A stretch of DNA of 64,000 nucleotides from an uncultured Desulfobacter sp. (GTDB lineage: Bacteria; Desulfobacterota; Desulfobacteria; Desulfobacterales; Desulfobacteraceae), in assembly GCA_963665095.1 (NCBI GenBank), contig OY762069.1:2688001-2752000 (forward strand), given 5' to 3'. Shown here in pieces: positions 1 through 64,000 of the stretch. The translations under genes and the position numbers were made by a program. Positions within the stretch are counted from its first letter, which is position 1; every line of letters begins with the position of its first letter. Below the pieces are notes generated by a model. That model was not told the origin of the DNA and ran no database searches. It was given only the letters and a program-made list of their open reading frames with translations.

Positions 1-283
1 CTGCCTTAAATCCGGCCACCTTGTCATCCAGCTGGTCCCGGGCCGTGAGCATGAGGACAGGCGTGTCGTTGCCGTCCGAGCGCAGGCGTTCACAAAGGGT
101 CAGGCCGTCAAGCCTTGGCAGGTTGAGATCCAGCAGCAGCACATCATAATTCTTATCTGTCAAAAGGTTGAGGCCTGCCACCCCGTTGCTGGCATAGTCA
201 CAGTTGATGGCTTCAATGGCCAGATAATCAATCACGGTTTCAGCCAGATCAAAATCATCTTCCACCAGAAGCACGTTCAGCAT
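1..283 (-). CDS. OmpR-family response regulator, N-terminal part (runs off window)
   Basis: Manual translation from ATG at 283 gives MLNVLLVEDD...VLLLDLNLPRLDGL...PVLMLTARDQLDDKVAGF, a receiver domain. The start overlaps the RND stop. Confidence 0.9.
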   Translation of the reverse strand, partial: MLNVLLVEDDFDLAETVIDYLAIEAINCDYASNGVAGLNLLTDKNYDVLLLDLNLPRLDGLTLCERLRSDGNDTPVLMLTARDQLDDKVAGFKA

Positions 284-3200
284 GTCTCTTTCCTTTGGGC
301 AAACGGGTTAATCCAACCCCTGAACCATGCCAGGAACCGGCAGATATCATGGTGAACCACCAGAAGAACCGGTATCAGGATCAGGGTAATCACAGTGGCA
401 AACATGATTCCATAGGCCAGAGAGACAGCCGCAGGAATCAGAAACTGGGCCTGGTGCGATGTTTCATACAGCAGCGGCAGCAGCCCTGCCACAGTGGTCA
501 GTGACGTCAGAAGAACGGCCCGCAACCGGCTTTTGCCGGCCCAGCTCACCGTTTCCACCAAAGAGGTGTCGGTGCTTCTTTTAAGATCATTAAAGGTGGA
601 GACCAGAAGCAGACTGTCATTGACCACCACACCGGCCAGGGCGATGATACCATTGAGGGATAAAATTCCCAAGGACAAATCATTAATCCAGTGGCCAAGT
701 ACCGCCCCCACAATACCAAAGGGGATGGCCGTCATGATTAAAAAAGGCTGCATATAGGACTTCAACGGGATGGCCAGAAGAAAATAGATGATGAACAGGG
801 CCAGGATAAACATGTGTACCATGGAGGTCTCGGTCTCGGCCTGCTCCTCGGCCTCACCGGAGAAGTCAATATCCAGGCTTGGATACTGCTGTTTAAGCTT
901 GGGAACCAGCTCTTTTTGAAGCTGGCCCACCAGTTCCGTGGAGGACATGATATCCTTGTCCACGTCTGCGGAGATGTACACCGCCCGTTTACCGTCTATG
1001 CGGGTGATGGTGTCCCGGGTGTACCCGTAGGTAATGCTGGCCACGCTGGTCAGTGGCACCACAGTGCCGTCGGAATTTCTGACATCGGCATTGAGAACGT
1101 CGCTGACACTCTTTCTGGCCCCTTCAGGATAGCGGACTTTTACCTCCACCTCGTCGGCAGAGCGCTGGAATCGCTGCACCACCTGGCCGGAAAAGGCCTG
1201 GAGGACCTGTTCCGCCAGCATGTCCGTGGTGAACCCTAAAGCCCTTCCCTCAGGCGTCAGTGCCATGAAGAGCTGGGGCTGGCCCGGCTCCAGGTTATCT
1301 TCAATGCCACTCACCGCAGGGATGGTGGCCAACTGCGTTTTCAGGGTGTCCCCTGCCAGGGTCAGTACGGTATCATCACTGGAGCGCAGTTCAATGCGAA
1401 GGGCATCCACCATGGCAGGCGCATTCTGGACACTTAAAGTTTTTGTGCCTTCAGGAGTTCCGCACAGCTCCCGCCACCTGCGGGTAAAGGTGTCGATATC
1501 ATAGGGCGCATCATCGGTCAGCTGCAGCTTCACAGACCCGGACTGGTCTGCCTCGGAAAGCACCTGCAGATAGGCAATGGCGCTGTTTTTGTCATCTCCG
1601 GCATTTCGCAGGGCCCGGTCAGCCTCATGGGCCCTTGACTCCAGGAGGGCTAAAGCGGCATGCGTCTGGCCGTAACTTGCATCATTTTTCATGGTCAGTT
1701 CCGCCCGCACCGTGTCGCCCGGGATGTCCGGGAAAAAGCTGAGGCGAAGCATACCGGTAAAGGGCATGGAAAGAACAAAGACAAAAATGCCGGCAAAGAC
1801 CACGAGTACGGTATAGCGATGGTGAAGTGCAATCTTGATCAAGGGGCCGTAGACACGTTCGTTCACCAGGTTCAGGCCCTGGTCGGTAACGTTCTGAATC
1901 CACATCCATAGCCGCTTGAACGGATTTTTGCCCGGGGTCTGCCGCGTATTGAGATGGGCCAGATGGGAAGGAAGGATCAGTTTGGATTCAATGACCGACA
2001 GGATCAGACAGATGGTCACGATAATGGCAAACTGGGAGTAAAGTTCCCCCATGTGGCCGCTGACCTGGGAGATGGCGTAAAACGCCGCCACAGTGGTGAG
2101 CACCCCGAACAGAGTGGGAATGGCCACGGACTGGGTGCCCCGGATGGTGTTTTCAATGGTGTCGCCCTCTTTGGAGCGAAGGGTATAGATGCTCTCCCCG
2201 ATGACCACGGCGTCATCCACCACAATACCCAAAGCCATGATAAACCCGAAGGTGGTAAATTCGTTCAGGGAGAGTCCGGCAAAACTGTCTCCCATGAAAT
2301 AAAGGGTGCCAAAAAAGATAAAGGGCAGGCCCATGGCCACCCAGAATGCCACAGTCAAATTGAGAAACATGGCCAGCAGAAAAAAGACAATGAGAAAGCC
2401 TGTCAATGCATTCTGGGCCAGAAGCTCCAATCGCTCGGTGATCATGGTGGAGCGGTCGTACCAGGAGGTCAGCTGCACATTATCCGGCAGGCTGCCGCTG
2501 GTTCTAAATTCCTCCACCACCTTTTTGGCCCCGGCCACGGTCCTGGAAATATCGTCCTGGCCTGTGGTGATGACCTGCAGGGCAATGCTGGTATGACCGT
2601 TGAAACGGGAAAGAACAGGGGTTTCATCATCAAAGGTGTCGTCTATCTTTGCCACATCGCCTAAATGAATCCGGCTGCCGTCGTCAAGGGTGACAAGAGG
2701 GATGGCGGAGAACGCCTCTTTTAAATAGGCCTGTTCCGATGCCTGGAGCTGCAGATAAAGGTTTTTATCCCGCAGAACCGCTGTGCGTGAACTGCCCGAT
2801 TCATTGTTAATGGCCTCCTCCACATCAGACAGGGACAACCCGTAAGACTGGAGCTGGGCTTCATCAATCTCAACACTGATCATGGGATCCAGATCGCCGG
2901 AGATCGCCACCCGGTTCACATTGGTATTGGCCAAAAGGTCATCCTTAAGCTCTTCGGCCAGGGTCTGCAGGGTATGGCGCCCCACCTCCCCGTATAGCTG
3001 GAGCCACAGGGCATGCTCCTCACGTTCCGCCTTTTCAATTACCGGCTTGTCTGCATCGGTGGGAAAGGTGGAAATGGCATCCACCTTGGCCTTGACATCG
3101 CGCAGCAGCGTGTCCAGGTCATAGTCATCCTTCATCTCGATGCTAACGGATATTCCTGTGGTGGTGGAGGAACTGGTGATGGTTTTAATTCCCAGCACAT

Positions 3201-3432
3201 CCTCGAGTTCTTCCTCAATTTTTATGGCAAGGCCCTCTTCGGACTGCTGGGCCGACCCGGAATCGTAAGTGACCGACACGGTCAGGCTGTTGGGGGAAAG
3301 ACTGGGGAAGGCTTCCTTCCGCAGTTTCCCCATCTGCATTAATCCTAAAGAAATGATCAGGATCAGCAGCAGGTTGGCCGCCACAGGATTCTGGGCAAAC
3401 CAGGGGATGATCCCCCGCATTTTGCTACTCAT
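277..3432 (-). CDS. RND efflux permease (AcrB/AcrD/AcrF family)
   Basis: About 1050 aa with NPVAANLL start, GIVVDDAVVIGE, GVVVNDSL and RLRAVLLTSLTT motifs. Start chosen at MSSKMRG, overlapping the MFP stop. Confidence 0.95.
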   Translation of the reverse strand: MSSKMRGIIPWFAQNPVAANLLLILIISLGLMQMGKLRKEAFPSLSPNSLTVSVTYDSGSAQQSEEGLAIKIEEELEDVLGIKTITSSSTTTGISVSIEMKDDYDLDTLLRDVKAKVDAISTFPTDADKPVIEKAEREEHALWLQLYGEVGRHTLQTLAEELKDDLLANTNVNRVAISGDLDPMISVEIDEAQLQSYGLSLSDVEEAINNESGSSRTAVLRDKNLYLQLQASEQAYLKEAFSAIPLVTLDDGSRIHLGDVAKIDDTFDDETPVLSRFNGHTSIALQVITTGQDDISRTVAGAKKVVEEFRTSGSLPDNVQLTSWYDRSTMITERLELLAQNALTGFLIVFFLLAMFLNLTVAFWVAMGLPFIFFGTLYFMGDSFAGLSLNEFTTFGFIMALGIVVDDAVVIGESIYTLRSKEGDTIENTIRGTQSVAIPTLFGVLTTVAAFYAISQVSGHMGELYSQFAIIVTICLILSVIESKLILPSHLAHLNTRQTPGKNPFKRLWMWIQNVTDQGLNLVNERVYGPLIKIALHHRYTVLVVFAGIFVFVLSMPFTGMLRLSFFPDIPGDTVRAELTMKNDASYGQTHAALALLESRAHEADRALRNAGDDKNSAIAYLQVLSEADQSGSVKLQLTDDAPYDIDTFTRRWRELCGTPEGTKTLSVQNAPAMVDALRIELRSSDDTVLTLAGDTLKTQLATIPAVSGIEDNLEPGQPQLFMALTPEGRALGFTTDMLAEQVLQAFSGQVVQRFQRSADEVEVKVRYPEGARKSVSDVLNADVRNSDGTVVPLTSVASITYGYTRDTITRIDGKRAVYISADVDKDIMSSTELVGQLQKELVPKLKQQYPSLDIDFSGEAEEQAETETSMVHMFILALFIIYFLLAIPLKSYMQPFLIMTAIPFGIVGAVLGHWINDLSLGILSLNGIIALAGVVVNDSLLLVSTFNDLKRSTDTSLVETVSWAGKSRLRAVLLTSLTTVAGLLPLLYETSHQAQFLIPAAVSLAYGIMFATVITLILIPVLLVVHHDICRFLAWFRGWINPFAQRKETC

Positions 3433-4597
3433 TTGTATTCTCCTGCACCGGGGTGACAGCCATGTCATCCAGGTAGTGGTTTAAGGGATGAATCAGCACT
3501 TTCTGGGGGGCGCCTGCAATATCTTCGGGCGGGGTCACATAGATGGACTGCCCGTGGCTGAATACCGGTTCCGTGGTAAAAGAAGCCAGGGTATTATCCG
3601 GTTTCACGTACCAGATTTCGCCCTTCTGACTGAAAGCTGAGCCTGGCAGCGCCCACAAGCCATCCATGGGAGGCCCTTCAATATTGACCGTGACAAAGGA
3701 ACCGAAAAGAAGCGGGGAGTCTGAATTCAGGGGGTGATCCAGCGCCACGATCACACTTTGCTGGCGCGATTGTTCATTTGCCTGCCGTGATGCCCGCAGG
3801 ATATAGCCGGCCCACGTCCGGCCGGTCTGGGCATGGACCAGGGTAACAGGCCAGGTGCCTTTGTTCAGGGTTTCAATGTCGGGCATGCCGGCCCATTGGG
3901 TGGCGGAAAGATTAATGGTAATTTCGGCCCGGTCCGTGCTGTATAGGGTGGCAATGGTAGAACCGGCCTGAGCGAAGCTTCCCGGGGCCACGGAGCGTTC
4001 CACCACCAGGGCGTCAAAAGGGGCTGTAATGCGGGTGTAGGAAAGATCGACCCTGGCTGTCTGAACAGCTGCTTCGGCCGCAGTAACAGCTGCTTTGGCA
4101 GCTGCCACCTGGGGTCCGTGAAATACCAGTTCAGAAGCCGGTTCCCCGGTGAGCCCTGAGGAGTTCCACTCGGCTTTTGCCTGGAGTGCCTCGCGCTCCT
4201 CTTCAAGCAGGGTCAGTTTGGCGTCGGACAGATCTTTTCGGGCCTGGGCCAGGGCCTCTTTGTATTCCGTGGTGTCCAGCTGGACCAGCAGATCACCCTT
4301 TTTTATAAGTTTCCCGGTCTCAAAGGCGTTGGAAAGTGTCGTTACCTGGCCTGCCACCCGGGATGTCAGCGTCAGTTCAAAATGGGGGGAAACCGTGCCG
4401 TAACCGGTAATCTGCGAATTGTAGCTGCCGGTGGATACCGTGGTCACGGAGACATCCGGATGCAGGATCACCTCTTCCTTTGTGGGGGCCGGCAGATTGG
4501 CCCGGGCCTCAATGGCCCCTTTAATATAAATGACAATACCGCCGAAGAGGATAACGGCCACCAGAAACACCATGATCTGGGAAATACGTCGAATCAT
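3425..4597 (-). CDS. RND membrane fusion protein (periplasmic adaptor)
   Basis: N-terminal anchor, lipoyl-like halves (VAGQV...KKGDLLVQLD; ITAPFDALV) and a coiled coil; lies between OMF and RND. Confidence 0.93.
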   Translation of the reverse strand: MIRRISQIMVFLVAVILFGGIVIYIKGAIEARANLPAPTKEEVILHPDVSVTTVSTGSYNSQITGYGTVSPHFELTLTSRVAGQVTTLSNAFETGKLIKKGDLLVQLDTTEYKEALAQARKDLSDAKLTLLEEEREALQAKAEWNSSGLTGEPASELVFHGPQVAAAKAAVTAAEAAVQTARVDLSYTRITAPFDALVVERSVAPGSFAQAGSTIATLYSTDRAEITINLSATQWAGMPDIETLNKGTWPVTLVHAQTGRTWAGYILRASRQANEQSRQQSVIVALDHPLNSDSPLLFGSFVTVNIEGPPMDGLWALPGSAFSQKGEIWYVKPDNTLASFTTEPVFSHGQSIYVTPPEDIAGAPQKVLIHPLNHYLDDMAVTPVQENTNE

Positions 4598-5952
4598 TAT
4601 TTTGCTCCAATGCCCAAGGCCAGTCCCAGGGTGACCCGGTTGGCCAGGCGTTCATATTTAAGATTATTTAATTCAATGGCAAGATCAAAGGTCTGGGTCT
4701 GTACCGTTAAAAGATCCAGCATGTCTGACAGGCCCTGGCGATATTTTTTCTGATACTGGGCCAGGGTGTCGATGGCGGTTGCAAGGGCTGTTTCAATGTG
4801 GGTCTGCTGTTTGGTTAAAGAGCGTTCAAGCCCTATGGCGTCTTCGATTTCCTGCACGGCATCGTAAAGGGTTTCCCGGTAGGCTTCATAGGCCTGGGCC
4901 GTTTCCAGATCCGCGATTTCAGCCTCGGCTTTGAGCTGACCGCCCTGGAACAAAGGCGCTGTAAGCTGGCCAAGCAGAGACCACACAGGACCTGTCAACA
5001 GCGCGCCCTCGGGATTTGAGGCCACATCCTCAAGGCTCGCCTCAAGGCTGATACTGGGCAGAAGATCTTTATAGGCCACATCTGCACTTAAATCGGCGGA
5101 CTCAATGGCCAGAAAGGCGGCTTTCAGATCGGGTCTTCGCTGCAACGTCTGGTCTGGCAGGTCTGCCAGGGGCAGGATCACATCCGAATAGTCATCGGAC
5201 ACGTCAATCTTGAATCCCGGATCCCCCAAAAGGGTGGCAAGGGCGCGCGACTGCTGGGCCAGGGTCTCTTTATATTCTTCCAGGGCAGCCCGGGACGACG
5301 CCGTAGCGCTTTTCGCACTGTCCAGATCCTCCAGGGAGCCAAGCCCGCTGCGATATCGTTCCCGGGTATACCCTTGTGTTTTTTCGAGCACCGTCAGCCG
5401 CTCCTGCTCAATGGCGATATTTTTCTTTGCCGATGTCAGTTCCAGCCATCCGGTCATAATCTGGGCGGCCAGGGTATCCCGGGCGGACTGATAGAGCATC
5501 TGCTGGGCTTCTACATCCTTTGATGCCGCTTTGGATGTGTCCGCCAGTTTCTGCCACAAATCCAGTTCCCAGCTCACCGTGGCGGTTCCCGTGTACACGG
5601 TGTCCTGATCCTCTTCCTTGAGAGCTGAATATCCGGCCGACACCTCAGGCAGTCGTGCGCCCCGGGTCTTTTTGTATTCGGCCTGACGAATTTTCAGGGT
5701 CAAAAGCGTCTGGGCAAGGCCTGGATTGGCCTCAAGGCCCTTATCAACCAGACTGTCAAGCGCATCTGATCGAATCAAATCACCCAGAATGGTAATCGTC
5801 TGAGCCCCGTCAAGATCACGCCATTGCGTAATTTTTGCCTGCTCCTGCTGTACCAGTGATCCGTAATCCGGATTTGAGCTGGAAACACAAGCCCAGAGAG
5901 GCAAAAGGCAAAGCAGACAAAATACCTGTTTATATGCCGGTTTAATTATCAT
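4597..5952 (-). CDS. TolC/NodT-family outer membrane efflux lipoprotein
   Basis: Lipobox-like LWAC, SWELDLW, RRPDLKAA and PLFQGG motifs. Confidence 0.92.
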   Translation of the reverse strand: MIIKPAYKQVFCLLCLLPLWACVSSSNPDYGSLVQQEQAKITQWRDLDGAQTITILGDLIRSDALDSLVDKGLEANPGLAQTLLTLKIRQAEYKKTRGARLPEVSAGYSALKEEDQDTVYTGTATVSWELDLWQKLADTSKAASKDVEAQQMLYQSARDTLAAQIMTGWLELTSAKKNIAIEQERLTVLEKTQGYTRERYRSGLGSLEDLDSAKSATASSRAALEEYKETLAQQSRALATLLGDPGFKIDVSDDYSDVILPLADLPDQTLQRRPDLKAAFLAIESADLSADVAYKDLLPSISLEASLEDVASNPEGALLTGPVWSLLGQLTAPLFQGGQLKAEAEIADLETAQAYEAYRETLYDAVQEIEDAIGLERSLTKQQTHIETALATAIDTLAQYQKKYRQGLSDMLDLLTVQTQTFDLAIELNNLKYERLANRVTLGLALGIGAK

Positions 5953-6046
5953 CTATTCGTCTCCATAATATTTTTCCCCATGGAACGGAAAACGATTAAA
6001 AAACCGCCTGCCTGTTTCCAATGGTATGACAGATATAACAGGTAGA

Positions 6047-6064
6047 AGGTTAAGAAGAGGTTAA
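6047..6064 (-). promoter_or_regulatory. Putative OmpR-family binding site (AGGTTAA direct repeat, 11-bp period) upstream of the efflux operon
   Basis: aggttaa at 6047 and 6058; the operon itself contains an OmpR-family regulator. Confidence 0.45.
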
Positions 6065-6069
6065 CAATA

Positions 6070-6155
6070 AAAATAATTGGGGTCAGAAAATAATTGGGGT
6101 CAGAGTAAAATTAAATTTGTTGCAAATTTAATTTTACTCTGACCCCAATTATTTT
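6070..6155. repeat. Perfect 33-bp inverted repeat (6087-6119 / 6123-6155) preceded by a 17-bp tandem duplicate
   Basis: aaaataattggggtcagagtaaaattaaatttg-ttg-caaatttaattttactctgaccccaattatttt. One arm recurs at 27070-27098. Confidence 0.9.
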
Positions 6156-6161
6156 GGCGGG

Positions 6162-6473
6162 TTATTTATCTGTTGAAAGTTCACTGGCTGCCCCGACTGC
6201 TGCCATGCAGACAGCTACTGATGATTGGGAGTCATCGGCGGAAAATGTCATACCATCCCTGGAAAAGGAGGCCTGCCATCCGGTCTGTGTCATGCTTTTG
6301 GGGAAAAGATCTTTTAACTGGAAATTAAAACCTTTACCCTCAAGAACTTCGGCCAGTTCCATGGCTGCATGGATATCATACACCGCCTGGTGGGGAACAG
6401 CATCACCAAAGAGTTGTTTCAATTGTTTTTCCAACGTTTCCAGTCTTGATTCAGGCATTTTGTTTTCCAGCAT
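6162..6473 (-). CDS. Hypothetical protein (103 aa)
   Basis: Clean ORF downstream of the AraC fragment; no motif recognised. Confidence 0.6.
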   Translation of the reverse strand: MLENKMPESRLETLEKQLKQLFGDAVPHQAVYDIHAAMELAEVLEGKGFNFQLKDLFPKSMTQTGWQASFSRDGMTFSADDSQSSVAVCMAAVGAASELSTDK

Positions 6474-6533
6474 AATAGGGTTTCATTTTTTTACAATACG
6501 AGCCATTCCATCAGATGATACCATTGACCCCGA

Positions 6534-7007
6534 TTATTTCCAATTATTAATCGACGTGAATTTGCCACGGTATTCCGATGGCAGCAGTCCGGTATGTTTT
6601 TTAAATATGGATCTGAAATGAGCGCTGTCCTCATAGCCCACCTGCCTGCAGATGTCACTTAACGTTTTACCCTCATTTTCCAGGAGCTGTTTGGCTTTTT
6701 CCACCCGGATTCTCTGGATATAGTGGAGGGGGGAATCACCCGTGGCATTTTTAAATCTGCGTTCAAAAGTACGCCGGGTCATGCCGTGTCTGGTTGCTAC
6801 CATTCCCACATTTATTTCCCGGGAATAGTGCCCCTCAATCCACTCCTGGAATGCCCGGATTTTTTCATCTGAATGGTTTTTCTGAAATCGAAATACCCGG
6901 TAGGGGGCCTGGGAATTGCGCCCGAAGTCATGAATCAGGGATTTCCCGCACTGGATGGCCACCTCCCGACCACAGAATTTTTCAACCAGATAGAGACTTA
7001 AATCCAT
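6534..7007 (-). pseudogene. 5'-truncated GlxA-type AraC regulator
   Basis: Begins at DLSLYLVEKFCG, the end of a DJ-1/PfpI domain, followed by an intact AraC HTH (RRTFERRF...VGYEDSAHFRSIFKK). The N-terminal domain is missing. Confidence 0.75.
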
Positions 7008-7465
7008 TTAAAATTATATCGCTCTACGAGTGGCTCTGGGAAAAATATCAGGCAGGGGAGTTCACGGTGGAAACACCGTTTAACAATGAGATGGCCATTG
7101 CTGATTCATGTTATGGCAGCGAACTTGGGGACGATTTTTTCACGGCCCTGCGCGGACTTTACAAAGCTTCGGGGATCACGCCTGTTGAGCTGGATAACAA
7201 CCGTTATGAGAATCTTTGCTGCGGCTTTGCAACCGGTATCCGGAATAACTGGGATCATAATGCGGCCGGTAAAGAGGGTCTGCCCAAATTTAAACAGATC
7301 ATGCGAACAGGAGCAAAACATGTGGGGGTGAACTGTCCCGGCTGCTGGGCCGGCACTTACCAGACAGCCAAAGCTTTAAACGCGGAAATAAAAATCCATT
7401 TTGCGGCTAACTTTTTCCTGAAAGCACTGGGAGATTCCGTTCCGGATACCCGCAGCAATCATTGA
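7008..7465 (+). pseudogene. 5'-truncated CCG-domain (HdrB/GlpC-like) Fe-S protein
   Basis: DSCY...LCCGF...NCPGC motifs form a single C-terminal CCG domain, with no credible start. Confidence 0.7.
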
Positions 7466-7537
7466 CAATGAAGATAACAGCAGAAAGGGGCATGAACAAC
7501 TGGGATCCATGCCGGTTATTTGAAACTTTTTTTCCTT

Positions 7538-7999
7538 TCAGCCGATTGCCCCGATCTGAACATCTTCCCGTTTTTCCATGGGATACTGGGAAAAGGTACC
7601 AAGCCCTGACGCCACAATATCACCGGTTTTCTGCTCTTGGATATCACATTCGCAGACAATGAGTCGTTTGCCGGTGTGCTTGACCCTGCCCCTGGCACTG
7701 AGTTCATCACCGGGTCTGATCATGCGCAGGTAGTTGATTTTAAATTCTACCGTGGCACATAAATTCCCCTGGGTGACGGCATAGGAAAGCGCGGAAACCC
7801 CTAAGGCGGCATCCATCATTGCTGCGGCCACGCCACCGTGGGCAGAGTTCGGGGCGGTTAAATGGTTCGGCCCCACAGTCAGGGTATAGGTAATATCCCC
7901 GGCATCGTTAACTTTCAGGGTCATACCAAAAAAACTGTCAAAAGCCACAGATTTACTGTAGCTCTCTCCAAATATTTTCATTAGCTCTGTCGTACTCAT
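7538..7999 (-). CDS. PaaI-family hotdog thioesterase
   Basis: HGGVAAAMMDAALG and TVEFKINYLR motifs. Confidence 0.9.
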   Translation of the reverse strand: MSTTELMKIFGESYSKSVAFDSFFGMTLKVNDAGDITYTLTVGPNHLTAPNSAHGGVAAAMMDAALGVSALSYAVTQGNLCATVEFKINYLRMIRPGDELSARGRVKHTGKRLIVCECDIQEQKTGDIVASGLGTFSQYPMEKREDVQIGAIG

Positions 8000-8155
8000 A
8001 TTACGTATTCTCTTTAATTAAAAATGAACAACCTTAACCTTTCTCAGCTTGTGCGCAGATTTATACTCCATCACCGGTTTCAATTTCAACAGCAACCGTT
8101 TTTCACTATTCGGCATAGAAGTATGGATAAAGCAGTTTTTTGTCAAGGAATAGAT

Positions 8156-8188
8156 AAAAGACCGGCACAAATCAGAAGTGCCGGTTTT
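8156..8188 (-). terminator. Likely intrinsic terminator downstream of AOR
   Basis: accggcac/gtgccggt stem flanked by A and T runs. Confidence 0.55.
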
Positions 8189-8327
8189 GGAGGGATGGAG
8201 GTAAAAAAACCGTTTTATAAAAATTCAGGCATTCGGAAACAGGAAAATTGCATGGCGAAAGCCAGATATCTGATCATCCCGCAATAATCAAAAGAAATAC
8301 AGACTTCCGCCGCCATAATTTAAGGTA

Positions 8328-10475
8328 TTATGCCACCCCGTTTGCTTTGAGAACCTCAAGCACCTCAGGAAAGTCAATGCCAAGTCGTTTTACTGTTTCA
8401 ACAGTGGGGATGCCATTGGGTGTCCAGCCGCGCCGTTTGTATACCGCATCTTTGAGCAGCTCGTACTGGGCCTCGCGTTTGGCCCTCAGGGCAGTCACTT
8501 TGGCAGAGGTGTCCATGGCAGAGATATCCATGCCATGTGTCTCCTTCAGCTGAGTGTCGTACCGCTCGGCACGGGATTCGTACTCTTCATTGGTCACAGG
8601 CCCCATGGCACGGTAAGGTACGGTATCGTGTTCCCGGGTGCCGTATCCCATCTTAAGATTAAATATCCGCTGAAAGTTGTATACCGCCTCGCTCATGGAG
8701 ATCAGGTCATCAGGGCCGGCCTTTCTGCCGGTAACTGTGGAGAAAAAGTCCGCATACCAGCCCACATGTTTCATTACCTTGGCGGGCTCTGCAGTGTCTT
8801 TGTTATCTTCAGGCACGATATCATTCCACGGCAGTTTGCACAGCCCGCACAGGCCAAACCAGGTCCGAAACATGGGGAACCAGTGCAGGGCCTCGGCCTT
8901 GTTTTCAAAAGTGGGCATGAAGTTGTGGACCATGTCCAGAAAAATCAGCCACGCCTCGTCATGCTGGGGGCCTTTAAGGGCCAGCCCGTAACCACCCTGC
9001 TGGGCCAGGCTCTCCTTAGTAATGTATTCGGAGAATTCCAGCCCTTTGGATTCCATACCGATGTCTGTCAGAAAGCCGAGATCCGCACCAAAATCTTTGG
9101 CAAAAATCTGTTTCATCTGACGGATACCCTTGCCCACAATGGCGCCAAATCCCTTGCCCTGTGCCATCTGATGGATAACTTCCAGGGCATTGAGCCGGTT
9201 GCCGAAACTTAAATCCAGGCCGCCGGTGTGCGCCGTGGTAATCTGGCCGTTTTCAAAGCACTCCATAACAAAAGCAAGAGACGTACCCACGGAGATGGTG
9301 TCCAGGCCATAGGCGTCGCAGTAGAAGTTGATCTCAAGAATGGTATGCGCATCAAAGATCCCTAAATTGGACCCGCATCCGGCCACTGTTTCATATTCAG
9401 GCCCGTCCACAAACACCTTTTTACCCTTATAAGGTCCGGTAAAGGGAGAAAAATCCTTGACCCCGTGGGCACAGGCCACAGCGCAACCTCTCCAGCAGCC
9501 GTCAAAGCCCTTATCAAAAATATGTTCGTAGGTCTCTTCACCAATGACTTTGCTTTCGGGATGGGAACCGAACTTGAAGTTGTGGACAGGCAGACAGTCA
9601 TGGTCATTCATGATAGGTACCAAATGGGTAGTGCCCACCAGGGCCATCCGGTTCTGGCCGGGGTCCAGGGTGGCGATCTCTCTGGCATGGGCTTTGGTAA
9701 CGGTTTTAAGCCCTTCAGGATCTGCAGGACAGTTCGTCTTCATGGATACGGCACCGAATCTGGCCACAACCGCCTTGATCTTTTTGTCGGCAAATACCGT
9801 TCCGATACCGCCCCGGCCGGCCTGTTTATACCGGACCCGTTTGCGGCCCGCATCCCACCAGGAAAAATTCAGGCAGCCCATATAGGTATTCTGTGCCCCG
9901 GGGCCGGCTGTAACCACAGAGACGTTCACCGGTTTTTTCTCATCAAAGTAATGGGTCAGGGCGGCGGACATCTCATAGGCATCCTGGGGAAGCGCATCTG
10001 CCTGGAACAACTTTATGGTATTTTCAATACCGTCAATGAGAATCACTGTGTCCTGCTCCGCCTTGCCGTCCAGCTGGATCACATCAAAGCCGGAAAATTT
10101 TTTATACGGTCCGAAATAGCCGCCCACGTTTGAATCAATGGGCGCCCCGGTTAAAGGAGAGATGGCAGTGACAATACTCTTTCCGCCGCCGGGATATCCC
10201 GGGGTGCCGCCCAGGGGACCGGATGAAATACAGATGGCGTTTTCCGGGTCATCCCAGCGGGTGTTTCCTGACACGGCATGCCACATAAGCCAGAGGTCAT
10301 ACCCCTTGCCGCCTATGAACTTTTTTTTGATCTCGTCCGCGATGGGAGAGATCTCAACCTGACCGTCACTTACGTTGATATGAAGGGAGTGATCTGTATA
10401 TCCCTTTTTCACTTCAGCGCGTTTGTAAGGTACGGATTTGATCTCCTTGAGACTGACTTGATCCATATTTTTCAT
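8328..10475 (-). CDS. aor: Tungsten-type aldehyde:ferredoxin oxidoreductase family protein
   Basis: FIGGKG, SPLTG...DSNVGGYFG, AGRGGIG, CWRGCAVAC, GPEYET, CDAYGLDTIS and GLCGLC motifs. Confidence 0.9.
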   Translation of the reverse strand: MKNMDQVSLKEIKSVPYKRAEVKKGYTDHSLHINVSDGQVEISPIADEIKKKFIGGKGYDLWLMWHAVSGNTRWDDPENAICISSGPLGGTPGYPGGGKSIVTAISPLTGAPIDSNVGGYFGPYKKFSGFDVIQLDGKAEQDTVILIDGIENTIKLFQADALPQDAYEMSAALTHYFDEKKPVNVSVVTAGPGAQNTYMGCLNFSWWDAGRKRVRYKQAGRGGIGTVFADKKIKAVVARFGAVSMKTNCPADPEGLKTVTKAHAREIATLDPGQNRMALVGTTHLVPIMNDHDCLPVHNFKFGSHPESKVIGEETYEHIFDKGFDGCWRGCAVACAHGVKDFSPFTGPYKGKKVFVDGPEYETVAGCGSNLGIFDAHTILEINFYCDAYGLDTISVGTSLAFVMECFENGQITTAHTGGLDLSFGNRLNALEVIHQMAQGKGFGAIVGKGIRQMKQIFAKDFGADLGFLTDIGMESKGLEFSEYITKESLAQQGGYGLALKGPQHDEAWLIFLDMVHNFMPTFENKAEALHWFPMFRTWFGLCGLCKLPWNDIVPEDNKDTAEPAKVMKHVGWYADFFSTVTGRKAGPDDLISMSEAVYNFQRIFNLKMGYGTREHDTVPYRAMGPVTNEEYESRAERYDTQLKETHGMDISAMDTSAKVTALRAKREAQYELLKDAVYKRRGWTPNGIPTVETVKRLGIDFPEVLEVLKANGVA

Positions 10476-10767
10476 ACTCCTTGTTTAATGATATAGTATT
10501 TTCATTAAAAATATTACCATAAATCATACCAATAAAACATCCGATTTTGAGTAAAATATAAAATACCGTCCTGCCTAAAACGCACAACGACAAGGGTTTT
10601 GAAGGCATCAAAAACTGTACCAAGCTAAAGGCAATGCCAGAATCAAGTAAAGAATCACTTGCATTCTGCGGTCCAATAACGGATACCTTAATGGGAATCC
10701 ATCCCGGCCTCATTTTCGCAGGTTGGGATGGGCGAAAATAATAGATGGAATTCATTCTTTGATTAGC

Positions 10768-10806
10768 TAGTGCCTGAACGAAAACCCCGCGTTTGGTGTT
10801 TGGACG
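10768..10806 (+). repeat. Truncated left end of the MITE-like element found at 32429
   Basis: 36/39 identity to 32429-32467. Confidence 0.8.
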
Positions 10807-10824
10807 GCTCGAAGAGGAGTTATT

Positions 10825-12063
10825 ATGCTTCAAGGCATCCTGGGTCTTATTGCTTTTACCGCCATTGCGGCATTCATGAGCGAAAACAAAAAAAGGATCT
10901 CTTTCAGGCTGATTTTTGCCGGACTTGGCCTGCAGCTGGGCCTGGGTCTATTGCTGTTGAAATTCGTATGGATACGCCAGGGGTTTCTCTATCTGAATAA
11001 TATTGTGGCAGCTATTTCCAAAGCCACCGGGGACGGAACCGCCATGGTGTTCGGATATGTGGGCGGTGGCCCTTTGCCCTTCCAGGAGTCCTATCCCGGG
11101 GCCTCATTTATCCTGGCGTTTCAGTCCCTGCCCCTGATACTGGTTATGAGCGCGTTATCAGCGGTTCTCTTTTACTGGAAAATCATTCCGGCAGTGGTGC
11201 GTTTCTTCAGCCTGATACTCAACAAAACACTGGGAACCGGCGGGGCTGAGGGCATCGGCATCTCTGCCAATATCTTTGTGGGCATGGTGGAGGCCCCCCT
11301 TTTGATCAAACCCTATCTTGCCGCCATGACCCGCAGTGAAATTTTCACCCTTATGACCTGCGGTATGGCCACCATTGCAGGAACAGTCATGGTGCTTTAC
11401 GCAACCATCCTGAGCCAGGCCATCCCTGACATTTTAGGGCACATTCTCACAGCCTCCATCATCAGTGCCCCGGCCGCCATTTTAATCTCAAAAATAATGA
11501 TACCGGAAACCTGCGATGTAACAGAAGGCGGCCTTTCCACGCCCCAGGCCTACACCAGCGTCATGGATGCCATCACCAAGGGCACGGTTTCCGGTATCGA
11601 CCTTTTGATAAACATTGTGGCCATGATTATTGTTCTTGTGGCCATGGTCAGCCTGATCAATATGGGTCTCGGGCTGTTTCCCGCATTTCAGGGGCAGGCG
11701 CTGACGCTGCAGCTGATTTTGGGCTGGGTCATGGCGCCTGTAACCTGGCTGATGGGGATCCCCTGGTCCGAAGCCGCTGCAACCGGGGCACTCATGGGCA
11801 AAAAAACCATTTTGAACGAGTTTATCGCTTATCTGGACCTGGCCCGCATCCCCGCTATGGAGTTAAGCCAACGCAGCCGCATTATCGTATCCTACGCCCT
11901 GTGCGGATTTGCCAACCCCGGCAGTCTGGGCATAATGATCGGCGGCATGGGCGCCATGATACCTGACAGAAGGGATGAAATCGTCTCCTTGGGATTCCGG
12001 TCCGTCATTGCCGGCACCCTGGCCACCTGCATGACCGGAGCGGTGGCAGGACTTTTTTTGTGA
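10825..12063 (+). CDS. nupC: NupC/CNT-family concentrative nucleoside transporter
   Basis: ANIFVGMVEAPL, MATIAG, NEFIAY and YALCGFAN motifs. Confidence 0.92.
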   Translation: MLQGILGLIAFTAIAAFMSENKKRISFRLIFAGLGLQLGLGLLLLKFVWIRQGFLYLNNIVAAISKATGDGTAMVFGYVGGGPLPFQESYPGASFILAFQSLPLILVMSALSAVLFYWKIIPAVVRFFSLILNKTLGTGGAEGIGISANIFVGMVEAPLLIKPYLAAMTRSEIFTLMTCGMATIAGTVMVLYATILSQAIPDILGHILTASIISAPAAILISKIMIPETCDVTEGGLSTPQAYTSVMDAITKGTVSGIDLLINIVAMIIVLVAMVSLINMGLGLFPAFQGQALTLQLILGWVMAPVTWLMGIPWSEAAATGALMGKKTILNEFIAYLDLARIPAMELSQRSRIIVSYALCGFANPGSLGIMIGGMGAMIPDRRDEIVSLGFRSVIAGTLATCMTGAVAGLFL

Positions 12064-12097
12064 CCACTGTCATACATCGGCTGGTATGATCCCAAAA

Positions 12098-12646
12098 TCA
12101 GACAGGCCGGTTGCGGATGACCGCCTTCAACCGTAAAATTTTGGGCTGGATATCAAAAACAGCCGGTATCAGCGACGGAGAGGCTTCCAGCACAGCCAGG
12201 GCTTTTTGGGCAACGGAAACAGCTGCGCGTACCCTGCCGTAGGCCAGCAACTCAAATGTGCCGGCAGTTCGTATCAGGGCCTGCAGAAGCTGTTTCTCCC
12301 TGCCCTGCACCCTCCGGAAATCCTGCTCCAGCCATTCATGGCATTCAAAAAAAAGCTGTTCGTCCCAGAGCAGTCCGGCAACAGCATACATATCACCGGC
12401 CCGGTCAGCAGGCCACGATGTAATGCCATGCCATACTCTTTCATAACAGTCACAGCGGTATTTAATATATTTCCGGGCCCTGCCGGATATATTTTCTTTA
12501 TCCAGGGCAGCGACTGCATTTGTAACAGGATCCTGCCGGTTCTGGTGCAGCATTGAAATAAATGCACTGCCCAGAATATTTCTCACATCCCGGTCTGCCC
12601 GGTTCTCAAAGGGATCAAATAAATTTTCCATAACAACTGCTCTCAT
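12098..12646 (-). CDS. DUF309-domain protein
   Basis: FFECHEWLE...LLQALI motif; start uncertain. Confidence 0.7.
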   Translation of the reverse strand: MRAVVMENLFDPFENRADRDVRNILGSAFISMLHQNRQDPVTNAVAALDKENISGRARKYIKYRCDCYERVWHGITSWPADRAGDMYAVAGLLWDEQLFFECHEWLEQDFRRVQGREKQLLQALIRTAGTFELLAYGRVRAAVSVAQKALAVLEASPSLIPAVFDIQPKILRLKAVIRNRPV

Positions 12647-12813
12647 ACCTGAAAATCCAACCAAATATCAAGCACAGCTTTTTCTAATCATATTTTTACA
12701 TAAAAACATCAATAAAAGCATTGAGATCCTGCTCAAAAAATCGTAAGGGTTTTTTACTGTTAAAAAAAGTTTTGAATAAATAACACTGATAACGAGCTAA
12801 TACAGGTGAAAAA

Positions 12814-14901
12814 TTGAAACTGAAACAAAAAATTCTGGGTGTTATCCTGTTTGTCGTCCTTATGGTAATGGTCATTTCTTCTCTGGTTGTTTCCTACAAA
12901 ATATATAACCAGAATTTGGACGCCACCAACGCGGGCCTGATCGTGGGTGCCAATACCGTGAAATCAAAAATAAATGACAGCCAGGCTGATCTGATCAAAA
13001 AAATTCATCAAATGGATTCCCTGTTCAAAGTGGGGGAAAACGTCAAATACCTGGACAAATACAAAACAAAATTTGACCTGAGCATGACGGAACCGTCCTT
13101 TGTGGACCTAACAAGCGCCCTGTTTGCGACGGCAACGGTAAACCAGCTCGACATCATTTCCCTGTATGATAATGCAGGAGAACTTTTGGCCTTTTGCGAA
13201 AAACAGGCGGACGGCACCCGGATTACCGGCTACTTTTGTGTCAATCCCAAACGAGAGTTCAGGATTACCAAAACCGAAGACAACGCGGACTTGAAAACAA
13301 GCCAGTGGTCCGGCCGGGCGACCCTGGATGAATTGATCAGCCCGCTGAACCGGCCCACGGATGTTAAGACCTCTGCCAGCCTGAAAAAAATGGATAAAGC
13401 CCTATCCCTGGCCATTGAGGTCCCTTTAAGCAAAGAGAAAAAAAAGGGACCGGAACCCAGAGGCGTCGTTGTTCTGTCCCGGGAACTTGGCAAGGGTTTT
13501 GCCCGGCAGATGGCAGAAGTAACCGGGCTGCATGTAAATATTTTTGCAGGAAATGAACTGGCCTGCGGGAATATGCCCGGATACGCAAAATTAACAGACG
13601 GGCTGATGCCGGAATCTGCCCCAGACGCCTGGACCCTGAACACCCAGGAGGTACTGCCGGGCCAGGTTGAAAGTCAGGGGATCTCCTATTTTATTGGCCT
13701 GATTCCGGTTTTTGACCAGACCAATCCAGTCGGAGCCCTTGCCCTTCTGACCTCCGGCAAAACAGTAAGAGACAATACCCTTCACGTGGTGTATACCCTT
13801 TTGGTGGTCTATCTTTGCTGCATTGTGCTGATTATTCCCGTGGCCTTTTTCTTTTCCAGATCCATGGTCCAGTCTATCTTACAGGTGACGGCAAGCCTTA
13901 AAGATGTGGCCCAGGGTGAGGGGGATCTGACCAAGCGCATTGAAATAACATCCCATGACGAAATCGGAGAGTTGTCCAAGTGGTTTAATATGTTTATCGA
14001 AAAACTTCAGACCATGATCGTGGAGATATCTGCAAGTTCACAGGCATTGTCTCAGGCAGTGGACGTGGCCAGAAACGAGACAGGCGCCATCTCCAAAGGC
14101 TCGGATAAAATGGCCGAGATCACCCGGGCAGTTACCCAGTCCACGGCGGAAATGAGCTCAGAAATCTCCGGATTTTCCCAAGTGGTGAACACTGCATCCG
14201 ATAATCTGGAAATCGTCGCCACATCCACCGATGAGATGACGGCCACCATCAATGAAATCGCCCGGAATGCGGAATCAGCCAGGGCCATGAGCCACGAAAC
14301 CGGAAATAAGATTCACCTGGCTCAGGATAAGGTCCATCAACTGGGAATGGAGGCCCAGGCAATCAATGCCTTTACCGAATCCATCAGTGATATCTCCGAA
14401 CAGACCAATCTTTTGGCCCTGAACGCCACCATTGAAGCGGCAAGGGCAGGAGAAGCCGGAAAAGGATTTGCCGTAGTGGCCGGAGAGATCAAGGCTTTGG
14501 CCAACCAGACCGCTGTCGCCACAGGAGATATCAAACAGAAAATTGCCAGTATCCTCTCATCGTCCAGTTCCACAGTGAATGAGATGGATGCCATTTCAAA
14601 AGAGTTTGGCAATATGAATGACCTGGTTAACGAAATTGCCGCAGCCATTGAAGAGCAGACCGCTGTCACAAAGGAGATATCCAGCACCACCGCCAGCGTG
14701 GCCTCAGGCATTTCAGAGGTCAGTTCAAACATTGCCCTGTTTGACCAGCAGACAAAGGAGATTGCCACAGAAATGGATGAGGTCAGCCGGGCCACGGCCA
14801 CCATGTCTGAGAACTGTACCCGTATTGAAGCTGATACGGTGGGAATGACAGAGGAGACCGGAAAACTTGACAAGCTGATCAACCGGTTTGTGATCAGGTA
14901 G
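12814..14901 (+). CDS. Methyl-accepting chemotaxis protein
   Basis: Two TM segments, HAMP and [27 protein letters not shown] signature; TTG start. Confidence 0.95.
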
Positions 14902-15093
14902 TCCGGCTGTATATTCTGCCATTTACTGCGGGTCGGATTCTTATACACATAGATTCCGGCCCGCAACTGCTTCACCGAAATCAACCACCAGGGGCATAAA
15001 AATGGAACCGGTAAAAAAATTTTAAGCCCCCTCACCTCTCCTTGACAAAAAGAGTCCTTGTGTCCTAATCCTATCTGTCAGGAATTGAAAAGT

Positions 15094-16131
15094 ATGAACA
15101 TAAGAACCCAAAGGGAATCCGTCTTCATGAGATATATAAATGTGATAGAAAAAAACAACGGCACACCTCCTTTAGGAGCGATCAGGAACGCATCACCGTC
15201 CTGTGAGGTGGATATTGCCATCCCCAACACCCATCTATCCGGATATTTTGAACATATTCACATCCGGCAGGGCATAAAAATGGTCATCACCAATCATGAG
15301 GAACACAATACCCTTCAAATGGATTATGACGTTGAAAATGCGCCCATATCATTCAGCTTTAACCTCTCCCAGAGCATATGTAACACCATGACCAGCGGCC
15401 GAAAATGGAAACGTATAATAGAGCGATTCCCCGGTGATGCTGTTGTGGCGTATCTTCCCCAAACCAAAGGAACCAATGTTATTTTACCCCATAACAGAAT
15501 TACCGGTGTTGCCCTTCATTTCTGCCCGCACACCTTTTTTTCCCTGTTTAAGGAGCAGCCGGACTGCCTGAAGCAATTGCACTCGGTTTCAAACGCTTTA
15601 AACGATATCCGTTTTTTTCACCACTCCCGTATAAAAACGGATACCCTTCCGGTGCTCAGACAGATACTTGAGTGCCCTTATACCGGAGAAACGAAAAGAT
15701 TATATTTAGAGGCTAAAGCCCTTGAACTTGTAGCAATAAAGCTGGCAGAACTGGAAAAAGGGCAGCAACAGCATGCAGCCCATACCCTGGCCCCCAGGGA
15801 TCTGGACCGGACCAGGGAAGCACACCATATCCTGATGACCCGACTGGATCACCCCCCAACCCTTTATGATTTAAGCCTCCTGGTGGGAACCAATCGCAAC
15901 AAGCTGAACCAGGGATTTAAAGAAATTTACGGAGACACCGTTTTCAACGTGTTACGCACTGCCCGACTCAGCAAGGCAAGAACCCTGATGATACAGACCA
16001 GTTTAAGCCTGTCGGAGATCGCTTTATCAGTTGGCTACAACAGCCAGGCCAATTTCACCACCGCATTCAGAAAAGAATTCGGCACCCCGCCCAACACCTT
16101 TCGCCGAAACTTAGCCCCCAGACTGGCATAA
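15094..16131 (+). CDS. AraC-family regulator (PchR/YbtA-like)
   Basis: LYLEAKALEL and VGYNSQANFTTAFRKEFG motifs; lies upstream of a TonB receptor. Start uncertain. Confidence 0.9.
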   Translation: MNIRTQRESVFMRYINVIEKNNGTPPLGAIRNASPSCEVDIAIPNTHLSGYFEHIHIRQGIKMVITNHEEHNTLQMDYDVENAPISFSFNLSQSICNTMTSGRKWKRIIERFPGDAVVAYLPQTKGTNVILPHNRITGVALHFCPHTFFSLFKEQPDCLKQLHSVSNALNDIRFFHHSRIKTDTLPVLRQILECPYTGETKRLYLEAKALELVAIKLAELEKGQQQHAAHTLAPRDLDRTREAHHILMTRLDHPPTLYDLSLLVGTNRNKLNQGFKEIYGDTVFNVLRTARLSKARTLMIQTSLSLSEIALSVGYNSQANFTTAFRKEFGTPPNTFRRNLAPRLA

Positions 16132-16383
16132 TACTATTCTGGGGGAGACGTGTTTGATTTCACCGTTGCCCTCAACCTGTGCGGCTGACATAAAAACAAG
16201 TGCATGTGTCAAAAGACAAAAAATATGGGGTATTGTAATCACAGGCAGCATTGCAGTCTTATTTAACGTATTATGGTTGTAGACAGACAGATCAAAAACA
16301 AATAACCGTGCGGTTGAAGCCGCATTTAAACCATAGTCTTTTTAAAAAGCCGCAATAAAACTTTTTTAAGCAAAACAATTTAA

Positions 16384-16468
16384 GACTCTTATAGATTAGA
16401 GTCCGGCAAGCCATGAAGGCGCTTTCCCTTTGAAAAGGGAAGATGTTTTCATGGCTTTTCATTTTTTC
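16384..16468 (+). promoter_or_regulatory. Structured 5' leader: small hairpin, then a long terminator-like hairpin and U-tract before the TonB receptor
   Basis: gactct/agagtc (16384-16403); aagccatgaa...ttcccttt-ga-aaagggaa...ttcatggctt (16408-16457) followed by ttcattttttc. Confidence 0.5.
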
Positions 16469-16515
16469 AACTTAATTATTTTAACAGGACACCATGGAGA
16501 AAGGGGAATATAAAG

Positions 16516-18657
16516 ATGAAACCATTCTTGGCTGCAGTTGTTGTTTTAGGAGTGCTGATATCAGGTATCGCCCTTGCTGGGGAGCAGGACGTTCAACAAA
16601 TTGAAGACGTGGTGGTCACCGAAAAAAAGGAAGGGCCTGTTATTACACTTACCCCGGAAAAAACCACCATCAACATAGACAGCTATGAGACAACAGGTAC
16701 GCCCCAGAATGTCTCAGACTTTTTTAAGGACCAGGCCATTATCGATTTCAGAGGCGCCACAGATCTGGTTCCCGGAGATCTGGTGGATGGGGACGACTCT
16801 ATTTATATGCGCGGTTTTGGCAGTAACCGGTTCACCTCTGCCATTGACGGGTCCAACATCCACAAGCACGGGGGGCGCAGTGCCCTTCATGTGGTGGACT
16901 ACTCACTGATCCCGCCTTTTTTAATTGACGAGGTTGAGATCCTGACAGGCCCTCACTCAGCCCTCTATCCGGGCCAGAGCATCGCCGGGGTGATTAACAT
17001 GGTCACCCGGGCACCGGAACAGTATGACTCACTAAAACCGGAACTGAGCTTTCAGACCAGTTTTAAATCCTACAACACCCAGAACCACAGCATATACATC
17101 CGCGGCGGTGCAAAAAATTTCATCTATGATGCCGGATATCAACGGTACGCCACAGACGGCTACCTCAGACACGCCGAAGCGGATATTGATACGGCGTTCT
17201 GCCGGTTGGGATACATCCTGCCTTCGGATGCATATGTTACGTTTCAGGTCTCTCAAACCAGGGCAGACCGGGAAATTCCCATAAAGAATGACCCTGCCAA
17301 TTCAGATTATGACAATGACTATCCCGATGTTTCGACCTCCTCCTATTATGGATGGCAGACGCCTGAATGGAATGAAGATGCCATCTCATACCGGCTGAAT
17401 TACCACCAGCCCTCACCTGTGGGGGTATGGGATTTTAATGCCTATTACAGTGAGGAGACCTGGGAAAAGTATCTGCTCAGGAACAGCTCCGGAGAGCTGT
17501 ACAATGCCGGCTTTGAGTGCACATGGCATCAGCAGGGAGCCTTGCTCAAAGACACTATTACCTTCTCAGAAAACCATGTCACCACCATTGGCGCGGATCT
17601 GCAGCAGTTTTATGATGGCTGGACCAGTGCCACCAGACCGAACCTTGCCTTTGATGATGAAAAACGGGTTGAAACAGCCGCTGGGTTTGCCCAGCATGAG
17701 TGGCAAATGATTCCAAGACTGACTCTGACGGCCGGGTTACGCTACGAGCATGTGGATGTACGCATAGACAACCAGTCCGTCTCCACGGGTCAGCTGCTTA
17801 TCACAGGCCAGCCCAGATGGATCGAGCGCAGCTGGGCCCAATGGGTTCCGAAATCCTTCCTGACTTATGAGCTGGATGACCTTGCATCAAGCCTCAGGGA
17901 TACATCAATCTCCATGGGCATCAGTAAAATCTGGCGGGCACCGACCAACTACGGGGAATTCAACCCCAGGTGTATCCCTGCCGGGGCCTGGGTGGAGCCG
18001 GAGCATGGTATCGGATATGACTTTGTGGTATCCAGACGACTTTTTAAGGATATCCATCTGAAATTCAATTACGCCTACTATGAAATAAAAGATTATCTTG
18101 CCTGGAACTGGGATTATGCGGAATACACGCCGAGCAGCACCAACACTGTACCGCCCGGCATGGAATACTCCGATTATGTCATCAACCTTGAAAAGGTAAT
18201 CCGCCACGGCATTGAACTTCAACTCAACGGCCATCTGACGGACAAACTCTCCTTTTACCTGGGGTATGCCTACCAGAAATTTGAAAACAAAGGGGGAGAG
18301 CCGGCCGGGGAAACCGCCATTGATAACCTGGCCAAATACAGGGTCAACGGTGGGTTACGATATCAGTTATTCCGGGACACGTTAGTTTTGCTGGACTACA
18401 AATTCCAGGATGATCAGGTGGTTCAGAATGCCGAAGAGGTCAGTGCCGGGGAGTGGGTCTTTACTGAAGTTGCAATGGACGCCTACCATGTATTTGACTT
18501 GGCAGTCCAGCAAAACCTGTTTAAAAAGTGGGGCATACTGAAAAACGCCACGTTGAAAGTATACGTCAACAACCTGCTTGATGAGGATTACGAAAACCTT
18601 TCCGGCTATCCTGCCACGGACAGGACCTTTGGTTTCTCTTTAGGATTTGATATCTGA
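16516..18657 (+). CDS. TonB-dependent outer membrane receptor
   Basis: Signal peptide, TonB box EDVVVT, plug motifs (IYMRGF; IDEVEILTGPHSALY...AGVINMVT) and NNLLDEDY near the C-terminus. Confidence 0.93.
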   Translation: MKPFLAAVVVLGVLISGIALAGEQDVQQIEDVVVTEKKEGPVITLTPEKTTINIDSYETTGTPQNVSDFFKDQAIIDFRGATDLVPGDLVDGDDSIYMRGFGSNRFTSAIDGSNIHKHGGRSALHVVDYSLIPPFLIDEVEILTGPHSALYPGQSIAGVINMVTRAPEQYDSLKPELSFQTSFKSYNTQNHSIYIRGGAKNFIYDAGYQRYATDGYLRHAEADIDTAFCRLGYILPSDAYVTFQVSQTRADREIPIKNDPANSDYDNDYPDVSTSSYYGWQTPEWNEDAISYRLNYHQPSPVGVWDFNAYYSEETWEKYLLRNSSGELYNAGFECTWHQQGALLKDTITFSENHVTTIGADLQQFYDGWTSATRPNLAFDDEKRVETAAGFAQHEWQMIPRLTLTAGLRYEHVDVRIDNQSVSTGQLLITGQPRWIERSWAQWVPKSFLTYELDDLASSLRDTSISMGISKIWRAPTNYGEFNPRCIPAGAWVEPEHGIGYDFVVSRRLFKDIHLKFNYAYYEIKDYLAWNWDYAEYTPSSTNTVPPGMEYSDYVINLEKVIRHGIELQLNGHLTDKLSFYLGYAYQKFENKGGEPAGETAIDNLAKYRVNGGLRYQLFRDTLVLLDYKFQDDQVVQNAEEVSAGEWVFTEVAMDAYHVFDLAVQQNLFKKWGILKNATLKVYVNNLLDEDYENLSGYPATDRTFGFSLGFDI

Positions 18658-19778
18658 TGATGAAAATATCAGGATTGCTCCTTAGTGCCGCCATTTTAGC
18701 TGTGGCGGCACTGTTCACCACAGGATGCACGGAACAAAACAATCCAGACAATCACTCAGGTGCAGTTAAAAAAATTACAGACTGTGCCGGCCGGGAAGTC
18801 ACGGTTCCGGTTAAGGTGACCCGGGTGGTGGATCTGGCGCTTCTGGACGGCACCCGGACCCTGGTCGAGCTCAACGCTGAATCCCTGCTTGTGGGCATCA
18901 ATGATACGGTTAAAAACTTTATGTTTGGCAAGGAGGGACAAAATTTTTCCTGCTGGTTTGCGGCCCCGAAAAAGGCACCTCAGATACAGTCGCTGCCAAG
19001 CGTGGGCAGCTGCCGGGAACCCGGTGTGGAGTTTATAGCATCGCTGAAACCGGACATCATTCTGGCCAGTGCCTCCTACGGGGACCAGGCGGATGCCATC
19101 GAGAAACAGACCGGTATTCCTGTGGTCTGTATCAGGGCCTTTGGCTGCCTTGATTTTAAAATGCTCCAACTGGTGGCGGACCTGGTGGGAAAACAGGAAA
19201 GAGCCCGGTTCCTGATCAGCTATGCCGAAGAAACAATCAGGGGAATGGCCCAAAGGACTGCCGCCATTCCCAAGGACCAACGGGTAAAAGTCTTTTTCTG
19301 GGGGTGGCCTGTCAGCGGTGCCCCAAGGACCATTGCCCCCTATGACCCCATTGATCTTGCAGGCGGGTTCAATGTAGCCATGCAGGCCGCTGTCAGGCCC
19401 TATGAGAGTTACAACACCACAAAGGAGCAGCTGGCGGTCTGGAACCCGGATGTAATTATGCTTCAATGGTGGACAAAAAAGGATATCGGGGTCCGGATCA
19501 CCACCATCCTTTCCGATCCCTGTTTTCAAACCGTGTCTGCTGTTAAAAACAGGCAGGTGTTTTACTGGCGGACCTTCATGAAGGGCTGGGACCCGGCCAT
19601 GGGGTTGTGTGAAATCTTTTATCTAGCAAAGCTGTTTTATCCGGAAGCAAACAAAGAGATGGATGTTGAAGCCCGATGTAACGAAATCATGGCAACGTTT
19701 TATGAGGTAGAAGGCCTGTACACTGACCTTCTGGCCAACAGTGAAATTCATTCGTGGAAACAAAAGGAAAAACCTTGA
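18657..19778 (+). CDS. Iron-siderophore/cobalamin ABC substrate-binding lipoprotein
   Basis: Lipobox TTGC, TDCAGREVTVP and EFIASLKPDII motifs. Confidence 0.9.
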   Translation: MMKISGLLLSAAILAVAALFTTGCTEQNNPDNHSGAVKKITDCAGREVTVPVKVTRVVDLALLDGTRTLVELNAESLLVGINDTVKNFMFGKEGQNFSCWFAAPKKAPQIQSLPSVGSCREPGVEFIASLKPDIILASASYGDQADAIEKQTGIPVVCIRAFGCLDFKMLQLVADLVGKQERARFLISYAEETIRGMAQRTAAIPKDQRVKVFFWGWPVSGAPRTIAPYDPIDLAGGFNVAMQAAVRPYESYNTTKEQLAVWNPDVIMLQWWTKKDIGVRITTILSDPCFQTVSAVKNRQVFYWRTFMKGWDPAMGLCEIFYLAKLFYPEANKEMDVEARCNEIMATFYEVEGLYTDLLANSEIHSWKQKEKP

Positions 19779-19810
19779 AGGGGATAAACCGGACGGTGAG
19801 AGGAACTGGA

Positions 19811-20899
19811 GTGACAAAAATCATTTCCAAAGATACCTGCGGCACGCCTAAGGCTCTGGCGGACTACAAACACAATGCTCTCAGAAAAAAATGGTTGATG
19901 ATGGCGCTCGCGACCTCCACAGGCATCATTGCCATGGTCTCCATGACAATGGGGCCTGTGGATATCCCGGTGGGTGATATTTTTGCCGTGCTGGTTCACA
20001 AGATGTTACCAGGCATTTTGGTCCTGCCGGATGAGCTTGCCCAAAGAACCATCTGGTATATGCGGCTGCCCAGGCTGCTCATGGGACTTTGCGCCGGGTT
20101 CAGCCTTGCCGTGGCCGGGGCTGTGATGCAGCCGGTGCTCAGAAATCCTCTGGCGAGCCCTTTTACCCTGGGCATATCTGCTGGTGCCGGATTCGGGGCA
20201 GCCCTTGCCATTCTTTTCGGCAAAGGGGTGGGCGCCGGCACCTTTTTTGTAGTGATCAATGCCTTTGTCTTTGCCCTTTTCACCGCACTGGTCATCCTGG
20301 CTCTGGCTCGTTACAAAGGGGCCACCCCCGGGAATATGGTGCTGGCCGGCATAGCTCTGTCCTATCTGTTCAGTGCAGGCACCACCATGATGCAATATTT
20401 TGCCCAGTCATGGGCCGTGGCCGAGGTGGTCTTCTGGATGGTGGGAAGCCTTGCAAAGGCTACATGGAAAAGCCTTTCATTCATGCTGCCGGTGATGGCT
20501 GTGTGCCTGCCCTATTTGATGTACAAATCCCAGGCCCTGAATCTGATGAGCACCGGTGATGATGTTGCCGAAAGTCTCGGGGCAAGTGTCCGGTACACCC
20601 GGATGACGGTATTGACAGCGGCCTCTTTATTAACTGCCGCGACCATCTGCTTTACCGGTACCATCGGATTCATCGGCCTTGTGGGTCCCCATATTGCAAG
20701 AATGATCTTTGGCGGGGACAACCGGTTTGTCATACCGGCGTCAGGCATGATCGGCGCCCTTCTGCTCAGCGGATCAGACCTTTTGGCCATGAATCTCATC
20801 GCACCCACAGTTCTCCCCATAGGGGTCATGACCTCGTTCATGGGGGTGCCGCTGTTTATTTATCTGATTGTAAAAAACAGGAGTGAGTTTTGGGGATAG
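19811..20899 (+). CDS. FecCD/BtuC-family ABC permease
   Basis: RLPRLL, RNPLASPFTLGISAGA and GTIGFIGLVGPH motifs; GTG start with RBS. Confidence 0.93.
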   Translation: MTKIISKDTCGTPKALADYKHNALRKKWLMMALATSTGIIAMVSMTMGPVDIPVGDIFAVLVHKMLPGILVLPDELAQRTIWYMRLPRLLMGLCAGFSLAVAGAVMQPVLRNPLASPFTLGISAGAGFGAALAILFGKGVGAGTFFVVINAFVFALFTALVILALARYKGATPGNMVLAGIALSYLFSAGTTMMQYFAQSWAVAEVVFWMVGSLAKATWKSLSFMLPVMAVCLPYLMYKSQALNLMSTGDDVAESLGASVRYTRMTVLTAASLLTAATICFTGTIGFIGLVGPHIARMIFGGDNRFVIPASGMIGALLLSGSDLLAMNLIAPTVLPIGVMTSFMGVPLFIYLIVKNRSEFWG

Positions 20900-21669
20900 C
20901 ACTTAAAACAAACCATTTGAGCTTTGGTTATGACGGGGCATTGGTTCTTGATGATGTGACCTTTGAACTTAGACCTGAAGAAATCCTGGCTGTCATAGGT
21001 CCCAACGGTGCCGGAAAGTCCACGCTTCTAAAATGCGTGGACGGACTGCTCACATACAGAAAGGGATGCATTGAAGTGGACGGCAATAATATCAGAAAAA
21101 TTCACCGCAGGGCCCTTGCCCGGTTTATGGCATATGTCCCGCAAACCATGTCAACCATCTTCCCGTTCAAAGTGCTGGATATGGTTCTGCAGGGGCGGTA
21201 TCCCCATGGCCGGTATCGACGCAGACAGGCAGACCTTGACAAGGCGTTCAATGCCCTGGAGCTGATGGGGATTGCAGACCTTGCCATGCGGGACTTCCAG
21301 GGAATCAGCGGGGGCCAGCAGCAAAAAGTCACCATTGCAAGGGCACTGGCCCAGGAAGCAAGTATCCTCCTGCTGGATGAGCCTACCAGCAACCTGGATA
21401 TATTTCATCAGCTTGAGGTGATGGAGACCATCCGGTACCTGGTAAAACAAAGCGGCATCTCCGCCATGATATCCATCCATGACCTGAATCTGGCAGCTCG
21501 GTATGCCGACACCCTGATCATGCTGAAACAGGGCAGAATCATTGCAAAAGGAACGCCCTCTTTTGTTTTAACCCCTGAAAACATTGCGCGGGTATATAAC
21601 GTTGAAGTCAATATCAGCCATGCTGACGGCAGGCCCTGTATTGTCCCTTTAAAACCCATGATGAATTAA
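20890..21669 (+). CDS. FecE/BtuD-type ABC ATPase
   Basis: GPNGAGKST, ISGGQQQK, LLLDEPTSNLD and HDLNLA motifs. Confidence 0.95.
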   Translation: MGIALKTNHLSFGYDGALVLDDVTFELRPEEILAVIGPNGAGKSTLLKCVDGLLTYRKGCIEVDGNNIRKIHRRALARFMAYVPQTMSTIFPFKVLDMVLQGRYPHGRYRRRQADLDKAFNALELMGIADLAMRDFQGISGGQQQKVTIARALAQEASILLLDEPTSNLDIFHQLEVMETIRYLVKQSGISAMISIHDLNLAARYADTLIMLKQGRIIAKGTPSFVLTPENIARVYNVEVNISHADGRPCIVPLKPMMN

Positions 21670-21697
21670 ATATTAGAATCAGTTAAAAGGAAAACTC

Positions 21698-22498
21698 ATG
21701 CTATACGAAATTTACAATCGGTTAATGGAACCGATTCTGCCTGATATGAAAATTGAAGCCTCCTGCCAGGGGCTGTGGTGGACCTGCGTGACAAGCCTCA
21801 TCGGGACTGGGATTGCCATGACCTACCAGGACCGTCTGGGTAAAACATGGCAAAACCCTGAAAATCTGCCTCTTCATGAGGTAGCCCAGTGGATTTATGA
21901 CTGGGATCTAAGAAAATGCACCTTTGCAATGGCAGCGATCAATGCCTGCTGGAATAACGCAGCCGCCCTGAAAAAAAACTTTAAAGGACGAGTAAAATAC
22001 AACAGTGCAATCCATACCGGGCTTACACAATTTGTCACGGAAAACCTGGCCCTGGGCAAAGTCGTTGTGTCGGTGGGCCATTTCCCTTTTCTGGACAGCC
22101 TTGAACATGACAATCTTTATATTCTGGAAAAAACGTCCCACCAGCTGAAAGACCTGCCGGACACAGCCTGTGAAGAGATCTTACCCAAAGCGGATATTGC
22201 GCTGATCACAGGGTCCAGTTTTGTCAATAAATCGGCGCCAAGACTTTTGGCCCTGGCTGAAAAGGCATATACTATTCTTCTTGGGCCAAGCACCCCCTTG
22301 TTCCCCGGACTGTCACAATTTGGTGTAAATAAAATCATTGGCGGTGGTCTTGTACTCAACGCTGAAGAGGTGCAGCGCATGGTCAGAAACAGTGCCGGTG
22401 GAGAACTTTTCTTTTCCAATGTATATTCCCGAGTGGAGATAGATTTTGATGCATCTTTGAGGGCAGACCCTAACCGGACTACAGATGAATTAGCCTGA
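21698..22498 (+). CDS. DUF364 (Rossmann-like, putative metal-chelation) protein
   Basis: MAAINA, VGHFPF, ITGSSFVNKS and LGPSTP motifs. Confidence 0.8.
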   Translation: MLYEIYNRLMEPILPDMKIEASCQGLWWTCVTSLIGTGIAMTYQDRLGKTWQNPENLPLHEVAQWIYDWDLRKCTFAMAAINACWNNAAALKKNFKGRVKYNSAIHTGLTQFVTENLALGKVVVSVGHFPFLDSLEHDNLYILEKTSHQLKDLPDTACEEILPKADIALITGSSFVNKSAPRLLALAEKAYTILLGPSTPLFPGLSQFGVNKIIGGGLVLNAEEVQRMVRNSAGGELFFSNVYSRVEIDFDASLRADPNRTTDELA

Positions 22499-22857
22499 GA
22501 ATTCAGCTATTCCCATGACAGAGATGAAAGTTCTTGAGGATTAGTCGGAACTAGCGTATTTTGTTTTACTGGTTTAAGACAGACCGCTCCAGAAGGGCTT
22601 ATACAGGCGTTTGGAGCGCAACCGGATACAACACTTCCCCGCGCCTATCCGGGTAGACCCATGCTGTTGTAACAACAGTAACGCGGCCATGGTCTTTTAC
22701 CGGCTGATATACGCCCGCCTGCCCTGCTGCATGGCGCAGCATCCTTTTTGCAGGCCGACGCCGGATAACCATTTTTCATGCCGGTGAAACCATTTCGGGG
22801 ACATGATATGACAAGCCCGGATTGATCCCGGATGCCGGGCAATAAAACGAGGTTCTC

Positions 22858-24579
22858 ATGGCAAAAAAAATCATTATTATCGGTGCGGTGGCCCTAGGCC
22901 CCAAAGTAGCCAGCCGCCTAAGACGACTTGATCCCGACTGCGAGATCACCATCATTGACAGGGACAGCCTGATCTCATACGGCGGCTGCGGTATTCCTTA
23001 TTATATCGGCGGAGATATCGGAGAGATTGAAGAACTTTACTCCACCACGGCCCACCACATCAGGGATGCACAGTTTTTCAAAACTGTCAAAGGCGTTGAT
23101 GTCCTCACCCGGACCGAAGCCATTGGCATTGACCGCAGAAACAAACAGCTGAAGGTCCGTCATCTTGACGACGGGACTGAATCTGAAATAGCCTATGACA
23201 AACTCGTCATTGCCACAGGCGGCACCCCCTTTACCCCGCCCATCCCGGGCGCAGACCTGCCGGGTGTATACCCTGTGTCCAACCTTCACCATGCAAAAGC
23301 CATCAAGGACCTGATCAGCAAAGGGGCTGTGGGAAATGCTGTGGTCATTGGTGCCGGTGCCATTGGTGTTGAAATGGCCGAGGCCCTGACCGATCTTTGG
23401 GGCGTGGAGACCACCCTTGTGGAAATGGCCCCCCATATCCTTCCCACAGCCATTGGAACCAATATTGCTCTCATCGCTGAAAAAGAGCTCAGGGACAGTG
23501 ACGTAGATGTCAAAATCGGCGCCCAGGTGACGAAAATCCTTGGGGACAAAGAAAATGGTGTGACAGGAGTTGAGGTCAGCGGCGAAGTTGTTGAGTGTGA
23601 CCTTGTGGTCATGGCTGTAGGTGTTCGCCCCAACACAGGCTTTGCAGCAGAAGCAGGCCTGGCAGTTGGCCGGGGCGGCTCCCTGATCGTGGACAAAAAT
23701 TTAAGGACAACGGACCCTGATATTTATGCCGGCGGCGACTGCATTGAAATGCGCAACCTGGTATCCGGCGACAATATCCCCATGCCCTTAGGCTCCCTTG
23801 CCAACCGCCAGGGCCGGATCATCGCCACCAACATATTTGGTAAATCTGCCCAGTTTGACGGCACTGTGGGCACTTTCTGCATAAAAATATTCGGAATGGG
23901 CGTTGCCACAGCGGGCCTCACCCTTCACCAGGCAAAGCTGGCCGGATTTGACCCGATTCACTCCGTGGTGGCTCAGTTTGACCGGGCACATTTTTATCCT
24001 GACTCAAAATTCATGTTTATCCAGCTCATTGCCGACCGGACCACCCGCAAGGTTCTGGGCGTGGAAGCCATAGGCGAACAGATTGACGCGGTCAAAGCCC
24101 GTGTGGATGCCGTGGTGCCCCTGCTGCACAAAGGCATGGGCGTGGATGAGGTCTGCACCCTGGAAGTGGGATATGCCCCGCCCTTTGCCTCTGCCATGGA
24201 TGTCATCAACAATGCGGGTAATGTCCTGGACAATATCCTGGACGGCAGAAACACCCCCATTGACTGGCCTGAGTTTATTCAAAAGTTTGAAAAGGGCGAG
24301 ATCACGGTGGTGGATTTAAGGGAAGCTGTGGAAGCCCAGCCGTTCATCGACAAATACGGCGCAGACCGCTGGATTTTCCTGCCCCAGCAGGAGTTGCGGG
24401 AGCGCTACAATGAACTGCCAAAAGACAAGGAACTATGCCTGTTCTGCGGCACGGGCGCCAGATCCTTTGAATGCCAGTGCATCCTGAACCAGAAGGGATT
24501 CACCCAAGTTAAAAACCTCCAGGGCGGCTATGCCATTATACGGGTCACCGAACCTGATTTTATCCCTGAAGGGGCATAA
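22858..24579 (+). CDS. CoA-disulfide/persulfide reductase with C-terminal rhodanese domain (CoADR-RHD/Npsr-like)
   Basis: SYGGCGIPY redox Cys, GAGAIG, YAPPF, and a rhodanese domain (VVDLRE...FCGTGARS...LQGGY). Confidence 0.88.
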   Translation: MAKKIIIIGAVALGPKVASRLRRLDPDCEITIIDRDSLISYGGCGIPYYIGGDIGEIEELYSTTAHHIRDAQFFKTVKGVDVLTRTEAIGIDRRNKQLKVRHLDDGTESEIAYDKLVIATGGTPFTPPIPGADLPGVYPVSNLHHAKAIKDLISKGAVGNAVVIGAGAIGVEMAEALTDLWGVETTLVEMAPHILPTAIGTNIALIAEKELRDSDVDVKIGAQVTKILGDKENGVTGVEVSGEVVECDLVVMAVGVRPNTGFAAEAGLAVGRGGSLIVDKNLRTTDPDIYAGGDCIEMRNLVSGDNIPMPLGSLANRQGRIIATNIFGKSAQFDGTVGTFCIKIFGMGVATAGLTLHQAKLAGFDPIHSVVAQFDRAHFYPDSKFMFIQLIADRTTRKVLGVEAIGEQIDAVKARVDAVVPLLHKGMGVDEVCTLEVGYAPPFASAMDVINNAGNVLDNILDGRNTPIDWPEFIQKFEKGEITVVDLREAVEAQPFIDKYGADRWIFLPQQELRERYNELPKDKELCLFCGTGARSFECQCILNQKGFTQVKNLQGGYAIIRVTEPDFIPEGA

Positions 24580-24646
24580 AAGGAGTTGGACCGAATTAAC
24601 CAACTGGCCATAAAAGAAACCGTGTCAATAATACGGTAAGATAAAT

Positions 24647-24688
24647 CCTTAGACTGTCAGATATACAGCAAAAACTGACAGTCTAAGG
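24647..24688. terminator. Hairpin between convergent genes
   Basis: 14-bp perfect stem ccttagactgtcag/ctgacagtctaagg. Confidence 0.6.
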
Positions 24689-24698
24689 CGGTCGCAAA

Positions 24699-25520
24699 TT
24701 AAAACCCTGCTTCTTTTCTCATACCGGGGAAAAAGGCATTGGTTTTTCCGGTGATGTAATATGCGGCAAGACCAATCCATTCCCTTACTGCCCTGTTCAG
24801 CATGAATAAGTTGCCTGAAAAATCCAGCGTGGGTTTAAGACTCTTGTCCGGCCTGGTATGATGATCCACAGGAAAGGGGATCACCCTCCAGTTCAACCGG
24901 TTGAATATCCCCACGGATCTGGGCATATGGGCGGCAGTGGTCACAAGTATCCAGACCTGTCCCGGTTCCGGATGAACAAGAGCCTTTACATTCACCACAT
25001 TTTCAAAAGTATTGCGCGAGTTTCCCTCAAATTCCATGGACGAGACATCCACGCCTAAACTCTCAAACACCTGCCGGGCAGTATCAGCATCCCGGTAATC
25101 CTGATGGATCAGGCTTGCGGAGCCCCCCGCAAATATATGCCTGGCATTCGGATATATATACATCAGCCGAATAAAGGCCACATATCGGTCTGCAGACTTC
25201 TTAATCTCCGGTTGTTGCCACAGTTGGGTCTTCTCATTATCCTCAGCCCCGCCCAGCATAATAATCCCGTCTGCTTTTTCAGGGAGGTCCGGACTGCTGG
25301 GAAATCTATGTTCCAATGGATTCAGCAGCATGATACCCAGAGGACACACTGCGATCACCACCATAGCCAGGGACGCCACCCCAAGCAGAAACTTGGCCCG
25401 TCTCAATTTTCCTGCAAACAACCATACTGTGCCGGCCAGGATCAACACCATGAGGAAGAAATCCGGTTTAATCACCACCCATACCAGCTTGGACAGCCAG
25501 AAAAACAATGTATTGGCCAT
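24699..25520 (-). CDS. YdcF/DUF218 (ElyC-like) membrane protein
   Basis: IIMLGG, SRNTFEN, LVTTAAHMPRS and REWIGL motifs. Confidence 0.9.
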   Translation of the reverse strand: MANTLFFWLSKLVWVVIKPDFFLMVLILAGTVWLFAGKLRRAKFLLGVASLAMVVIAVCPLGIMLLNPLEHRFPSSPDLPEKADGIIMLGGAEDNEKTQLWQQPEIKKSADRYVAFIRLMYIYPNARHIFAGGSASLIHQDYRDADTARQVFESLGVDVSSMEFEGNSRNTFENVVNVKALVHPEPGQVWILVTTAAHMPRSVGIFNRLNWRVIPFPVDHHTRPDKSLKPTLDFSGNLFMLNRAVREWIGLAAYYITGKTNAFFPGMRKEAGF

Positions 25521-25626
25521 AGCCCCTCCCATTGGTTAAACCCTGAGGCATGAAAATCAAATATTTTTTAACTGGCTTCAATCTTACAGTTCCTAAAATC
25601 TTTTTCAACCGGACAGTACATTCTTT

Positions 25627-26841
25627 TTAAAAAATACCGGCCGTACTCTTTGTTGCGGTAACCACATAAACGGGATCCGACATGCGGGTTTTGCCGATAT
25701 GCCTGTCGGTGAGGGGACGCGGATATCCCCTCACCGACCAGGTGTCAACAGTGGTAAATTTTTTTGATGCTGCAAAAAAAGCCATGACCAGGCCCACCCG
25801 TTCAAATTCATGAAGATCTTCCCAGATCCGGATGGTCTTCTCAGGAAACCAGCGGTTGGAAAAGGAGACAATAAACCGTCCGCCAGGCTTGAGTACCCGT
25901 GCCACCTCTTTGAATACCTCCACCGGCCGGGTCAGGTATTCCACGGAAAGAGAACAGATCACCTGGTCAAAGGTTCCGGTATCATAGGGCAGTACTGGAG
26001 TTTCATTCAGGTCCCGGACCACAGCATCTGTCAGGTCCGAATTGTCGTTCATCTCATGGATGTTCATGCCAAGGCCTGCCACCCTTGAAAAACAGACACC
26101 CTCCGGCAGATGGGACTGCCAGCCGGCCATGAGATCGAGTACAGCATCGTTGCCGCACAGATATTTCCCATAAATTCCGGCCAGGTTTTCACTTGCCTGT
26201 CCGTCAATATGGGGCACCATGCGGTCCACTGAATAAAAAGCCGTGTCCCTCTCCTCATCTTTCCTGGCAAAGGGCAGCGTATCAATCCGGCGTGAAAACC
26301 CGTCAAAGGCCGACGCCTGGATGCCGGGGCCGTCCAGGGCCAGTTCCAGCCAGTCTGTGCAGGCCCCGCCCCGTTCACTGGCACCGATTCGGGTGTTCAG
26401 AAGCGTGCACTCAAGATCAAACGCCTTTTGGCTCAGGGGATGGTTAAAATCGGCGCTCAGGCAGGTGTCATTGATATCCGCCACCCTGAAGGGTATACGG
26501 TTGCCCTTGAATATGCCGGCCACCCCTTTCAGGATCTGCCGGGGGTAACAGCGGTTTACCCGGAGCTGCCGAGGGTCTGCCATGTCCACCCGGCTCAGGG
26601 GATGAACAAACACTTTTTTTGGGGAATATTCAGGCACCAGGCATCCAGGTTCAACATGAACGGTGACAGTGTCTTTATCATGCAAAGCCTTGCACACCTC
26701 TTCCAGCCGGCTGCCGGGGAAGACATCCCGGTAGAAATTAAAATCCTTTGCAAAATAGCATTCATTATGGCGGTGGTCTCTCTCCTGCCAGGAAATATTG
26801 ATCATCAGGTCAGCCAGATAACTGGGGCTAAAATCATACAT
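25627..26841 (-). CDS. Class I SAM methyltransferase with N-terminal FKBP/SlyD-like region
   Basis: DFNHPLS motif in the N-half; VLDLMAGWQSH, SVEYLTRP and SFSNRWFP in the C-half. Confidence 0.8.
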   Translation of the reverse strand: MYDFSPSYLADLMINISWQERDHRHNECYFAKDFNFYRDVFPGSRLEEVCKALHDKDTVTVHVEPGCLVPEYSPKKVFVHPLSRVDMADPRQLRVNRCYPRQILKGVAGIFKGNRIPFRVADINDTCLSADFNHPLSQKAFDLECTLLNTRIGASERGGACTDWLELALDGPGIQASAFDGFSRRIDTLPFARKDEERDTAFYSVDRMVPHIDGQASENLAGIYGKYLCGNDAVLDLMAGWQSHLPEGVCFSRVAGLGMNIHEMNDNSDLTDAVVRDLNETPVLPYDTGTFDQVICSLSVEYLTRPVEVFKEVARVLKPGGRFIVSFSNRWFPEKTIRIWEDLHEFERVGLVMAFFAASKKFTTVDTWSVRGYPRPLTDRHIGKTRMSDPVYVVTATKSTAGIF

Positions 26842-26952
26842 GATACACTCCGAAATAGGAAAAATGTCACTGATATGATAGGCATACCAGATCTTGGAAT
26901 AAGATCATCTCTTGGTGCCAGTTGTGTTACTGAATAATGAGACTGCCAATGG

Positions 26953-27052
26953 TGGTGCATCCGTAAAAAGTCCAATTTCAGCATTTTTTAATATAACCTA
27001 CTGAATTTATAAATACAGATTTTACCTTTTTCGACTTTTTGCGGAACCATCA
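26953..27052. repeat. 100-bp MITE-like element with imperfect terminal inverted repeats
   Basis: tggtgcatccgtaaaaagtc ... gactttttgcggaaccatca (16/20 complementary) around an AT-rich core. Confidence 0.6.
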
Positions 27053-27069
27053 ATGTTAAATTCAATTGA

Positions 27070-27098
27070 CAATTTAATTTTACTCTGACCCCAATTAT
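27070..27098. repeat. Solo arm of the 6087-6155 palindrome
   Basis: aatttaattttactctgaccccaattat is identical to part of the right arm at 6123-6155. Confidence 0.85.
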
Positions 27099-27219
27099 AT
27101 TTAAATCCCGGTAAAGGTGGCACCTTTACCGGGATTGTTTTCTGTTCTTCCCTGGCTGCTTAACTGCAGCCTGTCTCAGAGGGGTTGCGAATATCAGGGA
27201 GCAAGGTTTCGGGAACTGT

Positions 27220-27417
27220 TTAGTTCTGGACAGCCACCAGGGAAATGCCAAGATTTTTTTCCAGGGACTGAATTTTATCAAGGCTTGCTTTTTCAAGTTC
27301 AGTGGGTTTGAAATCGTGACAGGAGAAAGCCAGCACGGTCACGCCTAATTCGGACTCAAGCTGTTTGATCTGTTCCACATCGGTTTCTTTTAAGTTTGAT
27401 GAAAGACTGCAAATCAT
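27220..27417 (-). CDS. Small hypothetical protein (65 aa) with internal tandem repeat
   Basis: AAGGAG RBS before ATG at 27417; two copies of L..(E/D).I..LE..LG....A. Confidence 0.75.
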   Translation of the reverse strand: MICSLSSNLKETDVEQIKQLESELGVTVLAFSCHDFKPTELEKASLDKIQSLEKNLGISLVAVQN

Positions 27418-27521
27418 GACATACTCCTTTTTTCTATAAATTAAACATGCATAGAATCTAAACAAAAAAAGATCCATGAACAAGAAGGGAAAAACAGCTG
27501 TTTAATGACGGGAAAAAACTA

Positions 27522-28385
27522 TCATTGTGTCAGGGTTTTCAAAAAAATACTCAAATTAGTGCCCCGATTCTTTAATCCCAGCTTGTCGCGCAGGTTGCGC
27601 CGATGAAAATTCACCGTTGTCAGGGAGAGATTCAGAAGATCTGCAATCTGTTTGGACGATTTATCCTCTTTTATCAGGGAGGCGATCTTCATCTCCTGGG
27701 GCGTGAGCACCTCCTCCACAGCGGAGAGCCGTCGCAGGAACGGGGAGGCAATCTGGTTGAGTTCAGACTCCACCAGCCGGATCAGCTCTGTGCCTGACCC
27801 CTGGGGGATCATGTCCTTTAACCGGTCGATATAGGGAAAAACCGTAAATTTCAAATTATTGAAAAAGATATACTCCATCTCTTTGATATCTTGGTCACGC
27901 TGACGCAAAATTGCCCGCAGCGCGGCATTGGCCTCCTCAAGGTGGGCAGATTTAAGTTCAAGCTCCTGCTCACGCTGTTTGATTTTCTGCTCCGCCAGTT
28001 TGAGATCCGTAATATTTTCATGGCTGATCACCACCCTTAAGGGATCTGATCCTGACGCCCGGATGGCCCTCATGTAAAACCATCGCTGCCGGCCCGGTGA
28101 ATGGCAGGGATAATCCATGACAAATTCGTCAAGTTCTCTTCGAATGACCCTCCGGATGCCATTGGCCACCTCCGGGCCTGTTCTGCTGTGGGAATCGTCT
28201 GCGGCATCGCAGATTTCAAGGTAGTTAATATTTACCATATCCGGACGCACATCAATATCGTTGGCCCGGGCAAACTCCCGCCACGCCCGGTTGGTCTCAA
28301 TAATCATGCCGGTTTCATCAATAATCGCAATGTGCGCGGACAATGAGTCAAGAATGGTTTCTGCATAAAGCGCATTCATTTTCAA
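27522..28385 (-). CDS. PAS + LuxR-type HTH transcriptional regulator
   Basis: ILDSLSAHIAIID...YPCHSP PAS domain; LTPQE...TVNFHRRNLRDKLG HTH. Confidence 0.9.
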   Translation of the reverse strand: MKMNALYAETILDSLSAHIAIIDETGMIIETNRAWREFARANDIDVRPDMVNINYLEICDAADDSHSRTGPEVANGIRRVIRRELDEFVMDYPCHSPGRQRWFYMRAIRASGSDPLRVVISHENITDLKLAEQKIKQREQELELKSAHLEEANAALRAILRQRDQDIKEMEYIFFNNLKFTVFPYIDRLKDMIPQGSGTELIRLVESELNQIASPFLRRLSAVEEVLTPQEMKIASLIKEDKSSKQIADLLNLSLTTVNFHRRNLRDKLGLKNRGTNLSIFLKTLTQ

Positions 28386-28497
28386 GTGTACTCCGGAAAT
28401 TGTCCGCTATTCCGCCACTCCCGCATTGCCGCATACATCCCGGGCAGACCAGCCTGCTCCCCGGCCTGGTTCAGCCCGGCACGTTTCCCTGACATGT

Positions 28498-30285
28498 TTA
28501 TGACAGCTTAAACCCGGCCATCAACTCATTCAGCCTGGCAGCCAGTGCAGACAAGTCTTCTGCCGTATCCCTGACATTCGCGCTCCGGCCTGAAATTTCA
28601 CCTGACGCATGGCTGACCCCTGCTATATTTCCAGCCACTTCATCTGCAGTAGCGGCACATTGCCCGACATTGTCAGTTACCTCGGCAATGCCAAGGGAGG
28701 CCTGGGACACATTCTGGGCAATTTCCGCTGTGGCCTGGGACTGTTGCTCCACCGCGCCCACAATGGCACTCACGCTCTCGTTGACCGCGTTAATCACCCG
28801 GATAATCTCCTGGATACCCTCTGTGGTTTCCCTGGTAGAGCCCTGCATGCGCTCAATCTTCATCCGGATCTCAGTGGTGGCATCGGCTGTCTGATTGGCA
28901 AGCACCTTAATCTCATTGGCCACCACAGCAAACCCCTTGCCCGCCTCCCCGGCCCGGGCAGCTTCAATGGTGGCATTTAAGGCCAAAAGATTTGTCTGTT
29001 CAGAGATATCGGTGATGGTTTCCGTCACCTTTCCGATTTCCAGGGCTGCCGCGCCCAGTTCCGACACCTTTTTCGATGCCTGGCCGGCCTGGGAAACAGC
29101 AGTTTCAGTGACTTTTCTGGACTGCTCGGTGTTTTTCACAATCTCGCTGATGGTTGACGTCATCTCTTCAGCCGCTGCGGAGACGGAGCTGACATTTCCG
29201 GCAGTCTCCTCTATGGAGGCCCTGACACTGGCCATACTCACGCTCATCTCTTCTGCTGCCGCAGCAACTGAGACCGCCTGATCAGACGCCTGAGTTGACT
29301 CCTCCGACATATTTTTTGCAGCCTCAGTCAACTGCTCTGAAGAACCTGACAGCGTTACCACACCCTGGCTGATATCAGTTATCATCCCCCGCAGATTGCC
29401 AATCATCGTATTCATAGCCCGGGCCAGTTTCCCGGTCTCATCCTCACACTGAATATCAATCTCCCGGCTTAAATCCCCCCTGGCCATGACATTGGCGAAT
29501 TCAACCCCCTGAGCCAGCCGGCCGGTGATGGATCTTGCCACCAGAAAAAACACCAGCGCAGCCAGAACTGTGCCGGCGACAATTAAACCAACCGCCTTAA
29601 GAATTCTTGAACGAAGGGCCGCATCCGCCTCATCCAGGGACTGAATCACCTCAAAGGCACCGTGAATTTCCCCGGCTTTCCAGTTTTCAAATGGCCCACC
29701 GGTGGGATCCTTTCCATCGTCCCTGCCCCAAAGTGTTTTTGACTGCCCCGGGTCACCATGGCAGAGCAGACAGGATTCAGACAGGCGGATGGGCAAAAAA
29801 TACCGGAGCGCGTTGGCTTGTGTATCCACCACGTAATATTCATCCATCTGTTCCTGTTTGATTTTTTTAAGGGCCGGGGCCTCAATTTCATAGGATAAAC
29901 CATAATCAGGGGCGTTTTCAGGATTTCTTGGACTGAACTTAGGCACCCTGAAGACATAGTCTCCCTGCTTTGCCTTTCGCATGGCCGCTTTCCAGGCAGA
30001 CACCACCGGCACCGTAGCTAAAAGCTTATCTGTCTGGCCGGATTGGGCATACGCTTTCATCTCCTCCAGAGGAAAAAGTCCCAGCGTCCACTTATCCTCC
30101 ATTTCCTGACGCACGGACTCGCAGACCAGGCAAATGGACCTTGCTTTTTCCGCATACGCATCAATGGTTTCCACTCTACTGGACCGGACATAAAAAATAA
30201 GCAGCACCGCAACAAGAAGAATCGTTGTACCGATACCAACAGCCACAAATTTGATAAAAATCGGCAGGTCCATAATTCTTTTCAT
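28498..30285 (-). CDS. Methyl-accepting chemotaxis protein with periplasmic heme-c (DUF3365-like) sensor
   Basis: PRNPENAPD and CLLCH between TM segments; HAMP; MCP signature. Confidence 0.92.
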
Positions 30286-30465
30286 ATTTCCTCCGGATTT
30301 TGACATATAATTCTTAATGACAAGTATCATCCCGGGTTCGGGAAGACATGAATTTCAGCAAGATTTATAAAATTAACAGATTTATGGACTCAGCTCAATA
30401 TGAAATATCCCTGCTGCAGTGTCTGCTGTATGCTTCTGACAGGGTTTGTAACCTTACAAGTTCTC

Positions 30466-31284
30466 TCATTGACAGGGCAATGGATTAAAAACCTCTTTAA
30501 TGACCCGGCCACGGTTTTGGGAAGGGCATGGCAGATCCATGCAGTGCAATATGGAGGCAAAGGTGTCCAGGGTTGATATTTTCTCTTCAGGTACAAGCTG
30601 TCCGCTCCGGACGGTAGGACCTGCGACCATCCAGGGAATGGTCAGAACTTCAGGACAGGCGGTGTCATGATCAAATTCAATGCCGCCATGATCGCTCTGA
30701 AAAAACAGGGTATATTGGTCTGCCGCATCATCCCGGGCCAGGGCATCCAGAAGATACCCCACTGCCTCATCCGCCCGGACAAGTGTCTTTTCGTATGCTT
30801 TGGATTCGTATCCATGGGCGTGTCCGGTTTCGTCCAGGCATCCGAAATAGACAAAGGCGAAATCGGGATGGATGGCGCAGATTCCCTGGGCCGCCACCCG
30901 GGCAATGGTCATGTCACCTCCAGGTTCCAGTGCCGTATCCAGGTACACGGAATGGGTCATGCAGCCTGGCGGGGCCAGCCGTCTTAGAAATTCCCAGTTA
31001 TAGTACATGGCTGTGGTGCGGCCATGGACCCTGGCCCATTGAAACAGGCTTAAGCACTCTTCAGAAAAGTCAGGGATATCTGTATTGGTCATCACCCCGT
31101 GGGCACCGGGCGTCATGCCGGTAAATATGGAGAGATGCACCGGCAGGGTAATGGACGGGGTGACAGTCCGGGCATCCAGGGTCCATGCGCCTTTTGACAT
31201 GATCCGGTCAATATTGGGGGGGGAGACGGCCGACAGGGTATCCACTCGAAGGCCGTCAATCAGAATGAGAATAACCTTGCTCAT
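30466..31284 (-). CDS. Alkaline-phosphatase-superfamily (NPP/type I phosphodiesterase) hydrolase
   Basis: IDGLR, PSITLP (Thr nucleophile), DETGH and SDHGG metal ligands; no signal peptide. Confidence 0.85.
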   Translation of the reverse strand: MSKVILILIDGLRVDTLSAVSPPNIDRIMSKGAWTLDARTVTPSITLPVHLSIFTGMTPGAHGVMTNTDIPDFSEECLSLFQWARVHGRTTAMYYNWEFLRRLAPPGCMTHSVYLDTALEPGGDMTIARVAAQGICAIHPDFAFVYFGCLDETGHAHGYESKAYEKTLVRADEAVGYLLDALARDDAADQYTLFFQSDHGGIEFDHDTACPEVLTIPWMVAGPTVRSGQLVPEEKISTLDTFASILHCMDLPCPSQNRGRVIKEVFNPLPCQ

Positions 31285-31334
31285 GAATCAGATTCCTCTA
31301 ATGCGTTTTGGGTCTCTTCCCCATATATGTCATG

Positions 31335-32408
31335 TTATGCAGATTGTGCAAGTGTTTGCTGGACTGCCGGATCCTCAGCTTCTATCCGGGAATTTTTATT
31401 CAGTCTTTTACCCTTGAGGGCATCCACGTGATGGCAGGCCACTTTATGATCTGTATCCACTTCAGTCCACTCAGGCACAAGGGTTTTACACACGTCGTCC
31501 GCATAGGGGCATCGGGTGTGGAAATGGCATCCCGTGGGGGGATCGGCCGGGTTGGGGATTTCTCCGGTGAGCCGGATGGGTTCAAAGGGCAGATCCGTGT
31601 CAATGGTGGGTACGGCCGACATCAATGCCCAGGTATAGGGATGACGGGGGGAGAAAAAAATCTTTTCCGTGGGCGCCACTTCCACAAGACGGCCCACATA
31701 AAGCACCGCCACCCGGGTGGCTATCTGAGCCACCACAGAGAGATCATGGGCAATGAACAGATAACTTAATCCCATCTTCTCCTGCAGGTCCATGAGCAGG
31801 TTGATCACCTCAGCCTGGATAGAGACATCCAGGGCAGAGACAGATTCGTCACAGACCACAAACTCCGGCTGGGTAACAAGGGCCCTGGCAATACAGATGC
31901 GCTGGCGCTGTCCCCCTGAAAAGGCATGGGGAAACCGCCTTAGATGTTCGATATTCAGTTTACACAGGGAGGCAATCTCCCTGATCTTATCGTCAATGGC
32001 AGCTCTGGAGAGCCGGGTCTGGCACTCAAGGGGTTCGGCAATGATATCCCGTACGGTCATGCGGGGATTCAGGGAGGCATAAGGGTCCTGGAAAATCAGC
32101 TGCATATGTTTTCTCAAGGGTTTGAACTGCCGTCGGGATAACCGGGTCAGCTCCAGGGTGTGTCCGTCCGGACTAAAGGTGATACTGCCGTCCGTGGCCG
32201 TTAACGCACCGAGCATGGCCCGGCCGATGGTGGTTTTACCGGATCCGCTTTCGCCCACAAGGCCGAGGGTTTCACCTTTGTTCAGGGAAAAACTGACCCC
32301 GTCCACAGCCTTGACATGGCCTTTGACCTGCCTGAGCAGCCCCTTGGAATATACCGGGAAATGGACCTTTAAATTCTTGATCCGAATTAACTCATCTGCA
32401 TCCATCAC
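31335..32408 (-). CDS. Peptide/nickel-family ABC ATPase (OppF/DppF-like)
   Basis: GESGSGKTT, FSGGQRQR, HPYT and GCHFHTRCP motifs. Confidence 0.93.
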   Translation of the reverse strand: MMDADELIRIKNLKVHFPVYSKGLLRQVKGHVKAVDGVSFSLNKGETLGLVGESGSGKTTIGRAMLGALTATDGSITFSPDGHTLELTRLSRRQFKPLRKHMQLIFQDPYASLNPRMTVRDIIAEPLECQTRLSRAAIDDKIREIASLCKLNIEHLRRFPHAFSGGQRQRICIARALVTQPEFVVCDESVSALDVSIQAEVINLLMDLQEKMGLSYLFIAHDLSVVAQIATRVAVLYVGRLVEVAPTEKIFFSPRHPYTWALMSAVPTIDTDLPFEPIRLTGEIPNPADPPTGCHFHTRCPYADDVCKTLVPEWTEVDTDHKVACHHVDALKGKRLNKNSRIEAEDPAVQQTLAQSA

Positions 32409-32430
32409 ATTCTATCCTTATCTTAATATA

Positions 32431-32582
32431 GTGCCTGAACAAAAACCTCGTGTTTGGTGTTTGGACGAAAAGGTGCCCAGATGCAAGGCGCAAGCAAAGC
32501 TGCAACCGGAGCGTACTCCAGTACGTGAGGATTGCAGCTTTGTGCAGCAACGCCGCAGGTGGGTGACTTTTCGTTCAAACAC
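32431..32582. mobile_element. 152-bp MITE-like structured repeat flanked by TAATATA direct repeats
   Basis: Inverted ends gtgcctgaac/gttcaaacac; taatata at 32424-32430 and 32583-32589; core shared with 35974-36096. Confidence 0.75.
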
Positions 32583-33691
32583 TAATATAAAAAGCAGCGG
32601 ACAAACCGTTTATTGCCCATACTGGTCCGCGGCGGCATGGACCGGTTGCACTGTCCCGGCATAAATCTGGGACACCGGGGATGGAACGGACACCCCGAGG
32701 GACGTTCCAGCGGACTTGGGATATCTCCCGGCACCGGGGTCAGCCGTTTTTTAAGCCGGTCCAGCCGCGGTATGGCGTCCAGCAACCCCTGGGTATAGGG
32801 ATGTTTGGGGTCCCGGATCAGATCTTCGGTGTGCCCTCTTTCCACAATAATGCCTGAATACATGACAGCCACGGCATCTGCCACCCGGGCAATGAGCCCC
32901 ATGTCATGGGTGATAAAAATCACAGACATGGAAAACTCCTTTTGCAGATCCTTGATCAGCTCAATGATCTGGGCCTGGATGGTCACATCCAGGGCTGTGG
33001 TAGGCTCGTCAGCCACCAGAATTTTGGGCCGGGTGGCCAGGGCCACGGCAATCATGGCCCGCTGGCGCATGCCACCGGACAGTTCATGGGGATACTGGTT
33101 CACCCGCATGCCGGCATTGGATATTCCCACACGCGCCAGCATGTCCACAGCAACGTCCCGGGCCTGATTTCTGGTCATCCGCTTCTTTCCGGCGGAATCC
33201 ACCGCAGCGGACAATGCTTCAGTAATCTGAGCCCCCACCGTGGCCGTGGCAGCCAGGGGACTGTTCCCCCCGGCTCTGTGCTGCCGCACAGCTTCCACAA
33301 TCTGGTTGCCAATGGTATATACCGGTGAGAATGAGGCCATGGGCTCCTGGAAAATCATACCGATCTCTCCGCCCCGGATCTGCCGGATGGCTTTGCTGTT
33401 GGGGGAGAGGGCATTGAGATTGACAGGGTTGTCCGGCCCGTTGTTATAAAACAGAATCCGGGACTGGGGATCCACCACCGCGTTTCTGGGCAGAAGTTTG
33501 ACCATGGCCCGGGTGGATACACTTTTACCCGAACCGCTTTCCCCCACAATGCCCAGGGTTCTTCCCCGCCGCACCTCAAAAGAGACCCCGTCCACCGGGG
33601 TGATCAGCCCTTCATCCGTATGAAAGGAGACCCGAAGATCCTTTACATCCACCAGCAGATCTGCATCAGGCCGTGTTGAAACGTTTTCCAT
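32582..33691 (-). CDS. Peptide/nickel-family ABC ATPase (OppD/DppD-like)
   Basis: GESGSGKS, YPHELSGGMRQR and ADEPTTALD motifs; start at MENVS. Confidence 0.93.
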   Translation of the reverse strand: MENVSTRPDADLLVDVKDLRVSFHTDEGLITPVDGVSFEVRRGRTLGIVGESGSGKSVSTRAMVKLLPRNAVVDPQSRILFYNNGPDNPVNLNALSPNSKAIRQIRGGEIGMIFQEPMASFSPVYTIGNQIVEAVRQHRAGGNSPLAATATVGAQITEALSAAVDSAGKKRMTRNQARDVAVDMLARVGISNAGMRVNQYPHELSGGMRQRAMIAVALATRPKILVADEPTTALDVTIQAQIIELIKDLQKEFSMSVIFITHDMGLIARVADAVAVMYSGIIVERGHTEDLIRDPKHPYTQGLLDAIPRLDRLKKRLTPVPGDIPSPLERPSGCPFHPRCPRFMPGQCNRSMPPRTSMGNKRFVRCFLY

Positions 33692-33702
33692 ATTTAAAAC
33701 TA

Positions 33703-34863
33703 TTATCCCTGGGTAACGGAATAGGGATCTGCCGCATCCCGTAATCCATCCCCTAAAATGGTAAATGCCAGTACTGCCACCACCACAAACACTGCCGGAA
33801 TAAAAAACCATGGTGCCTGTTCTATGGCCCGGATGTTCTGGGCGTCCTGAAGCAGAATTCCCCAGGAGACACTGGGGGGACGAAGTCCTAACCCGATAAA
33901 GCTTAGGGCGGTCTCGCTTAGAATCATATAGGGAAAGCTGATGATGAGATCCACAATGATGTAGGAGGTGAAGCTGGGCAGAAGGTGACGGGTGATGATC
34001 CGGCCGGCCGACGCCCCGGACAGTTCAGCAGCCAGGACAAAATCTTCGCTGCGCTGGCTGAGCAGGTGGCTTCTGATACGCCGGGCCAGGGTGGGCCAGC
34101 CAATGAGCCCGAAGATCATGGTCATGGCAAAATAGACCTGGTCATTGGACCACTCCTTGGGAAAGGCGGCGGCCAGGCCCATGTACAGAGGAATGATGGG
34201 AATTACCCTGACAATCTCAGTCACTCTCTGGATGACATAGTCCACGGTGCCACCGGCATAGCCGGCAATGCCGCCAATGATCAGCGCCAGGACAAAGGCG
34301 GTAAACACCCCTAAAATGCCGATGGATAAAGAGGTACCCGTGGCAAAAAGGGTTCGGGAATACAGATCCCGGCCCAGCTCGTCTGTGCCGAAGAGATGAA
34401 TTTTTCCGTTTTCCACCCCGAACAGATGGATGTCCGTGTCTATAAGCCCCCACATCCGGTAGGATTCACCAGACACAAAAAATTGTATGTACCAGCGCGT
34501 GTCCGGGTCCTTCACGGCGATTTTACGAAGAGTCACCGGATCACGCCTGGTTGTCACACCCTGGACAAAGGGACGCAAAGAAAATCCCTTGTGGTCAAAG
34601 AACCTGGGAAGCTGGGGGCCGCCCTGCAGATAGGACATATCTCTGGTGGTAACGCCATAGGGCGCCATGAATCCGGAAAAAAGCCCGCAGAACCCCATGA
34701 CAAAAAGGACAAGGGCCCCGGCCATGGCAAGCCTGTGCTTTTTAAACCGCCACCAGACCAGCTGCCACTGGGAAGCGGTATAATATTTTAATTTCCCGGC
34801 ATCTTCCGCTCGTTTGGGTTCAAGGGGGATATGGCCGACTGTGGCTGCATCTGTTGCACTCAT
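33703..34863 (-). CDS. ABC permease (OppC/DppC-like)
   Basis: HLFGTDELGRD, EAA loop and LGDGLRDAADP motifs. Confidence 0.93.
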   Translation of the reverse strand: MSATDAATVGHIPLEPKRAEDAGKLKYYTASQWQLVWWRFKKHRLAMAGALVLFVMGFCGLFSGFMAPYGVTTRDMSYLQGGPQLPRFFDHKGFSLRPFVQGVTTRRDPVTLRKIAVKDPDTRWYIQFFVSGESYRMWGLIDTDIHLFGVENGKIHLFGTDELGRDLYSRTLFATGTSLSIGILGVFTAFVLALIIGGIAGYAGGTVDYVIQRVTEIVRVIPIIPLYMGLAAAFPKEWSNDQVYFAMTMIFGLIGWPTLARRIRSHLLSQRSEDFVLAAELSGASAGRIITRHLLPSFTSYIIVDLIISFPYMILSETALSFIGLGLRPPSVSWGILLQDAQNIRAIEQAPWFFIPAVFVVVAVLAFTILGDGLRDAADPYSVTQG

Positions 34864-34868
34864 GTTTT

Positions 34869-35864
34869 TTACGCTCCCTCCAGCTGAATTCTTGGGTCCA
34901 GGGCTGCCAAGGCAATGTCAGACACAAAATTCATCACCACGATGAAAAAGGTAAGCATGAGCAGGATGGCGCCTGCCACATACATATCAAGATCCAGGTA
35001 GGACTGGATAAGCAGTTCTCCCAACTCCGGCAGCCCAAGGACCAGCGCCACAATGGGCAGCTCAGAAAAGATCCGGTTCACGTCAAACCCAATGGTGGAA
35101 ACCACAGGATTGATGGCCAGGCGGGCTGGATACTTGAGCAGCACCTTCCATTCAGGAAGCCCCCTTGCCCTTGCTGCGGTCACTGAGAGTCGGTTCAGCT
35201 CGTCCAGCATGGTGGCTCGCACGGTCTGCAGCTGCAGGGCCGTGGCAGACCAGGCCAGAACAACGGCCGGAATCACCAGATGCTTGAGCATGTCCACCAT
35301 CTTGGCAAAACTGAAGGCGGCTTTTTCAAATTCCGGGGAAAAAAGACCGCCCACACTGGTGTCAAACATGGTCACCGCCACATAGAGCATTAACAGGGCT
35401 AAAAGAAAATTGGGCAACGCCAGGCCCAGATAGGAGAGGACAGTCAAAGAGTAGTCCACGGCAGAGTGCCGGTGGACTGCTGCATAAATGGCAATGGGAA
35501 TGGAGATCAGATAGGTCAGAATCAGGGTGGCATACAAAATGGCAAGGGTCATCCACAGGCGCTGACCAATGACGTTGTTCACGCTTGTTTCAAAGGCAAA
35601 GGATTCACCAAAATCAAAATGGGTGACAATACCTGACACCCACTGCAGATAGCGCTGCCAGGCCGGCCTGTCCAGACCGAAATCTTTGCGGATATTGTCG
35701 ATATCCGACTGGGTCACATTAATCCCGGTACCGGAATATTTCCGGAATGCATACCGGTCCGCATAATCCCCGGGCGGCAGCTCCATAATAATAAACACCG
35801 TAATGGAGACAAAAAACATGGTCATCACAAGACCAAACACCCGATGCGCTATAAATCGAAACAT
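34869..35864 (-). CDS. ABC permease (OppB/DppB-like)
   Basis: PGD, DFGES, ARARGL and LDPRI motifs. Confidence 0.93.
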   Translation of the reverse strand: MFRFIAHRVFGLVMTMFFVSITVFIIMELPPGDYADRYAFRKYSGTGINVTQSDIDNIRKDFGLDRPAWQRYLQWVSGIVTHFDFGESFAFETSVNNVIGQRLWMTLAILYATLILTYLISIPIAIYAAVHRHSAVDYSLTVLSYLGLALPNFLLALLMLYVAVTMFDTSVGGLFSPEFEKAAFSFAKMVDMLKHLVIPAVVLAWSATALQLQTVRATMLDELNRLSVTAARARGLPEWKVLLKYPARLAINPVVSTIGFDVNRIFSELPIVALVLGLPELGELLIQSYLDLDMYVAGAILLMLTFFIVVMNFVSDIALAALDPRIQLEGA

Positions 35865-35973
35865 AAAACCAATCTTTAATTATAGTTAAAACTTCCAGCT
35901 CACCCCACCCAGAGCGAAAACCAATCCAAATGAAAGGCGCAAGCCTTGAATTTGGACATGTAAAACCGTCCCG

Positions 35974-36096
35974 GGCGGGACGAGAATCTGTCCATATGCA
36001 AGGCGCAAGCGCGTCCGGAACCGCAGCGTACATCAAGTACGTGAGGATTCCGGACGCGCGCAGCAACGCCGCAGATGGGCAGATTATTGTTCCGCC
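35974..36096. repeat. Structured repeat related to the 32431-32582 element
   Basis: Shared core tgcaaggcgcaagc..aaccg.agcgtac..gtacgtgaggatt..gcagcaacgccgcag with different but self-complementary stems. Confidence 0.8.
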
Positions 36097-36097
36097 A

Positions 36098-38146
36098 TTA
36101 TTTCAAAAACCATTGGTAGGATCTGTAGGGATAGGTCCAGTAGTAGTCGTAGCTTTTAGCCCTGAACGTCTTATAGTTACCAAGGTCATCACGATACATA
36201 ACTGGATTGACCACCTCACCCACCGTACCGATCTTCCAAAGATTCTTCACATGGATATCCACAATCTGTTTGCCAAGTTTGTTGGACTCCGGAGTATTCA
36301 AGGGATACTGCATAAATTTTTCAGTCAGTTCATACAGTTTTTTCACGTCTGCAGGCGGTTCAACCCCGTCCTTTCCGCCGGATGTTTTCCAGGCAGCCCA
36401 GCCAAAACCAGTGCCCGGGTTAAAATAATCCCCAAAGGGCGGGATCATGGCGGTGACATCCTGGGAGATGGCCGGAGCGGAAATGCCGTCGTTTTTCCAG
36501 GTGGTCACCTCGAGCTCGTTGTTGTTTGCACCGGCCCGGTACTCATCAGAAGAGACCTCTTTAAGGTCAATGCGCACGCCAACAGCAGCCCAGTAATCCC
36601 GTGCCAGTTCGTGCAGTCTTACAGGGGTGCCCTGGTTGGAATAAAGCAGTCGGATCACAAGGGGTTTTCCGTCAGGACGTTCCAGAATACCGTCATTGTC
36701 TTTATCCGTAAGCCCCATCTCTTTGAGAAGCGCTTTTGATTTTTCGGGGTCATACTGAATGAACGCATTTTTCTGTTCATCTGTAATAAAGGATACGGTG
36801 GCAGGCTCAGCAGGAGTACTCTGCATGGGGGTGCCCTGGCCGAGGAAGACAATCTCATTGATCTCGTCACGGTTCAGGGCCAGGGACATGGCCTGGCGGA
36901 ACCGAAGGTCATTGAAAATCCTGGCCAGGACAGGATCCTTTACCGTGGTGTTAAAAGAGTAGAAAACATTCTCGCCCAGGGCCGGGGCCAGATACACATG
37001 GTAATCCCCCTTTTTCTCGTTTTCCTTAAGCAGGGGAAAGTCCTCAATGAACACGGCCTGCTCTTTAAAGGTGACTTCACCGTTGGTGATTTTCAGATTC
37101 TGGACTTCTTTGTCTTTTACATACTGTTCGTCAATCTCACTGATATAAGGAAGCTGGTTGCCGGCGGTGTCCACAATGTGGAAATAGGGATTGGCCACCA
37201 TGTGACGGCCTGTGGCGGTATCATCCACTACAATATGAGATTCGAGTGTCGGCACCACCTGTTTGTCAAAGCCGGACAAAAGCGGGGTGGGTACATCTTT
37301 CCAGTCAGATCCGCTGTAGTATTTTTTTAAGAGCTCCGCCGCATTTTTCAATCCCTTTTCCCTGGCCAGGTTTTCGGCATCGGCGTTATATTTCGGCATG
37401 AATTTTTTTAAAAAATGCATGGGCTGAAAGGGCTGGCCGAAATCCACGGCAAACCGGTTCAAGATACCCGGGGTGGGCACAGGGAAGGTAAATTTAACGG
37501 TCAGATCATCAAGGGCTGTTACTTTCATAGGTTTGCCGGCAAACAACCAGCGATCCGGAGTTTTTTCGTAAACATCCTTGTTCAGGATCAGATCGTTGTA
37601 CCAGAACACAATGTCTTTGGCGGTAAACGGTTCACCGTCAGACCATTTATGACCTTTTCTTAAGGTAATGGTCAGCTCGGTGAAGTCGCTGTTCCATTTC
37701 CAGGCCTTGGCCACGTTGGGAACAATGGTTTTCAAATCATCATGGTAGCGGACCAGATTGACGTGGCGGATGGACAGAAGATCCGAGGTGCCGGACTCCG
37801 TGGCTTTGGAAAGGCCTTTCAGCACGCCGCCGTATTTTCCGATTTCATGATACGGGGCCACCACCAGGGGCTCTTCAGGCAGCCGGTCTTTGACTGCGGG
37901 TAAAGAGGCAGGATTGCCTGTGATCATTTTATTGTACTTTGCAATATCCGGATTCTGGTTAAAAGAGAGTTTTGCTTTGGCCTGGGATTCAAATTCCCTG
38001 AGTTCAAACTGGCAGGGGAATTTGGATGAAAAGCCGTTCATGTTGTCGGCTGTCACGGAAGGAGCGGCCTGGACACCTGTGGCACCCAGAAACCACAACG
38101 CCCCTGCCGCAGCAATGGTGCGGGCAATCGCTTTTGTGAATCTCAT
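36098..38146 (-). CDS. Family-5 (peptide/nickel/oligosaccharide) ABC substrate-binding protein
   Basis: Signal peptide; LPAVKDRLPEEP, KWSDGEPFTA, GNQLPYI and FRQAMSLALNR motifs. Confidence 0.92.
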   Translation of the reverse strand: MRFTKAIARTIAAAGALWFLGATGVQAAPSVTADNMNGFSSKFPCQFELREFESQAKAKLSFNQNPDIAKYNKMITGNPASLPAVKDRLPEEPLVVAPYHEIGKYGGVLKGLSKATESGTSDLLSIRHVNLVRYHDDLKTIVPNVAKAWKWNSDFTELTITLRKGHKWSDGEPFTAKDIVFWYNDLILNKDVYEKTPDRWLFAGKPMKVTALDDLTVKFTFPVPTPGILNRFAVDFGQPFQPMHFLKKFMPKYNADAENLAREKGLKNAAELLKKYYSGSDWKDVPTPLLSGFDKQVVPTLESHIVVDDTATGRHMVANPYFHIVDTAGNQLPYISEIDEQYVKDKEVQNLKITNGEVTFKEQAVFIEDFPLLKENEKKGDYHVYLAPALGENVFYSFNTTVKDPVLARIFNDLRFRQAMSLALNRDEINEIVFLGQGTPMQSTPAEPATVSFITDEQKNAFIQYDPEKSKALLKEMGLTDKDNDGILERPDGKPLVIRLLYSNQGTPVRLHELARDYWAAVGVRIDLKEVSSDEYRAGANNNELEVTTWKNDGISAPAISQDVTAMIPPFGDYFNPGTGFGWAAWKTSGGKDGVEPPADVKKLYELTEKFMQYPLNTPESNKLGKQIVDIHVKNLWKIGTVGEVVNPVMYRDDLGNYKTFRAKSYDYYWTYPYRSYQWFLK

Positions 38147-38512
38147 GGTTTTACACCTCTTAGTTTTGTTTTTTAAATTGTTTGCACATCCCTGCACCAC
38201 GTTCGAGAATCAAGCTGTCACATGGTTTCGGGTTGCTATATTCAGGCAGTTTGAGGATATGGATGCAGAATTAGACAATGATTAGTCATTTATTTTGGTT
38301 TCATTACCAATAACTATAAAAATCTATAGAACCCAAAGCGTTCCTTATACCCAGACCTAAGCGTTCATAAGGAAAACTTTGAGTATTATAAGTTCGTATA
38401 ACTTACCCTAATGCGATAAAAATAATGGGCTAATCCCGGCCTAACCCGACCGGTGTAATTTTTTTTTTGTATTCAGGCCAACCTAAATATTTTAACCCTT
38501 TAACAGTAACCT

Positions 38513-39418
38513 ATGGAACAAATCTCCATCCAGCAGATACGGGTTCTGGATGCTGTGGCCAGGGAAAAAAACTTTTCCAGGGCTGCCCAGCGTCTGGGCA
38601 TCAGCCAGCCGGCAGTCTCCCTCCAGCTTCGGGAACTGCAAAAGCGACACGGGGTAAAGCTGTACACCCGAAGGGGCAAGGAAATTCACTTAAGCGACCT
38701 GGGCATGGACCTGGTAACCACCGGGCGCAAGGTTTTAGGCCTGCTCAGTGAAATGAACAATACCCTGAAGGAGTCCGCCGGGCTGTTATCCGGCAGGATT
38801 CACATCGGGCTCTCCTGCCACTATTTTGTCAAAGGCCTTTTGGCCAGGTATATGACACAATATCCCGGCATTAAAGTCCGGGCCAGTATCGGGCACTCCG
38901 CCTATCTTCTGGAAGAGGTGGCCGCCTGCCGGATGGATATTGCGGAAGTTACAGCCCTGTCTCCTGTTTCAGGACTGCACTGTTTTGACTACAGCCGGCA
39001 ACAGATCATTTTGTTTGTGGCAACCCACCACCCCTGGGCTGAAAGGAAGCGTCTCTCCATTCATGAACTGCATGGAGAAAAGATGGTGGCCCTGGACAAC
39101 GAGTCCATGACCCGCAAAATTTTTAATACCCTTTTGGAAAAACATCAGGTAGAACCCAATATCGTCCTGGAGCTGGACAACTGGGAGACCATGAAAGAGG
39201 TGGTGGCGGCCGGCATTGGTTTCGGCATTGCCCAGGAAGATGAATTTGGTCCGGACCCGCACCTGGTCAAAATTCCGCTGGAAGATGCCGCGTGCAGTGC
39301 CGTTCAATATTTTGTCTGCCTGCCTGAATACAAAGACCTGAAAGCCATTGCCGCGTTTCTGGATATCGCCCAGAAGGAAAAAGAGCTAAGGCGCCTGACA
39401 AAAGCCGGCATCACTTGA
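38513..39418 (+). CDS. LysR-family regulator, probable aminoethylphosphonate-catabolism regulator
   Basis: FSRAAQRLGISQPAVS HTH; directly upstream of phnX and phnW. Confidence 0.88.
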   Translation: MEQISIQQIRVLDAVAREKNFSRAAQRLGISQPAVSLQLRELQKRHGVKLYTRRGKEIHLSDLGMDLVTTGRKVLGLLSEMNNTLKESAGLLSGRIHIGLSCHYFVKGLLARYMTQYPGIKVRASIGHSAYLLEEVAACRMDIAEVTALSPVSGLHCFDYSRQQIILFVATHHPWAERKRLSIHELHGEKMVALDNESMTRKIFNTLLEKHQVEPNIVLELDNWETMKEVVAAGIGFGIAQEDEFGPDPHLVKIPLEDAACSAVQYFVCLPEYKDLKAIAAFLDIAQKEKELRRLTKAGIT

Positions 39419-39471
39419 AATTAATAAAATCCGGAGATCTGCCGGACTCATTCACTATGAAAGGAAATATA

Positions 39472-40326
39472 ATGACTCCGTTTATCAGAAAAAATTCATA
39501 TGCCGGCCCGGTTCAGGCCGTGGTACTGGACTGGGCAGGCACGGCCGTTGACCATGGATGCATGGCACCTGCCGCCGTATTTGTTGAGGTATTCAAATCC
39601 TTTGACATTGATGTGACCACGCAACAGGCCCGGATGTTCATGGGGGTTGAAAAAAAGGAGCATATCCGGAAAATGTGCGCCCTTGAACAGGTATCTGCAG
39701 CGTGGCAGGCAAAATACGGGAAAGCACCGGATGAAACGGATATCCAGATCCTTTATGACAAAACGTTTTCCCTGATGAACAAGGCCATTGCCGACAATGC
39801 CGAGCCCATTGAGGGCGTCATTGAAACCATGGATAAGTTACGGGCCATGGGGATTAAAGTGGGATCATCCACCGGCTACGTTTCCGGGATGATGGATGTG
39901 CTGGTGCCGCTGGCCGAAGAAAAAGGCTACCGCCCGGATGCCGTGTTCTGTTCCTCGGATGCCCCTGCGGGCAGGCCATGGCCCTGGATGTGCTACCTGA
40001 ATGCCATTACGTTAGGGGTGTATCCCATGGAGGCCATGGTGAAAATCGGTGATACTGTGGCAGACATTGAAGAGGGACTCAACGCCGGCATGTGGACCAT
40101 AGGTGTAACACGCACCGGCAATGAATTAGGCCTGCCGGCCGCACAGGTTGCAGAACTTGATCCGGAAACGCTGACACAGCGGCTGTCCGGGATTGAGGCC
40201 CGGTTCAGGCAGGCAGGGGTCCATTATGTCATCGAAAGTGCAGCGGATGTCCTGCCGGTGATTGAAGAGATCAACTCATGCCTTGCCAAGGGCCAGCTGC
40301 CGGGCCCCAACGGCGGTGTCAGGTAA
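39472..40326 (+). CDS. phnX: Phosphonoacetaldehyde hydrolase (phosphonatase)
   Basis: DWAGTAVDHG, MGVEKKEHI (Schiff-base Lys region), GRPWPWM and KIGDTVADIEEGLNAGMWT motifs. Confidence 0.95.
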   Translation: MTPFIRKNSYAGPVQAVVLDWAGTAVDHGCMAPAAVFVEVFKSFDIDVTTQQARMFMGVEKKEHIRKMCALEQVSAAWQAKYGKAPDETDIQILYDKTFSLMNKAIADNAEPIEGVIETMDKLRAMGIKVGSSTGYVSGMMDVLVPLAEEKGYRPDAVFCSSDAPAGRPWPWMCYLNAITLGVYPMEAMVKIGDTVADIEEGLNAGMWTIGVTRTGNELGLPAAQVAELDPETLTQRLSGIEARFRQAGVHYVIESAADVLPVIEEINSCLAKGQLPGPNGGVR

Positions 40327-40347
40327 CAGATAGAGCAGGAAAGAATT

Positions 40348-41463
40348 ATGGACGAAAATCAGCTTCCTGATAATCCTTACCTTTTGCTGACCCCGGGCCC
40401 CTTAAGCACAACCAAAACGGTGAAAGCAGCCATGTTGAGAGACTGGTGCACCTGGGACCAGGATTACAACGACATTGTCCAGGATATCCGGCACCGGCTT
40501 ACGGCCATGGCCACCCGGTCGCAAGGGTACACAACCATACTCATGCAGGGATCCGGTACCTTCTGCGTGGAGGCGGCCATTACCACAGCAGTCCCCGCTG
40601 ACGGCCGGCTCCTGATTCTTGCCAATGGTGCCTACGGGCTTCGCATGGGGAAAATCGCTGATATCCAGGGCCTGGACCATCAGATCCTGGACTCCGGAGA
40701 GCTGGCACAGCCGGACCTGCATCTACTGGATGACACCCTGGCCCGGGATCCTGCCATCACCCATGTGGCAGCCGTGCATTGCGAGACCACCACCGGCATG
40801 CTCAACCCGGCAAAGGAGATCGGCCAGATCGTTAAAAAACATGGCCGCATCTTTATCCTGGATGCCATGAGCAGTTTTGGCGGCGTGCCCATGGATATGG
40901 AGGAGATGGGCGCCGATTTCTTGATTTCCAGCGCCAACAAATGCATCCAGGGCGTACCGGGCTTTGGCTTTGTCATTGCCAGACAACAGATTCTGGCACA
41001 AACCAGAGGCCGGGCCAGGGCCTTAAGCCTGGATCTTTATGACCAGTGGCAGACCATGGAACAGGGCCAGGGCAAATGGCGGTTTACATCGCCCACCCAT
41101 GTAGTCCGTGCCTTTGCCAGGGCTTTGGATGAACTGGATGAAGAGGGCGGAGTCCTGGCCCGGTGGGAAAGATATGCATCCAATAATGTATTGCTCATAG
41201 AAAACATGAAGGCCCTTGGCTTTGCGCCGCTTCTTCCCCGGACCTGCCAGTCGCCTTTTATAACGGCATTTATAAATCCCGACCATCCGGCGTTTGAATT
41301 CAAGCGGTTCTACGAACTGCTCAAGGAACAAAAGTTTGTCATATATCCTGGCAAGGTAACTGCCCTGGACACCTTCCGCATCGGAAATATAGGCGATGTC
41401 CACACCCGGGATATCCAGGATTTGACCCGGGCCGTGAAAAAAGCTATGTTCTGGACTAATTGA
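40348..41463 (+). CDS. phnW: 2-aminoethylphosphonate:pyruvate transaminase
   Basis: LLTPGPL, HCETTTG, DAMSSFGG, SSANKCIQGVPG and WRFTSP motifs. Confidence 0.95.
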   Translation: MDENQLPDNPYLLLTPGPLSTTKTVKAAMLRDWCTWDQDYNDIVQDIRHRLTAMATRSQGYTTILMQGSGTFCVEAAITTAVPADGRLLILANGAYGLRMGKIADIQGLDHQILDSGELAQPDLHLLDDTLARDPAITHVAAVHCETTTGMLNPAKEIGQIVKKHGRIFILDAMSSFGGVPMDMEEMGADFLISSANKCIQGVPGFGFVIARQQILAQTRGRARALSLDLYDQWQTMEQGQGKWRFTSPTHVVRAFARALDELDEEGGVLARWERYASNNVLLIENMKALGFAPLLPRTCQSPFITAFINPDHPAFEFKRFYELLKEQKFVIYPGKVTALDTFRIGNIGDVHTRDIQDLTRAVKKAMFWTN

Positions 41464-41525
41464 AATTTAACTCAAACAGCAAGACAGGATACCCCTAAAG
41501 GCCCTGAAAATCCTAAAGAGAATTC

Positions 41526-41975
41526 ATGAAAAAAAATAAAGCGCCTTCCCCGGTACCAAAGGGCACCTATCTCATTGTCATGAGCCTTGACCGGGGCCGG
41601 ACTATTCCTGTGGGACGCCTGGGACCTGTTCATTTTAAAAAGGGGCATTACGTATACGTGGGCAGTGCCTTTGGTCCCGGCGGTCTGAAGGCGCGCCTGA
41701 ATCATCATCTCTCCCCCAAAACAAAACAGCACTGGCATATGGATTACCTGAACCTTCCTGTAAGGGAGATCCGGGTGTCTGATCACGAAACAAAACTTGA
41801 ACATGAATGGGCGCAAAAGCTTTCACAAAGTGCCGGCGGAATCGTCCCGGGATTTGGCTGTTCAGACTGCAGCTGCCCATCCCATCTGTTTTATTTTAAA
41901 ACGCTTAAGGCATGGGAAACTGCCCTGGCCAGGCTGTCCGCTGAATATCAGATCTCCTGCTGGACCACGCGATAA
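41526..41975 (+). CDS. GIY-YIG nuclease-family protein (DUF123-like)
   Basis: GTYL...YVYVGSA, HWHMDYL and GFGCSDCSCPSHL motifs. Confidence 0.85.
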   Translation: MKKNKAPSPVPKGTYLIVMSLDRGRTIPVGRLGPVHFKKGHYVYVGSAFGPGGLKARLNHHLSPKTKQHWHMDYLNLPVREIRVSDHETKLEHEWAQKLSQSAGGIVPGFGCSDCSCPSHLFYFKTLKAWETALARLSAEYQISCWTTR

Positions 41976-42219
41976 ACCCATTCCCATTGCATCGTTTGCC
42001 ATGAATGATTCTCTCCAATCCGTTTCTTTTTTGCACTGACCAGATAACGCAGCCATACAGAAAATTCGCCCCACTGTGAATGAAACTGCACAACAGGGGA
42101 AACCCTGTCAAATCTGCCATGGGCCTGGAGGAACTCGCAAGTATATTCATGGGACAGATAAGCCATCTGAATATTAAATACCGTTTGTCGCGGGCACGAT
42201 TATTTGCTAAACGTTCAAT

Positions 42220-44217
42220 ATGAAACTAGTACACTACTTAAAATTATCCTTCCCTGCTGTAAGTATTATACTAAGTTTTTGTATCATCCTGCTGGTCGCA
42301 CAAAACCTTTCGGCCATGGAAAAAGAAATCTATAAAATAGGGATCCCGACAGACAAAGCGCCCTACTCCTTTACCGCCTGGTCCAAAAGCGGAATAAAGC
42401 TTCGGGGGGCCTATATTGATGTCATGACCCAGATTGCCCATCACATGGGTGTAGAATTCCAGTATGTGAAATCCGGCAATCCAACAATGATGATACAGCT
42501 TTTCAATGAAAAGAAGATCGATATCATAGGCATGACCCTGGAACAGGTCTTTCCTTATCATATTAAAAATTTAACTACGATCCCGGTAGGCCTTAACATG
42601 ACCTCCTGGATCTTTGTCAACCATTGTTGTAAAACCATTGTCTGCCAGAAAGACCTGCCCGGCAAACGGGTTTCCATCATCGGCTTTGAGGCGCTTGGGT
42701 TATGGCCCTATGACATGTTAGACGTGTCTGACATTTTCCCGGTCCAGACACCTCTGGAAGGGCTGACCCTGTTAAACGAGGGGCGGATACACGCCTTTAT
42801 TGCACCGTCAGAAGAGATTGCCAGCTACATTATTCACAAACATGGTTTTGAAAACGTGCGCAGGGTCGGCCTTGCCCTGAGAAAAATACCACTGGCCCTT
42901 TCCCTGGACAGAGAAGATACCCGGTTAACAGGCCGGCTGCTTGAAGCCATAGGGAAAACCATGTCATCAGGTATTATCCGCCAGATCGAAGAAAAATGGT
43001 ATGGGGTTGAGTTTAAACGCTCCTTTTTTGAAAAATACAGCCGTCTTGTTTTTTCTGTCATTGGGTTTACGGTGCTGGTTCTGGGCCTTGTTGTTATCTG
43101 GAACAATGAGTTGAAAAGGCAGGTAAAAAAAATCACGGCCCAGTATCGAACATCGGAAAACAGGTCCCGAAACCTGATCGAATCATCACCGGATATGATA
43201 TTTGTTGTGGACCGGGCAGCCAGAATCTATAATATGAACAGGGAGGCACAGGCTTTGATGCCAAAAGGGCTTGCCAAAGGGTTTCTTCCCCGCCTGACGG
43301 ATATGGTTCCCCCTGCAGACAAAAAATCAATTTCACTCTTCCTGGAAACCGTATTCTCCACAAACCGGGCAACCAAAGAGCTCCGGTTCAAAAGGCCCGA
43401 TTCAGGGTACAGGGAGATTGATGTTGCCGCCACCCTGCTTCCCTCGGAGCCCGGTGAAGAACCAAGAGCCTGTTTGTTTGCCAGAGATGTCACCCGGAAA
43501 AACCGGATTGAACGGGACCTGGTTCAAGCCGACCGCATGGCCCTGATCGGGCAGATGGCTGCGGATATTGCCCATGAGATTAACAATCCGATCGGTATCG
43601 TCAGAGCAAACATTGATGTGATCCTCGCCCGGGGCTGGTATACACCGGAAGCAAAGGAGTTTTTAGAGTCCTGCAAACGAAATACCGACCGCGCCGGTAA
43701 ATTTACAAAGGATCTTCTGGCAATGGCCAGGCCAAAGGATCCGGAGATGGCGGAACTGAACCTGTGGGAACTGGTCAACGCCACCATTGAAATCATGGGT
43801 GCCCAGTTAAAAAATGTCACCATCCAGAAGCAGACCAGGGGAGGTCCTGCACAAATTATCGGTGACCGCAACCTGTTACAGCAGGTTCTGGTCAACCTTC
43901 TTTTAAATGCCGCCGCCGCCACCAAAAAAGTAGCCGTCCCTGAAATAAAAATTACCAGCTGCGTCCCCAGCGGGCTTGACATGGTTTGTCTCAGAATTGA
44001 AGATAATGGAATCGGCATCCCCAAACAGCATTTAACAGAAATTTTTGAGCCTTTTTTCACACAGGGCAAAAAAGAGGGCTTCGGCCTTGGCCTTTTTATT
44101 TCCAAAAGAATTATAGAAAACCACAACGGCATGATTTACGCTGAGTCCGAGGTGGGTGTCGGCACCCAGATGGTCATCGAACTACCTTTGATTATAACAG
44201 ATCCTTTCACTTCCTGA
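42220..44217 (+). CDS. Sensor histidine kinase (periplasmic SBP_bac_3 domain, PAS, HisKA, HATPase; NtrB-like)
   Basis: APYSF periplasmic binding domain, TM, PAS (IESSPDMI), IAHEINNP, NLLLNA, DNGIGI and GFGLGL motifs. Confidence 0.93.
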   Translation: MKLVHYLKLSFPAVSIILSFCIILLVAQNLSAMEKEIYKIGIPTDKAPYSFTAWSKSGIKLRGAYIDVMTQIAHHMGVEFQYVKSGNPTMMIQLFNEKKIDIIGMTLEQVFPYHIKNLTTIPVGLNMTSWIFVNHCCKTIVCQKDLPGKRVSIIGFEALGLWPYDMLDVSDIFPVQTPLEGLTLLNEGRIHAFIAPSEEIASYIIHKHGFENVRRVGLALRKIPLALSLDREDTRLTGRLLEAIGKTMSSGIIRQIEEKWYGVEFKRSFFEKYSRLVFSVIGFTVLVLGLVVIWNNELKRQVKKITAQYRTSENRSRNLIESSPDMIFVVDRAARIYNMNREAQALMPKGLAKGFLPRLTDMVPPADKKSISLFLETVFSTNRATKELRFKRPDSGYREIDVAATLLPSEPGEEPRACLFARDVTRKNRIERDLVQADRMALIGQMAADIAHEINNPIGIVRANIDVILARGWYTPEAKEFLESCKRNTDRAGKFTKDLLAMARPKDPEMAELNLWELVNATIEIMGAQLKNVTIQKQTRGGPAQIIGDRNLLQQVLVNLLLNAAAATKKVAVPEIKITSCVPSGLDMVCLRIEDNGIGIPKQHLTEIFEPFFTQGKKEGFGLGLFISKRIIENHNGMIYAESEVGVGTQMVIELPLIITDPFTS

Positions 44218-44300
44218 ATCAAATCCAAACCTGAACCTTTTTCCGGAAAACGGTTCCTGCCCCCCCCCTGAACCACACTTCTTCCCCATGGTGTTTCCCC

Positions 44301-44350
44301 TGTGCTTTAAGGAGCACACCATTGCCTGAATGTGTGCATCTGACCGCACA
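44301..44350 (+). promoter_or_regulatory. Tandem palindromic enhancer sites TGTGC-N8-GCACA (44301-44318, 44333-44350)
   Basis: Two perfect copies 32 bp apart, about 75-125 bp upstream of a sigma54-like promoter. Confidence 0.7.
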
Positions 44351-44424
44351 GACCGTATTGTATGTCATCCTTTACAGCCCGTTTTCCCCATTACTTTAAG
44401 GGAGTTAGATTTTAAAATATCACG

Positions 44425-44440
44425 TGGTACGATTTTTGTA
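44425..44440 (+). promoter_or_regulatory. Putative sigma54 promoter (-24/-12), variant
   Basis: TGGTAC-GATTT-TTGTA has the correct GG-N10 spacing but GT instead of GC. Confidence 0.55.
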
Positions 44441-44533
44441 ATCGTATGTTCCATGCGTTTATGAGCGTGAACACAGAAGTGAACGTTGACACAGAACCGG
44501 CGAACAAAACGAGTTTAATGAGGTAAAAAATTA

Positions 44534-47467
44534 ATGAATCTGAAGTGTAAAACCCAAACAATGAAAAACGCTCAATTGTTGTTCATATTTTTGCTGGTCT
44601 TTTTTCTGGGCTGGGCCGAACCAGGTATAGCGTCGGCGCCAAAAGATCCCCACGGACTGCAGCCGGCAGACGACATGGTGTTCCTTCCCAAACTTGCCGG
44701 CCTGCGGAACAAGACCTACAAGAACCAGTCCGGCAAGAAAAAGGCCCTGTCCGAAGCCCTTGTCCTTCGCCAGAGCAAAATAGAAAACAACAAGGCACAG
44801 GTATCGCCCGGAGGGCTGTTCTACATCTCGGAAACCAGCAATGATGCCCAGCCTTTTCACAGGGATCCGTTCCTTATTTTAGGAGAGCACTGTTACCTGG
44901 TGGATTTGTCCACAGATACCCATATAGTAAGGAATTTCAAGGTAAACATCGGGGACAGGGAACCGGTGAAGGATACTGGATACCGGATCTGGTACGACTA
45001 TGCCACGGATCACTATGAAAAACCATACGGCGAGTTTGCCCTGATTGCGCCTTCCGGGGGCTGGCCCCTGGAATTTCCGATATCCTCTTCTTTTCCCGGC
45101 AGGCAGGAGACCCGGGACTTGAATTCCGGTGAGGGATATGTGGACCAGCTGATCAAATTTTACCTGGATAAGGATTATTACTACGGGGCCATGCATTTTA
45201 AAGCCAGAGACATTGGTTTTGAAACAGCTGAATTTGAACGCTTTGAATTTCCCGCCATCACAAAGGCTACCTTTTCAATGCACCGCCCCATTTTCCTGGA
45301 CCTCCGCCAGGAGGATTATCGGCTCTACTTTGATAAAAGAATTTACGCATTCCGGCGGGCCGACGGATTTCTTGTCCGGGTGACCGATTTTTTCGGGAAA
45401 AAGGTATTTGCAGAAAAACTGGTCAAGCCGGTGACGGGACAAGGGTATAAGACCCTGATGTCGGAAAAGGATAAATACCATCTGACCATACCAAAGCTGG
45501 ATATCCGCATTGAAATTATGATCCAGCCGGAATTTATGAAAAATTCCGATTTCATGCCCTGGTCAACGGGAAAATCTCACGGATTCGGCAAGGGTGTACT
45601 GAACTTTGTGGTGTACCGGAAGCTGATCAAGGTTGAAAACGGACGCGCCTGGCCCCTGGATGACCGCTACAATGTGCGGCTCGAACCCAGCATGCTCACG
45701 GGAATGCTCAAACGACTGGTCATTGAAAACGCCCAGCCCGTTGTTTTTGACAATGAACATCCTACTTTTGACGGACCGGTAAAGTGGTCGGATATATACA
45801 ACAGGCCGGCATTCCAGGTCACGGCAGATAATTTCGAAGACAACCTGGTTAAAAATCTCTATGTCAGAGACTACTACATGATGCGTACGGACAACATGGT
45901 ATTCTGGGAAAAAGAGGGCCGGGAAAACATCGATTTTTTTGTGGGCTCATCACCCGTGCTGGAACCTATCCTGGAGGATACCTTTCTGACCCGCCTGGCA
46001 GACCCATCCTTTGGCGTGGTGGTGGAAAAATCCCATTTCACCTCTTATCCCAAAGCAATCAGTGATGCCTCCTTTTACGAGCCTGACCATACGGCCCCCT
46101 TTGTACCCCGCCTCAAAGGGCTGAAAAGGAAATTTGTCAGAAACAGAAAAAAGGAACGGCTGATCTCATCGGAGAGCGTGTTTATCCGGGGCAGTTACGT
46201 TGACTGGCGGAGAAATCAGATTATCATCCCGCCGGCAGGACTGTGCTACTCCACCAGAAATGCCAGAAATATCAGAACCCTGGCCGGGGAGTCCTTTTTC
46301 ATGCTGGGAAAACAGGCCTATCTGACCTCTTTCAAGTCATCCACTTTTGTTAAAAAAAATTTTGACGTGGATTTCTGGAAAAACCAGCCCATGGATGGCG
46401 GTAACCTCATGTACTGGCAGGATGAACTGTTAGGCGTCCGGAACAAGGCCCTGCGCATGACCGGTTTTCACTACCTGGATGACAGGCCGGTATCTGAGCT
46501 GAGTCTGATGAAATATTCAGGTAACCGGTGGGGGGCACATTTTCTCATGGCCCAGGGCCTGGACCCTGAAGGCGGAAACCGGTATCACCTGCCTGAAATC
46601 TTCGCTGAGGGATCCACCTGGATTATTCCGGAATATACGGGATCGAACTATATCAAAATCAAAGAGTTCGGCACGCCTTCCATCGAAGCCATCAGCTTTA
46701 CCTATACCAAACCCCGGGAAGCGGTTCTTGGCGCAGGAGATGAGGCCAGACTGGGTAAATACAGACTGGTGTGTACATTCATTGACATAGAGGCCGGCAC
46801 CATCGGCCTGGAATTAAAGGATGAGACCGGCAGTATCGTGGCATCCAAAATTCTGGGCCCCCTGGATGAGGGAGCTCTGCAACTGCTGCCCCAGCACCAG
46901 ACAGTGGCCAAGTCCATGCAGTTCATGTTTGAAGACCTGCAGGCGGAGCTGGACATTCTTACCCCCTTTAAAAAAGGAAAGGCTCAACTCTATCTTTTCA
47001 CGGATATTGAATTCCTGGAAAGAGATACCCCTTTCAATTTCGACAACCGCTTTATGGTCCGGCCGGATGTGTGCGGGCATTGCTATCAGCTCAACGAGGT
47101 TCTTTTGGATAATCCGGAACCGATTATCCTGGACATGAAAAACCCGGTTTACGATGGCCCCAGACGTGAAGACGGCACCCCGTTGTTCCGTATTGTCATT
47201 GACGATTTCGACGGTGAGATGCTCCATGCCTGGCACATGGAGACCGATGACGGGGACGGTATTGAAAAAACCGAAAACCTGGCGTTCAGGCCAAGGAACA
47301 ACCTGGATGTACTGGTGGGGGTCACCGGCACCACCGAAGGCTTTTTAAGGTTATCCATGCTGCCCCGCTTAGGATTTATCGAATCCTGGCGGACCAGTGC
47401 CAAAGCATCTGCAACCAAACTGTCCGGATCGGTTAACACCGGCGGTAGTGCCCATATCAGACGATAG
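44534..47467 (+). CDS. Exported hypothetical protein made of two homologous halves, CGHC motif in the second
   Basis: Signal peptide; alignable repeats (e.g. FLPKLAGL/FVPRLKGL, DDRYNVRLE/DNRFMVRPD, PTFDGP/PVYDGP). Alternative start at 44561. Confidence 0.85.
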   Translation: MNLKCKTQTMKNAQLLFIFLLVFFLGWAEPGIASAPKDPHGLQPADDMVFLPKLAGLRNKTYKNQSGKKKALSEALVLRQSKIENNKAQVSPGGLFYISETSNDAQPFHRDPFLILGEHCYLVDLSTDTHIVRNFKVNIGDREPVKDTGYRIWYDYATDHYEKPYGEFALIAPSGGWPLEFPISSSFPGRQETRDLNSGEGYVDQLIKFYLDKDYYYGAMHFKARDIGFETAEFERFEFPAITKATFSMHRPIFLDLRQEDYRLYFDKRIYAFRRADGFLVRVTDFFGKKVFAEKLVKPVTGQGYKTLMSEKDKYHLTIPKLDIRIEIMIQPEFMKNSDFMPWSTGKSHGFGKGVLNFVVYRKLIKVENGRAWPLDDRYNVRLEPSMLTGMLKRLVIENAQPVVFDNEHPTFDGPVKWSDIYNRPAFQVTADNFEDNLVKNLYVRDYYMMRTDNMVFWEKEGRENIDFFVGSSPVLEPILEDTFLTRLADPSFGVVVEKSHFTSYPKAISDASFYEPDHTAPFVPRLKGLKRKFVRNRKKERLISSESVFIRGSYVDWRRNQIIIPPAGLCYSTRNARNIRTLAGESFFMLGKQAYLTSFKSSTFVKKNFDVDFWKNQPMDGGNLMYWQDELLGVRNKALRMTGFHYLDDRPVSELSLMKYSGNRWGAHFLMAQGLDPEGGNRYHLPEIFAEGSTWIIPEYTGSNYIKIKEFGTPSIEAISFTYTKPREAVLGAGDEARLGKYRLVCTFIDIEAGTIGLELKDETGSIVASKILGPLDEGALQLLPQHQTVAKSMQFMFEDLQAELDILTPFKKGKAQLYLFTDIEFLERDTPFNFDNRFMVRPDVCGHCYQLNEVLLDNPEPIILDMKNPVYDGPRREDGTPLFRIVIDDFDGEMLHAWHMETDDGDGIEKTENLAFRPRNNLDVLVGVTGTTEGFLRLSMLPRLGFIESWRTSAKASATKLSGSVNTGGSAHIRR

Positions 47468-47482
47468 AAAGGAAAATTCATT

Positions 47483-48649
47483 ATGCCAACCACTGTCTCA
47501 TCCGCTCCGGGCAGCTACAATCAGAGAAGACGATCCTTTCTGAGTTCTCTGTACACATTTAAAGAAGCACTTCCCGGTCTTCTGGCCATGCTTTTCATAG
47601 CGGTATTTGCCAACAACATGCCCGGGGTTCCCAATGCCTTTACCCTGCAGAACCTGTTCCGATGGATGGATGGCGTTGCCGGTCCTTTTAACCATCAGCC
47701 CCTGTTTCAGATCCTGAATTCAAACTTTGTCTGGAATCCCCTGCTTTTAGGGCTTATTATCGGAAACCTGTTTGGTGTGCCGGATATCTGGAAACGGGGT
47801 TTAAGCTATATCCACCTGCTCATGCCTTTGGGGATCATCATGCTGGCGCCCCATTTCATGGTTTTCCATGCCTTCAAGATCGGGGTTCTGCCCATTCTTA
47901 TCTGCACCCTGGCTCTGTTCGCCACAGCCAGTATTACCCTCTATGTAACCAAATGGATGAACCTGGATGACCGTCACGGATCCATTATCGCAGGCGGCCT
48001 TGCCACAGGGGATCCCCATGCCTGCGCCATCCTCATGCCTTTGATCAAAGCACCGGGGGCCCAGGTGGTCAATGCAGTCTTCGGGGTGATCACATGGGGG
48101 CTGATCGCCATGGTCCTGGTTCCCCTATTCGGGCAGATGATGGGTATTCCTGAGAAATATCTGGGGCTTGCTGCAGTGACGGCGGTGGGGAACGGCCACC
48201 AGGCCCTGTATGCCGGTTATGCAGCCGGGTACGAAGCCGGGCGGTATGCCTGCTGGTTTGATGTGGGGCGTCATGTCATCATGCCTTCGGGATTCATCTA
48301 TGTGTTCACGGTAATGTTTATCAGAAAACTGAAAAACAGAAATAACCCGGAAATCAGAGCCACCCGGGGCATAAAAACCTTCCCGATCTGGCTGGGTGTA
48401 TTTATTTTCTGCTGGATACTGTCTTGTCTCCATCTGTTTAAGGAACCGGCCCATCATGCCATATTCAACATGGTCAGATGGGATTTCTCCCTGGCAGCCG
48501 CGGCCTTAGGCTTAAGCCTGTCCTTTAAGGATATCGCCAGGGCCGGCATTAAAGGGTTTCTGGTAACGGCCATTTCAGGATCCATCCGGATCGTGCTGGT
48601 TCTTGGGACAATTTTAATCTGTTTTAAGGCGGGATGGTTTCCGGCCTGA
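47483..48649 (+). CDS. YeiH/PSE-family (putative sulfate exporter) membrane transporter
   Basis: About 10 TM helices; LLLGLIIGN and AAAALGLSLSFKDIARAGIKG are typical of UPF0324, though divergent. Confidence 0.7.
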   Translation: MPTTVSSAPGSYNQRRRSFLSSLYTFKEALPGLLAMLFIAVFANNMPGVPNAFTLQNLFRWMDGVAGPFNHQPLFQILNSNFVWNPLLLGLIIGNLFGVPDIWKRGLSYIHLLMPLGIIMLAPHFMVFHAFKIGVLPILICTLALFATASITLYVTKWMNLDDRHGSIIAGGLATGDPHACAILMPLIKAPGAQVVNAVFGVITWGLIAMVLVPLFGQMMGIPEKYLGLAAVTAVGNGHQALYAGYAAGYEAGRYACWFDVGRHVIMPSGFIYVFTVMFIRKLKNRNNPEIRATRGIKTFPIWLGVFIFCWILSCLHLFKEPAHHAIFNMVRWDFSLAAAALGLSLSFKDIARAGIKGFLVTAISGSIRIVLVLGTILICFKAGWFPA

Positions 48650-48662
48650 GGGGCGAATCGCT

Positions 48663-48815
48663 ATGGAAAGAAATATGCACACCACAGATGAAGCAGGGTT
48701 TGACTATATGGCCAACACAGGCATGGAAGAACAGGACAGGGATACATGCGGCATGGCCATTGCGCTGATCATTATGACTGTTCTGACCATCTGCCAATAT
48801 CTGGGGCTGTACTAA
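48663..48815 (+). CDS. Small single-TM protein (50 aa), not in the ORF track
   Basis: MERNMHTTDEAGFDYMANTGMEEQDRDTCGMAIALIIMTVLTICQYLGLY; GAGGGG RBS-like sequence upstream. Confidence 0.55.
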   Translation: MERNMHTTDEAGFDYMANTGMEEQDRDTCGMAIALIIMTVLTICQYLGLY

Positions 48816-48843
48816 CCATTAATAGATTTTGGAGCGTTTGTTT

Positions 48844-49041
48844 ATGTTTTCCGCAATTATTTTTGTCTGCCTCATGCTCCTGCTTTTTCTGGCCGGCGGG
48901 GCAGCCGTTCACATGGGAGTATTTAAATCCCACAAACAGGGAAAATCCCTGGCATCAAAAACCATTACCGGGATCCTGTCCTATGGGTTTTCCGCTGTGT
49001 TCTGGTTTTTCAGTTATACCCATTTTTATCTGGGCTGGTAG
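48844..49041 (+). CDS. Small two-TM membrane protein
   Basis: GGAG before ATG at 48844; two hydrophobic segments. Confidence 0.65.
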   Translation: MFSAIIFVCLMLLLFLAGGAAVHMGVFKSHKQGKSLASKTITGILSYGFSAVFWFFSYTHFYLGW

Positions 49042-49141
49042 GGGGGCCGTGTTCAGGCCGGGCCGGCCGCGGGCACCTATTGGAACAACAGGTTACTATT
49101 TAACATCTGCCCATGGAAACCGGGCAGCAGAAAGGTGAAAA

Positions 49142-49444
49142 ATGACATTAGAAAAATGGATTGTAGCTCTTCTTGTAAGCGTATTTCTTCTTGTGAACAC
49201 AGGCTTAGGGGTTGCATCGGACGACAAGGCCGGGAAGATAAATTTGAACACGGCCACCAAGGAACAACTCATTGGTCTGGGCATGGATGAGGATACCGCC
49301 AATGCCGTACTGGAGCACAGAAAAGAAAACGGAGAATTTGTGGATATTGAGGAACTGCTCGATATAGAGGGCATTGATAATAATATGATCCGGCAGCTTA
49401 AAAAGAAAATCTATATAGAGGGTGTCAAGGGATGCAATTGTTAA
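49142..49444 (+). CDS. Exported ComEA-like helix-hairpin-helix protein, C-terminal GCNC
   Basis: Signal peptide; KINLNTATKEQL...HRKENGEF..IEELLDIEGI. Confidence 0.88.
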   Translation: MTLEKWIVALLVSVFLLVNTGLGVASDDKAGKINLNTATKEQLIGLGMDEDTANAVLEHRKENGEFVDIEELLDIEGIDNNMIRQLKKKIYIEGVKGCNC

Positions 49445-49469
49445 GCACTTTATCCGGAGAAAAACAGCT

Positions 49470-50618
49470 ATGAATACAAATAGACGATACAGATTTTATA
49501 TTGCCCTTGCGCTTCTGGCTTTCCCCCTTTGGGTGAATGCCGAAATTTTGGGGAATTACATGGGATACGAGGCCTGCATCAAATGCCATGAAGAAATTGT
49601 CCAGGGCTGGAAAACCACGCCCCATGCCAATGCGTTTGAAACGCTTAAGGAACAGGGCGAGGAGAAACAGTCCATCCCCGGGTGTTTCAAATGTCATGTG
49701 GTGGGCTTTGAAGAAGATGGCGGTTTTGTGGATATGGCACTTACCCCGGAATTAAAAGATGTCCAGTGTGAAAACTGCCATGGGCCGGCCAGAAAGCACG
49801 TTGAAAGTGAAGGGAATCCGGATCTTATCATTGGATCTCCAAACGAAGCTTCCTGCCGGATCTGCCATACCACAGGCCAGGATAAAAACTTTGACTTTAA
49901 GAAAAAAAGTCAGTGGGTCCACGCCGCAAAGGGTGCCGATGGAAAAATGGGAAAGACCCAGGCCAAGGCCGTTGAAATTCTGAATTTCAGTGAAACCCGG
50001 GTGGAATTTGGCAACATGGTTGAAGGGGACATTGTTAAAAAAAAGGTAACCGTGACCAACACGGGAAACAAGACCGTCACACTGACCAACCTGACCACGT
50101 CGTGTGCGTGCACGTCGGCTACACTGGGTAAGCGTGAACTTCAACCCAGGGAATCCACGGAGCTGGAAATTACCTACTATACCTATAAATTTCCCGGCAA
50201 ATTTGCCAAATTTATTACCGTATTTACTGACATCCCGGGCAAGGACCAGTACCGGGTGGACATCAACGGTTTTGTCAAGGCCATTCCCATGGGCGTGCTT
50301 GAGGTCCAGCCAAGAAAAATCGCCCTGGGTGAAAATCTGAAAACCGGCACGCCCCTGCCCTTTACCATATCAATCACCAATACAGGGGATGCAGAGATGA
50401 AAATTACCAAAATTGTATCCAAAAAAAGAAAAACCCTGTTTTTTGATTCTGACCGAACCGGGGAATTAATTATTAAACCGGGTGACACAGCCAATATTGA
50501 CACTGAAGTTATCTACGACAGCAAAGGACGGATGCTTGACTATATCATGATTCACTCCAATGCCCGAAACGTTACCTCACAAGGATATAAGGTAATATTG
50601 ACAGGAACGTTTGAATAA
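49470..50618 (+). CDS. Tetraheme cytochrome c (c554-like) fused to two Ig-like (DUF1573-type) domains
   Basis: CIKCH, CFKCH, CENCH and CRICH; then FGNM...VTNTG...SCACT and ITNTGDAEM...SNA. Confidence 0.88.
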   Translation: MNTNRRYRFYIALALLAFPLWVNAEILGNYMGYEACIKCHEEIVQGWKTTPHANAFETLKEQGEEKQSIPGCFKCHVVGFEEDGGFVDMALTPELKDVQCENCHGPARKHVESEGNPDLIIGSPNEASCRICHTTGQDKNFDFKKKSQWVHAAKGADGKMGKTQAKAVEILNFSETRVEFGNMVEGDIVKKKVTVTNTGNKTVTLTNLTTSCACTSATLGKRELQPRESTELEITYYTYKFPGKFAKFITVFTDIPGKDQYRVDINGFVKAIPMGVLEVQPRKIALGENLKTGTPLPFTISITNTGDAEMKITKIVSKKRKTLFFDSDRTGELIIKPGDTANIDTEVIYDSKGRMLDYIMIHSNARNVTSQGYKVILTGTFE

Positions 50619-50703
50619 AAGTACCACTTAACGCGTCCCCTTTGCTTTATCCGGATCCGGAAAAGCAAAGGGGATAACATGCTGAAAGGAGTTGATAAGA
50701 AAA

Positions 50704-52149
50704 ATGAAACGCAGAGAATTTATTAAAGGTATTGCCGCAACGGCTGTAACCCTGGCTGCGAGCAATCCACTTAAACTATTGGCCTTCCCCACGGTTTTTC
50801 CCCACGGAACCACCATCTACAATCCTGAAAAATGCTTTAACGGATACACCCTGTTCGGCACTGAAGTGGTTGACCAGGGCACGGTTCTCATTAACATGAA
50901 CGGAGAGGTCGTCAGGCAATGGAAAGATATCTGTCAGGCGGAACACCCGCCAAAGCTTCTCAAGGGTGGATTTATCGCCGGAACCAGAAGGCCTGAGCCC
51001 GGGAAAAAAGGCAGGATCTGGAACGACGAACATTCTACAGATCTGGTTGTGGCTGACTGGGACGGTAAAGCAGTCAGAACCATACCCAGGGCCGGGATGC
51101 ATCATGATTACCAGTTTGAAGGCAACTCCGTGGGATATCATATCCCGGGTATGCCCGTGGAAAATCACAAGGGAAAAATGCTGATCCTCTCCCACAAAAT
51201 GGTGGAGAACAAGGATATATCGGACAAGCTGCTCTATGACGACTATATCGCCGAGATAGATGCTCAGGGTAAAATCACCTGGGACTGGCTGGCCTCCGAT
51301 CATTTCCATGAAATGAATTTTCCCGAAGAATTCAAAAAAACCATGCGCGAATACCCCACCTTTTCCATGACCCGGACCCCGGGAGTCAAGGGCGGGGACT
51401 GGATTCACGTGAATTCCGCGTCCTGGCTTGGCCCCAACAAATGGTACGACGAGGACCCGGTCGCATACAAGGTTTTTCATCCGGACAATATTATCATCTC
51501 AAACCGCCAGACCAATACCTCATGCATCATCGAAAAAAGTACGGGAAAAGTGGTGTGGCAGATAGGTCCCTATTACTATCCCGATTCGGTGTGGGAATTC
51601 GGCGGAAAAGAATACAAACGGGCCTATCGGCGCCTGGAGCAGATTATCGGCCAGCACCACACCCACATGATCCCCAAAGGACTGCCCGGAGAGGGCAACA
51701 TCCTGATATACGACAATGGGGGATATGCGGGTTACGGCCCCAGAAATCCAGGTGCCCATTACGGATGGTCAGATGCCAGAAGGGATTACTCCCGGGTCAT
51801 TGAGTTTGACCCCAGAACCCTGAAAATGGTCTGGGAACATTCGGCCATGGTCATGGGCATGCGGAACAAGTACCAGTTCTATTCCGACTACGTTTCCAGT
51901 GCCCAGCGGCTGCCCAACGGCAACACCTTAATTACAAACGGTGCCGTGGGACAGCTTCAGGAGGTCACCCCGGATCATGAGATTGTCTGGGAGTACATCA
52001 GTCCCTACTATAACCAAAAAGGGAAATACAACCTGGTGTACCGGGCCTACCGGGTGCCCTATGATTATGTGCCCCAGCTCGGTGCCCAGAAACAAAAGGC
52101 CGTGGTTCCCCCGGACAATACCCGGTTCAGAATTAACCCCCAGGGATAA
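50704..52149 (+). CDS. Aryl-sulfate sulfotransferase (ASST family), Tat-exported
   Basis: KRREFIK Tat motif; PHGTTIY, HHD, WIHVNS, SNR, GQHH, YDNG and SSAQRLPNGNTLI motifs. Confidence 0.88.
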   Translation: MKRREFIKGIAATAVTLAASNPLKLLAFPTVFPHGTTIYNPEKCFNGYTLFGTEVVDQGTVLINMNGEVVRQWKDICQAEHPPKLLKGGFIAGTRRPEPGKKGRIWNDEHSTDLVVADWDGKAVRTIPRAGMHHDYQFEGNSVGYHIPGMPVENHKGKMLILSHKMVENKDISDKLLYDDYIAEIDAQGKITWDWLASDHFHEMNFPEEFKKTMREYPTFSMTRTPGVKGGDWIHVNSASWLGPNKWYDEDPVAYKVFHPDNIIISNRQTNTSCIIEKSTGKVVWQIGPYYYPDSVWEFGGKEYKRAYRRLEQIIGQHHTHMIPKGLPGEGNILIYDNGGYAGYGPRNPGAHYGWSDARRDYSRVIEFDPRTLKMVWEHSAMVMGMRNKYQFYSDYVSSAQRLPNGNTLITNGAVGQLQEVTPDHEIVWEYISPYYNQKGKYNLVYRAYRVPYDYVPQLGAQKQKAVVPPDNTRFRINPQG

Positions 52150-52223
52150 TTTCCCCCAGGAATCAATTGTGAGGCAAAGACCCTGGAATAAAAGAAAACG
52201 ATAGTTTAAATCAGGAGGGCAAC

Positions 52224-52565
52224 ATGTTTAAACCCGCACGACTTCTTACATATGGCATTTTCTGTTTTTTGGCAGTTCTTCTGTTTAGCCCGGCCATGGC
52301 AGGAGATGGCATTATCAGCCTGAACAAGGCAGATCTTCAAGAGATCAAAGCACTGTTTGTTGATGAACTCGATCTTCCCGAAGAGCTTGCAAGGTCCCTT
52401 GTGGAATATCGCAAGGCCAACGGTAGCTTCAAATCACCCGAGGACCTGATCAAGGTGCCGGGTATGACCCAGGATTTTATCGAAGAGATCAACCCGCAGC
52501 TCATTGACAATGACGTGGTTTACGATCCGGATGCAGAACCGGCACTGGCGCCTTCGAAATGCTGA
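52224..52565 (+). CDS. Exported helix-hairpin-helix protein, C-terminal LAPSKC
   Basis: Signal peptide; ISLNKA...YRKANGSFKSPEDLIKVPGM. Confidence 0.88.
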   Translation: MFKPARLLTYGIFCFLAVLLFSPAMAGDGIISLNKADLQEIKALFVDELDLPEELARSLVEYRKANGSFKSPEDLIKVPGMTQDFIEEINPQLIDNDVVYDPDAEPALAPSKC

Positions 52566-52613
52566 ACCAGAAGTGCTGAACCAAGGTTGAACTGAAATTT
52601 AAAGGAGAACATA

Positions 52614-52952
52614 ATGAAATCATTAACCGGAAAAATATTTTTTGCACTGCTCTTCATGGCCGTCACCTTTATTTCGTCCGGTGCTCAGGCTGGCGTAGAG
52701 GATGACTTTATCAGTTTTAATACGGCCCCGGCATCGGAATTCCTGAAAATTCAAATTGTACAGGTCCCTGAGGCCGTAGCCAACGCCATTGTCAAGTACC
52801 GGGAAGCAAACGGCCCCTACAAAACCCCTGAAGATCTCAAAAAGGTCCCCGGAATGACGGATGACCTGTTCGATGCCCTTGATCCCATCGAGGAAGAGGG
52901 AGACATCGTGTTTGAAAAAGCCGGCGGCCCCGGCGGGATGAACGCTTATTAA
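52614..52952 (+). CDS. Exported helix-hairpin-helix protein, C-terminal GGPGGMNAY
   Basis: Signal peptide; ISFNTA...YREANGPYKTPEDLKKVPGM. Confidence 0.88.
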   Translation: MKSLTGKIFFALLFMAVTFISSGAQAGVEDDFISFNTAPASEFLKIQIVQVPEAVANAIVKYREANGPYKTPEDLKKVPGMTDDLFDALDPIEEEGDIVFEKAGGPGGMNAY

Positions 52953-53029
52953 TCTAACATACGGATGGGGATGTATGAGGCAATGCCCCTGCGGCAAAAA
53001 CTCATACGCCCCAATCAAGGAGAACATAT

Positions 53030-54394
53030 ATGAAAAAGAAAGTTCTGCTGCCCCTGCTCCTTGTCTTTGCCTGGATGAGCACGGCCAGTGCATATGAAGC
53101 TTTTACCGGCCCCACCGGGGTCCTTCACTGGGACAAAAAAAAGGCCTATGAAGGGTATACCTTGTTTGCCCCCATGGTCAACTGCACGACCACCTACCTT
53201 ATAGATATGGAGGGCAATGTTGTCCATACCTGGGAAAGCAAATTTCCTCCCGGACTCTATGCCGAGCTTCTTCCCAACGGAAATCTGCTCAGGGCAGCCA
53301 CGCTTCCCAGAAAATCCAAAAAGGGATACTGCGGAATCGGCGGTGCCGGCGGACTGATCGAAGAGATCGACTGGGACGGAAATGTGGTGTGGCGGTACAA
53401 ACTATGGGAAAAGAACAAGGAAATTCAGCACCATACTTTTTACCGGCTGCCCAACGGCAACACCATGATCCTTGCCTGGGAAGTAAAGCCCATACAGGAA
53501 GGCATTGATAAAGGAAGGGACCCTGCCACCCTGCCCGATAAACCGGTGACCCAGAAGGGTGTGCCCATGGACGACTGGTGGGTGGATTTTGTCCGGGAAG
53601 TAGATCCGGCCGGCAACACGGTCTGGGAATGGCATGTGTGGGATCATGTCGGCACAGGACCCGACCAGCTGGACATCAACTACAAGCTGCCTGATCCTGT
53701 TGGACTGACCTATCCCAACTGGGACTGGAGCCATTTCAACACCATTGATTATATTCCGGAAACCGATCAGGTGGTATTAAACTCCAGAAACTTTGCCGAG
53801 TTCTACTTCATCAACCACAAAACCGGTAAAATCGAGTACCGGTGGGGTAACCCTTCTGCCTATGGCAAGGGGAAAAGACCTTCCTGGTATGACAACGGAG
53901 ATCAGAAGGTGTTTGGCACCCATTGCTCCACAGTCCTTGAAAACGGAAATATCCTGCTTTTTGATAACGGATCCGAAGGTCCTGAGGAGAGACGGTCGGC
54001 CGTGTTTGAGATCAACCCCAAGACCGATGAGGTGGTATGGAAATTTGAACCCAAGCATACCAGCAGTTTCTTCTCCTACCGCCAGGGCGCGGCCCAGAGG
54101 CTTCCCAACGGGAATACCCTGGTTACCTCCACCCATGGGGGACATTTGTTTGAAATCAACAAACGGGGGGATGTGGTCTGGGATTATGTCAGCCCGGTAT
54201 TCAGCGGGAAAATGAAATGCGTGGCAGAAGATGATGACGCTTTCGACCGGAAATACCACCAGAACGGCATGACCAACATGATTCACCGGGCATACCGTTA
54301 CGGTGCGGATTATCCGGGGCTGAAAGGGAAAGACCTGAGTCAGAAAACGCCCATGGTCAAAGACTGCCCCGCATTTTTTAAGACATATAAATAA
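53030..54394 (+). CDS. Aryl-sulfate sulfotransferase (ASST family), Sec signal
   Basis: GYTLFAP, QHHT, WSHFNT, NSRN, GTHC, FDNG and AQRLPNGNTLV motifs. Confidence 0.88.
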   Translation: MKKKVLLPLLLVFAWMSTASAYEAFTGPTGVLHWDKKKAYEGYTLFAPMVNCTTTYLIDMEGNVVHTWESKFPPGLYAELLPNGNLLRAATLPRKSKKGYCGIGGAGGLIEEIDWDGNVVWRYKLWEKNKEIQHHTFYRLPNGNTMILAWEVKPIQEGIDKGRDPATLPDKPVTQKGVPMDDWWVDFVREVDPAGNTVWEWHVWDHVGTGPDQLDINYKLPDPVGLTYPNWDWSHFNTIDYIPETDQVVLNSRNFAEFYFINHKTGKIEYRWGNPSAYGKGKRPSWYDNGDQKVFGTHCSTVLENGNILLFDNGSEGPEERRSAVFEINPKTDEVVWKFEPKHTSSFFSYRQGAAQRLPNGNTLVTSTHGGHLFEINKRGDVVWDYVSPVFSGKMKCVAEDDDAFDRKYHQNGMTNMIHRAYRYGADYPGLKGKDLSQKTPMVKDCPAFFKTYK

Positions 54395-54629
54395 CCGTTG
54401 GAAACATGTAAGGAAACGTTTTTTGTTATCTTTAAAGAACGCCGGTTCTCCTGATAAAGGCGGACCGGTGTTCTGCTTTGAACAACGCTTTTGAGGATTT
54501 CATCTTGATAACCGGATGATCATAATCGTAATATGAAAGTGAAGTAAATATGTGCGTTTTGAGCGGCAACTGACCTGGTTATTTTTTGATGATGAATAAC
54601 AGCAGCCTGAAGCAGAGGAGAAAAATCCT

Positions 54630-55985
54630 ATGAAATATAATGTATTATTCATTGATGACGAAAAGGATTTTTTAACAGCTCTCAAGGGGTATTTTACCAT
54701 AAACTATGAAGTGCAGACGGCTGAATCAGGGGCTAAAGGACTGAGCCTTCTGGAGCAGACCCAGTTTGATGCTGTAGTTACGGATATGTCCATGCCCGGA
54801 GGAATGGATGGACTTGACGTGATCAGGGAAATCAGAAAAACAGACCCCCTTCTTCCCATTATCATCATGACAGGCGTTGGCACCATTAAAAATGCCGTTG
54901 AAGCCATCCAGCAGGGCGCCTTTCATTATATTACCAAACCCTTTGGTTCTGATGAGCTTGAAATCACCCTGCGCCGGGCCATTGAGAGCGGCCAGCTTCA
55001 CCGGCGGCTTGCCAGACAGGAAGGCGAATCCAGGAAGGACAACGATTATGTCTTCGGCTCAAGCCGTCAGATACAAGATATCATGCAGACAATTGACAAG
55101 GTGTCCGACTCTGATGCACCCATCCTTCTTTTGGGAGAAACCGGAACCGGAAAGTCCATGATAGCCAAACATATCCACAAGACAAGTACCCGGAAAGACA
55201 AGCCTTTGTTCACCATCGACTGTGCTGCCCTGGCAGAGACCCTTCTGGAAAGTGAACTCTTTGGGCATGTCAAAGGTGCTTTTACAGGCGCCGTCTCAGC
55301 CAAGCGCGGACTGTTGGAAGAGGCGTATGGCGGTACCATCCTGCTGGATGAAATCGGGGAGCTTTCCCCGTCCACCCAGGTCAAACTGCTCCGCGCAGTC
55401 CAGGAACTTGAAATCCGGCCGGTGGGGGGTAACCGGCCGGTGAGTATAGATGTCCGGTTTATATCGGCAACCAGCCGGAATCTGGAGGATGAAATAGAAA
55501 AAAACCTATTCAGAAAGGATCTATATTTCCGTCTGGCTGTTATCTCCTTAACCCTGCCCCCCCTAAGGCAAAGGAAATTTGATATTCCCCAGTTTGTGGC
55601 CCATTTCCTGGAAAAATTTAACCAACGGTACAAAAAAAGGATTACCCGGCTTGAACCCTCCGTCCTCCAGGACCTTCAACAATTGCCCTGGAAGGGAAAC
55701 ATCCGGGAACTGGAAAATACCATGGAGCGGATGGTGCTGCTGGCGGACCGTGACGTGGTCACCCGGGATCTGTTATATTTTTGTGATAAAAATAATTGTT
55801 GCCAGGAAACGGACACGCCCAACGACCACATCTCCTCCTTAAAAGAAGTGGTCCAGGATGCTGAAAGCCTGGCCATAAAGCAGGCCCTTGAGCTGACACA
55901 GGGCAACCGGACCCTGGCAGCCAAGCTTTTAGGTATCGGAAGGCGTACCCTCTACGTCAAGATGGAAACCTACGGAATTAACTGA
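54630..55985 (+). CDS. Sigma54-dependent response regulator (NtrC/AtoC family)
   Basis: Receiver domain, GETGTGKS, ESELFGHVKGAFTGA, WKGNIRELEN and Fis HTH. Confidence 0.95.
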   Translation: MKYNVLFIDDEKDFLTALKGYFTINYEVQTAESGAKGLSLLEQTQFDAVVTDMSMPGGMDGLDVIREIRKTDPLLPIIIMTGVGTIKNAVEAIQQGAFHYITKPFGSDELEITLRRAIESGQLHRRLARQEGESRKDNDYVFGSSRQIQDIMQTIDKVSDSDAPILLLGETGTGKSMIAKHIHKTSTRKDKPLFTIDCAALAETLLESELFGHVKGAFTGAVSAKRGLLEEAYGGTILLDEIGELSPSTQVKLLRAVQELEIRPVGGNRPVSIDVRFISATSRNLEDEIEKNLFRKDLYFRLAVISLTLPPLRQRKFDIPQFVAHFLEKFNQRYKKRITRLEPSVLQDLQQLPWKGNIRELENTMERMVLLADRDVVTRDLLYFCDKNNCCQETDTPNDHISSLKEVVQDAESLAIKQALELTQGNRTLAAKLLGIGRRTLYVKMETYGIN

Positions 55986-56006
55986 TCTGCAACCATATTT
56001 TTAAAC

Positions 56007-56183
56007 TGTGCAAATCCGCGCGCAACTTTCCTGACAGCCGCACTCCCCTTGCCTTGCTTTTTTGCAGAATACTAGTAGATTACGATGGATGGTTCCATCC
56101 GGTTTCTTATAATTCCCTGCCGATCACCCACATCTGTGTATAATCCTGCACTCCCCAAAAGCGAATGTGCCGGAATCGATACT
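56007..56183 (+). promoter_or_regulatory. Degenerate TGTGC-N8-GCACA sites (56007-56024, 56135-56152, 56166-56183)
   Basis: 1, 2 and 3 mismatches respectively to the 44301 motif; the last two are 31 bp apart. Confidence 0.5.
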
Positions 56184-56300
56184 ACTTCTTTCATCAGGCG
56201 GGGAAAGCCCTGCTTTCAATGGGGTTCATTCCAAAAAATACCGTTAGAATATTCTATCATCTCAACATATTAGAATAACGTTAGGCTGATCCAGGAGCAG

Positions 56301-56316
56301 TGGCATACCCCTTGCT
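56301..56316 (+). promoter_or_regulatory. Sigma54 promoter (-24/-12)
   Basis: TGGCAT-ACCCC-TTGCT, near consensus. Confidence 0.8.
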
Positions 56317-56448
56317 AAGTTATGGGTAATCAAGGACTAACGGAACATTTTAAACGCGATGTTGCAGGATGTTCCATTGAGGCGAGAGCCAAAGCCTCCC
56401 GAGGGGGGGTGTGTATTTCAGTTTACTTTTACTTTACACGGAGGAGAG

Positions 56449-57738
56449 ATGAAAAAGTCTTTTATTGCGACCTTAGCTTTGATTTGCTGCATGGTGTGGT
56501 CGGTCCCTGCATTTGCCGTGGATTTTGAGTATGGCGGTTATTGGAGGACACGTGCTTATACCATGAACGGATTCACCGGAGACGGTGATGATGAATCCCT
56601 TGATATGTCCAAGGTGGATGCCAGGGGACGGTTATGGACCAAACACATTATCAACGAGGAAACATCCTGGACAAACCGGATCGAGTTCAACGTGATCTGG
56701 GGGGATGAAGACAATGGCGGGGGCATTGCCACCGACGGTACAGACTATATCCGGTTCAAACACTCTTATATGGATTATGACACCACCGTATTTAATACAG
56801 ACATGCACTTAAGAATGGGTCTTCAGGGATTTACAGTGGCCAACGGCATGCTGTTTGATGATGATTTCGCCGGCCTGATCCTTTCCCACGAAGGCAGTAC
56901 CGCCACCCACAGATTCATCTGGATGAAAGTATTTGAAGGCAGCACGCTTTCCGGAGAATATGAAGAGGACCTGGAGGACCTGGATGTTGATTTCCTCGGG
57001 TTATCCTCCACTTTTAACTTCATGAACGATGCCCTGGCCCTGAACGCCTACGTCTTTTACCTGACCTCCGACGACGGCCGGGAGTGGTCTGCCACCACCG
57101 GAAACCAGGAGATCAGCGTTTATTATCTTGGCGCAGATATCAAGTACACCCTTGACAGCGGAAACATCTGGGGGGTTCTCCTGTATGAAGGCGGTTCCGC
57201 AGATGTTGTCAATTCAGATGTCGAATATGATATGAAGGCCTATATTGCAGCCCTTGGCGGAGAAATGAATCTGGGCAAAGTGGGCATCCATGGTCAGGTA
57301 TTCTATGCCAGCGGCGATGACGACCTCAGTGACACGGATGTAACAGGCTTTTACGTGCCAAGGGGCCAAAGCTACTACTGGTCTGAAATCATGGGCATGG
57401 GTGTATTTGATTACACAGCCAGCAGCGGTTCCCCGGCAGATACCATCTCCAATGTTGTTGCCGGCAACTTGGGTATCAGCTATGAGGTATCCCAGGACTT
57501 AAGCCTTACCGGCGATATCTGGCACGCCCGGCATGCAGATACCAACGTACTGGTCACAGAAAAGACGCTGGGTACGGAAATTGACCTTCGGGCCGATTAT
57601 AAAATCAATGAAGACCTCAACCTGGTCGTGGTGGGGGCATACCTGTTTGCCGATGATGCAACCACCATGGGTGCCGATGACGCGTCTGATGTCTATGAAA
57701 TCGGCATGCAGTTATCCTTTAGTTTCAGTACCCTCTAA
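56449..57738 (+). CDS. Outer-membrane beta-barrel porin (deltaproteobacterial type)
   Basis: Signal peptide AFA-VDFEYGGYWRTR, alternating beta-strand pattern, LGTEIDLRADYKI and acidic loops. Confidence 0.8.
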   Translation: MKKSFIATLALICCMVWSVPAFAVDFEYGGYWRTRAYTMNGFTGDGDDESLDMSKVDARGRLWTKHIINEETSWTNRIEFNVIWGDEDNGGGIATDGTDYIRFKHSYMDYDTTVFNTDMHLRMGLQGFTVANGMLFDDDFAGLILSHEGSTATHRFIWMKVFEGSTLSGEYEEDLEDLDVDFLGLSSTFNFMNDALALNAYVFYLTSDDGREWSATTGNQEISVYYLGADIKYTLDSGNIWGVLLYEGGSADVVNSDVEYDMKAYIAALGGEMNLGKVGIHGQVFYASGDDDLSDTDVTGFYVPRGQSYYWSEIMGMGVFDYTASSGSPADTISNVVAGNLGISYEVSQDLSLTGDIWHARHADTNVLVTEKTLGTEIDLRADYKINEDLNLVVVGAYLFADDATTMGADDASDVYEIGMQLSFSFSTL

Positions 57739-57759
57739 TCACATGAAAGGAATCATCAC

Positions 57760-59685
57760 ATGAAAAAAATCCTTTTGGTGCTGACTGTGACTTTGATGGC
57801 CTCGGCAGCCTATGCTGCATCCCAGTTCTACAGCGCCACCGAATTGAACTACCACAACCCGGATACAGCCTATCAAGGGTATACCCTGTTTCATTCCATG
57901 AACGGGGAACAGACCACCTTCCTCATTGACATGGAAGGCCAGGTGGTCCATGCCTGGCCCATGGATGCTGACAAGTGGTCCATATCCAACAGTGTTCATT
58001 TTTATGAAAACGGGCTTCTTTTGAGGACCCAGACGCCCCAGTACGTGGGCAAATTCAAACTGGGATCCAGTGGTGGCAATCCCATGCTCGGAACCGTTTA
58101 TAAATTTTTAGACTGGGATAACAATGAAGTTTATTCCGTACGCCATCCTTTGCACAAGGATCCCACCGAAGCAGAGCTCCAACAGATATTCGGCCTTACT
58201 GATGATCAGATGAATGATCAGACAGCCATTGATGCGGCAGTGGCAGCCATGACCACAGCCCAGCAAGAAGAGATCAAGGCGCTTATCGACTACCGGGAAC
58301 ACCATGACGCAAAGATGATCTGGAATAAAAACTTAGGCAAATACACCATCATGTTTATTGCCAATAAAAAATTAACCGAGGAAGAGGTGCTCAACGCTGG
58401 TCAGGACCCTGATCTTGTGGATGTATCCACGATCTCTTCCTATCCCCACCTGGTTGATACGGACGTGATCGCTGAAGTCGATATCCAGACCGGAGAGCTG
58501 ATCTGGCAATGGTGGAGCGGGGATCATCTGATCCAGAACTACAGCGAGACTGCGGACAACTATGCCCAGGATATTGCAGACTGGTACTATGATGGGGATC
58601 TGCAGGAAGCCCATTACCACCGTCTGGATATCAATCATAAAAACAATCAGGGAATTTTCGGCCTGCGGGAAGACTTTTTTCACACCAACTCCTTTGACTA
58701 CAATGCCGATCGGGACGAGGTGGTATTGAATTCCAGGACATTCTCCGAATTTTTCGTCATTGACCATTCCAAGACCACAGAAGAGCTCAAGGGTAAAGCA
58801 GGCGACTTTTTATGGCGGTTCGGATCGCCCAGCAACTATTCATCCAAAGACCAGCTCGGAGAGGACCACGCGGATGTGGTTGCCTATCCCGGGGCCCGGG
58901 ACGCGTCTCTGGACCAGATTTACGGCGCCCACGACATTCACTGGATTCCAGAGGGGGAACCCGGTGCCGGCCATTTTATGATCTATGACAACGGTATTTT
59001 CCGTCCTGTATACCAGAACTCTGCCGTGCTGGAGATCAACCCCTACGATGACAACGGCAATTACATCCGGGAGCTGGATGCCGGCTACAAAACCAGCATG
59101 ATGCTCTATCCGGGAGCTATTGGCGCTGGCACATTTATGTACGGGTCCTATTTCAGTACAACCGTTAATTACATGAAGCCCTCCAACCTCATCACCTGGG
59201 CGTTTACCAGCAACTCCTGGAATTTTTTCGGCCCCCATATTTCAGGGTGCCAGCGTCTGGCCAATGGAAACACCCTGATCTGTGACGGCCCCAACGGCCA
59301 TTTCTTTGAAGTGACCACAGAGGGCCGGGTGGTCTGGGAGTACACAAGTCCTCTGTATGGAAGCACCATGTCCATGCCCGCCCTGAAAATCTTCGGAGAC
59401 CAGACCAGCATGTATATCGGCGCCACCACAAACAGCGGATTGACCTATGACGGGCAGGAGATCATCGGTGGCAGCGGCTTCTTTAACAGTGTTTTCCGCG
59501 CCTACCGGTATGGAACGGATTTTGCCGGTTTTTCCGGTAAGAATCTCGTGCCCATGGGTACGGTTGTGGAATATATGCAAAATGATGGAACACCATCATT
59601 CACCGGATTCGGATTCGGCGGAGGGATAGGCGGTTCCGGCGGTTCCGGCGGCGGTGGTGCCGGCGGTTCCGGCGGTGGATACTAA
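57760..59685 (+). CDS. Aryl-sulfate sulfotransferase (ASST family) with insertions and Gly-rich tail ending in Tyr
   Basis: GYTLF, EHHD, FFHTNS, NSRT, GAHD, YDNG and CQRLANGNTLI motifs; C-terminus GFGFGGGIGGSGGSGGGGAGGSGGGY. Confidence 0.87.
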   Translation: MKKILLVLTVTLMASAAYAASQFYSATELNYHNPDTAYQGYTLFHSMNGEQTTFLIDMEGQVVHAWPMDADKWSISNSVHFYENGLLLRTQTPQYVGKFKLGSSGGNPMLGTVYKFLDWDNNEVYSVRHPLHKDPTEAELQQIFGLTDDQMNDQTAIDAAVAAMTTAQQEEIKALIDYREHHDAKMIWNKNLGKYTIMFIANKKLTEEEVLNAGQDPDLVDVSTISSYPHLVDTDVIAEVDIQTGELIWQWWSGDHLIQNYSETADNYAQDIADWYYDGDLQEAHYHRLDINHKNNQGIFGLREDFFHTNSFDYNADRDEVVLNSRTFSEFFVIDHSKTTEELKGKAGDFLWRFGSPSNYSSKDQLGEDHADVVAYPGARDASLDQIYGAHDIHWIPEGEPGAGHFMIYDNGIFRPVYQNSAVLEINPYDDNGNYIRELDAGYKTSMMLYPGAIGAGTFMYGSYFSTTVNYMKPSNLITWAFTSNSWNFFGPHISGCQRLANGNTLICDGPNGHFFEVTTEGRVVWEYTSPLYGSTMSMPALKIFGDQTSMYIGATTNSGLTYDGQEIIGGSGFFNSVFRAYRYGTDFAGFSGKNLVPMGTVVEYMQNDGTPSFTGFGFGGGIGGSGGSGGGGAGGSGGGY

Positions 59686-59717
59686 TACCGACCTGAAGAC
59701 CCCATCAACCTGATAAC

Positions 59718-59755
59718 CGGGCGCTGCACAATGATGTGCAGCGCCCGTTATTTTT
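59718..59755 (+). terminator. Intrinsic terminator
   Basis: cgggcgctgcaca/tgtgcagcgcccg stem followed by ttattttt. Confidence 0.85.
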
Positions 59756-60447
59756 ATAAGATGATCTTGTTTTTACGAATCACATGGGCCGGCAAACAGT
59801 CAAACAAATGGATCTTAAAGCACATAGTTCCGGATTTGTAAAATTGATTCGATTCATCAGTCAAATCAAACAATAAAAACCTTTGAAAATGTTGCCATCG
59901 TTACGGTGGTGTCTGAAATCCGCAGGGTCTTTGGAAAAATTCATTCTACTGTAAATCTTTGTTTTACAAGAGTCTGGCAAAAACAGAACAATGACGTGTA
60001 CAAATTGATTGCTGTCTATTCAAGCTTAGTTGAAATATAGTTGAACAGACCGCGAACAAACAGCTTGAGAGGCAGGGACCGAAAAAACCGGCCAGGCCTT
60101 TCTAAAATATGTGGTTAAAAGCATGATTTCTTTTGCTGAATAGTTACAAATATTAAAGATATGCGGACAAAAGGTGTTAACCCTGTCATGGCCGGTAATT
60201 GACGCCATGCTAATGACCAGGACCCCAATCCTGAAAATATCCGCGCCACACCCGGGGCTTATCCGGATTTCAAGTCCTATCTGGAAGACAGGGACATGTC
60301 CCTGATGTATTCCCATAGGGTCATGAATCTTCAAAAATTGTTTCCCTATGTCCCGGATGGGCTCAATGATATTTAAGGATAGGAACTTCCTTTTTTCATA
60401 GCAAGGTATAGCAAATCATGACAAGATCATCAAGAGCCTGAAATATG

Positions 60448-60497
60448 GCCCCAGCCGAGCGTAGCTACAACATGCTGTAGCTACGCTCGGCTGGGGC
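60448..60497. repeat. Perfect 22-bp GC-rich inverted repeat
   Basis: gccccagccgagcgtagctaca-acatgc-tgtagctacgctcggctggggc. Confidence 0.85.
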
Positions 60498-60650
60498 TCC
60501 GGTGTCAAAGCGGTTGTGGGGATAAAAAACAACTTTGGAAAACGCAGAATATAAAGTCGGGTTGTATGCACCTAAAAAAGGAATAGCATCTATCTTTTAG
60601 GCTGATTCTGGACAGACCTCACCGGAAACCCCGCAAAACACTCAAAAAAT

Positions 60651-61025
60651 TCAGTTCCAGTAGTCGGCTGCCGGGATTTGGGGCACGCAGTGAAGCTTGC
60701 GCTCATCGGATAAGTCGTAAACCAAATCAGGAATATAGTCGGAAGTGACAGGTTGCGGCGGATCATGGTTACGGATATCCCAAAGCCCAAGATGACGCAA
60801 TATTTTTTCGATGATGTCAAGTTCTTCGATGAAACTGATGATGTGCATCTGTCCCCAGCATTTTGGACAGATCAGCGGGTCCATTTCATAAACTTTCTGA
60901 ATCAGCCTGGCCCAGTTTTGCCGAGATTCTTTGGATGACATCGCATTTGGAATAACAGCAGGAATGTCATCATCCACCTCCGCCTTTTTCCTCATACCCC
61001 GAGATTTGTTCGAATAATAACCATA
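60651..61025 (-). pseudogene. C-terminal fragment of an IS91-family-like (rolling-circle) transposase, interrupted by the RIT element
   Basis: YGYYSNKSRG...WARLIQKVYEMDPLICPKC...IEKILRHLGLW; homology stops at the RIT end repeat. Confidence 0.75.
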
Positions 61026-61122
61026 TTATGCGGAGTTCAAAATTATGCTGAGTTCATTTGAAATATCCAGTATTGAAGCAAGTCAACAAATTATGAACTC
61101 AGCATAATAGCACAGCGATTAA

Positions 61123-62127
61123 TCAAAGGTTTTCAAGGAAGGCAAGCACTGAATCTTTTGCCTTGTAGCGAACATTTTCCAATGATGGGTCTTGTACCTT
61201 TTTGAGTGCTTGTTCTTTCATTTTCAAATCAGCTTCAACATACATATGGGTAGTAGCTGGACTTTCATGACCCAGCCAAAGGGCGATGACTGTAATATCA
61301 ACTCCAGACTGAAGCAAGTGCATTGCTGTTGTGTGGCGGACAGTATGGGGTGATATTTTTCGGTGCCGGAGAGCAGGGAACTGTTCAGAAGCTTTGGTCA
61401 CTGCAAGCCGAAGTCGGTACTCAACACCGGATCGGGTAAGCGGTTTACCATTGCGGTTGGGAAAGACAGGGGCACTGCCCTTCAGAGTCAACCGAGAGCA
61501 CCAGTTTTTCATATGTTTCGCAGTGCTTCTCCATAGCGGGATGGATCTTTGCTTGCGGCCCTTACCATGAATGACAACAAATGCGCTATTTTCAAGATAA
61601 ACATCTTGATATTGTAAGCGGGTTACTTCAGAAACTCGCGCACCTGTATTATAAAATGTCATGAACATAATATAATCACGATGTCCGCTAAAAGTTGATT
61701 TGTCCGGCGATGTAATGATGGCTTCCATTTCTTCTGGTGAAAGATATTCAAAAGGTGGCCGGTCAAATCGTTTCAATGGAATAGCCAGAACTGTTCGTAT
61801 AGTGGAAAGAGCCTCAATATTCCGATATGATGCATAATTCAAAAAAGAGCGAATAGCAGCTAACCTGATATTTCTGCTTCTTGGAGTGTTGCCTCTCTCA
61901 TTTTCAAGATAGTCCAAAAAATCAAGCACCAACGGAGCATCAATATCTGTTAATTCAAACGATGCCGGTTTTTTGTTTATCCTTTCTTGTGTGTATTGTA
62001 GAAATACTCGAAATGTGTCCCGATAACTGGCAATGGTCTGTGGACTAGCATTTTGCTGTGTTATCAGTCTTTGGCAAAAAAAGTCTTGTATTAACGCGGA
62101 GAAGCTGATTTCAAGTTCATTGTTCAT
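61123..62127 (-). CDS. Tyrosine recombinase RitC-type
   Basis: SYRDTFR, TGARVSE, HGKGRKQR, HTVRHTTAMHLLQSG and LWLGHES..TTHMY motifs. Confidence 0.92.
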   Translation of the reverse strand: MNNELEISFSALIQDFFCQRLITQQNASPQTIASYRDTFRVFLQYTQERINKKPASFELTDIDAPLVLDFLDYLENERGNTPRSRNIRLAAIRSFLNYASYRNIEALSTIRTVLAIPLKRFDRPPFEYLSPEEMEAIITSPDKSTFSGHRDYIMFMTFYNTGARVSEVTRLQYQDVYLENSAFVVIHGKGRKQRSIPLWRSTAKHMKNWCSRLTLKGSAPVFPNRNGKPLTRSGVEYRLRLAVTKASEQFPALRHRKISPHTVRHTTAMHLLQSGVDITVIALWLGHESPATTHMYVEADLKMKEQALKKVQDPSLENVRYKAKDSVLAFLENL

Positions 62128-63064
62128 ATGCCGTCCCTCCCGTAAAATTTTCAAATTTATTTGAAACTGCCGTAAGGAGAGCTGGAACAGCACTGATGTA
62201 CCAATATGTATCTGTCACCTGGGCGTGCCCCAAGTAAACGCTTAAAGCAAATATCATTTGATCCAATTTTTTGCCTTCATCAACCCATTTCATTAACCTT
62301 TTGACAGCGAAAGTGTGACGGAAATCATGAATTCTCGGCAGTCTTTTGCCTGTACCTGTCCAGCCCAGAGACAGGCGCAGCTTCATAAAAACGTATAACA
62401 CCTGGCGATAATTTAGCGAGATTCCCTTTTCACTGATAAAAAATTTTTCTGCTGTTGCCTCAGGATGACAGACGTTCCGGAAAGTTAAATATTCCTGCAG
62501 TGCCTGTGATGTTGAAGTGCTAATCGGGACCAATCTTGATTTTTTGAATTTTGTCTGGACTACAGTGATGATGTCCGTTTTCAAATCAATATTTCCCCTG
62601 GACAAATTGAGAGCTTCCGAGATCCTCAACCCGGTACTTAAAAGCAAACCAAAAAGAGTAGTATAGGTGTGAGGCTGCAAACCGTTGGCCGGTTTGAGCA
62701 GTGATGCCGCTTGTAATAAGGCGGTTATTTCTTCATCCGAATATATATGGGGTGACAACCGTCGCTTGGAAGAGCCAAGCAAGCCTTTTGGTGGGATCTC
62801 AGTGTGGGGATCAAAAAGGAACCGATATTTTGCAAAGCGTCGTACCACGTCATAGCGTCTTGCCCAATAAACAGGCTCTGTGCTTTTTGTTCGTTTTGCC
62901 CACCGTACCACAATTTTTGTTGTGATCGGTCCTCTGTAGCCGATTTGATCAGCATAGCAGGCAAAAAGGAGCAACTCTGTACCCTCACCACGCATCTGAT
63001 ATCCACAGTTTCGTTTAAATTTCAGATAATCTTGAGCAAGTTCAGTCATGGTTGCTATTTTCAT
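62117..63064 (-). CDS. Tyrosine recombinase RitB-type
   Basis: PHIYS, TGLRISEAL, TKFKKSRLVP, HDFRHTFAV and YLGH...TYWY motifs. Confidence 0.92.
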   Translation of the reverse strand: MKIATMTELAQDYLKFKRNCGYQMRGEGTELLLFACYADQIGYRGPITTKIVVRWAKRTKSTEPVYWARRYDVVRRFAKYRFLFDPHTEIPPKGLLGSSKRRLSPHIYSDEEITALLQAASLLKPANGLQPHTYTTLFGLLLSTGLRISEALNLSRGNIDLKTDIITVVQTKFKKSRLVPISTSTSQALQEYLTFRNVCHPEATAEKFFISEKGISLNYRQVLYVFMKLRLSLGWTGTGKRLPRIHDFRHTFAVKRLMKWVDEGKKLDQMIFALSVYLGHAQVTDTYWYISAVPALLTAVSNKFENFTGGTAYEQ

Positions 63065-63975
63065 GATACCCTCCCGCTATCAATCGGCCAAGGCAGAGCC
63101 ACTTCTGAAAGCATCGGGATATCGACTTTTGTGTAAATCACAGTAGTGTCGATGCTTTTGTGTCGCAAAATATCGGCTATTTCTTTTATACTTACGCCTT
63201 GCTGAATCATATGGGTGGCAACTGTATGGCGAAGAATATGTGAGCCGTAAGAAGGAAGCTGAAGTCCGGCGCGTTTAAAAGAACGCCTTATGACAGCACC
63301 AACTGCACTTCCGGTAACCGCAGTGCCCAAGGGGTGACAGTGACGGACAAATACCCTACGTTCGGGTGTGGCAGGCCGACCTTTTTTTAAATAGGCAACT
63401 ATAGCTTCGCCGACATCTACTGGTAACGGGAGTTCATCCGTTCTACGACCTTTCCCCGCAGATAACCGGATAACTCCCGAATGCCAATCAATATCATCAA
63501 GCAGAAGATTCGCTACTTCATTCCGCCGTAGACCCAAACGAGATAGGCAAAGAGCGATAGCATAGCCCCGAAGACCATTTGCCTTTTTCCGGTCAAAAGA
63601 AGACAAAAACACTTCCAACTGATCTTGAGTTAAATATTGGGGTATATGGGCCAATTTCCAATCGGCGATTGCAGGAACTGCACACGCAACCCTGTCTTCA
63701 CATAGCCCCCTAAATATTAGAAATCTAAAAAAACTGCGTAAAGCATTTGTCATTGCTTTGAGCGTTGGAATGTTGTGAATTTTTTTTTGATCCATCATGT
63801 ATTTGATGACATCAACCGGCGATAGTTCAGCCAGTCGATCTTCAGAAAAATGGTCAGATTTCTCACATAAAAATTTTTGTGCATACCGTGAATACTGATG
63901 CTTCGTCTTCTCTTTAACTCCGGAGACTTGTAATAAAAATTTTTCGAAATCATTTACTATTGCGTAATGATCCAT
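63061..63975 (-). CDS. Tyrosine recombinase RitA-type
   Basis: LGLRRNEV, LDDIDW, HILRHTVAT and LRHKSIDTTVIY motifs; GGAG RBS upstream of ATG 63975. Confidence 0.9.
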   Translation of the reverse strand: MDHYAIVNDFEKFLLQVSGVKEKTKHQYSRYAQKFLCEKSDHFSEDRLAELSPVDVIKYMMDQKKIHNIPTLKAMTNALRSFFRFLIFRGLCEDRVACAVPAIADWKLAHIPQYLTQDQLEVFLSSFDRKKANGLRGYAIALCLSRLGLRRNEVANLLLDDIDWHSGVIRLSAGKGRRTDELPLPVDVGEAIVAYLKKGRPATPERRVFVRHCHPLGTAVTGSAVGAVIRRSFKRAGLQLPSYGSHILRHTVATHMIQQGVSIKEIADILRHKSIDTTVIYTKVDIPMLSEVALPWPIDSGRVS

Positions 63976-64000
63976 AGTTCTCTCCCCCCTGATTTTTATA

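Follow-up and report, generated by a model that had tools for sequence, protein, structure and literature searches.

What does a locus do that combines three ASST-type sulfotransferases with small exported proteins, a transporter and redox proteins? ASST acceptors include tyrosine-containing peptides, and the natural role of these enzymes is given as unknown (PMC13426309); p-cresyl sulfate can serve them as donor (PMC12809581). The original prediction for the 64-kb stretch analysed here (the window) was a periplasmic relay in which sulfuryl groups pass from organic sulfate esters along carrier proteins and leave as sulfite. In our gene survey of the window, every gene named in that prediction was found, all in + orientation within 42220..59685, but two conserved small membrane ORFs had been overlooked. 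Judged from sequence comparison, the relay interpretation is partly supported; it gains from interchangeable tyrosine tails, selenocysteine (Sec)/Cys pairs, Dsr-encoding hosts, adjacency to dsrABDNL and retention of the cluster in lineages that yielded neither sat nor aprA.

The locus is a conserved system. A 977-aa CGHC protein, a YeiH-family transporter, a C-x-C-ended HhH protein, an ASST and one or more C-terminal tyrosines occurred together in all 23 fully flanked genome loci, bearing out the predicted neighbourhood conservation. Within a clade, however, the carriers are related to one another, and most of them are incomplete MAGs. The claim of one co-oriented locus held for strand, but the gene set probably comprises more than one operon, because sigma54-type sites precede the 977-aa gene and the porin gene and gaps of 235–463 bp surround the regulator genes. 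The site 5′ of the main operon (44425..44439, +; pattern match) is -24/-12-like with a non-canonical -12 element, while that 5′ of the porin (56301..56315, +) is one of two exact consensus matches in the 64-kb window. The sigma54-type pattern occurred in 14 of 39 upstream regions (0.37 expected from shuffles, 0 in coding controls), using a pattern loosened after the 44425..44439 site had been seen. Both predicted regulators are present: a sensor histidine kinase with periplasmic solute-binding and PAS domains (42220..44217, +; Pfam SBP_bac_3, PAS, HisKA and HATPase_c) and a sigma54-dependent response regulator (54630..55985, +; Pfam/NCBIfam matches), with homologues in 16/23 and 20/23 fully flanked loci, respectively. 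They likely switch the cluster on. A 13-bp hairpin with a T tail, resembling an intrinsic terminator, lies at 59718..59747 (+).

The 977-aa protein (44534..47467, +) is exported, beta-rich and internally duplicated, and had no Pfam or NCBIfam match. Its 239 homologues, at 50–97% identity, include distant taxa. As predicted, it carries a CGHC motif (C847-G-H-C850, nt 47072-47083), of which C847, H849 and C850 are invariant in 39 sequences. Half-size paralogues have Sec at the position of C847, seen as an in-frame TGA aligned to Cys with the frame open beyond. The motif lies between beta strands in the structural model and is a predicted redox site. Matches listed for the whole model included no thioredoxin fold; the best was the Methanosarcina DUF1608 S-layer domain, a weak likeness (Z 9.2, rmsd 18.7), with no Pfam sequence match to DUF1608 (PF07752) and Atlas leads below 0.9.

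The predicted tetraheme cytochrome has its four CxxCH motifs, but this c554-like protein (49470..50618, +) continues into a fused DUF1573/OS_HP2-like domain that contains C212-x-C214, and the cytochrome is replaceable or unseen in some loci. Its matches to PF13435, PF07610 and NF041425 were all below cut-off. The domain, a separate gene in most relatives, resembles OS_HP2 (NF041425), listed as a hypothetical protein (PMC1976440), in joining DUF1573 to a U/C-x-C motif, but differs in score (53 bits in the window, 53–70 in homologues, cut-off 100). At C212, 12 of 22 distinct homologues have an in-frame TGA (Sec), with the frame open beyond, and 10 have Cys. In homologues, then, Sec stands in for the leading Cys of the CxC motif as well as of the CGHC motif, which marks both as redox sites; the window's own copies have Cys. 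Candidate SECIS hairpins followed the TGA by 15–18 nt in three of four DUF1573 cases, although only one of six Sec sequences beat shuffles (z -2.2). Elsewhere the cytochrome is replaced by a Mo/FeS/NrfD module or not seen in the flank. Seven of the 23 fully flanked loci, all from the Mailhella genus, had neither the cytochrome module nor a close Mo module within 10 kb, so no electron source is seen there.

The predicted YeiH-family inner-membrane transporter (47483..48649, +) matched PF03601 with 94 bits (cut-off 24.5), and its gene was found in all 46 genome loci with at least 1.5 kb downstream of the 977-aa-type gene. Behind it are the two overlooked ORFs, neither with a Pfam match: one of 50 aa with a single membrane helix and a conserved acidic N-terminal motif (48663..48815, +), which recurs behind YeiH in 56 of the 57 further distinct loci covered, and one of 65 aa with two membrane helices (48844..49041, +), with homologues in 34 of 49 genome loci. 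The predicted porin exists as an outer-membrane beta-barrel-like ORF (56449..57738, +) with a weak Alginate_exp match below cut-off, but no homologue was found in 49 related genome loci. The porin and ASST3 are accessory, outside the conserved part. Some related loci contain a Phenol_MetA_deg-family outer-membrane gene.

The C-termini of the three small HhH_3 proteins are GCNC, APSKC and GMNAY, as had been described. All fell short of the ComEA cut-offs (TIGR01259, 32–43 bits against 152; TIGR00426, 30–46 against 53). The C-x-C-ended exported protein (49142..49444, +) is a predicted dithiol carrier. Its motif was kept at the end of 54 of 56 sequences of this type, the other two being a frameshifted and a contig-cut piece, and all three stop codons are in use. 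In L047, G515, G517 and G522 its gene lies within or directly behind a Mo-enzyme operon. The exported protein ending P-S-K-C (52224..52565, +) is a predicted S-sulfonate carrier, with P110, S111, K112 and C113 invariant in 32 aligned sequences; its TGA is a true stop, because the stop codon varies among homologues. The third exported protein, ending G-M-N-A-Y (52614..52952, +), is a predicted tyrosine-O-sulfate carrier acting in trans: its tail resembles acidic tyrosine tails fused to ASST2 orthologues elsewhere, and the window's ASST2, encoded 77 bp 3′ of it, has no such tail.

All three ASSTs passed PF05935 (75, 84 and 57 bits against a gathering score of 24.2). The active site of E. coli AssT comprises His252, His356, Asn358, Arg374 and His436 (PMC10932419). 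Mapped through alignment with 3ELQ, these five residues are kept in each, as predicted: H134/H235/N237/R268/H318 in ASST1, H135/H235/N237/R253/H298 in ASST2 and H182/H308/N310/R326/H391 in ASST3. Core ASST1 (50704..52149, +) has a twin-arginine signal and is a predicted Tyr-to-Cys sulfuryl transferase; in 38 of 39 cases the gene next after one of this type encodes the PSKC protein. The tail-less ASST2 (53030..54394, +) is a predicted substrate-facing sulfotransferase. A model of its L004 orthologue is a beta-propeller with Cpz4 and E. coli AssT as top matches (TM 0.51-0.54). Divergent ASST3 (57760..59685, +) has a Gly/Ser linker ending in Tyr; it sits on a long branch of the ASST tree, and 300 further genomes from the class gave no hit to it at E<=1e-60.

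Tyrosine ends 33 of 94 ASSTs, compared with 1.8% of 2930 long ORFs in the window's own genome. None of the 30 sequences in the core ASST1 clade does so; all 33 are among the other 64. Both these ASST ends and the HhH CxC ends exceed chance. The tyrosine tails carry more acidic residues (4.9 versus 1.6 in the last 16); the modelled tail was disordered and showed no docking. C-terminal tyrosine occurs on three interchangeable scaffolds: ASSTs, HhH proteins and a family of 160-175-aa proteins (17/17 ending in Tyr). Where none of the ASSTs has a Tyr tail, the locus instead encodes an HhH or a 160-175-aa protein that ends in Tyr.

Carriers commonly encode dissimilatory sulfite reduction, with dsrA found in 43 of 49 genomes; one of the six others is labelled Bacillota. 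In one Acidobacteriota class, dsrA was present in 9/9 carriers compared with 25/137 genomes, and no full-length 977-aa-type gene was found in the 112 dsrA-less genomes. Two of these carriers, G515 and G522, have the cluster directly behind dsrA-B-D-N-L and co-directional with it, at distances of 265 and 530 bp, respectively. No sat or aprA gene was found in 19 carriers of the Mailhella genus (15 with dsrA) or in five Acidobacteriota carriers (all with dsrA); the window's genome has both. Lack of the two genes does not track presence of the locus, as neither gene was found in the Mailhella-genus non-carriers G111 and G123. Nor does that genus need the locus for sulfite, since it also encodes sulfonate C-S lyase-family enzymes.

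We consider it probable that the locus is a periplasmic relay supplying DsrAB with sulfite from organic sulfate esters, by reductive release, without Sat or AprAB. In variable ASSTs the catalytic His would pick up SO3 from an aryl sulfate, a step established for the family, and hand it on to the Tyr that ends a flexible tail, ASST-fused or on a small carrier. A relay of two steps, with a small phenolic compound as the shuttle, operates in the biosynthetic, PAPS-fed caprazamycin pathway of Streptomyces, by way of the ASST-type Cpz4 (PDB 9KF4/9KF6), which was our best structural and profile match; the shuttle there is a small molecule rather than a protein tail, and no redox step is involved. 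Few ASSTs have a known role, and Cpz4 is among them (PMC13426309). In the proposed relay, the conserved core ASST1 would then shift the SO3 of Tyr-O-sulfate onto the PSKC protein's terminal Cys, making an S-sulfonate; thiol sulfonation by an ASST was not found in the literature excerpts consulted. The CGHC site of the 977-aa protein may attack this S-sulfonate, freeing sulfite and becoming a disulfide. The disulfide would be re-reduced via the CxC carrier, by the UxC/CxC protein plus tetrahaem cytochrome or by a Mo/FeS/NrfD complex; which thiol has which task is a guess. The thioredoxin-dependent APS/PAPS reductase CysH also forms Cys-S-SO3 and splits it with a dithiol to give sulfite, whereas the proposed relay is periplasmic, takes an organic ester rather than an ATP-made nucleotide as donor and uses unrelated proteins. 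YeiH, predicted to move sulfite, and the two small membrane proteins would bring it to DsrAB.

Gene content is silent on direction. The same parts could run in reverse, with YeiH exporting sulfite, a periplasmic disulfide capturing it as Cys-S-SO3, electrons going to cytochrome or quinone and ASSTs sulfonating phenols, as PAPS-free detoxification or sulfite disposal. Disulfide sulfitolysis is spontaneous, ASST reactions are reversible, and either direction is allowed because the aryl sulfate/sulfite couple lies near -230 to -280 mV. Salmonella requires YeiH to resist sulfite, and this tested role suggests export rather than import (PMC12880088). However, the tested YeiH proteins are only distant relatives of the window's, which scored 42 bits against a cut-off of 232.6 for the putative sulfate exporter subfamily TIGR00698. 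Reverse flow would also use up an electron acceptor in sulfite-dependent lineages without sat and aprA, and the cluster follows dsrABDNL in two genomes; we regard it as unlikely.

A sulfite-yielding relay might instead start from thiosulfate, polythionate, an S-sulfonate or a sulfamate, not an O-sulfate ester. The Cys-ended carriers recall SoxY; an invariant Cys at a flexible C-terminus is the mark of the Sox carrier, and SoxYZ, DsrC and TusA would be alike in function to the small carriers here, for which an S-sulfonate is predicted. Some loci have Mo enzymes related to thiosulfate reductase, although all below cut-off (PhsA, NF012032: 194, 225 and 322 bits against 694), and the Dsr link fits equally well. 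No Pfam or NCBIfam match to SoxY, SoxZ, SoxB or SoxAX was found in the locus: its carriers are HhH_3 proteins, in a likely reductive system with Tyr carriers and ASSTs added. A phenol-like Tyr tail in 23/23 loci, the Phenol_MetA_deg-family gene of some loci and the expanded, divergent ASST paralogues (8–13 ASST matches per genome in three Mailhella-genus genomes), as expected for many organic substrates, make another substrate distinctly unlikely.

CGHC is a disulfide-isomerase-type motif. The E. coli CFT073 AssT-DsbL-DsbI unit, whose ASST is PAPS-independent (PDB 3ELQ), shares fold, five active-site residues and an exported enzyme beside thiol-redox genes. In E. coli, the operon that includes assT serves to form disulfides (PMC10932419). 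The Cys proteins could form or repair ASST disulfides while SO3 is swapped among small phenols and no sulfite is made. The (nearly) invariant columns of a 32-ASST alignment contain no Cys, however, and the 14 window proteins scanned gave no Pfam/NCBIfam match to DsbA-like or DsbB-like (DsbL/DsbI) genes beside the ASSTs. The cluster also differs from the E. coli unit in its several ASSTs with Tyr tails, Cys/Tyr-ended carriers, YeiH, haem or Mo modules and Dsr-bearing hosts. With no thioredoxin fold among the matches listed for the whole 977-aa model, and the Tyr tails, the constant YeiH and the Dsr link unexplained, this is very unlikely.

Net hydrolysis, in which the relay ends in free sulfate that is taken up and activated normally or assimilated, would match the sulfatase route assumed in print (PMC6129605), the annotation of YeiH as a putative sulfate transporter, the alkaline-phosphatase-superfamily (phosphatase/sulfatase-superfamily) hydrolase gene inserted within the G515 and G522 clusters, and the sat and aprA of the window's genome. 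Against it, sat was not found in 24 carriers from two lineages, and hydrolysis needs neither redox modules nor Sec; we find it highly improbable. Envelope modification, with ASSTs tyrosine-sulfating surface proteins and the 977-aa protein as an S-layer-like scaffold, draws on the DUF1608 likeness and the acidic tails, but is scarcely credible given the high identity of the 977-aa protein between distant taxa (50–97%), its Sec/Cys redox site, Tyr tails borne by enzymes and small carriers, and the unexplained cytochrome, YeiH and Dsr link.

We found no description of a system with this cluster's composition in the literature, in keeping with the original prediction. Respiration of organosulfonates by IslAB or HpsG in Bilophila and Taurinivorans leads from organic sulfur to sulfite and DsrAB without Sat/Apr (PMC10507020, PMC10413351), the same outcome as proposed here, but through cytoplasmic C-S cleavage of sulfonates rather than periplasmic O-S cleavage of esters. 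If the sulfite-releasing relay is true, organic sulfate esters would be stripped to sulfite outside the cytoplasm without ATP cost, and ASSTs would gain a long-sought natural role.

The genome holding the window, G000, is a single contig of 6.9 Mb in which dsrA, aprA, sat and tRNA-Sec are all present. Every gene between window positions 42220 and 59685 lies on the forward strand, in the order sensor kinase, a 977-aa exported protein (44534–47467), YeiH, two small membrane ORFs, HhH-CNC (49142–49444), a tetrahaem cytochrome–DUF1573 fusion, ASST1 (50704–52149), HhH-PSKC (52224–52565), HhH-NAY (52614–52952), ASST2 (53030–54394), a sigma54 activator, a porin-like gene, ASST3 (57760–59685) and a terminator. 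The original prediction, made from sequence alone, named its genes correctly and the locus it observed is confirmed; it overlooked both membrane ORFs (50 aa, 48663–48815, forward strand, present in 56 of the 57 further distinct loci scanned; 65 aa, 48844–49041, forward strand), as well as the CxC domain carried by the cytochrome fusion. It had also counted the porin as a part of the system. None of 49 genome loci carries one, which rules it out as a core component, and in the window the porin and ASST3 form an accessory unit preceded by a separate, exact sigma54 site.

ASST1, ASST2 and ASST3 all keep the five AssT active-site residues (as given in the part of PMC10932419 covered). The predicted structure of an ASST2 orthologue matched Cpz4 and AssT best; ASST1 alone gave no match against the PDB by phmmer, a profile being required. 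By sequence, residues and modelled fold, the cluster enzymes are members of the ASST family, with predicted activity. A fourth, distant ASST without a Tyr tail lies elsewhere in the genome, amid glycosyltransferase-like genes (G000 contig C1, 5134338–5135705, forward strand). A strict sigma54 pattern was found upstream of the 977-aa gene in 4 of 38 cases, and a looser one, adopted after the window's own site had been seen, in 14 of 39 regions v 0.37 in shuffles. A sigma70 promoter scan stayed at chance level.

The 977-aa protein, which matched no family, served as the marker of conservation. It has 239 homologues, with approximately 50–97% identity among the full-length ones listed, and its distribution is patchy (1/60 relatives of G000, 0/24 congeners). 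Directly behind the locus lie three tandem tyrosine recombinase genes (60590–63975, reverse strand), whose GC is lower at 43%, and a transposase-like fragment; together with the absence from congeners, these fit recent mobility of the locus. The remaining window genes include a LysR, a HAD hydrolase and a class-V aminotransferase (30466–41463), the latter two presumably PhnX/PhnW-like, opposite an oligopeptide-type ABC transporter and a phosphodiesterase-family gene; this is likely an aminoethylphosphonate use cluster. The genes at 277–24579 (an RND efflux trio, an aldehyde:ferredoxin oxidoreductase, a nucleoside transporter, a TonB/FecCD uptake set with DUF364, and a flavin disulfide reductase with a rhodanese domain) are ordinary and have no tie to the cluster.

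We collected 50 genome loci from the best 80 of 124 matching stretches and 59 metagenome loci from the best 80 of 130, a sampling that under-represents distant hosts; removal of one second piece of the same genome left 49 genome loci. Host labels included Desulfosarcina, Desulfobacula, Desulfarculus, Pseudodesulfovibrio, Desulfopila, Desulfoluna, Syntrophaceae, Mailhella and Acidobacteriota; cultured carriers include Desulfosarcina variabilis Montpellier (L004) and Pseudodesulfovibrio karagichevae (L021). Among the 23 genome loci with at least 8 kb on each side of the marker (fully flanked), YeiH, a CxC carrier (HhH1-type) and an ASST were present in all 23, the activator in 20, a PSKC carrier (HhH2-type) in 17, and the cytochrome with DUF1573 and the kinase in 16 each; none had a porin. 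Between lineages the gene set is constant and its order shuffled. Nine loci of a distant branch (L044, 14306–14746, and eight more) encode a conserved 146-aa protein, without a family match, behind a divergent YeiH subtype. L044, labelled Desulfatiglandales, is near-identical to L049, labelled Anaerovoracaceae, reflecting either recent transfer or a binning error. Mailhella-genus genomes (L145–L147) have, in addition, one ASST far from the cluster that scores much better against PF05935 (E about 1e-103) and is apparently of the classical type.

The conserved element of the tail-bearing proteins is the last residue. Of 56 HhH1-type carrier rows, 54 have CxC as their C-terminus. In the alignment of 32 HhH2-type sequences just seven columns are invariant, and the terminal PSKC accounts for four of these; in a profile search all 120 matches end in PSKC, a figure biased by a profile made from PSKC proteins. 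Stop codons vary among homologues (TAA/TAG/TGA), so these C-termini are true ends, and selenocysteine at the carrier ends is ruled out. ComEA or a role in DNA uptake was likewise rejected for the HhH proteins, on scores below cut-offs and the invariant tails.

Three unrelated scaffolds bear terminal tyrosines: the tails of ASSTs (33/94 v 1.8% of 2930 long ORFs), HhH proteins, and a family of 160–175-aa exported proteins (17/17). Every fully flanked locus has at least one Tyr end (23/23); where no ASST is Tyr-tailed (nine loci), a Tyr-ended HhH or 160–175-aa protein is present instead. In the window, ASST3 carries a Gly/Ser linker and then the terminal Tyr, and ASST2, which is without the tail of its orthologues, has a Tyr-ended HhH gene 77 bp upstream. 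The clade containing ASST1 has no Tyr tails (0/30), and the PSKC gene comes after this core ASST in 38 of 39 cases. A Tyr tail presents a phenol on a tether, and ASSTs are known to use Tyr peptides as acceptors (PMC13426309, in part). A Tyr-tailed ASST folded alone had a disordered tail with no docking seen, and the fold is uninformative on docking; the modelled disorder fits a swinging arm.

Internally duplicated, the 977-aa protein has a single CxxC, whose cysteines are invariant in 39 aligned homologues, and the strict CGHC pattern occurs in 111 of the 120 homologues listed. For the DUF1573 CxC, 12 of 22 distinct homologues carry an in-frame TGA in place of the first Cys codon; read through, they encode intact OS_HP2-like proteins. 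A half-size, stand-alone paralogue of the 977-aa protein, from Mailhella-genus and Acidobacteriota genomes, has TGA exactly at the first-Cys position; 76 of its 83 database matches end at that TGA, and full-length Cys versions were found too. A folding test for SECIS elements placed hairpins 15–18 nt past the TGA in 3 of 4 DUF1573 cases, but only 1 of 6 Sec sequences folded better than shuffles (z −2.2). Most selenoproteins are redox proteins (PMC1976440, in part), so these Sec/Cys pairs indicate that the DUF1573 CxC and CGHC motifs are likely catalytic. The exported U-x-x-C paralogues, of ~485–530 aa (L113, 8930–10399; L117, 7099–8562; L190, 8506–10092; all reverse strand), lie mostly away from ASSTs; two were tested without an NCBIfam match, and from sequence this looks like an unrecognised selenoprotein family. 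The model of the 977-aa protein is beta-rich, with weak resemblance to an archaeal S-layer domain; the ESM Atlas yielded no usable match for it, and only weak S-layer leads for the half-size paralogue.

Some other loci have, in place of the cytochrome module, a Mo enzyme exported by Tat together with FeS and either cytochrome b or NrfD subunits; there the gene for the CxC carrier sits inside or directly behind the Mo-enzyme operon. That two unrelated electron modules adjoin the same dithiol carrier argues for real electron flow. Neither module was found nearby in 7 of the 23 fully flanked loci, all of the Mailhella genus. The Mo enzymes (L047, 11541–15589; L185/L186; L189, 6440–10152) are unclassified, all scoring below NCBIfam cut-offs.

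The carriers are also linked to dissimilatory sulfite reduction genes. Of 49 carrier genomes, 43 have dsrA, 25 aprA over the cut-off and 27 sat, counts in which kin genomes are not independent and most genomes are incomplete. Four of the six without dsrA are MAGs of the Mailhella genus; a fifth has both sat and aprA, and the marker protein of the last, labelled Bacillota, clusters tightly with one from Desulfatiglandales. In the Mailhella genus (that of G092), 19 of 34 genomes have the full marker gene and 15 of these have dsrA; neither sat nor aprA was found in any of the 19, including the near-single-contig G124. Non-carriers of the genus likewise are without both, and the genus has sulfonate lyase-family enzymes as alternative sulfite sources. 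In one Acidobacteriota class the full gene occurs in 9 of 137 genomes, all nine with dsrA (v 25/137 overall); in five of these neither sat nor aprA was found, and the aprA model does match in other genomes. In two of those five, G515 and G522, the cluster lies on the same strand as dsrA-B-D-N-L and starts 265 and 530 bp after it, with dsrD, dsrN and dsrL named by position and homologue class. The order is ASST, Tyr carrier, PSKC carrier, a phosphatase-superfamily gene, ASST (a fragment in G522), Mo enzyme, FeS, NrfD, CxC carrier and the big protein, with YeiH next in G515, whose contig continues. The inserted gene is of the alkaline-phosphatase superfamily (PF01663; L186, 3730–5859, reverse strand; L187, 16471–18525, forward strand, with a twin-arginine-like signal). 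The Dsr link strengthens the sulfuryl-relay interpretation of the original prediction, which is partly supported.

On balance, the cluster is probably such a relay, in which we infer every hand-over, the direction and the substrate. SO3 from an ester would load the catalytic His of an ASST, pass to a C-terminal Tyr tail, and then through the His of the core ASST to the Cys-tail carrier; thiol attack by the CGHC protein would release sulfite, the disulfide would be recycled via the CxC carrier, and YeiH would take up the sulfite. Sulfo-His transfer and Tyr acceptance are established for the enzyme families. O-to-S sulfuryl transfer by an ASST is inferred, with no precedent in the partial literature covered. 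The carriers resemble SoxY in design, and the proposed sulfite release resembles PAPS reductase. Family tests on the locus proteins ruled out assT-dsbL-dsbI, Sox and ComEA identities.

The sulfate/sulfite couple is at −516 mV and ester hydrolysis yields about −37 to −55 kJ/mol, placing the ester/sulfite couple near −230 to −320 mV. Electrons at the level of H2 or formate would suffice. The reverse direction, which would also be workable at this potential and which rests on the tested role of YeiH in sulfite resistance (PMC12880088, in part), we regard as unlikely. Inorganic or S-linked substrates for the relay are a little less likely again, and disulfide upkeep as the cluster's function is improbable. 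Net hydrolysis of the esters is slightly more so, and envelope sulfation very improbable.

No description of this cluster was found in the open literature, most subscription papers lying outside that scope, and within it the system is new as a whole. In the parts covered, a 2026 review calls the natural acceptors and roles of most ASSTs unknown (PMC13426309), as PMC12809581 does their natural substrates and role, and the term sulfotransferase is absent from PMC10507020 and PMC8528874. An ASST–anaerobic respiration link was speculated in Sutterella from adjoining fumarate-reductase-like genes (PMC10932419); that neighbourhood, as far as covered, is without parts of the present cluster. The assumed published route for sulfate esters is a sulfatase yielding free sulfate (PMC6129605, in part).

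The Tyr and Cys tails of the cluster are themselves candidate ASST acceptors, and the relay is a candidate purpose for these enzymes. Two Sec/Cys redox families that lack annotation gain a context, and proteins now named ComEA are reassigned. The reported steroid desulfation by Peptococcus niger is a possible physiological precedent. If the relay is true, sulfate esters would be direct sulfite sources, alongside sulfonates, the ATP cost of sulfate activation would be bypassed, dsrAB-bearing genomes without sat/apr would gain a substrate, and gut desulfation of host conjugates would have a mechanism with H2S as output. Evenly poised, in our judgement, is the wider proposal that sulfate-ester respiration is a new mode of anaerobic respiration, with periplasmic sulfotransferases, protein-tethered Tyr serving them as a universal sulfuryl bus, a Cys carrier and a new Sec/Cys oxidoreductase family delivering sulfite to DsrAB without activation ATP; gut Mailhella would then deconjugate host aryl and steroid sulfates to H2S, and Sat/Apr-less sediment bacteria would live on organic sulfate.

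Follow-up and report, generated by a model that had tools for sequence, protein, structure and literature searches.

Acidic secreted HhH proteins with conserved reactive C-terminal tails: candidate carriers beside aryl-sulfotransferase-family enzymes and a tetrahaem cytochrome in Desulfobacterota

Three short genes in the genome of an uncultured Desulfobacter sp. (contig OY762069.1) encode secreted helix-hairpin-helix (HhH) proteins, here called H1, H2 and H3, whose homologues are publicly annotated as ‘ComEA family DNA-binding protein’ or ‘competence protein ComEA’. Their surroundings raise the question of whether these proteins are DNA receptors at all, or whether they serve the enzymes encoded next to them. 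The stretch of DNA analysed, referred to as the window, spans 64,000 nucleotides; the cluster within it comprises the following features.

42220..44217, + strand: sensor histidine kinase (HK) with a periplasmic SBP_bac_3 domain and with PAS, HisKA and HATPase_c domains (Pfam)
44534..47467, + strand: U977, a 977-aa secreted beta-rich protein outside known families
47483..48649, + strand: YeiH-like membrane protein (PF03601, Pfam 94.2 bits)
49142..49444, + strand: H1, acidic secreted HhH protein (HHH_3) ending G-C-N-C (tail nt 49421-49441)
49470..50618, + strand: tetrahaem c554-like cytochrome with two fused DUF1573/OS_HP2-like Ig domains (Pfam, NCBIfam)
50692..52149, + strand: ASST1, beta-propeller of the aryl-sulfotransferase family, RREFIK twin-arginine-type signal, C-terminal tail absent (PF05935, 75.2 bits)
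52224..52565, + strand: H2, acidic secreted HhH protein (HHH_3) ending ...DPDAEPALAPSKC, stop TGA (tail nt 52524-52562)
52614..52952, + strand: H3, acidic secreted HhH protein (HHH_3) ending GDIVFEKAGGPGGMNAY (tail nt 52899-52949)
53030..54394, + strand: ASST2, propeller of the aryl-sulfotransferase family, Sec-type signal, tail absent here (PF05935, 83.7 bits)
54630..55985, + strand: sigma-54-dependent response regulator (RR) with REC, AAA+ and HTH_8 domains (Pfam)
56359..57738, + strand: putative outer-membrane beta-barrel protein (weak Alginate_exp match, 18.8 bits, below cut-off)
57760..59685, + strand: ASST3, 641-aa ASST-family protein with a poly-Gly linker and terminal Tyr, ...GGSGGGY (PF05935, 56.7 bits)
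59718..59747, + strand: terminator-like hairpin at the cluster end (13-bp stem with 10 GC pairs, then a T-run)

The cluster is conserved across Desulfobacterota and common to many sulfate-reducing bacteria. Two conserved modules were recognised in the Desulfobacterota loci, one consisting of HK, RR, ASST2, ASST1 and H2, the other of U977, the YeiH-like transporter, H1 and the tetrahaem cytochrome. An RR ortholog beside HK is the conserved arrangement, a response regulator adjoining the HK ortholog in 15 of 20 related loci. Across orders, the HhH genes are in strict synteny with ASST and cytochrome genes: H2 lies directly downstream of ASST1 in 18 of 19 loci, and the cytochrome directly downstream of H1 in 10 of 14. 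A divergent Syntrophorhabdales locus (L045) also has three HhH genes, whose products end ...LPRY, ...KPSKC and ...DCTC. By gene order, H2 is tied to ASST1, and H1 to the tetrahaem cytochrome with its Cys/Sec-x-Cys Ig-domain centre. H3 is outside the conserved core and was found in this genome, in 15 metagenome homologues and in a few further clusters. The beta-barrel gene is accessory in this genome, as none of the 20 related loci has an ortholog at E<=1e-5. Weak matches to its product were observed in L052 and L053.

H1 (100 aa), H2 (113 aa) and H3 (112 aa) match HHH_3 (PF12836) with 54.4, 43.9 and 50.8 bits (cut-off 27 bits), and in each the sequence reads as a hydrophobic segment that ends in an A-x-A-type site, as in a signal peptide (...LGVA/SDD, ...PAMA/GDG and ...GAQA/GVE, respectively). 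The mature proteins are acidic, with pI values of 4.64, 4.11 and 4.12 and net charges of -6, -11 and -10. Their second hairpins read IEGIDNN, VPGMTQD and VPGMTDD; G-h-G is absent from both hairpins of H2 and of H3, and the first hairpin of H1 retains G-L-G, followed by acidic M-D-E-D. ComEA proteins (TIGR00426/TIGR01259) share the length of about 100 aa, the signal peptide and the two-HhH HHH_3 fold, but are basic and possess G-h-G-x-K hairpins, and the NCBIfam ComEA models match H1, H2 and H3 only partially (45.5, 30.2 and 45.2 bits vs a cut-off of 53.1). According to the cited part of PMC3879209, Vibrio cholerae ComEA depends on its hairpin Gly and Lys; in all three proteins these are replaced. 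A canonical ComEA is encoded separately elsewhere in the same genome (pI 8.05, net charge +1, hairpin VKGIGPK). In contrast to ComEA, H1-H3 have invariant reactive C-terminal tails, and their genes always stand beside ASST or cytochrome genes, never competence genes. A Pfam scan of the window covered 43 of its 52 non-overlapping ORFs of >=80 aa, all but nine small ones, and found no competence families among the 43. The sequence-only reading had described three secreted, Asp/Glu-rich HhH proteins with replaced DNA-contacting hairpins and the tails GVKGCNC, EPALAPSKC and AGGPGGMNAY, interleaved with ASST and cytochrome genes, away from competence genes and prone to mis-annotation as ComEA; each of these points is confirmed.

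The tails are the best-conserved part of H1, H2 and H3. All 108 H2 homologues, at identities down to 48%, end in LAPSKC, and the majority fraction among 37 aligned homologues is 0.99 over the last 13 residues vs 0.72 over the domain. H1 ends in C-x-C in 43/43 homologues and orthologs (C-[ND]-C in 29/29 homologues, C-[NTG]-C in 14/14 locus orthologs), and H3 in GMN[AS]Y in 16/16 homologues; five further H3-type clusters at 50% identity end ...GMNAY, GMHSY, RMHGY, GMPSY and GVSGY. Since the terminal C, C-x-C and Y, which had been singled out as reactive from the letters of the window, are retained in every homologue examined, the pattern is more than chance. Across 19 orthologous H2 genes, two to four codons are used per tail position, mostly synonymous, and the stop codon is TGA in 11, TAA in five and TAG in three, which shows selection on the tail peptide rather than on the DNA. 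In the window H1 and H3 end in TAA and H2 in TGA; a selenocysteine reading of the latter was rejected, given this variation of the stop and the lack of conservation in the sequence downstream.

A terminal Tyr is also found on the enzymes themselves. It occurs in 17 of 20 ASST2/ASST3-type proteins and in 0 of 17 ASST1-type proteins. All but one of the 17 Tyr-ending proteins (16) have a linker that is Ala/Pro-rich, acidic or poly-Gly, and most ASST2 orthologs end with such a C-terminal linker and G-P-x-M-x-x-Y; the poly-Gly and Tyr tail of ASST3 recurs in L043 and L040. Of the three ASST2/ASST3-type proteins without terminal Tyr, two (those of the window and of L045) have an HhH-Tyr gene next to them; no HhH-Tyr gene was found in any locus with a tailed ASST2. 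In a gut-metagenome species, RR is followed by an HhH gene ending PTGMHSY and then by an ASST-family gene without terminal Tyr, whose product is 29% identical to ASST1. The Tyr tail is thus interchangeable: it sits either on an HhH carrier or, tethered by flexible linkers, at the C-terminus of ASST2. When a natural fusion of ASST2 and tail was modelled with AF2, the tail stayed undocked; no docked pose was seen because residues 467-500 have pLDDT below 50.

The ASST-family neighbours score above the Pfam cut-offs. ASST1 has 17 orthologs with 59-80% identity and is remote from solved ASSTs, a sequence search of the PDB having returned nothing better than E 0.07. For a model of an ASST2 ortholog, the top 10 fold matches were Cpz4 and E. 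coli ASST, and HH, H, W-x-H-x-N, R and H are fully or almost fully conserved in 37 ASST proteins. E. coli CFT073 ASST (assT-dsbL-dsbI) and Streptomyces Cpz4 share Pfam family, fold and periplasmic location with the cluster ASSTs and, in a pattern-level comparison, the conserved H-x-N...R...H. The cited passages of a review (PMC13426309) name the ASST residues His252, His356, Asn358, Arg374 and His436, and state that published ASTs sulfate tyrosine and Tyr-peptides via a sulfo-His intermediate and that their natural acceptors are unknown. The ASSTs described in these passages lack a tethered Tyr arm, carrier proteins and a cytochrome partner, whereas the DsbL/DsbI pair of the E. coli CFT073 locus is absent from this cluster. 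For sulfuryl transfer by ASST to a thiol, the same passages (PMC13426309) hold no precedent.

The cytochrome, the partner of H1, has a redox centre. It contains four CxxCH motifs, and its first Ig domain contains S-C-A-C-T (nt 50100-50114). In four of nine orthologs this S-C-x-C-T is S-U-S-C-T, the first Cys being replaced by an in-frame TGA, and in all four Sec forms a SECIS-like GC hairpin (7-8 bp, GGN loop) starts 17 nt downstream; none was found in the six Cys-form cytochromes folded. The Ig domain matches DUF1573 (86 bits) and NF041425 (52.7 bits vs a cut-off of 100). It resembles OS_HP2/DUF1573 (seleno)proteins in its Cys/Sec pair at the C-x-C motif, but falls below the NF041425 cut-off and has a tetrahaem domain as its fusion partner. 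The cited part of PMC1976440 gives OS_HP2 as a protein of unknown function. U977 carries C-G-H-C at residues 847-850 (nt 47072-47083); C847, G848, H849 and C850 are invariant in 9/9 orthologs (48-69% identity), and its C-terminus ...NTGGSAHIRR is conserved. It has no Pfam or NCBIfam match, and since no fold could be recognised (AF2 mean pLDDT 63.8; fold search, protein atlas), any role for it is a guess. The YeiH-like gene follows U977 in related loci; its product scores 42.1 bits against TIGR00698 (‘YeiH family putative sulfate export transporter’, cut-off 232.6). The substrate of the YeiH family is itself only putative. The genome carries dsrA (605 bits) with a dsrB-like neighbour, and can therefore reduce sulfite.

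The reading that we regard as rather probable is that H1, H2 and H3 are not DNA receptors and that their tails are swinging arms, which offer the redox protein and the ASST-like enzymes a dithiol, a thiol and a phenol. Swinging-arm carriers for Tyr-O-sulfate or Cys-S-sulfonate, or a dithiol shuttle, had been proposed by the sequence-only reading. The architectural half of that proposal is supported by comparative evidence, namely tail invariance, the Tyr arm in cis or in trans, and the pairing of H2 with ASST1 and of H1 with the cytochrome; Tyr-O-sulfate, Cys-S-sulfonate, a dithiol relay and possible release of sulfite are the chemistry that we infer. In this scheme an external aryl sulfate would donate a sulfuryl group to the catalytic His of ASST2, and ASST2 would hand the group on to the Tyr at the tip of the arm, so that Tyr-O-sulfate forms; ASST1 would then move it to the Cys that ends H2, making S-sulfocysteine. 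The dithiols of H1 and of the CGHC protein could next attack this adduct in the manner of thioredoxin in APS/PAPS reductase, freeing sulfite and leaving a disulfide to be re-reduced by the Cys/Sec-x-Cys haem protein, and the YeiH-like protein may move the oxyanion across the inner membrane. Flux might run either way, from aryl sulfate to sulfite or in reverse.

Flexible terminal carrier arms exist in other systems, such as the C-G-C tail of Erv2, the C-terminal arm of DsrC, and the Ala/Pro-linked arms of lipoyl and ACP systems. In these, too, a flexible segment moves a dithiol or substrate between active sites, and Ala/Pro-rich linkers are shared by lipoyl and ACP arms and the ASST2 cis tails; folds, compartments and chemistry differ, and the H1-H3 system involves no prosthetic group. 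The Sox pathway of thiosulfate oxidation offers a further parallel in the GGCGG arm of SoxY and the role of SoxAX. According to the cited part of PMC5336275, SoxYZ works in the periplasm as a carrier and binds sulfur-oxyanion adducts, an S-sulfonate among them, on its C-terminal Cys. A c-type cytochrome and further enzymes serve it, but it differs in fold (SoxY being an unrelated Ig-like sandwich), tail motif, partners (here ASST propellers) and host guild (here sulfate reducers), and here three carriers bear three different end groups. In APS/PAPS reductase (CysH), a Cys of the flexible C-terminal tail takes the sulfuryl group as S-sulfocysteine and a dithiol then frees sulfite (cited parts of PMC1175818 and bioRxiv 10.64898/2026.09.04.749436). 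CysH with thioredoxin thus resembles the chemistry proposed for the H2 Cys tail and the dithiols. CysH, however, works in the cytoplasm with a nucleotide sulfate as donor and carries the tail on its own chain, whereas here the proposed donor is aryl sulfate via ASST, the tail belongs to a distinct HhH protein, and the proposed reductants are C-x-C, CGHC and the Cys/Sec haem protein.

The HhH fold has a structural, non-DNA use in PsbU, and by analogy H1-H3 could be non-catalytic accessory subunits whose tails dock to or ligate a partner (a Cys thiolate to haem or metal, a Tyr plug), stabilising or gating it and carrying nothing. We consider this unlikely, even though a few homologues bear PF06514 among their precomputed Pfam labels and tight gene pairing would suit stable subunits equally well: H1, H2 and H3 themselves have no PF06514 match at E<=0.01, the long linkers that precede Tyr (Ala/Pro, acidic or poly-Gly) favour a mobile arm over a fixed contact, the same tail occurs in cis or in trans, and AF2 leaves it undocked. 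More doubtful still is a pseudo-substrate role, in which the terminal Tyr and Cys would sit in ASST active sites, protecting sulfo-His or regulating the enzyme, with nothing passed on. Tyr is a known ASST acceptor (cited part of PMC13426309), a tethered acceptor could act as a lid, and Tyr in cis on ASST2 would suit self-regulation. Such a role leaves unexplained the co-conserved Cys arm with a second ASST, the C-x-C arm with the Cys/Sec haem protein, the CGHC protein and the transporter. A further reading follows PqqA and MftA, with their C-terminal Tyr or Cys cores: the tails would be processed into a small cofactor or a natural product of peptide origin, with the HhH domain as leader or scaffold. 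Extreme conservation of the last residues and lower conservation of the preceding part would fit, but the idea is very improbable, as no conserved locus mapped contains a radical-SAM enzyme, peptidase or cyclase, H1-H3 have Sec-type signal peptides, and in most genomes a 450-aa enzyme bears the Tyr tail as a fusion. That H1-H3 are ordinary ComEA-type periplasmic DNA receptors placed in this cluster by chance, as the HHH_3 and partial ComEA matches and the source annotations would have it, is scarcely credible in view of their sub-threshold scores, negative charge, replaced hairpin Gly and Lys, the canonical ComEA elsewhere in the genome and the strict synteny.

If H1, H2 and H3 are indeed carriers, they would be the first natural partners for the ASST-like enzymes.

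The three HhH proteins encoded in the window, H1, H2 and H3, had been proposed by the sequence-only reading to be swinging-arm carriers rather than ComEA-type DNA receptors, and comparative sequence evidence (tails, linkers, cis/trans exchange and synteny) supports this interpretation well. All three match the HHH_3 family (PF12836, cut-off 27 bits), and a canonical ComEA is encoded elsewhere in the same genome, at the locus designated L002:

49142–49444, forward strand: H1, HHH_3 at 54.4 bits
52224–52565, forward strand: H2, HHH_3 at 43.9 bits
52614–52952, forward strand: H3, HHH_3 at 50.8 bits
L002 1483–1764, minus strand: canonical ComEA, 93 aa, retaining V-K-G-I-G-P-K

The features that had set H1, H2 and H3 apart from DNA receptors hold. 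N-terminal signal peptides are readable from each sequence, and the mature proteins are acidic (pI 4.64, 4.11 and 4.12; net charge −6, −11 and −10, respectively), against pI 8.05 and +1 for the genome's own ComEA, these being whole-chain charges and not surface maps. In the ComEA of V. cholerae, DNA binding requires a glycine hairpin and a lysine pair (G60, K62, K63), and the lysines after the G-h-G hairpin touch DNA phosphates (sections of PMC3879209). Acidic or neutral residues occupy the DNA-contacting Gly/Lys positions in the window proteins, whose first and second hairpins read GLGMDED/EGIDNN in H1, ELDLPEE/PGMTQD in H2 and VQVPEAV/PGMTDD in H3, versus KGIGPK in the own ComEA. Scores for both ComEA families fall under the cut-off: 45.5, 30.2 and 45.2 bits for TIGR00426 (cut-off 53.1), and 43.2, 32.2 and 32.7 bits for TIGR01259 (cut-off 152.35). 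The Pfam scan of 43 window ORFs (52 listed) found zero competence families. Misannotation, as anticipated, is likely: 'ComEA' is probably the wrong name for more than a hundred database entries.

Affiliation with other known families was weighed as well. PsbU (PF06514) gave no match to H1, H2 or H3 at E ≤ 1e-2 (0.01) and appears only as a precomputed label on a few homologs. Neither the SoxY family nor its GGCGG motif was detected in the three proteins, which match HhH families only, the Cys-bearing tails reading APSKC and GCNC; a SoxY-type trait, the reactive cysteine on a C-terminal arm, is present in H2, and from its Pro/Ala-rich tail we infer that this arm is mobile. The H2-type carrier is thus SoxY-like in function at most, and no SoxY member.

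The terminal Cys, C-x-C and Tyr pointed out earlier proved to be kept throughout. All 108 homologs of H2 found, the most distant at 48% identity, end in LAPSKC, with ...DPDAEPALAPSKC common to nearly all; 29 of 29 homologs of H1 end in C-N-C or C-D-C, and its orthologs in the loci fetched for comparison in C-[NTG]-C (14/14); H3 and its homologs end in GMN[AS]Y, preceded by GD-I-[VI]-F-E-K (16/16). When 1.84 billion representatives were scanned in full with HMMER, five further Tyr-ended clusters (50% identity) of small HhH proteins emerged, with the ends GMNAY, GMHSY, RMHGY, GMPSY and GVSGY. An alignment of 37 H2 homologs gives majority fractions of 0.99 for the terminal 13 residues and 0.72 for the domain. 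Since all tail codons vary, nearly always synonymously (19 genes), selection acts on the tail peptide itself. Selenocysteine read-through at the H2 TGA was considered and rejected: the stops are TGA in 11, TAA in five and TAG in three of the 19 genes, and, because the stop varies and the downstream sequence is unconserved, the cysteine is the true C-terminus. The representatives search also returned P0154 and P0258, multi-repeat HhH_3 proteins of 168–299 aa ending in ...EEGGSGMFQ or ...EDEGGGMF, which resemble the Gly-Met tails described here without the terminal Tyr.

The neighbourhood of the HhH genes is conserved too. A pattern scan with one genome per species yielded 20 loci across Desulfobacterota, including Desulfovibrionales, Desulfosarcina, Desulfarculia, Desulfopila, Desulfoluna, Desulfobacula, Desulfomicrobium, Syntrophales and Syntrophorhabdales. 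Mapped on these loci, the interleaving of HhH with aryl-sulfotransferase (ASST) and cytochrome genes noted in the window recurs as two conserved modules, one consisting of the HK, the sigma-54 RR, ASST2, ASST1 and H2, and the other of U977 (a 977-aa CGHC protein), the YeiH-like protein, H1 and the cytochrome. H2 lies directly downstream of ASST1 in 18 of the 19 loci with a LAPSKC gene, the window counted (the exception, L044, contains masked bases), and the cytochrome directly downstream of H1 in 10 of 14. Of 401 genomes sampled from the phylum, 26 (in 16 of 255 genera) carry an ASST1-type gene at E ≤ 1e-80, and a search of 24 relatives from the same genus brought up ASST2 matches in only five, none of them strong (E 3e-7 to 1e-24); the distribution of the cluster is therefore patchy. 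In the window, a strong terminator closes the cluster, GC drops to 0.43 immediately after it (60000–64000), and two genes lie just downstream:

61123–62193, minus strand: phage-integrase-family gene
63061–63975, minus strand: phage-integrase-family gene

Most of the same-genus genomes searched lack the cluster, and the integrases and the fall in GC adjoin it, so that it may lie on the margin of a mobile island. Matches to the sigma-54 promoter pattern in the window number 79 against 77.7 expected, which is no enrichment; three sigma-54-like GG-N10-GC sites, upstream of H1 (48749–48763), of a porin-like gene (56301–56315) and of U977 (44425–44439), have proper intergenic positions, yet count for little. 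A 130-aa ORF without family match fills the YeiH–H1 intergenic region (48746–49138) and is probably no gene. Elsewhere in the window are encoded a Pyr_redox_2 protein with C-terminal rhodanese domain (22858–24579) and an aldehyde:ferredoxin oxidoreductase (8328–10475), both ordinary in an anaerobe.

PAPS-independent aryl sulfotransferases (ASTs) have been the subject of biocatalyst studies for decades. The three ASST proteins of the window exceed the PF05935 cut-off of 24.2 bits (ASST1 75.2, ASST2 83.7 and ASST3 56.7). A PDB sequence search with ASST1, as single sequence and as 17-sequence profile, gave nothing better than E 0.07. The AF2 model of a tail-bearing ASST2 ortholog (L030:6901-8403, alignment A5) is a confident propeller (pTM 0.80) for which Cpz4 and E. 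coli ASST make up the top 10 PDB matches; its tail (467–500, pLDDT <50) is uninformative on docking. The candidate catalytic residues (HH, H, W-x-H-x-N, R and H) show little or no variation across the 37 ASST-type proteins of the loci and, compared by pattern, fit the E. coli ASST set of His252, His356-x-Asn358, Arg374 and His436 (PMC13426309); in this pattern, the Asn-to-Arg spacing of 16 in ASST2 equals that of E. coli Asn358 to Arg374. The same 2026 review describes AST sulfuryl transfer through a catalytic histidine (sulfo-His intermediate) and sulfation of tyrosine and Tyr-peptides by ASTs, and calls the natural acceptors and physiological roles of most ASTs poorly understood (PMC13426309).

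The Tyr tail occurs both in cis, on the enzymes, and in trans, on HhH proteins. In most genomes the ASST2 orthologs are 20–50 residues longer than ASST2 of the window, and their C-termini consist of a linker, either Ala/Pro-rich or acidic, and then G-P-x-M-x-[AS/H]-Y (e.g., ...PAKAPAEDDGGDGPTMNAY and ...EEEDEEDGPTMHSY), which is the tail of H3; ASST3-type proteins carry poly-Gly and Tyr at the C-terminus. Altogether, a terminal Tyr is present in 17 of 20 ASST2/ASST3-type proteins and in none of 17 ASST1-type proteins. Two of the three exceptions, ASST2 of the window and its counterpart in L045, adjoin an HhH-Tyr gene, and no such gene was found in any fetched locus carrying a tailed ASST2. A fixed subunit contact could be imagined for the conserved tail, but is hard to square with three linker types and the cis/trans exchange. 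Three chemically different flexible linkers that all end in Tyr, along with this exchange, are as expected of a tethered mobile arm. In one species (L047 5881–7639, and L048–L050) a sigma-54 RR gene is followed by an HhH gene ending in PTGMHSY and by an ASST-family gene, whose product is 29% identical to ASST1 and has no terminal Tyr; these contigs, labelled gut metagenome, present a minimal version of the system.

Four distant ASST1-like proteins (46–47% identity) have a C-terminal extension of their own with two conserved cysteines (...EGCxP[YF]E...ALCV[AV]S...), and no HhH gene lies beside them:

L052 2988–4439: distant ASST1-like protein
L052 7890–9335: distant ASST1-like protein
L053 6240–7838: distant ASST1-like protein
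L054 6209–7645: distant ASST1-like protein

These extensions agree with Cys-bearing elements serving ASST1-type enzymes.

The cytochrome next to H1 contains four CxxCH motifs followed by two DUF1573/OS_HP2-like Ig domains (DUF1573 86 bits; NF041425 52.7 bits, under its cut-off of 100), the first with an S-C-A-C-T motif. In four of nine orthologs the first Cys of S-C-x-C-T is an in-frame TGA:

L035 6993–6995: TGA
L037 16112–16114: TGA
L038 16190–16192: TGA
L042 11413–11415, minus strand: TGA
window 50103–50105: equivalent codon, Cys

A SECIS-like hairpin of 7–8 GC-rich base pairs with a GGN loop begins 17 nt downstream in the TGA-type genes, and none was seen in the folds of six Cys-encoding forms, the window's included. 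The protein is predicted to be a selenoprotein in these four of nine orthologs. Positions at which Cys and Sec pair up in this way are usually redox-active. Selenoproteins in the OS_HP2 source paper are mostly thiol oxidoreductase-like (PMC1976440). From its coding sequence, the neighbour of H1 is a putative thiol/selenol redox protein, and, given its four haems and Cys/Sec motif, the terminal C-x-C of H1 would therefore face a haem-wired C/U-x-C centre. At two loci (L031 ~265–1416 and L042 ~10906–12064) the tetrahaem and DUF1573 parts are separate genes, with a stop after ...VHGxK and then a new signal peptide. U977 has an invariant C-G-H-C (47072–47083) and ends in ...NTGGSA[HY]I[RPK]R (47426–47464) in six of nine orthologs, the three divergent ones ending differently. 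It matched no Pfam or NCBIfam family and nothing in the protein atlas, and its AF2 model (mean pLDDT 63.8; best Foldseek match S-layer DUF1608, TM 0.12/0.31) is uninformative.

A plausible relay would begin with transfer of a sulfuryl group by ASST2 from an external aryl sulfate to the Tyr arm, from which ASST1 would pass it to the terminal Cys of H2 as S-sulfocysteine. The dithiols of the H1 C-x-C and the U977 CGHC would then release sulfite; recycling of the disulfide would fall to the Cys/Sec haem protein, and passage of the oxyanion through the inner membrane to the YeiH-like protein. The genome encodes dsrA. The release step resembles APS/PAPS reductases, where thioredoxin frees sulfite from a tail-borne S-sulfocysteine (parts of PMC1175818 and of bioRxiv 10.64898/2026.09.04.749436). 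No precedent for ASST sulfuryl transfer to a thiol was found in the portion of the AST literature consulted (PMC13426309). The relay may also work in the reverse direction, in which sulfite and oxidising power would yield sulfate esters. A literature search, with subscription journals outside its scope, found no paper on ASST with a cytochrome, with ComEA/HhH, or with S-sulfocysteine or a swinging arm, and nothing relevant on PDB code 9KF4.

A bolder and rather improbable version is that sulfate reducers own a periplasmic, ATP-free 'aryl-sulfate reductase' running from ASST2 through the Tyr arm, ASST1 and the HhH Cys to sulfite and DsrAB. Its donors would be environmental aryl sulfates and its Tyr arm tethered; the C-x-C carrier, the CGHC protein and the Cys/Sec-tetrahaem protein would reduce S-sulfocysteine to free sulfite, brought to DsrAB by the YeiH-like transporter. 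If so, sulfate esters would be respired without the two-ATP cost of sulfate activation, and Tyr-O-sulfate bound to protein would represent a novel type of group carrier.

Overall, the cluster offers concrete candidate partners for PAPS-independent ASTs: a Tyr arm on a tether, two carriers (one ending in Cys, the other in C-x-C) and a Cys/Sec haem protein. As these are small, soluble and easily expressed, the question of AST partners is directly testable by intact-mass spectrometry. A DNA-binding fold would here have been taken over as a carrier scaffold. If the relay flows to sulfite, dissimilatory sulfur metabolism would have one more point of entry, so far unrecognised; with flow the opposite way, sulfate esters would be made without PAPS.
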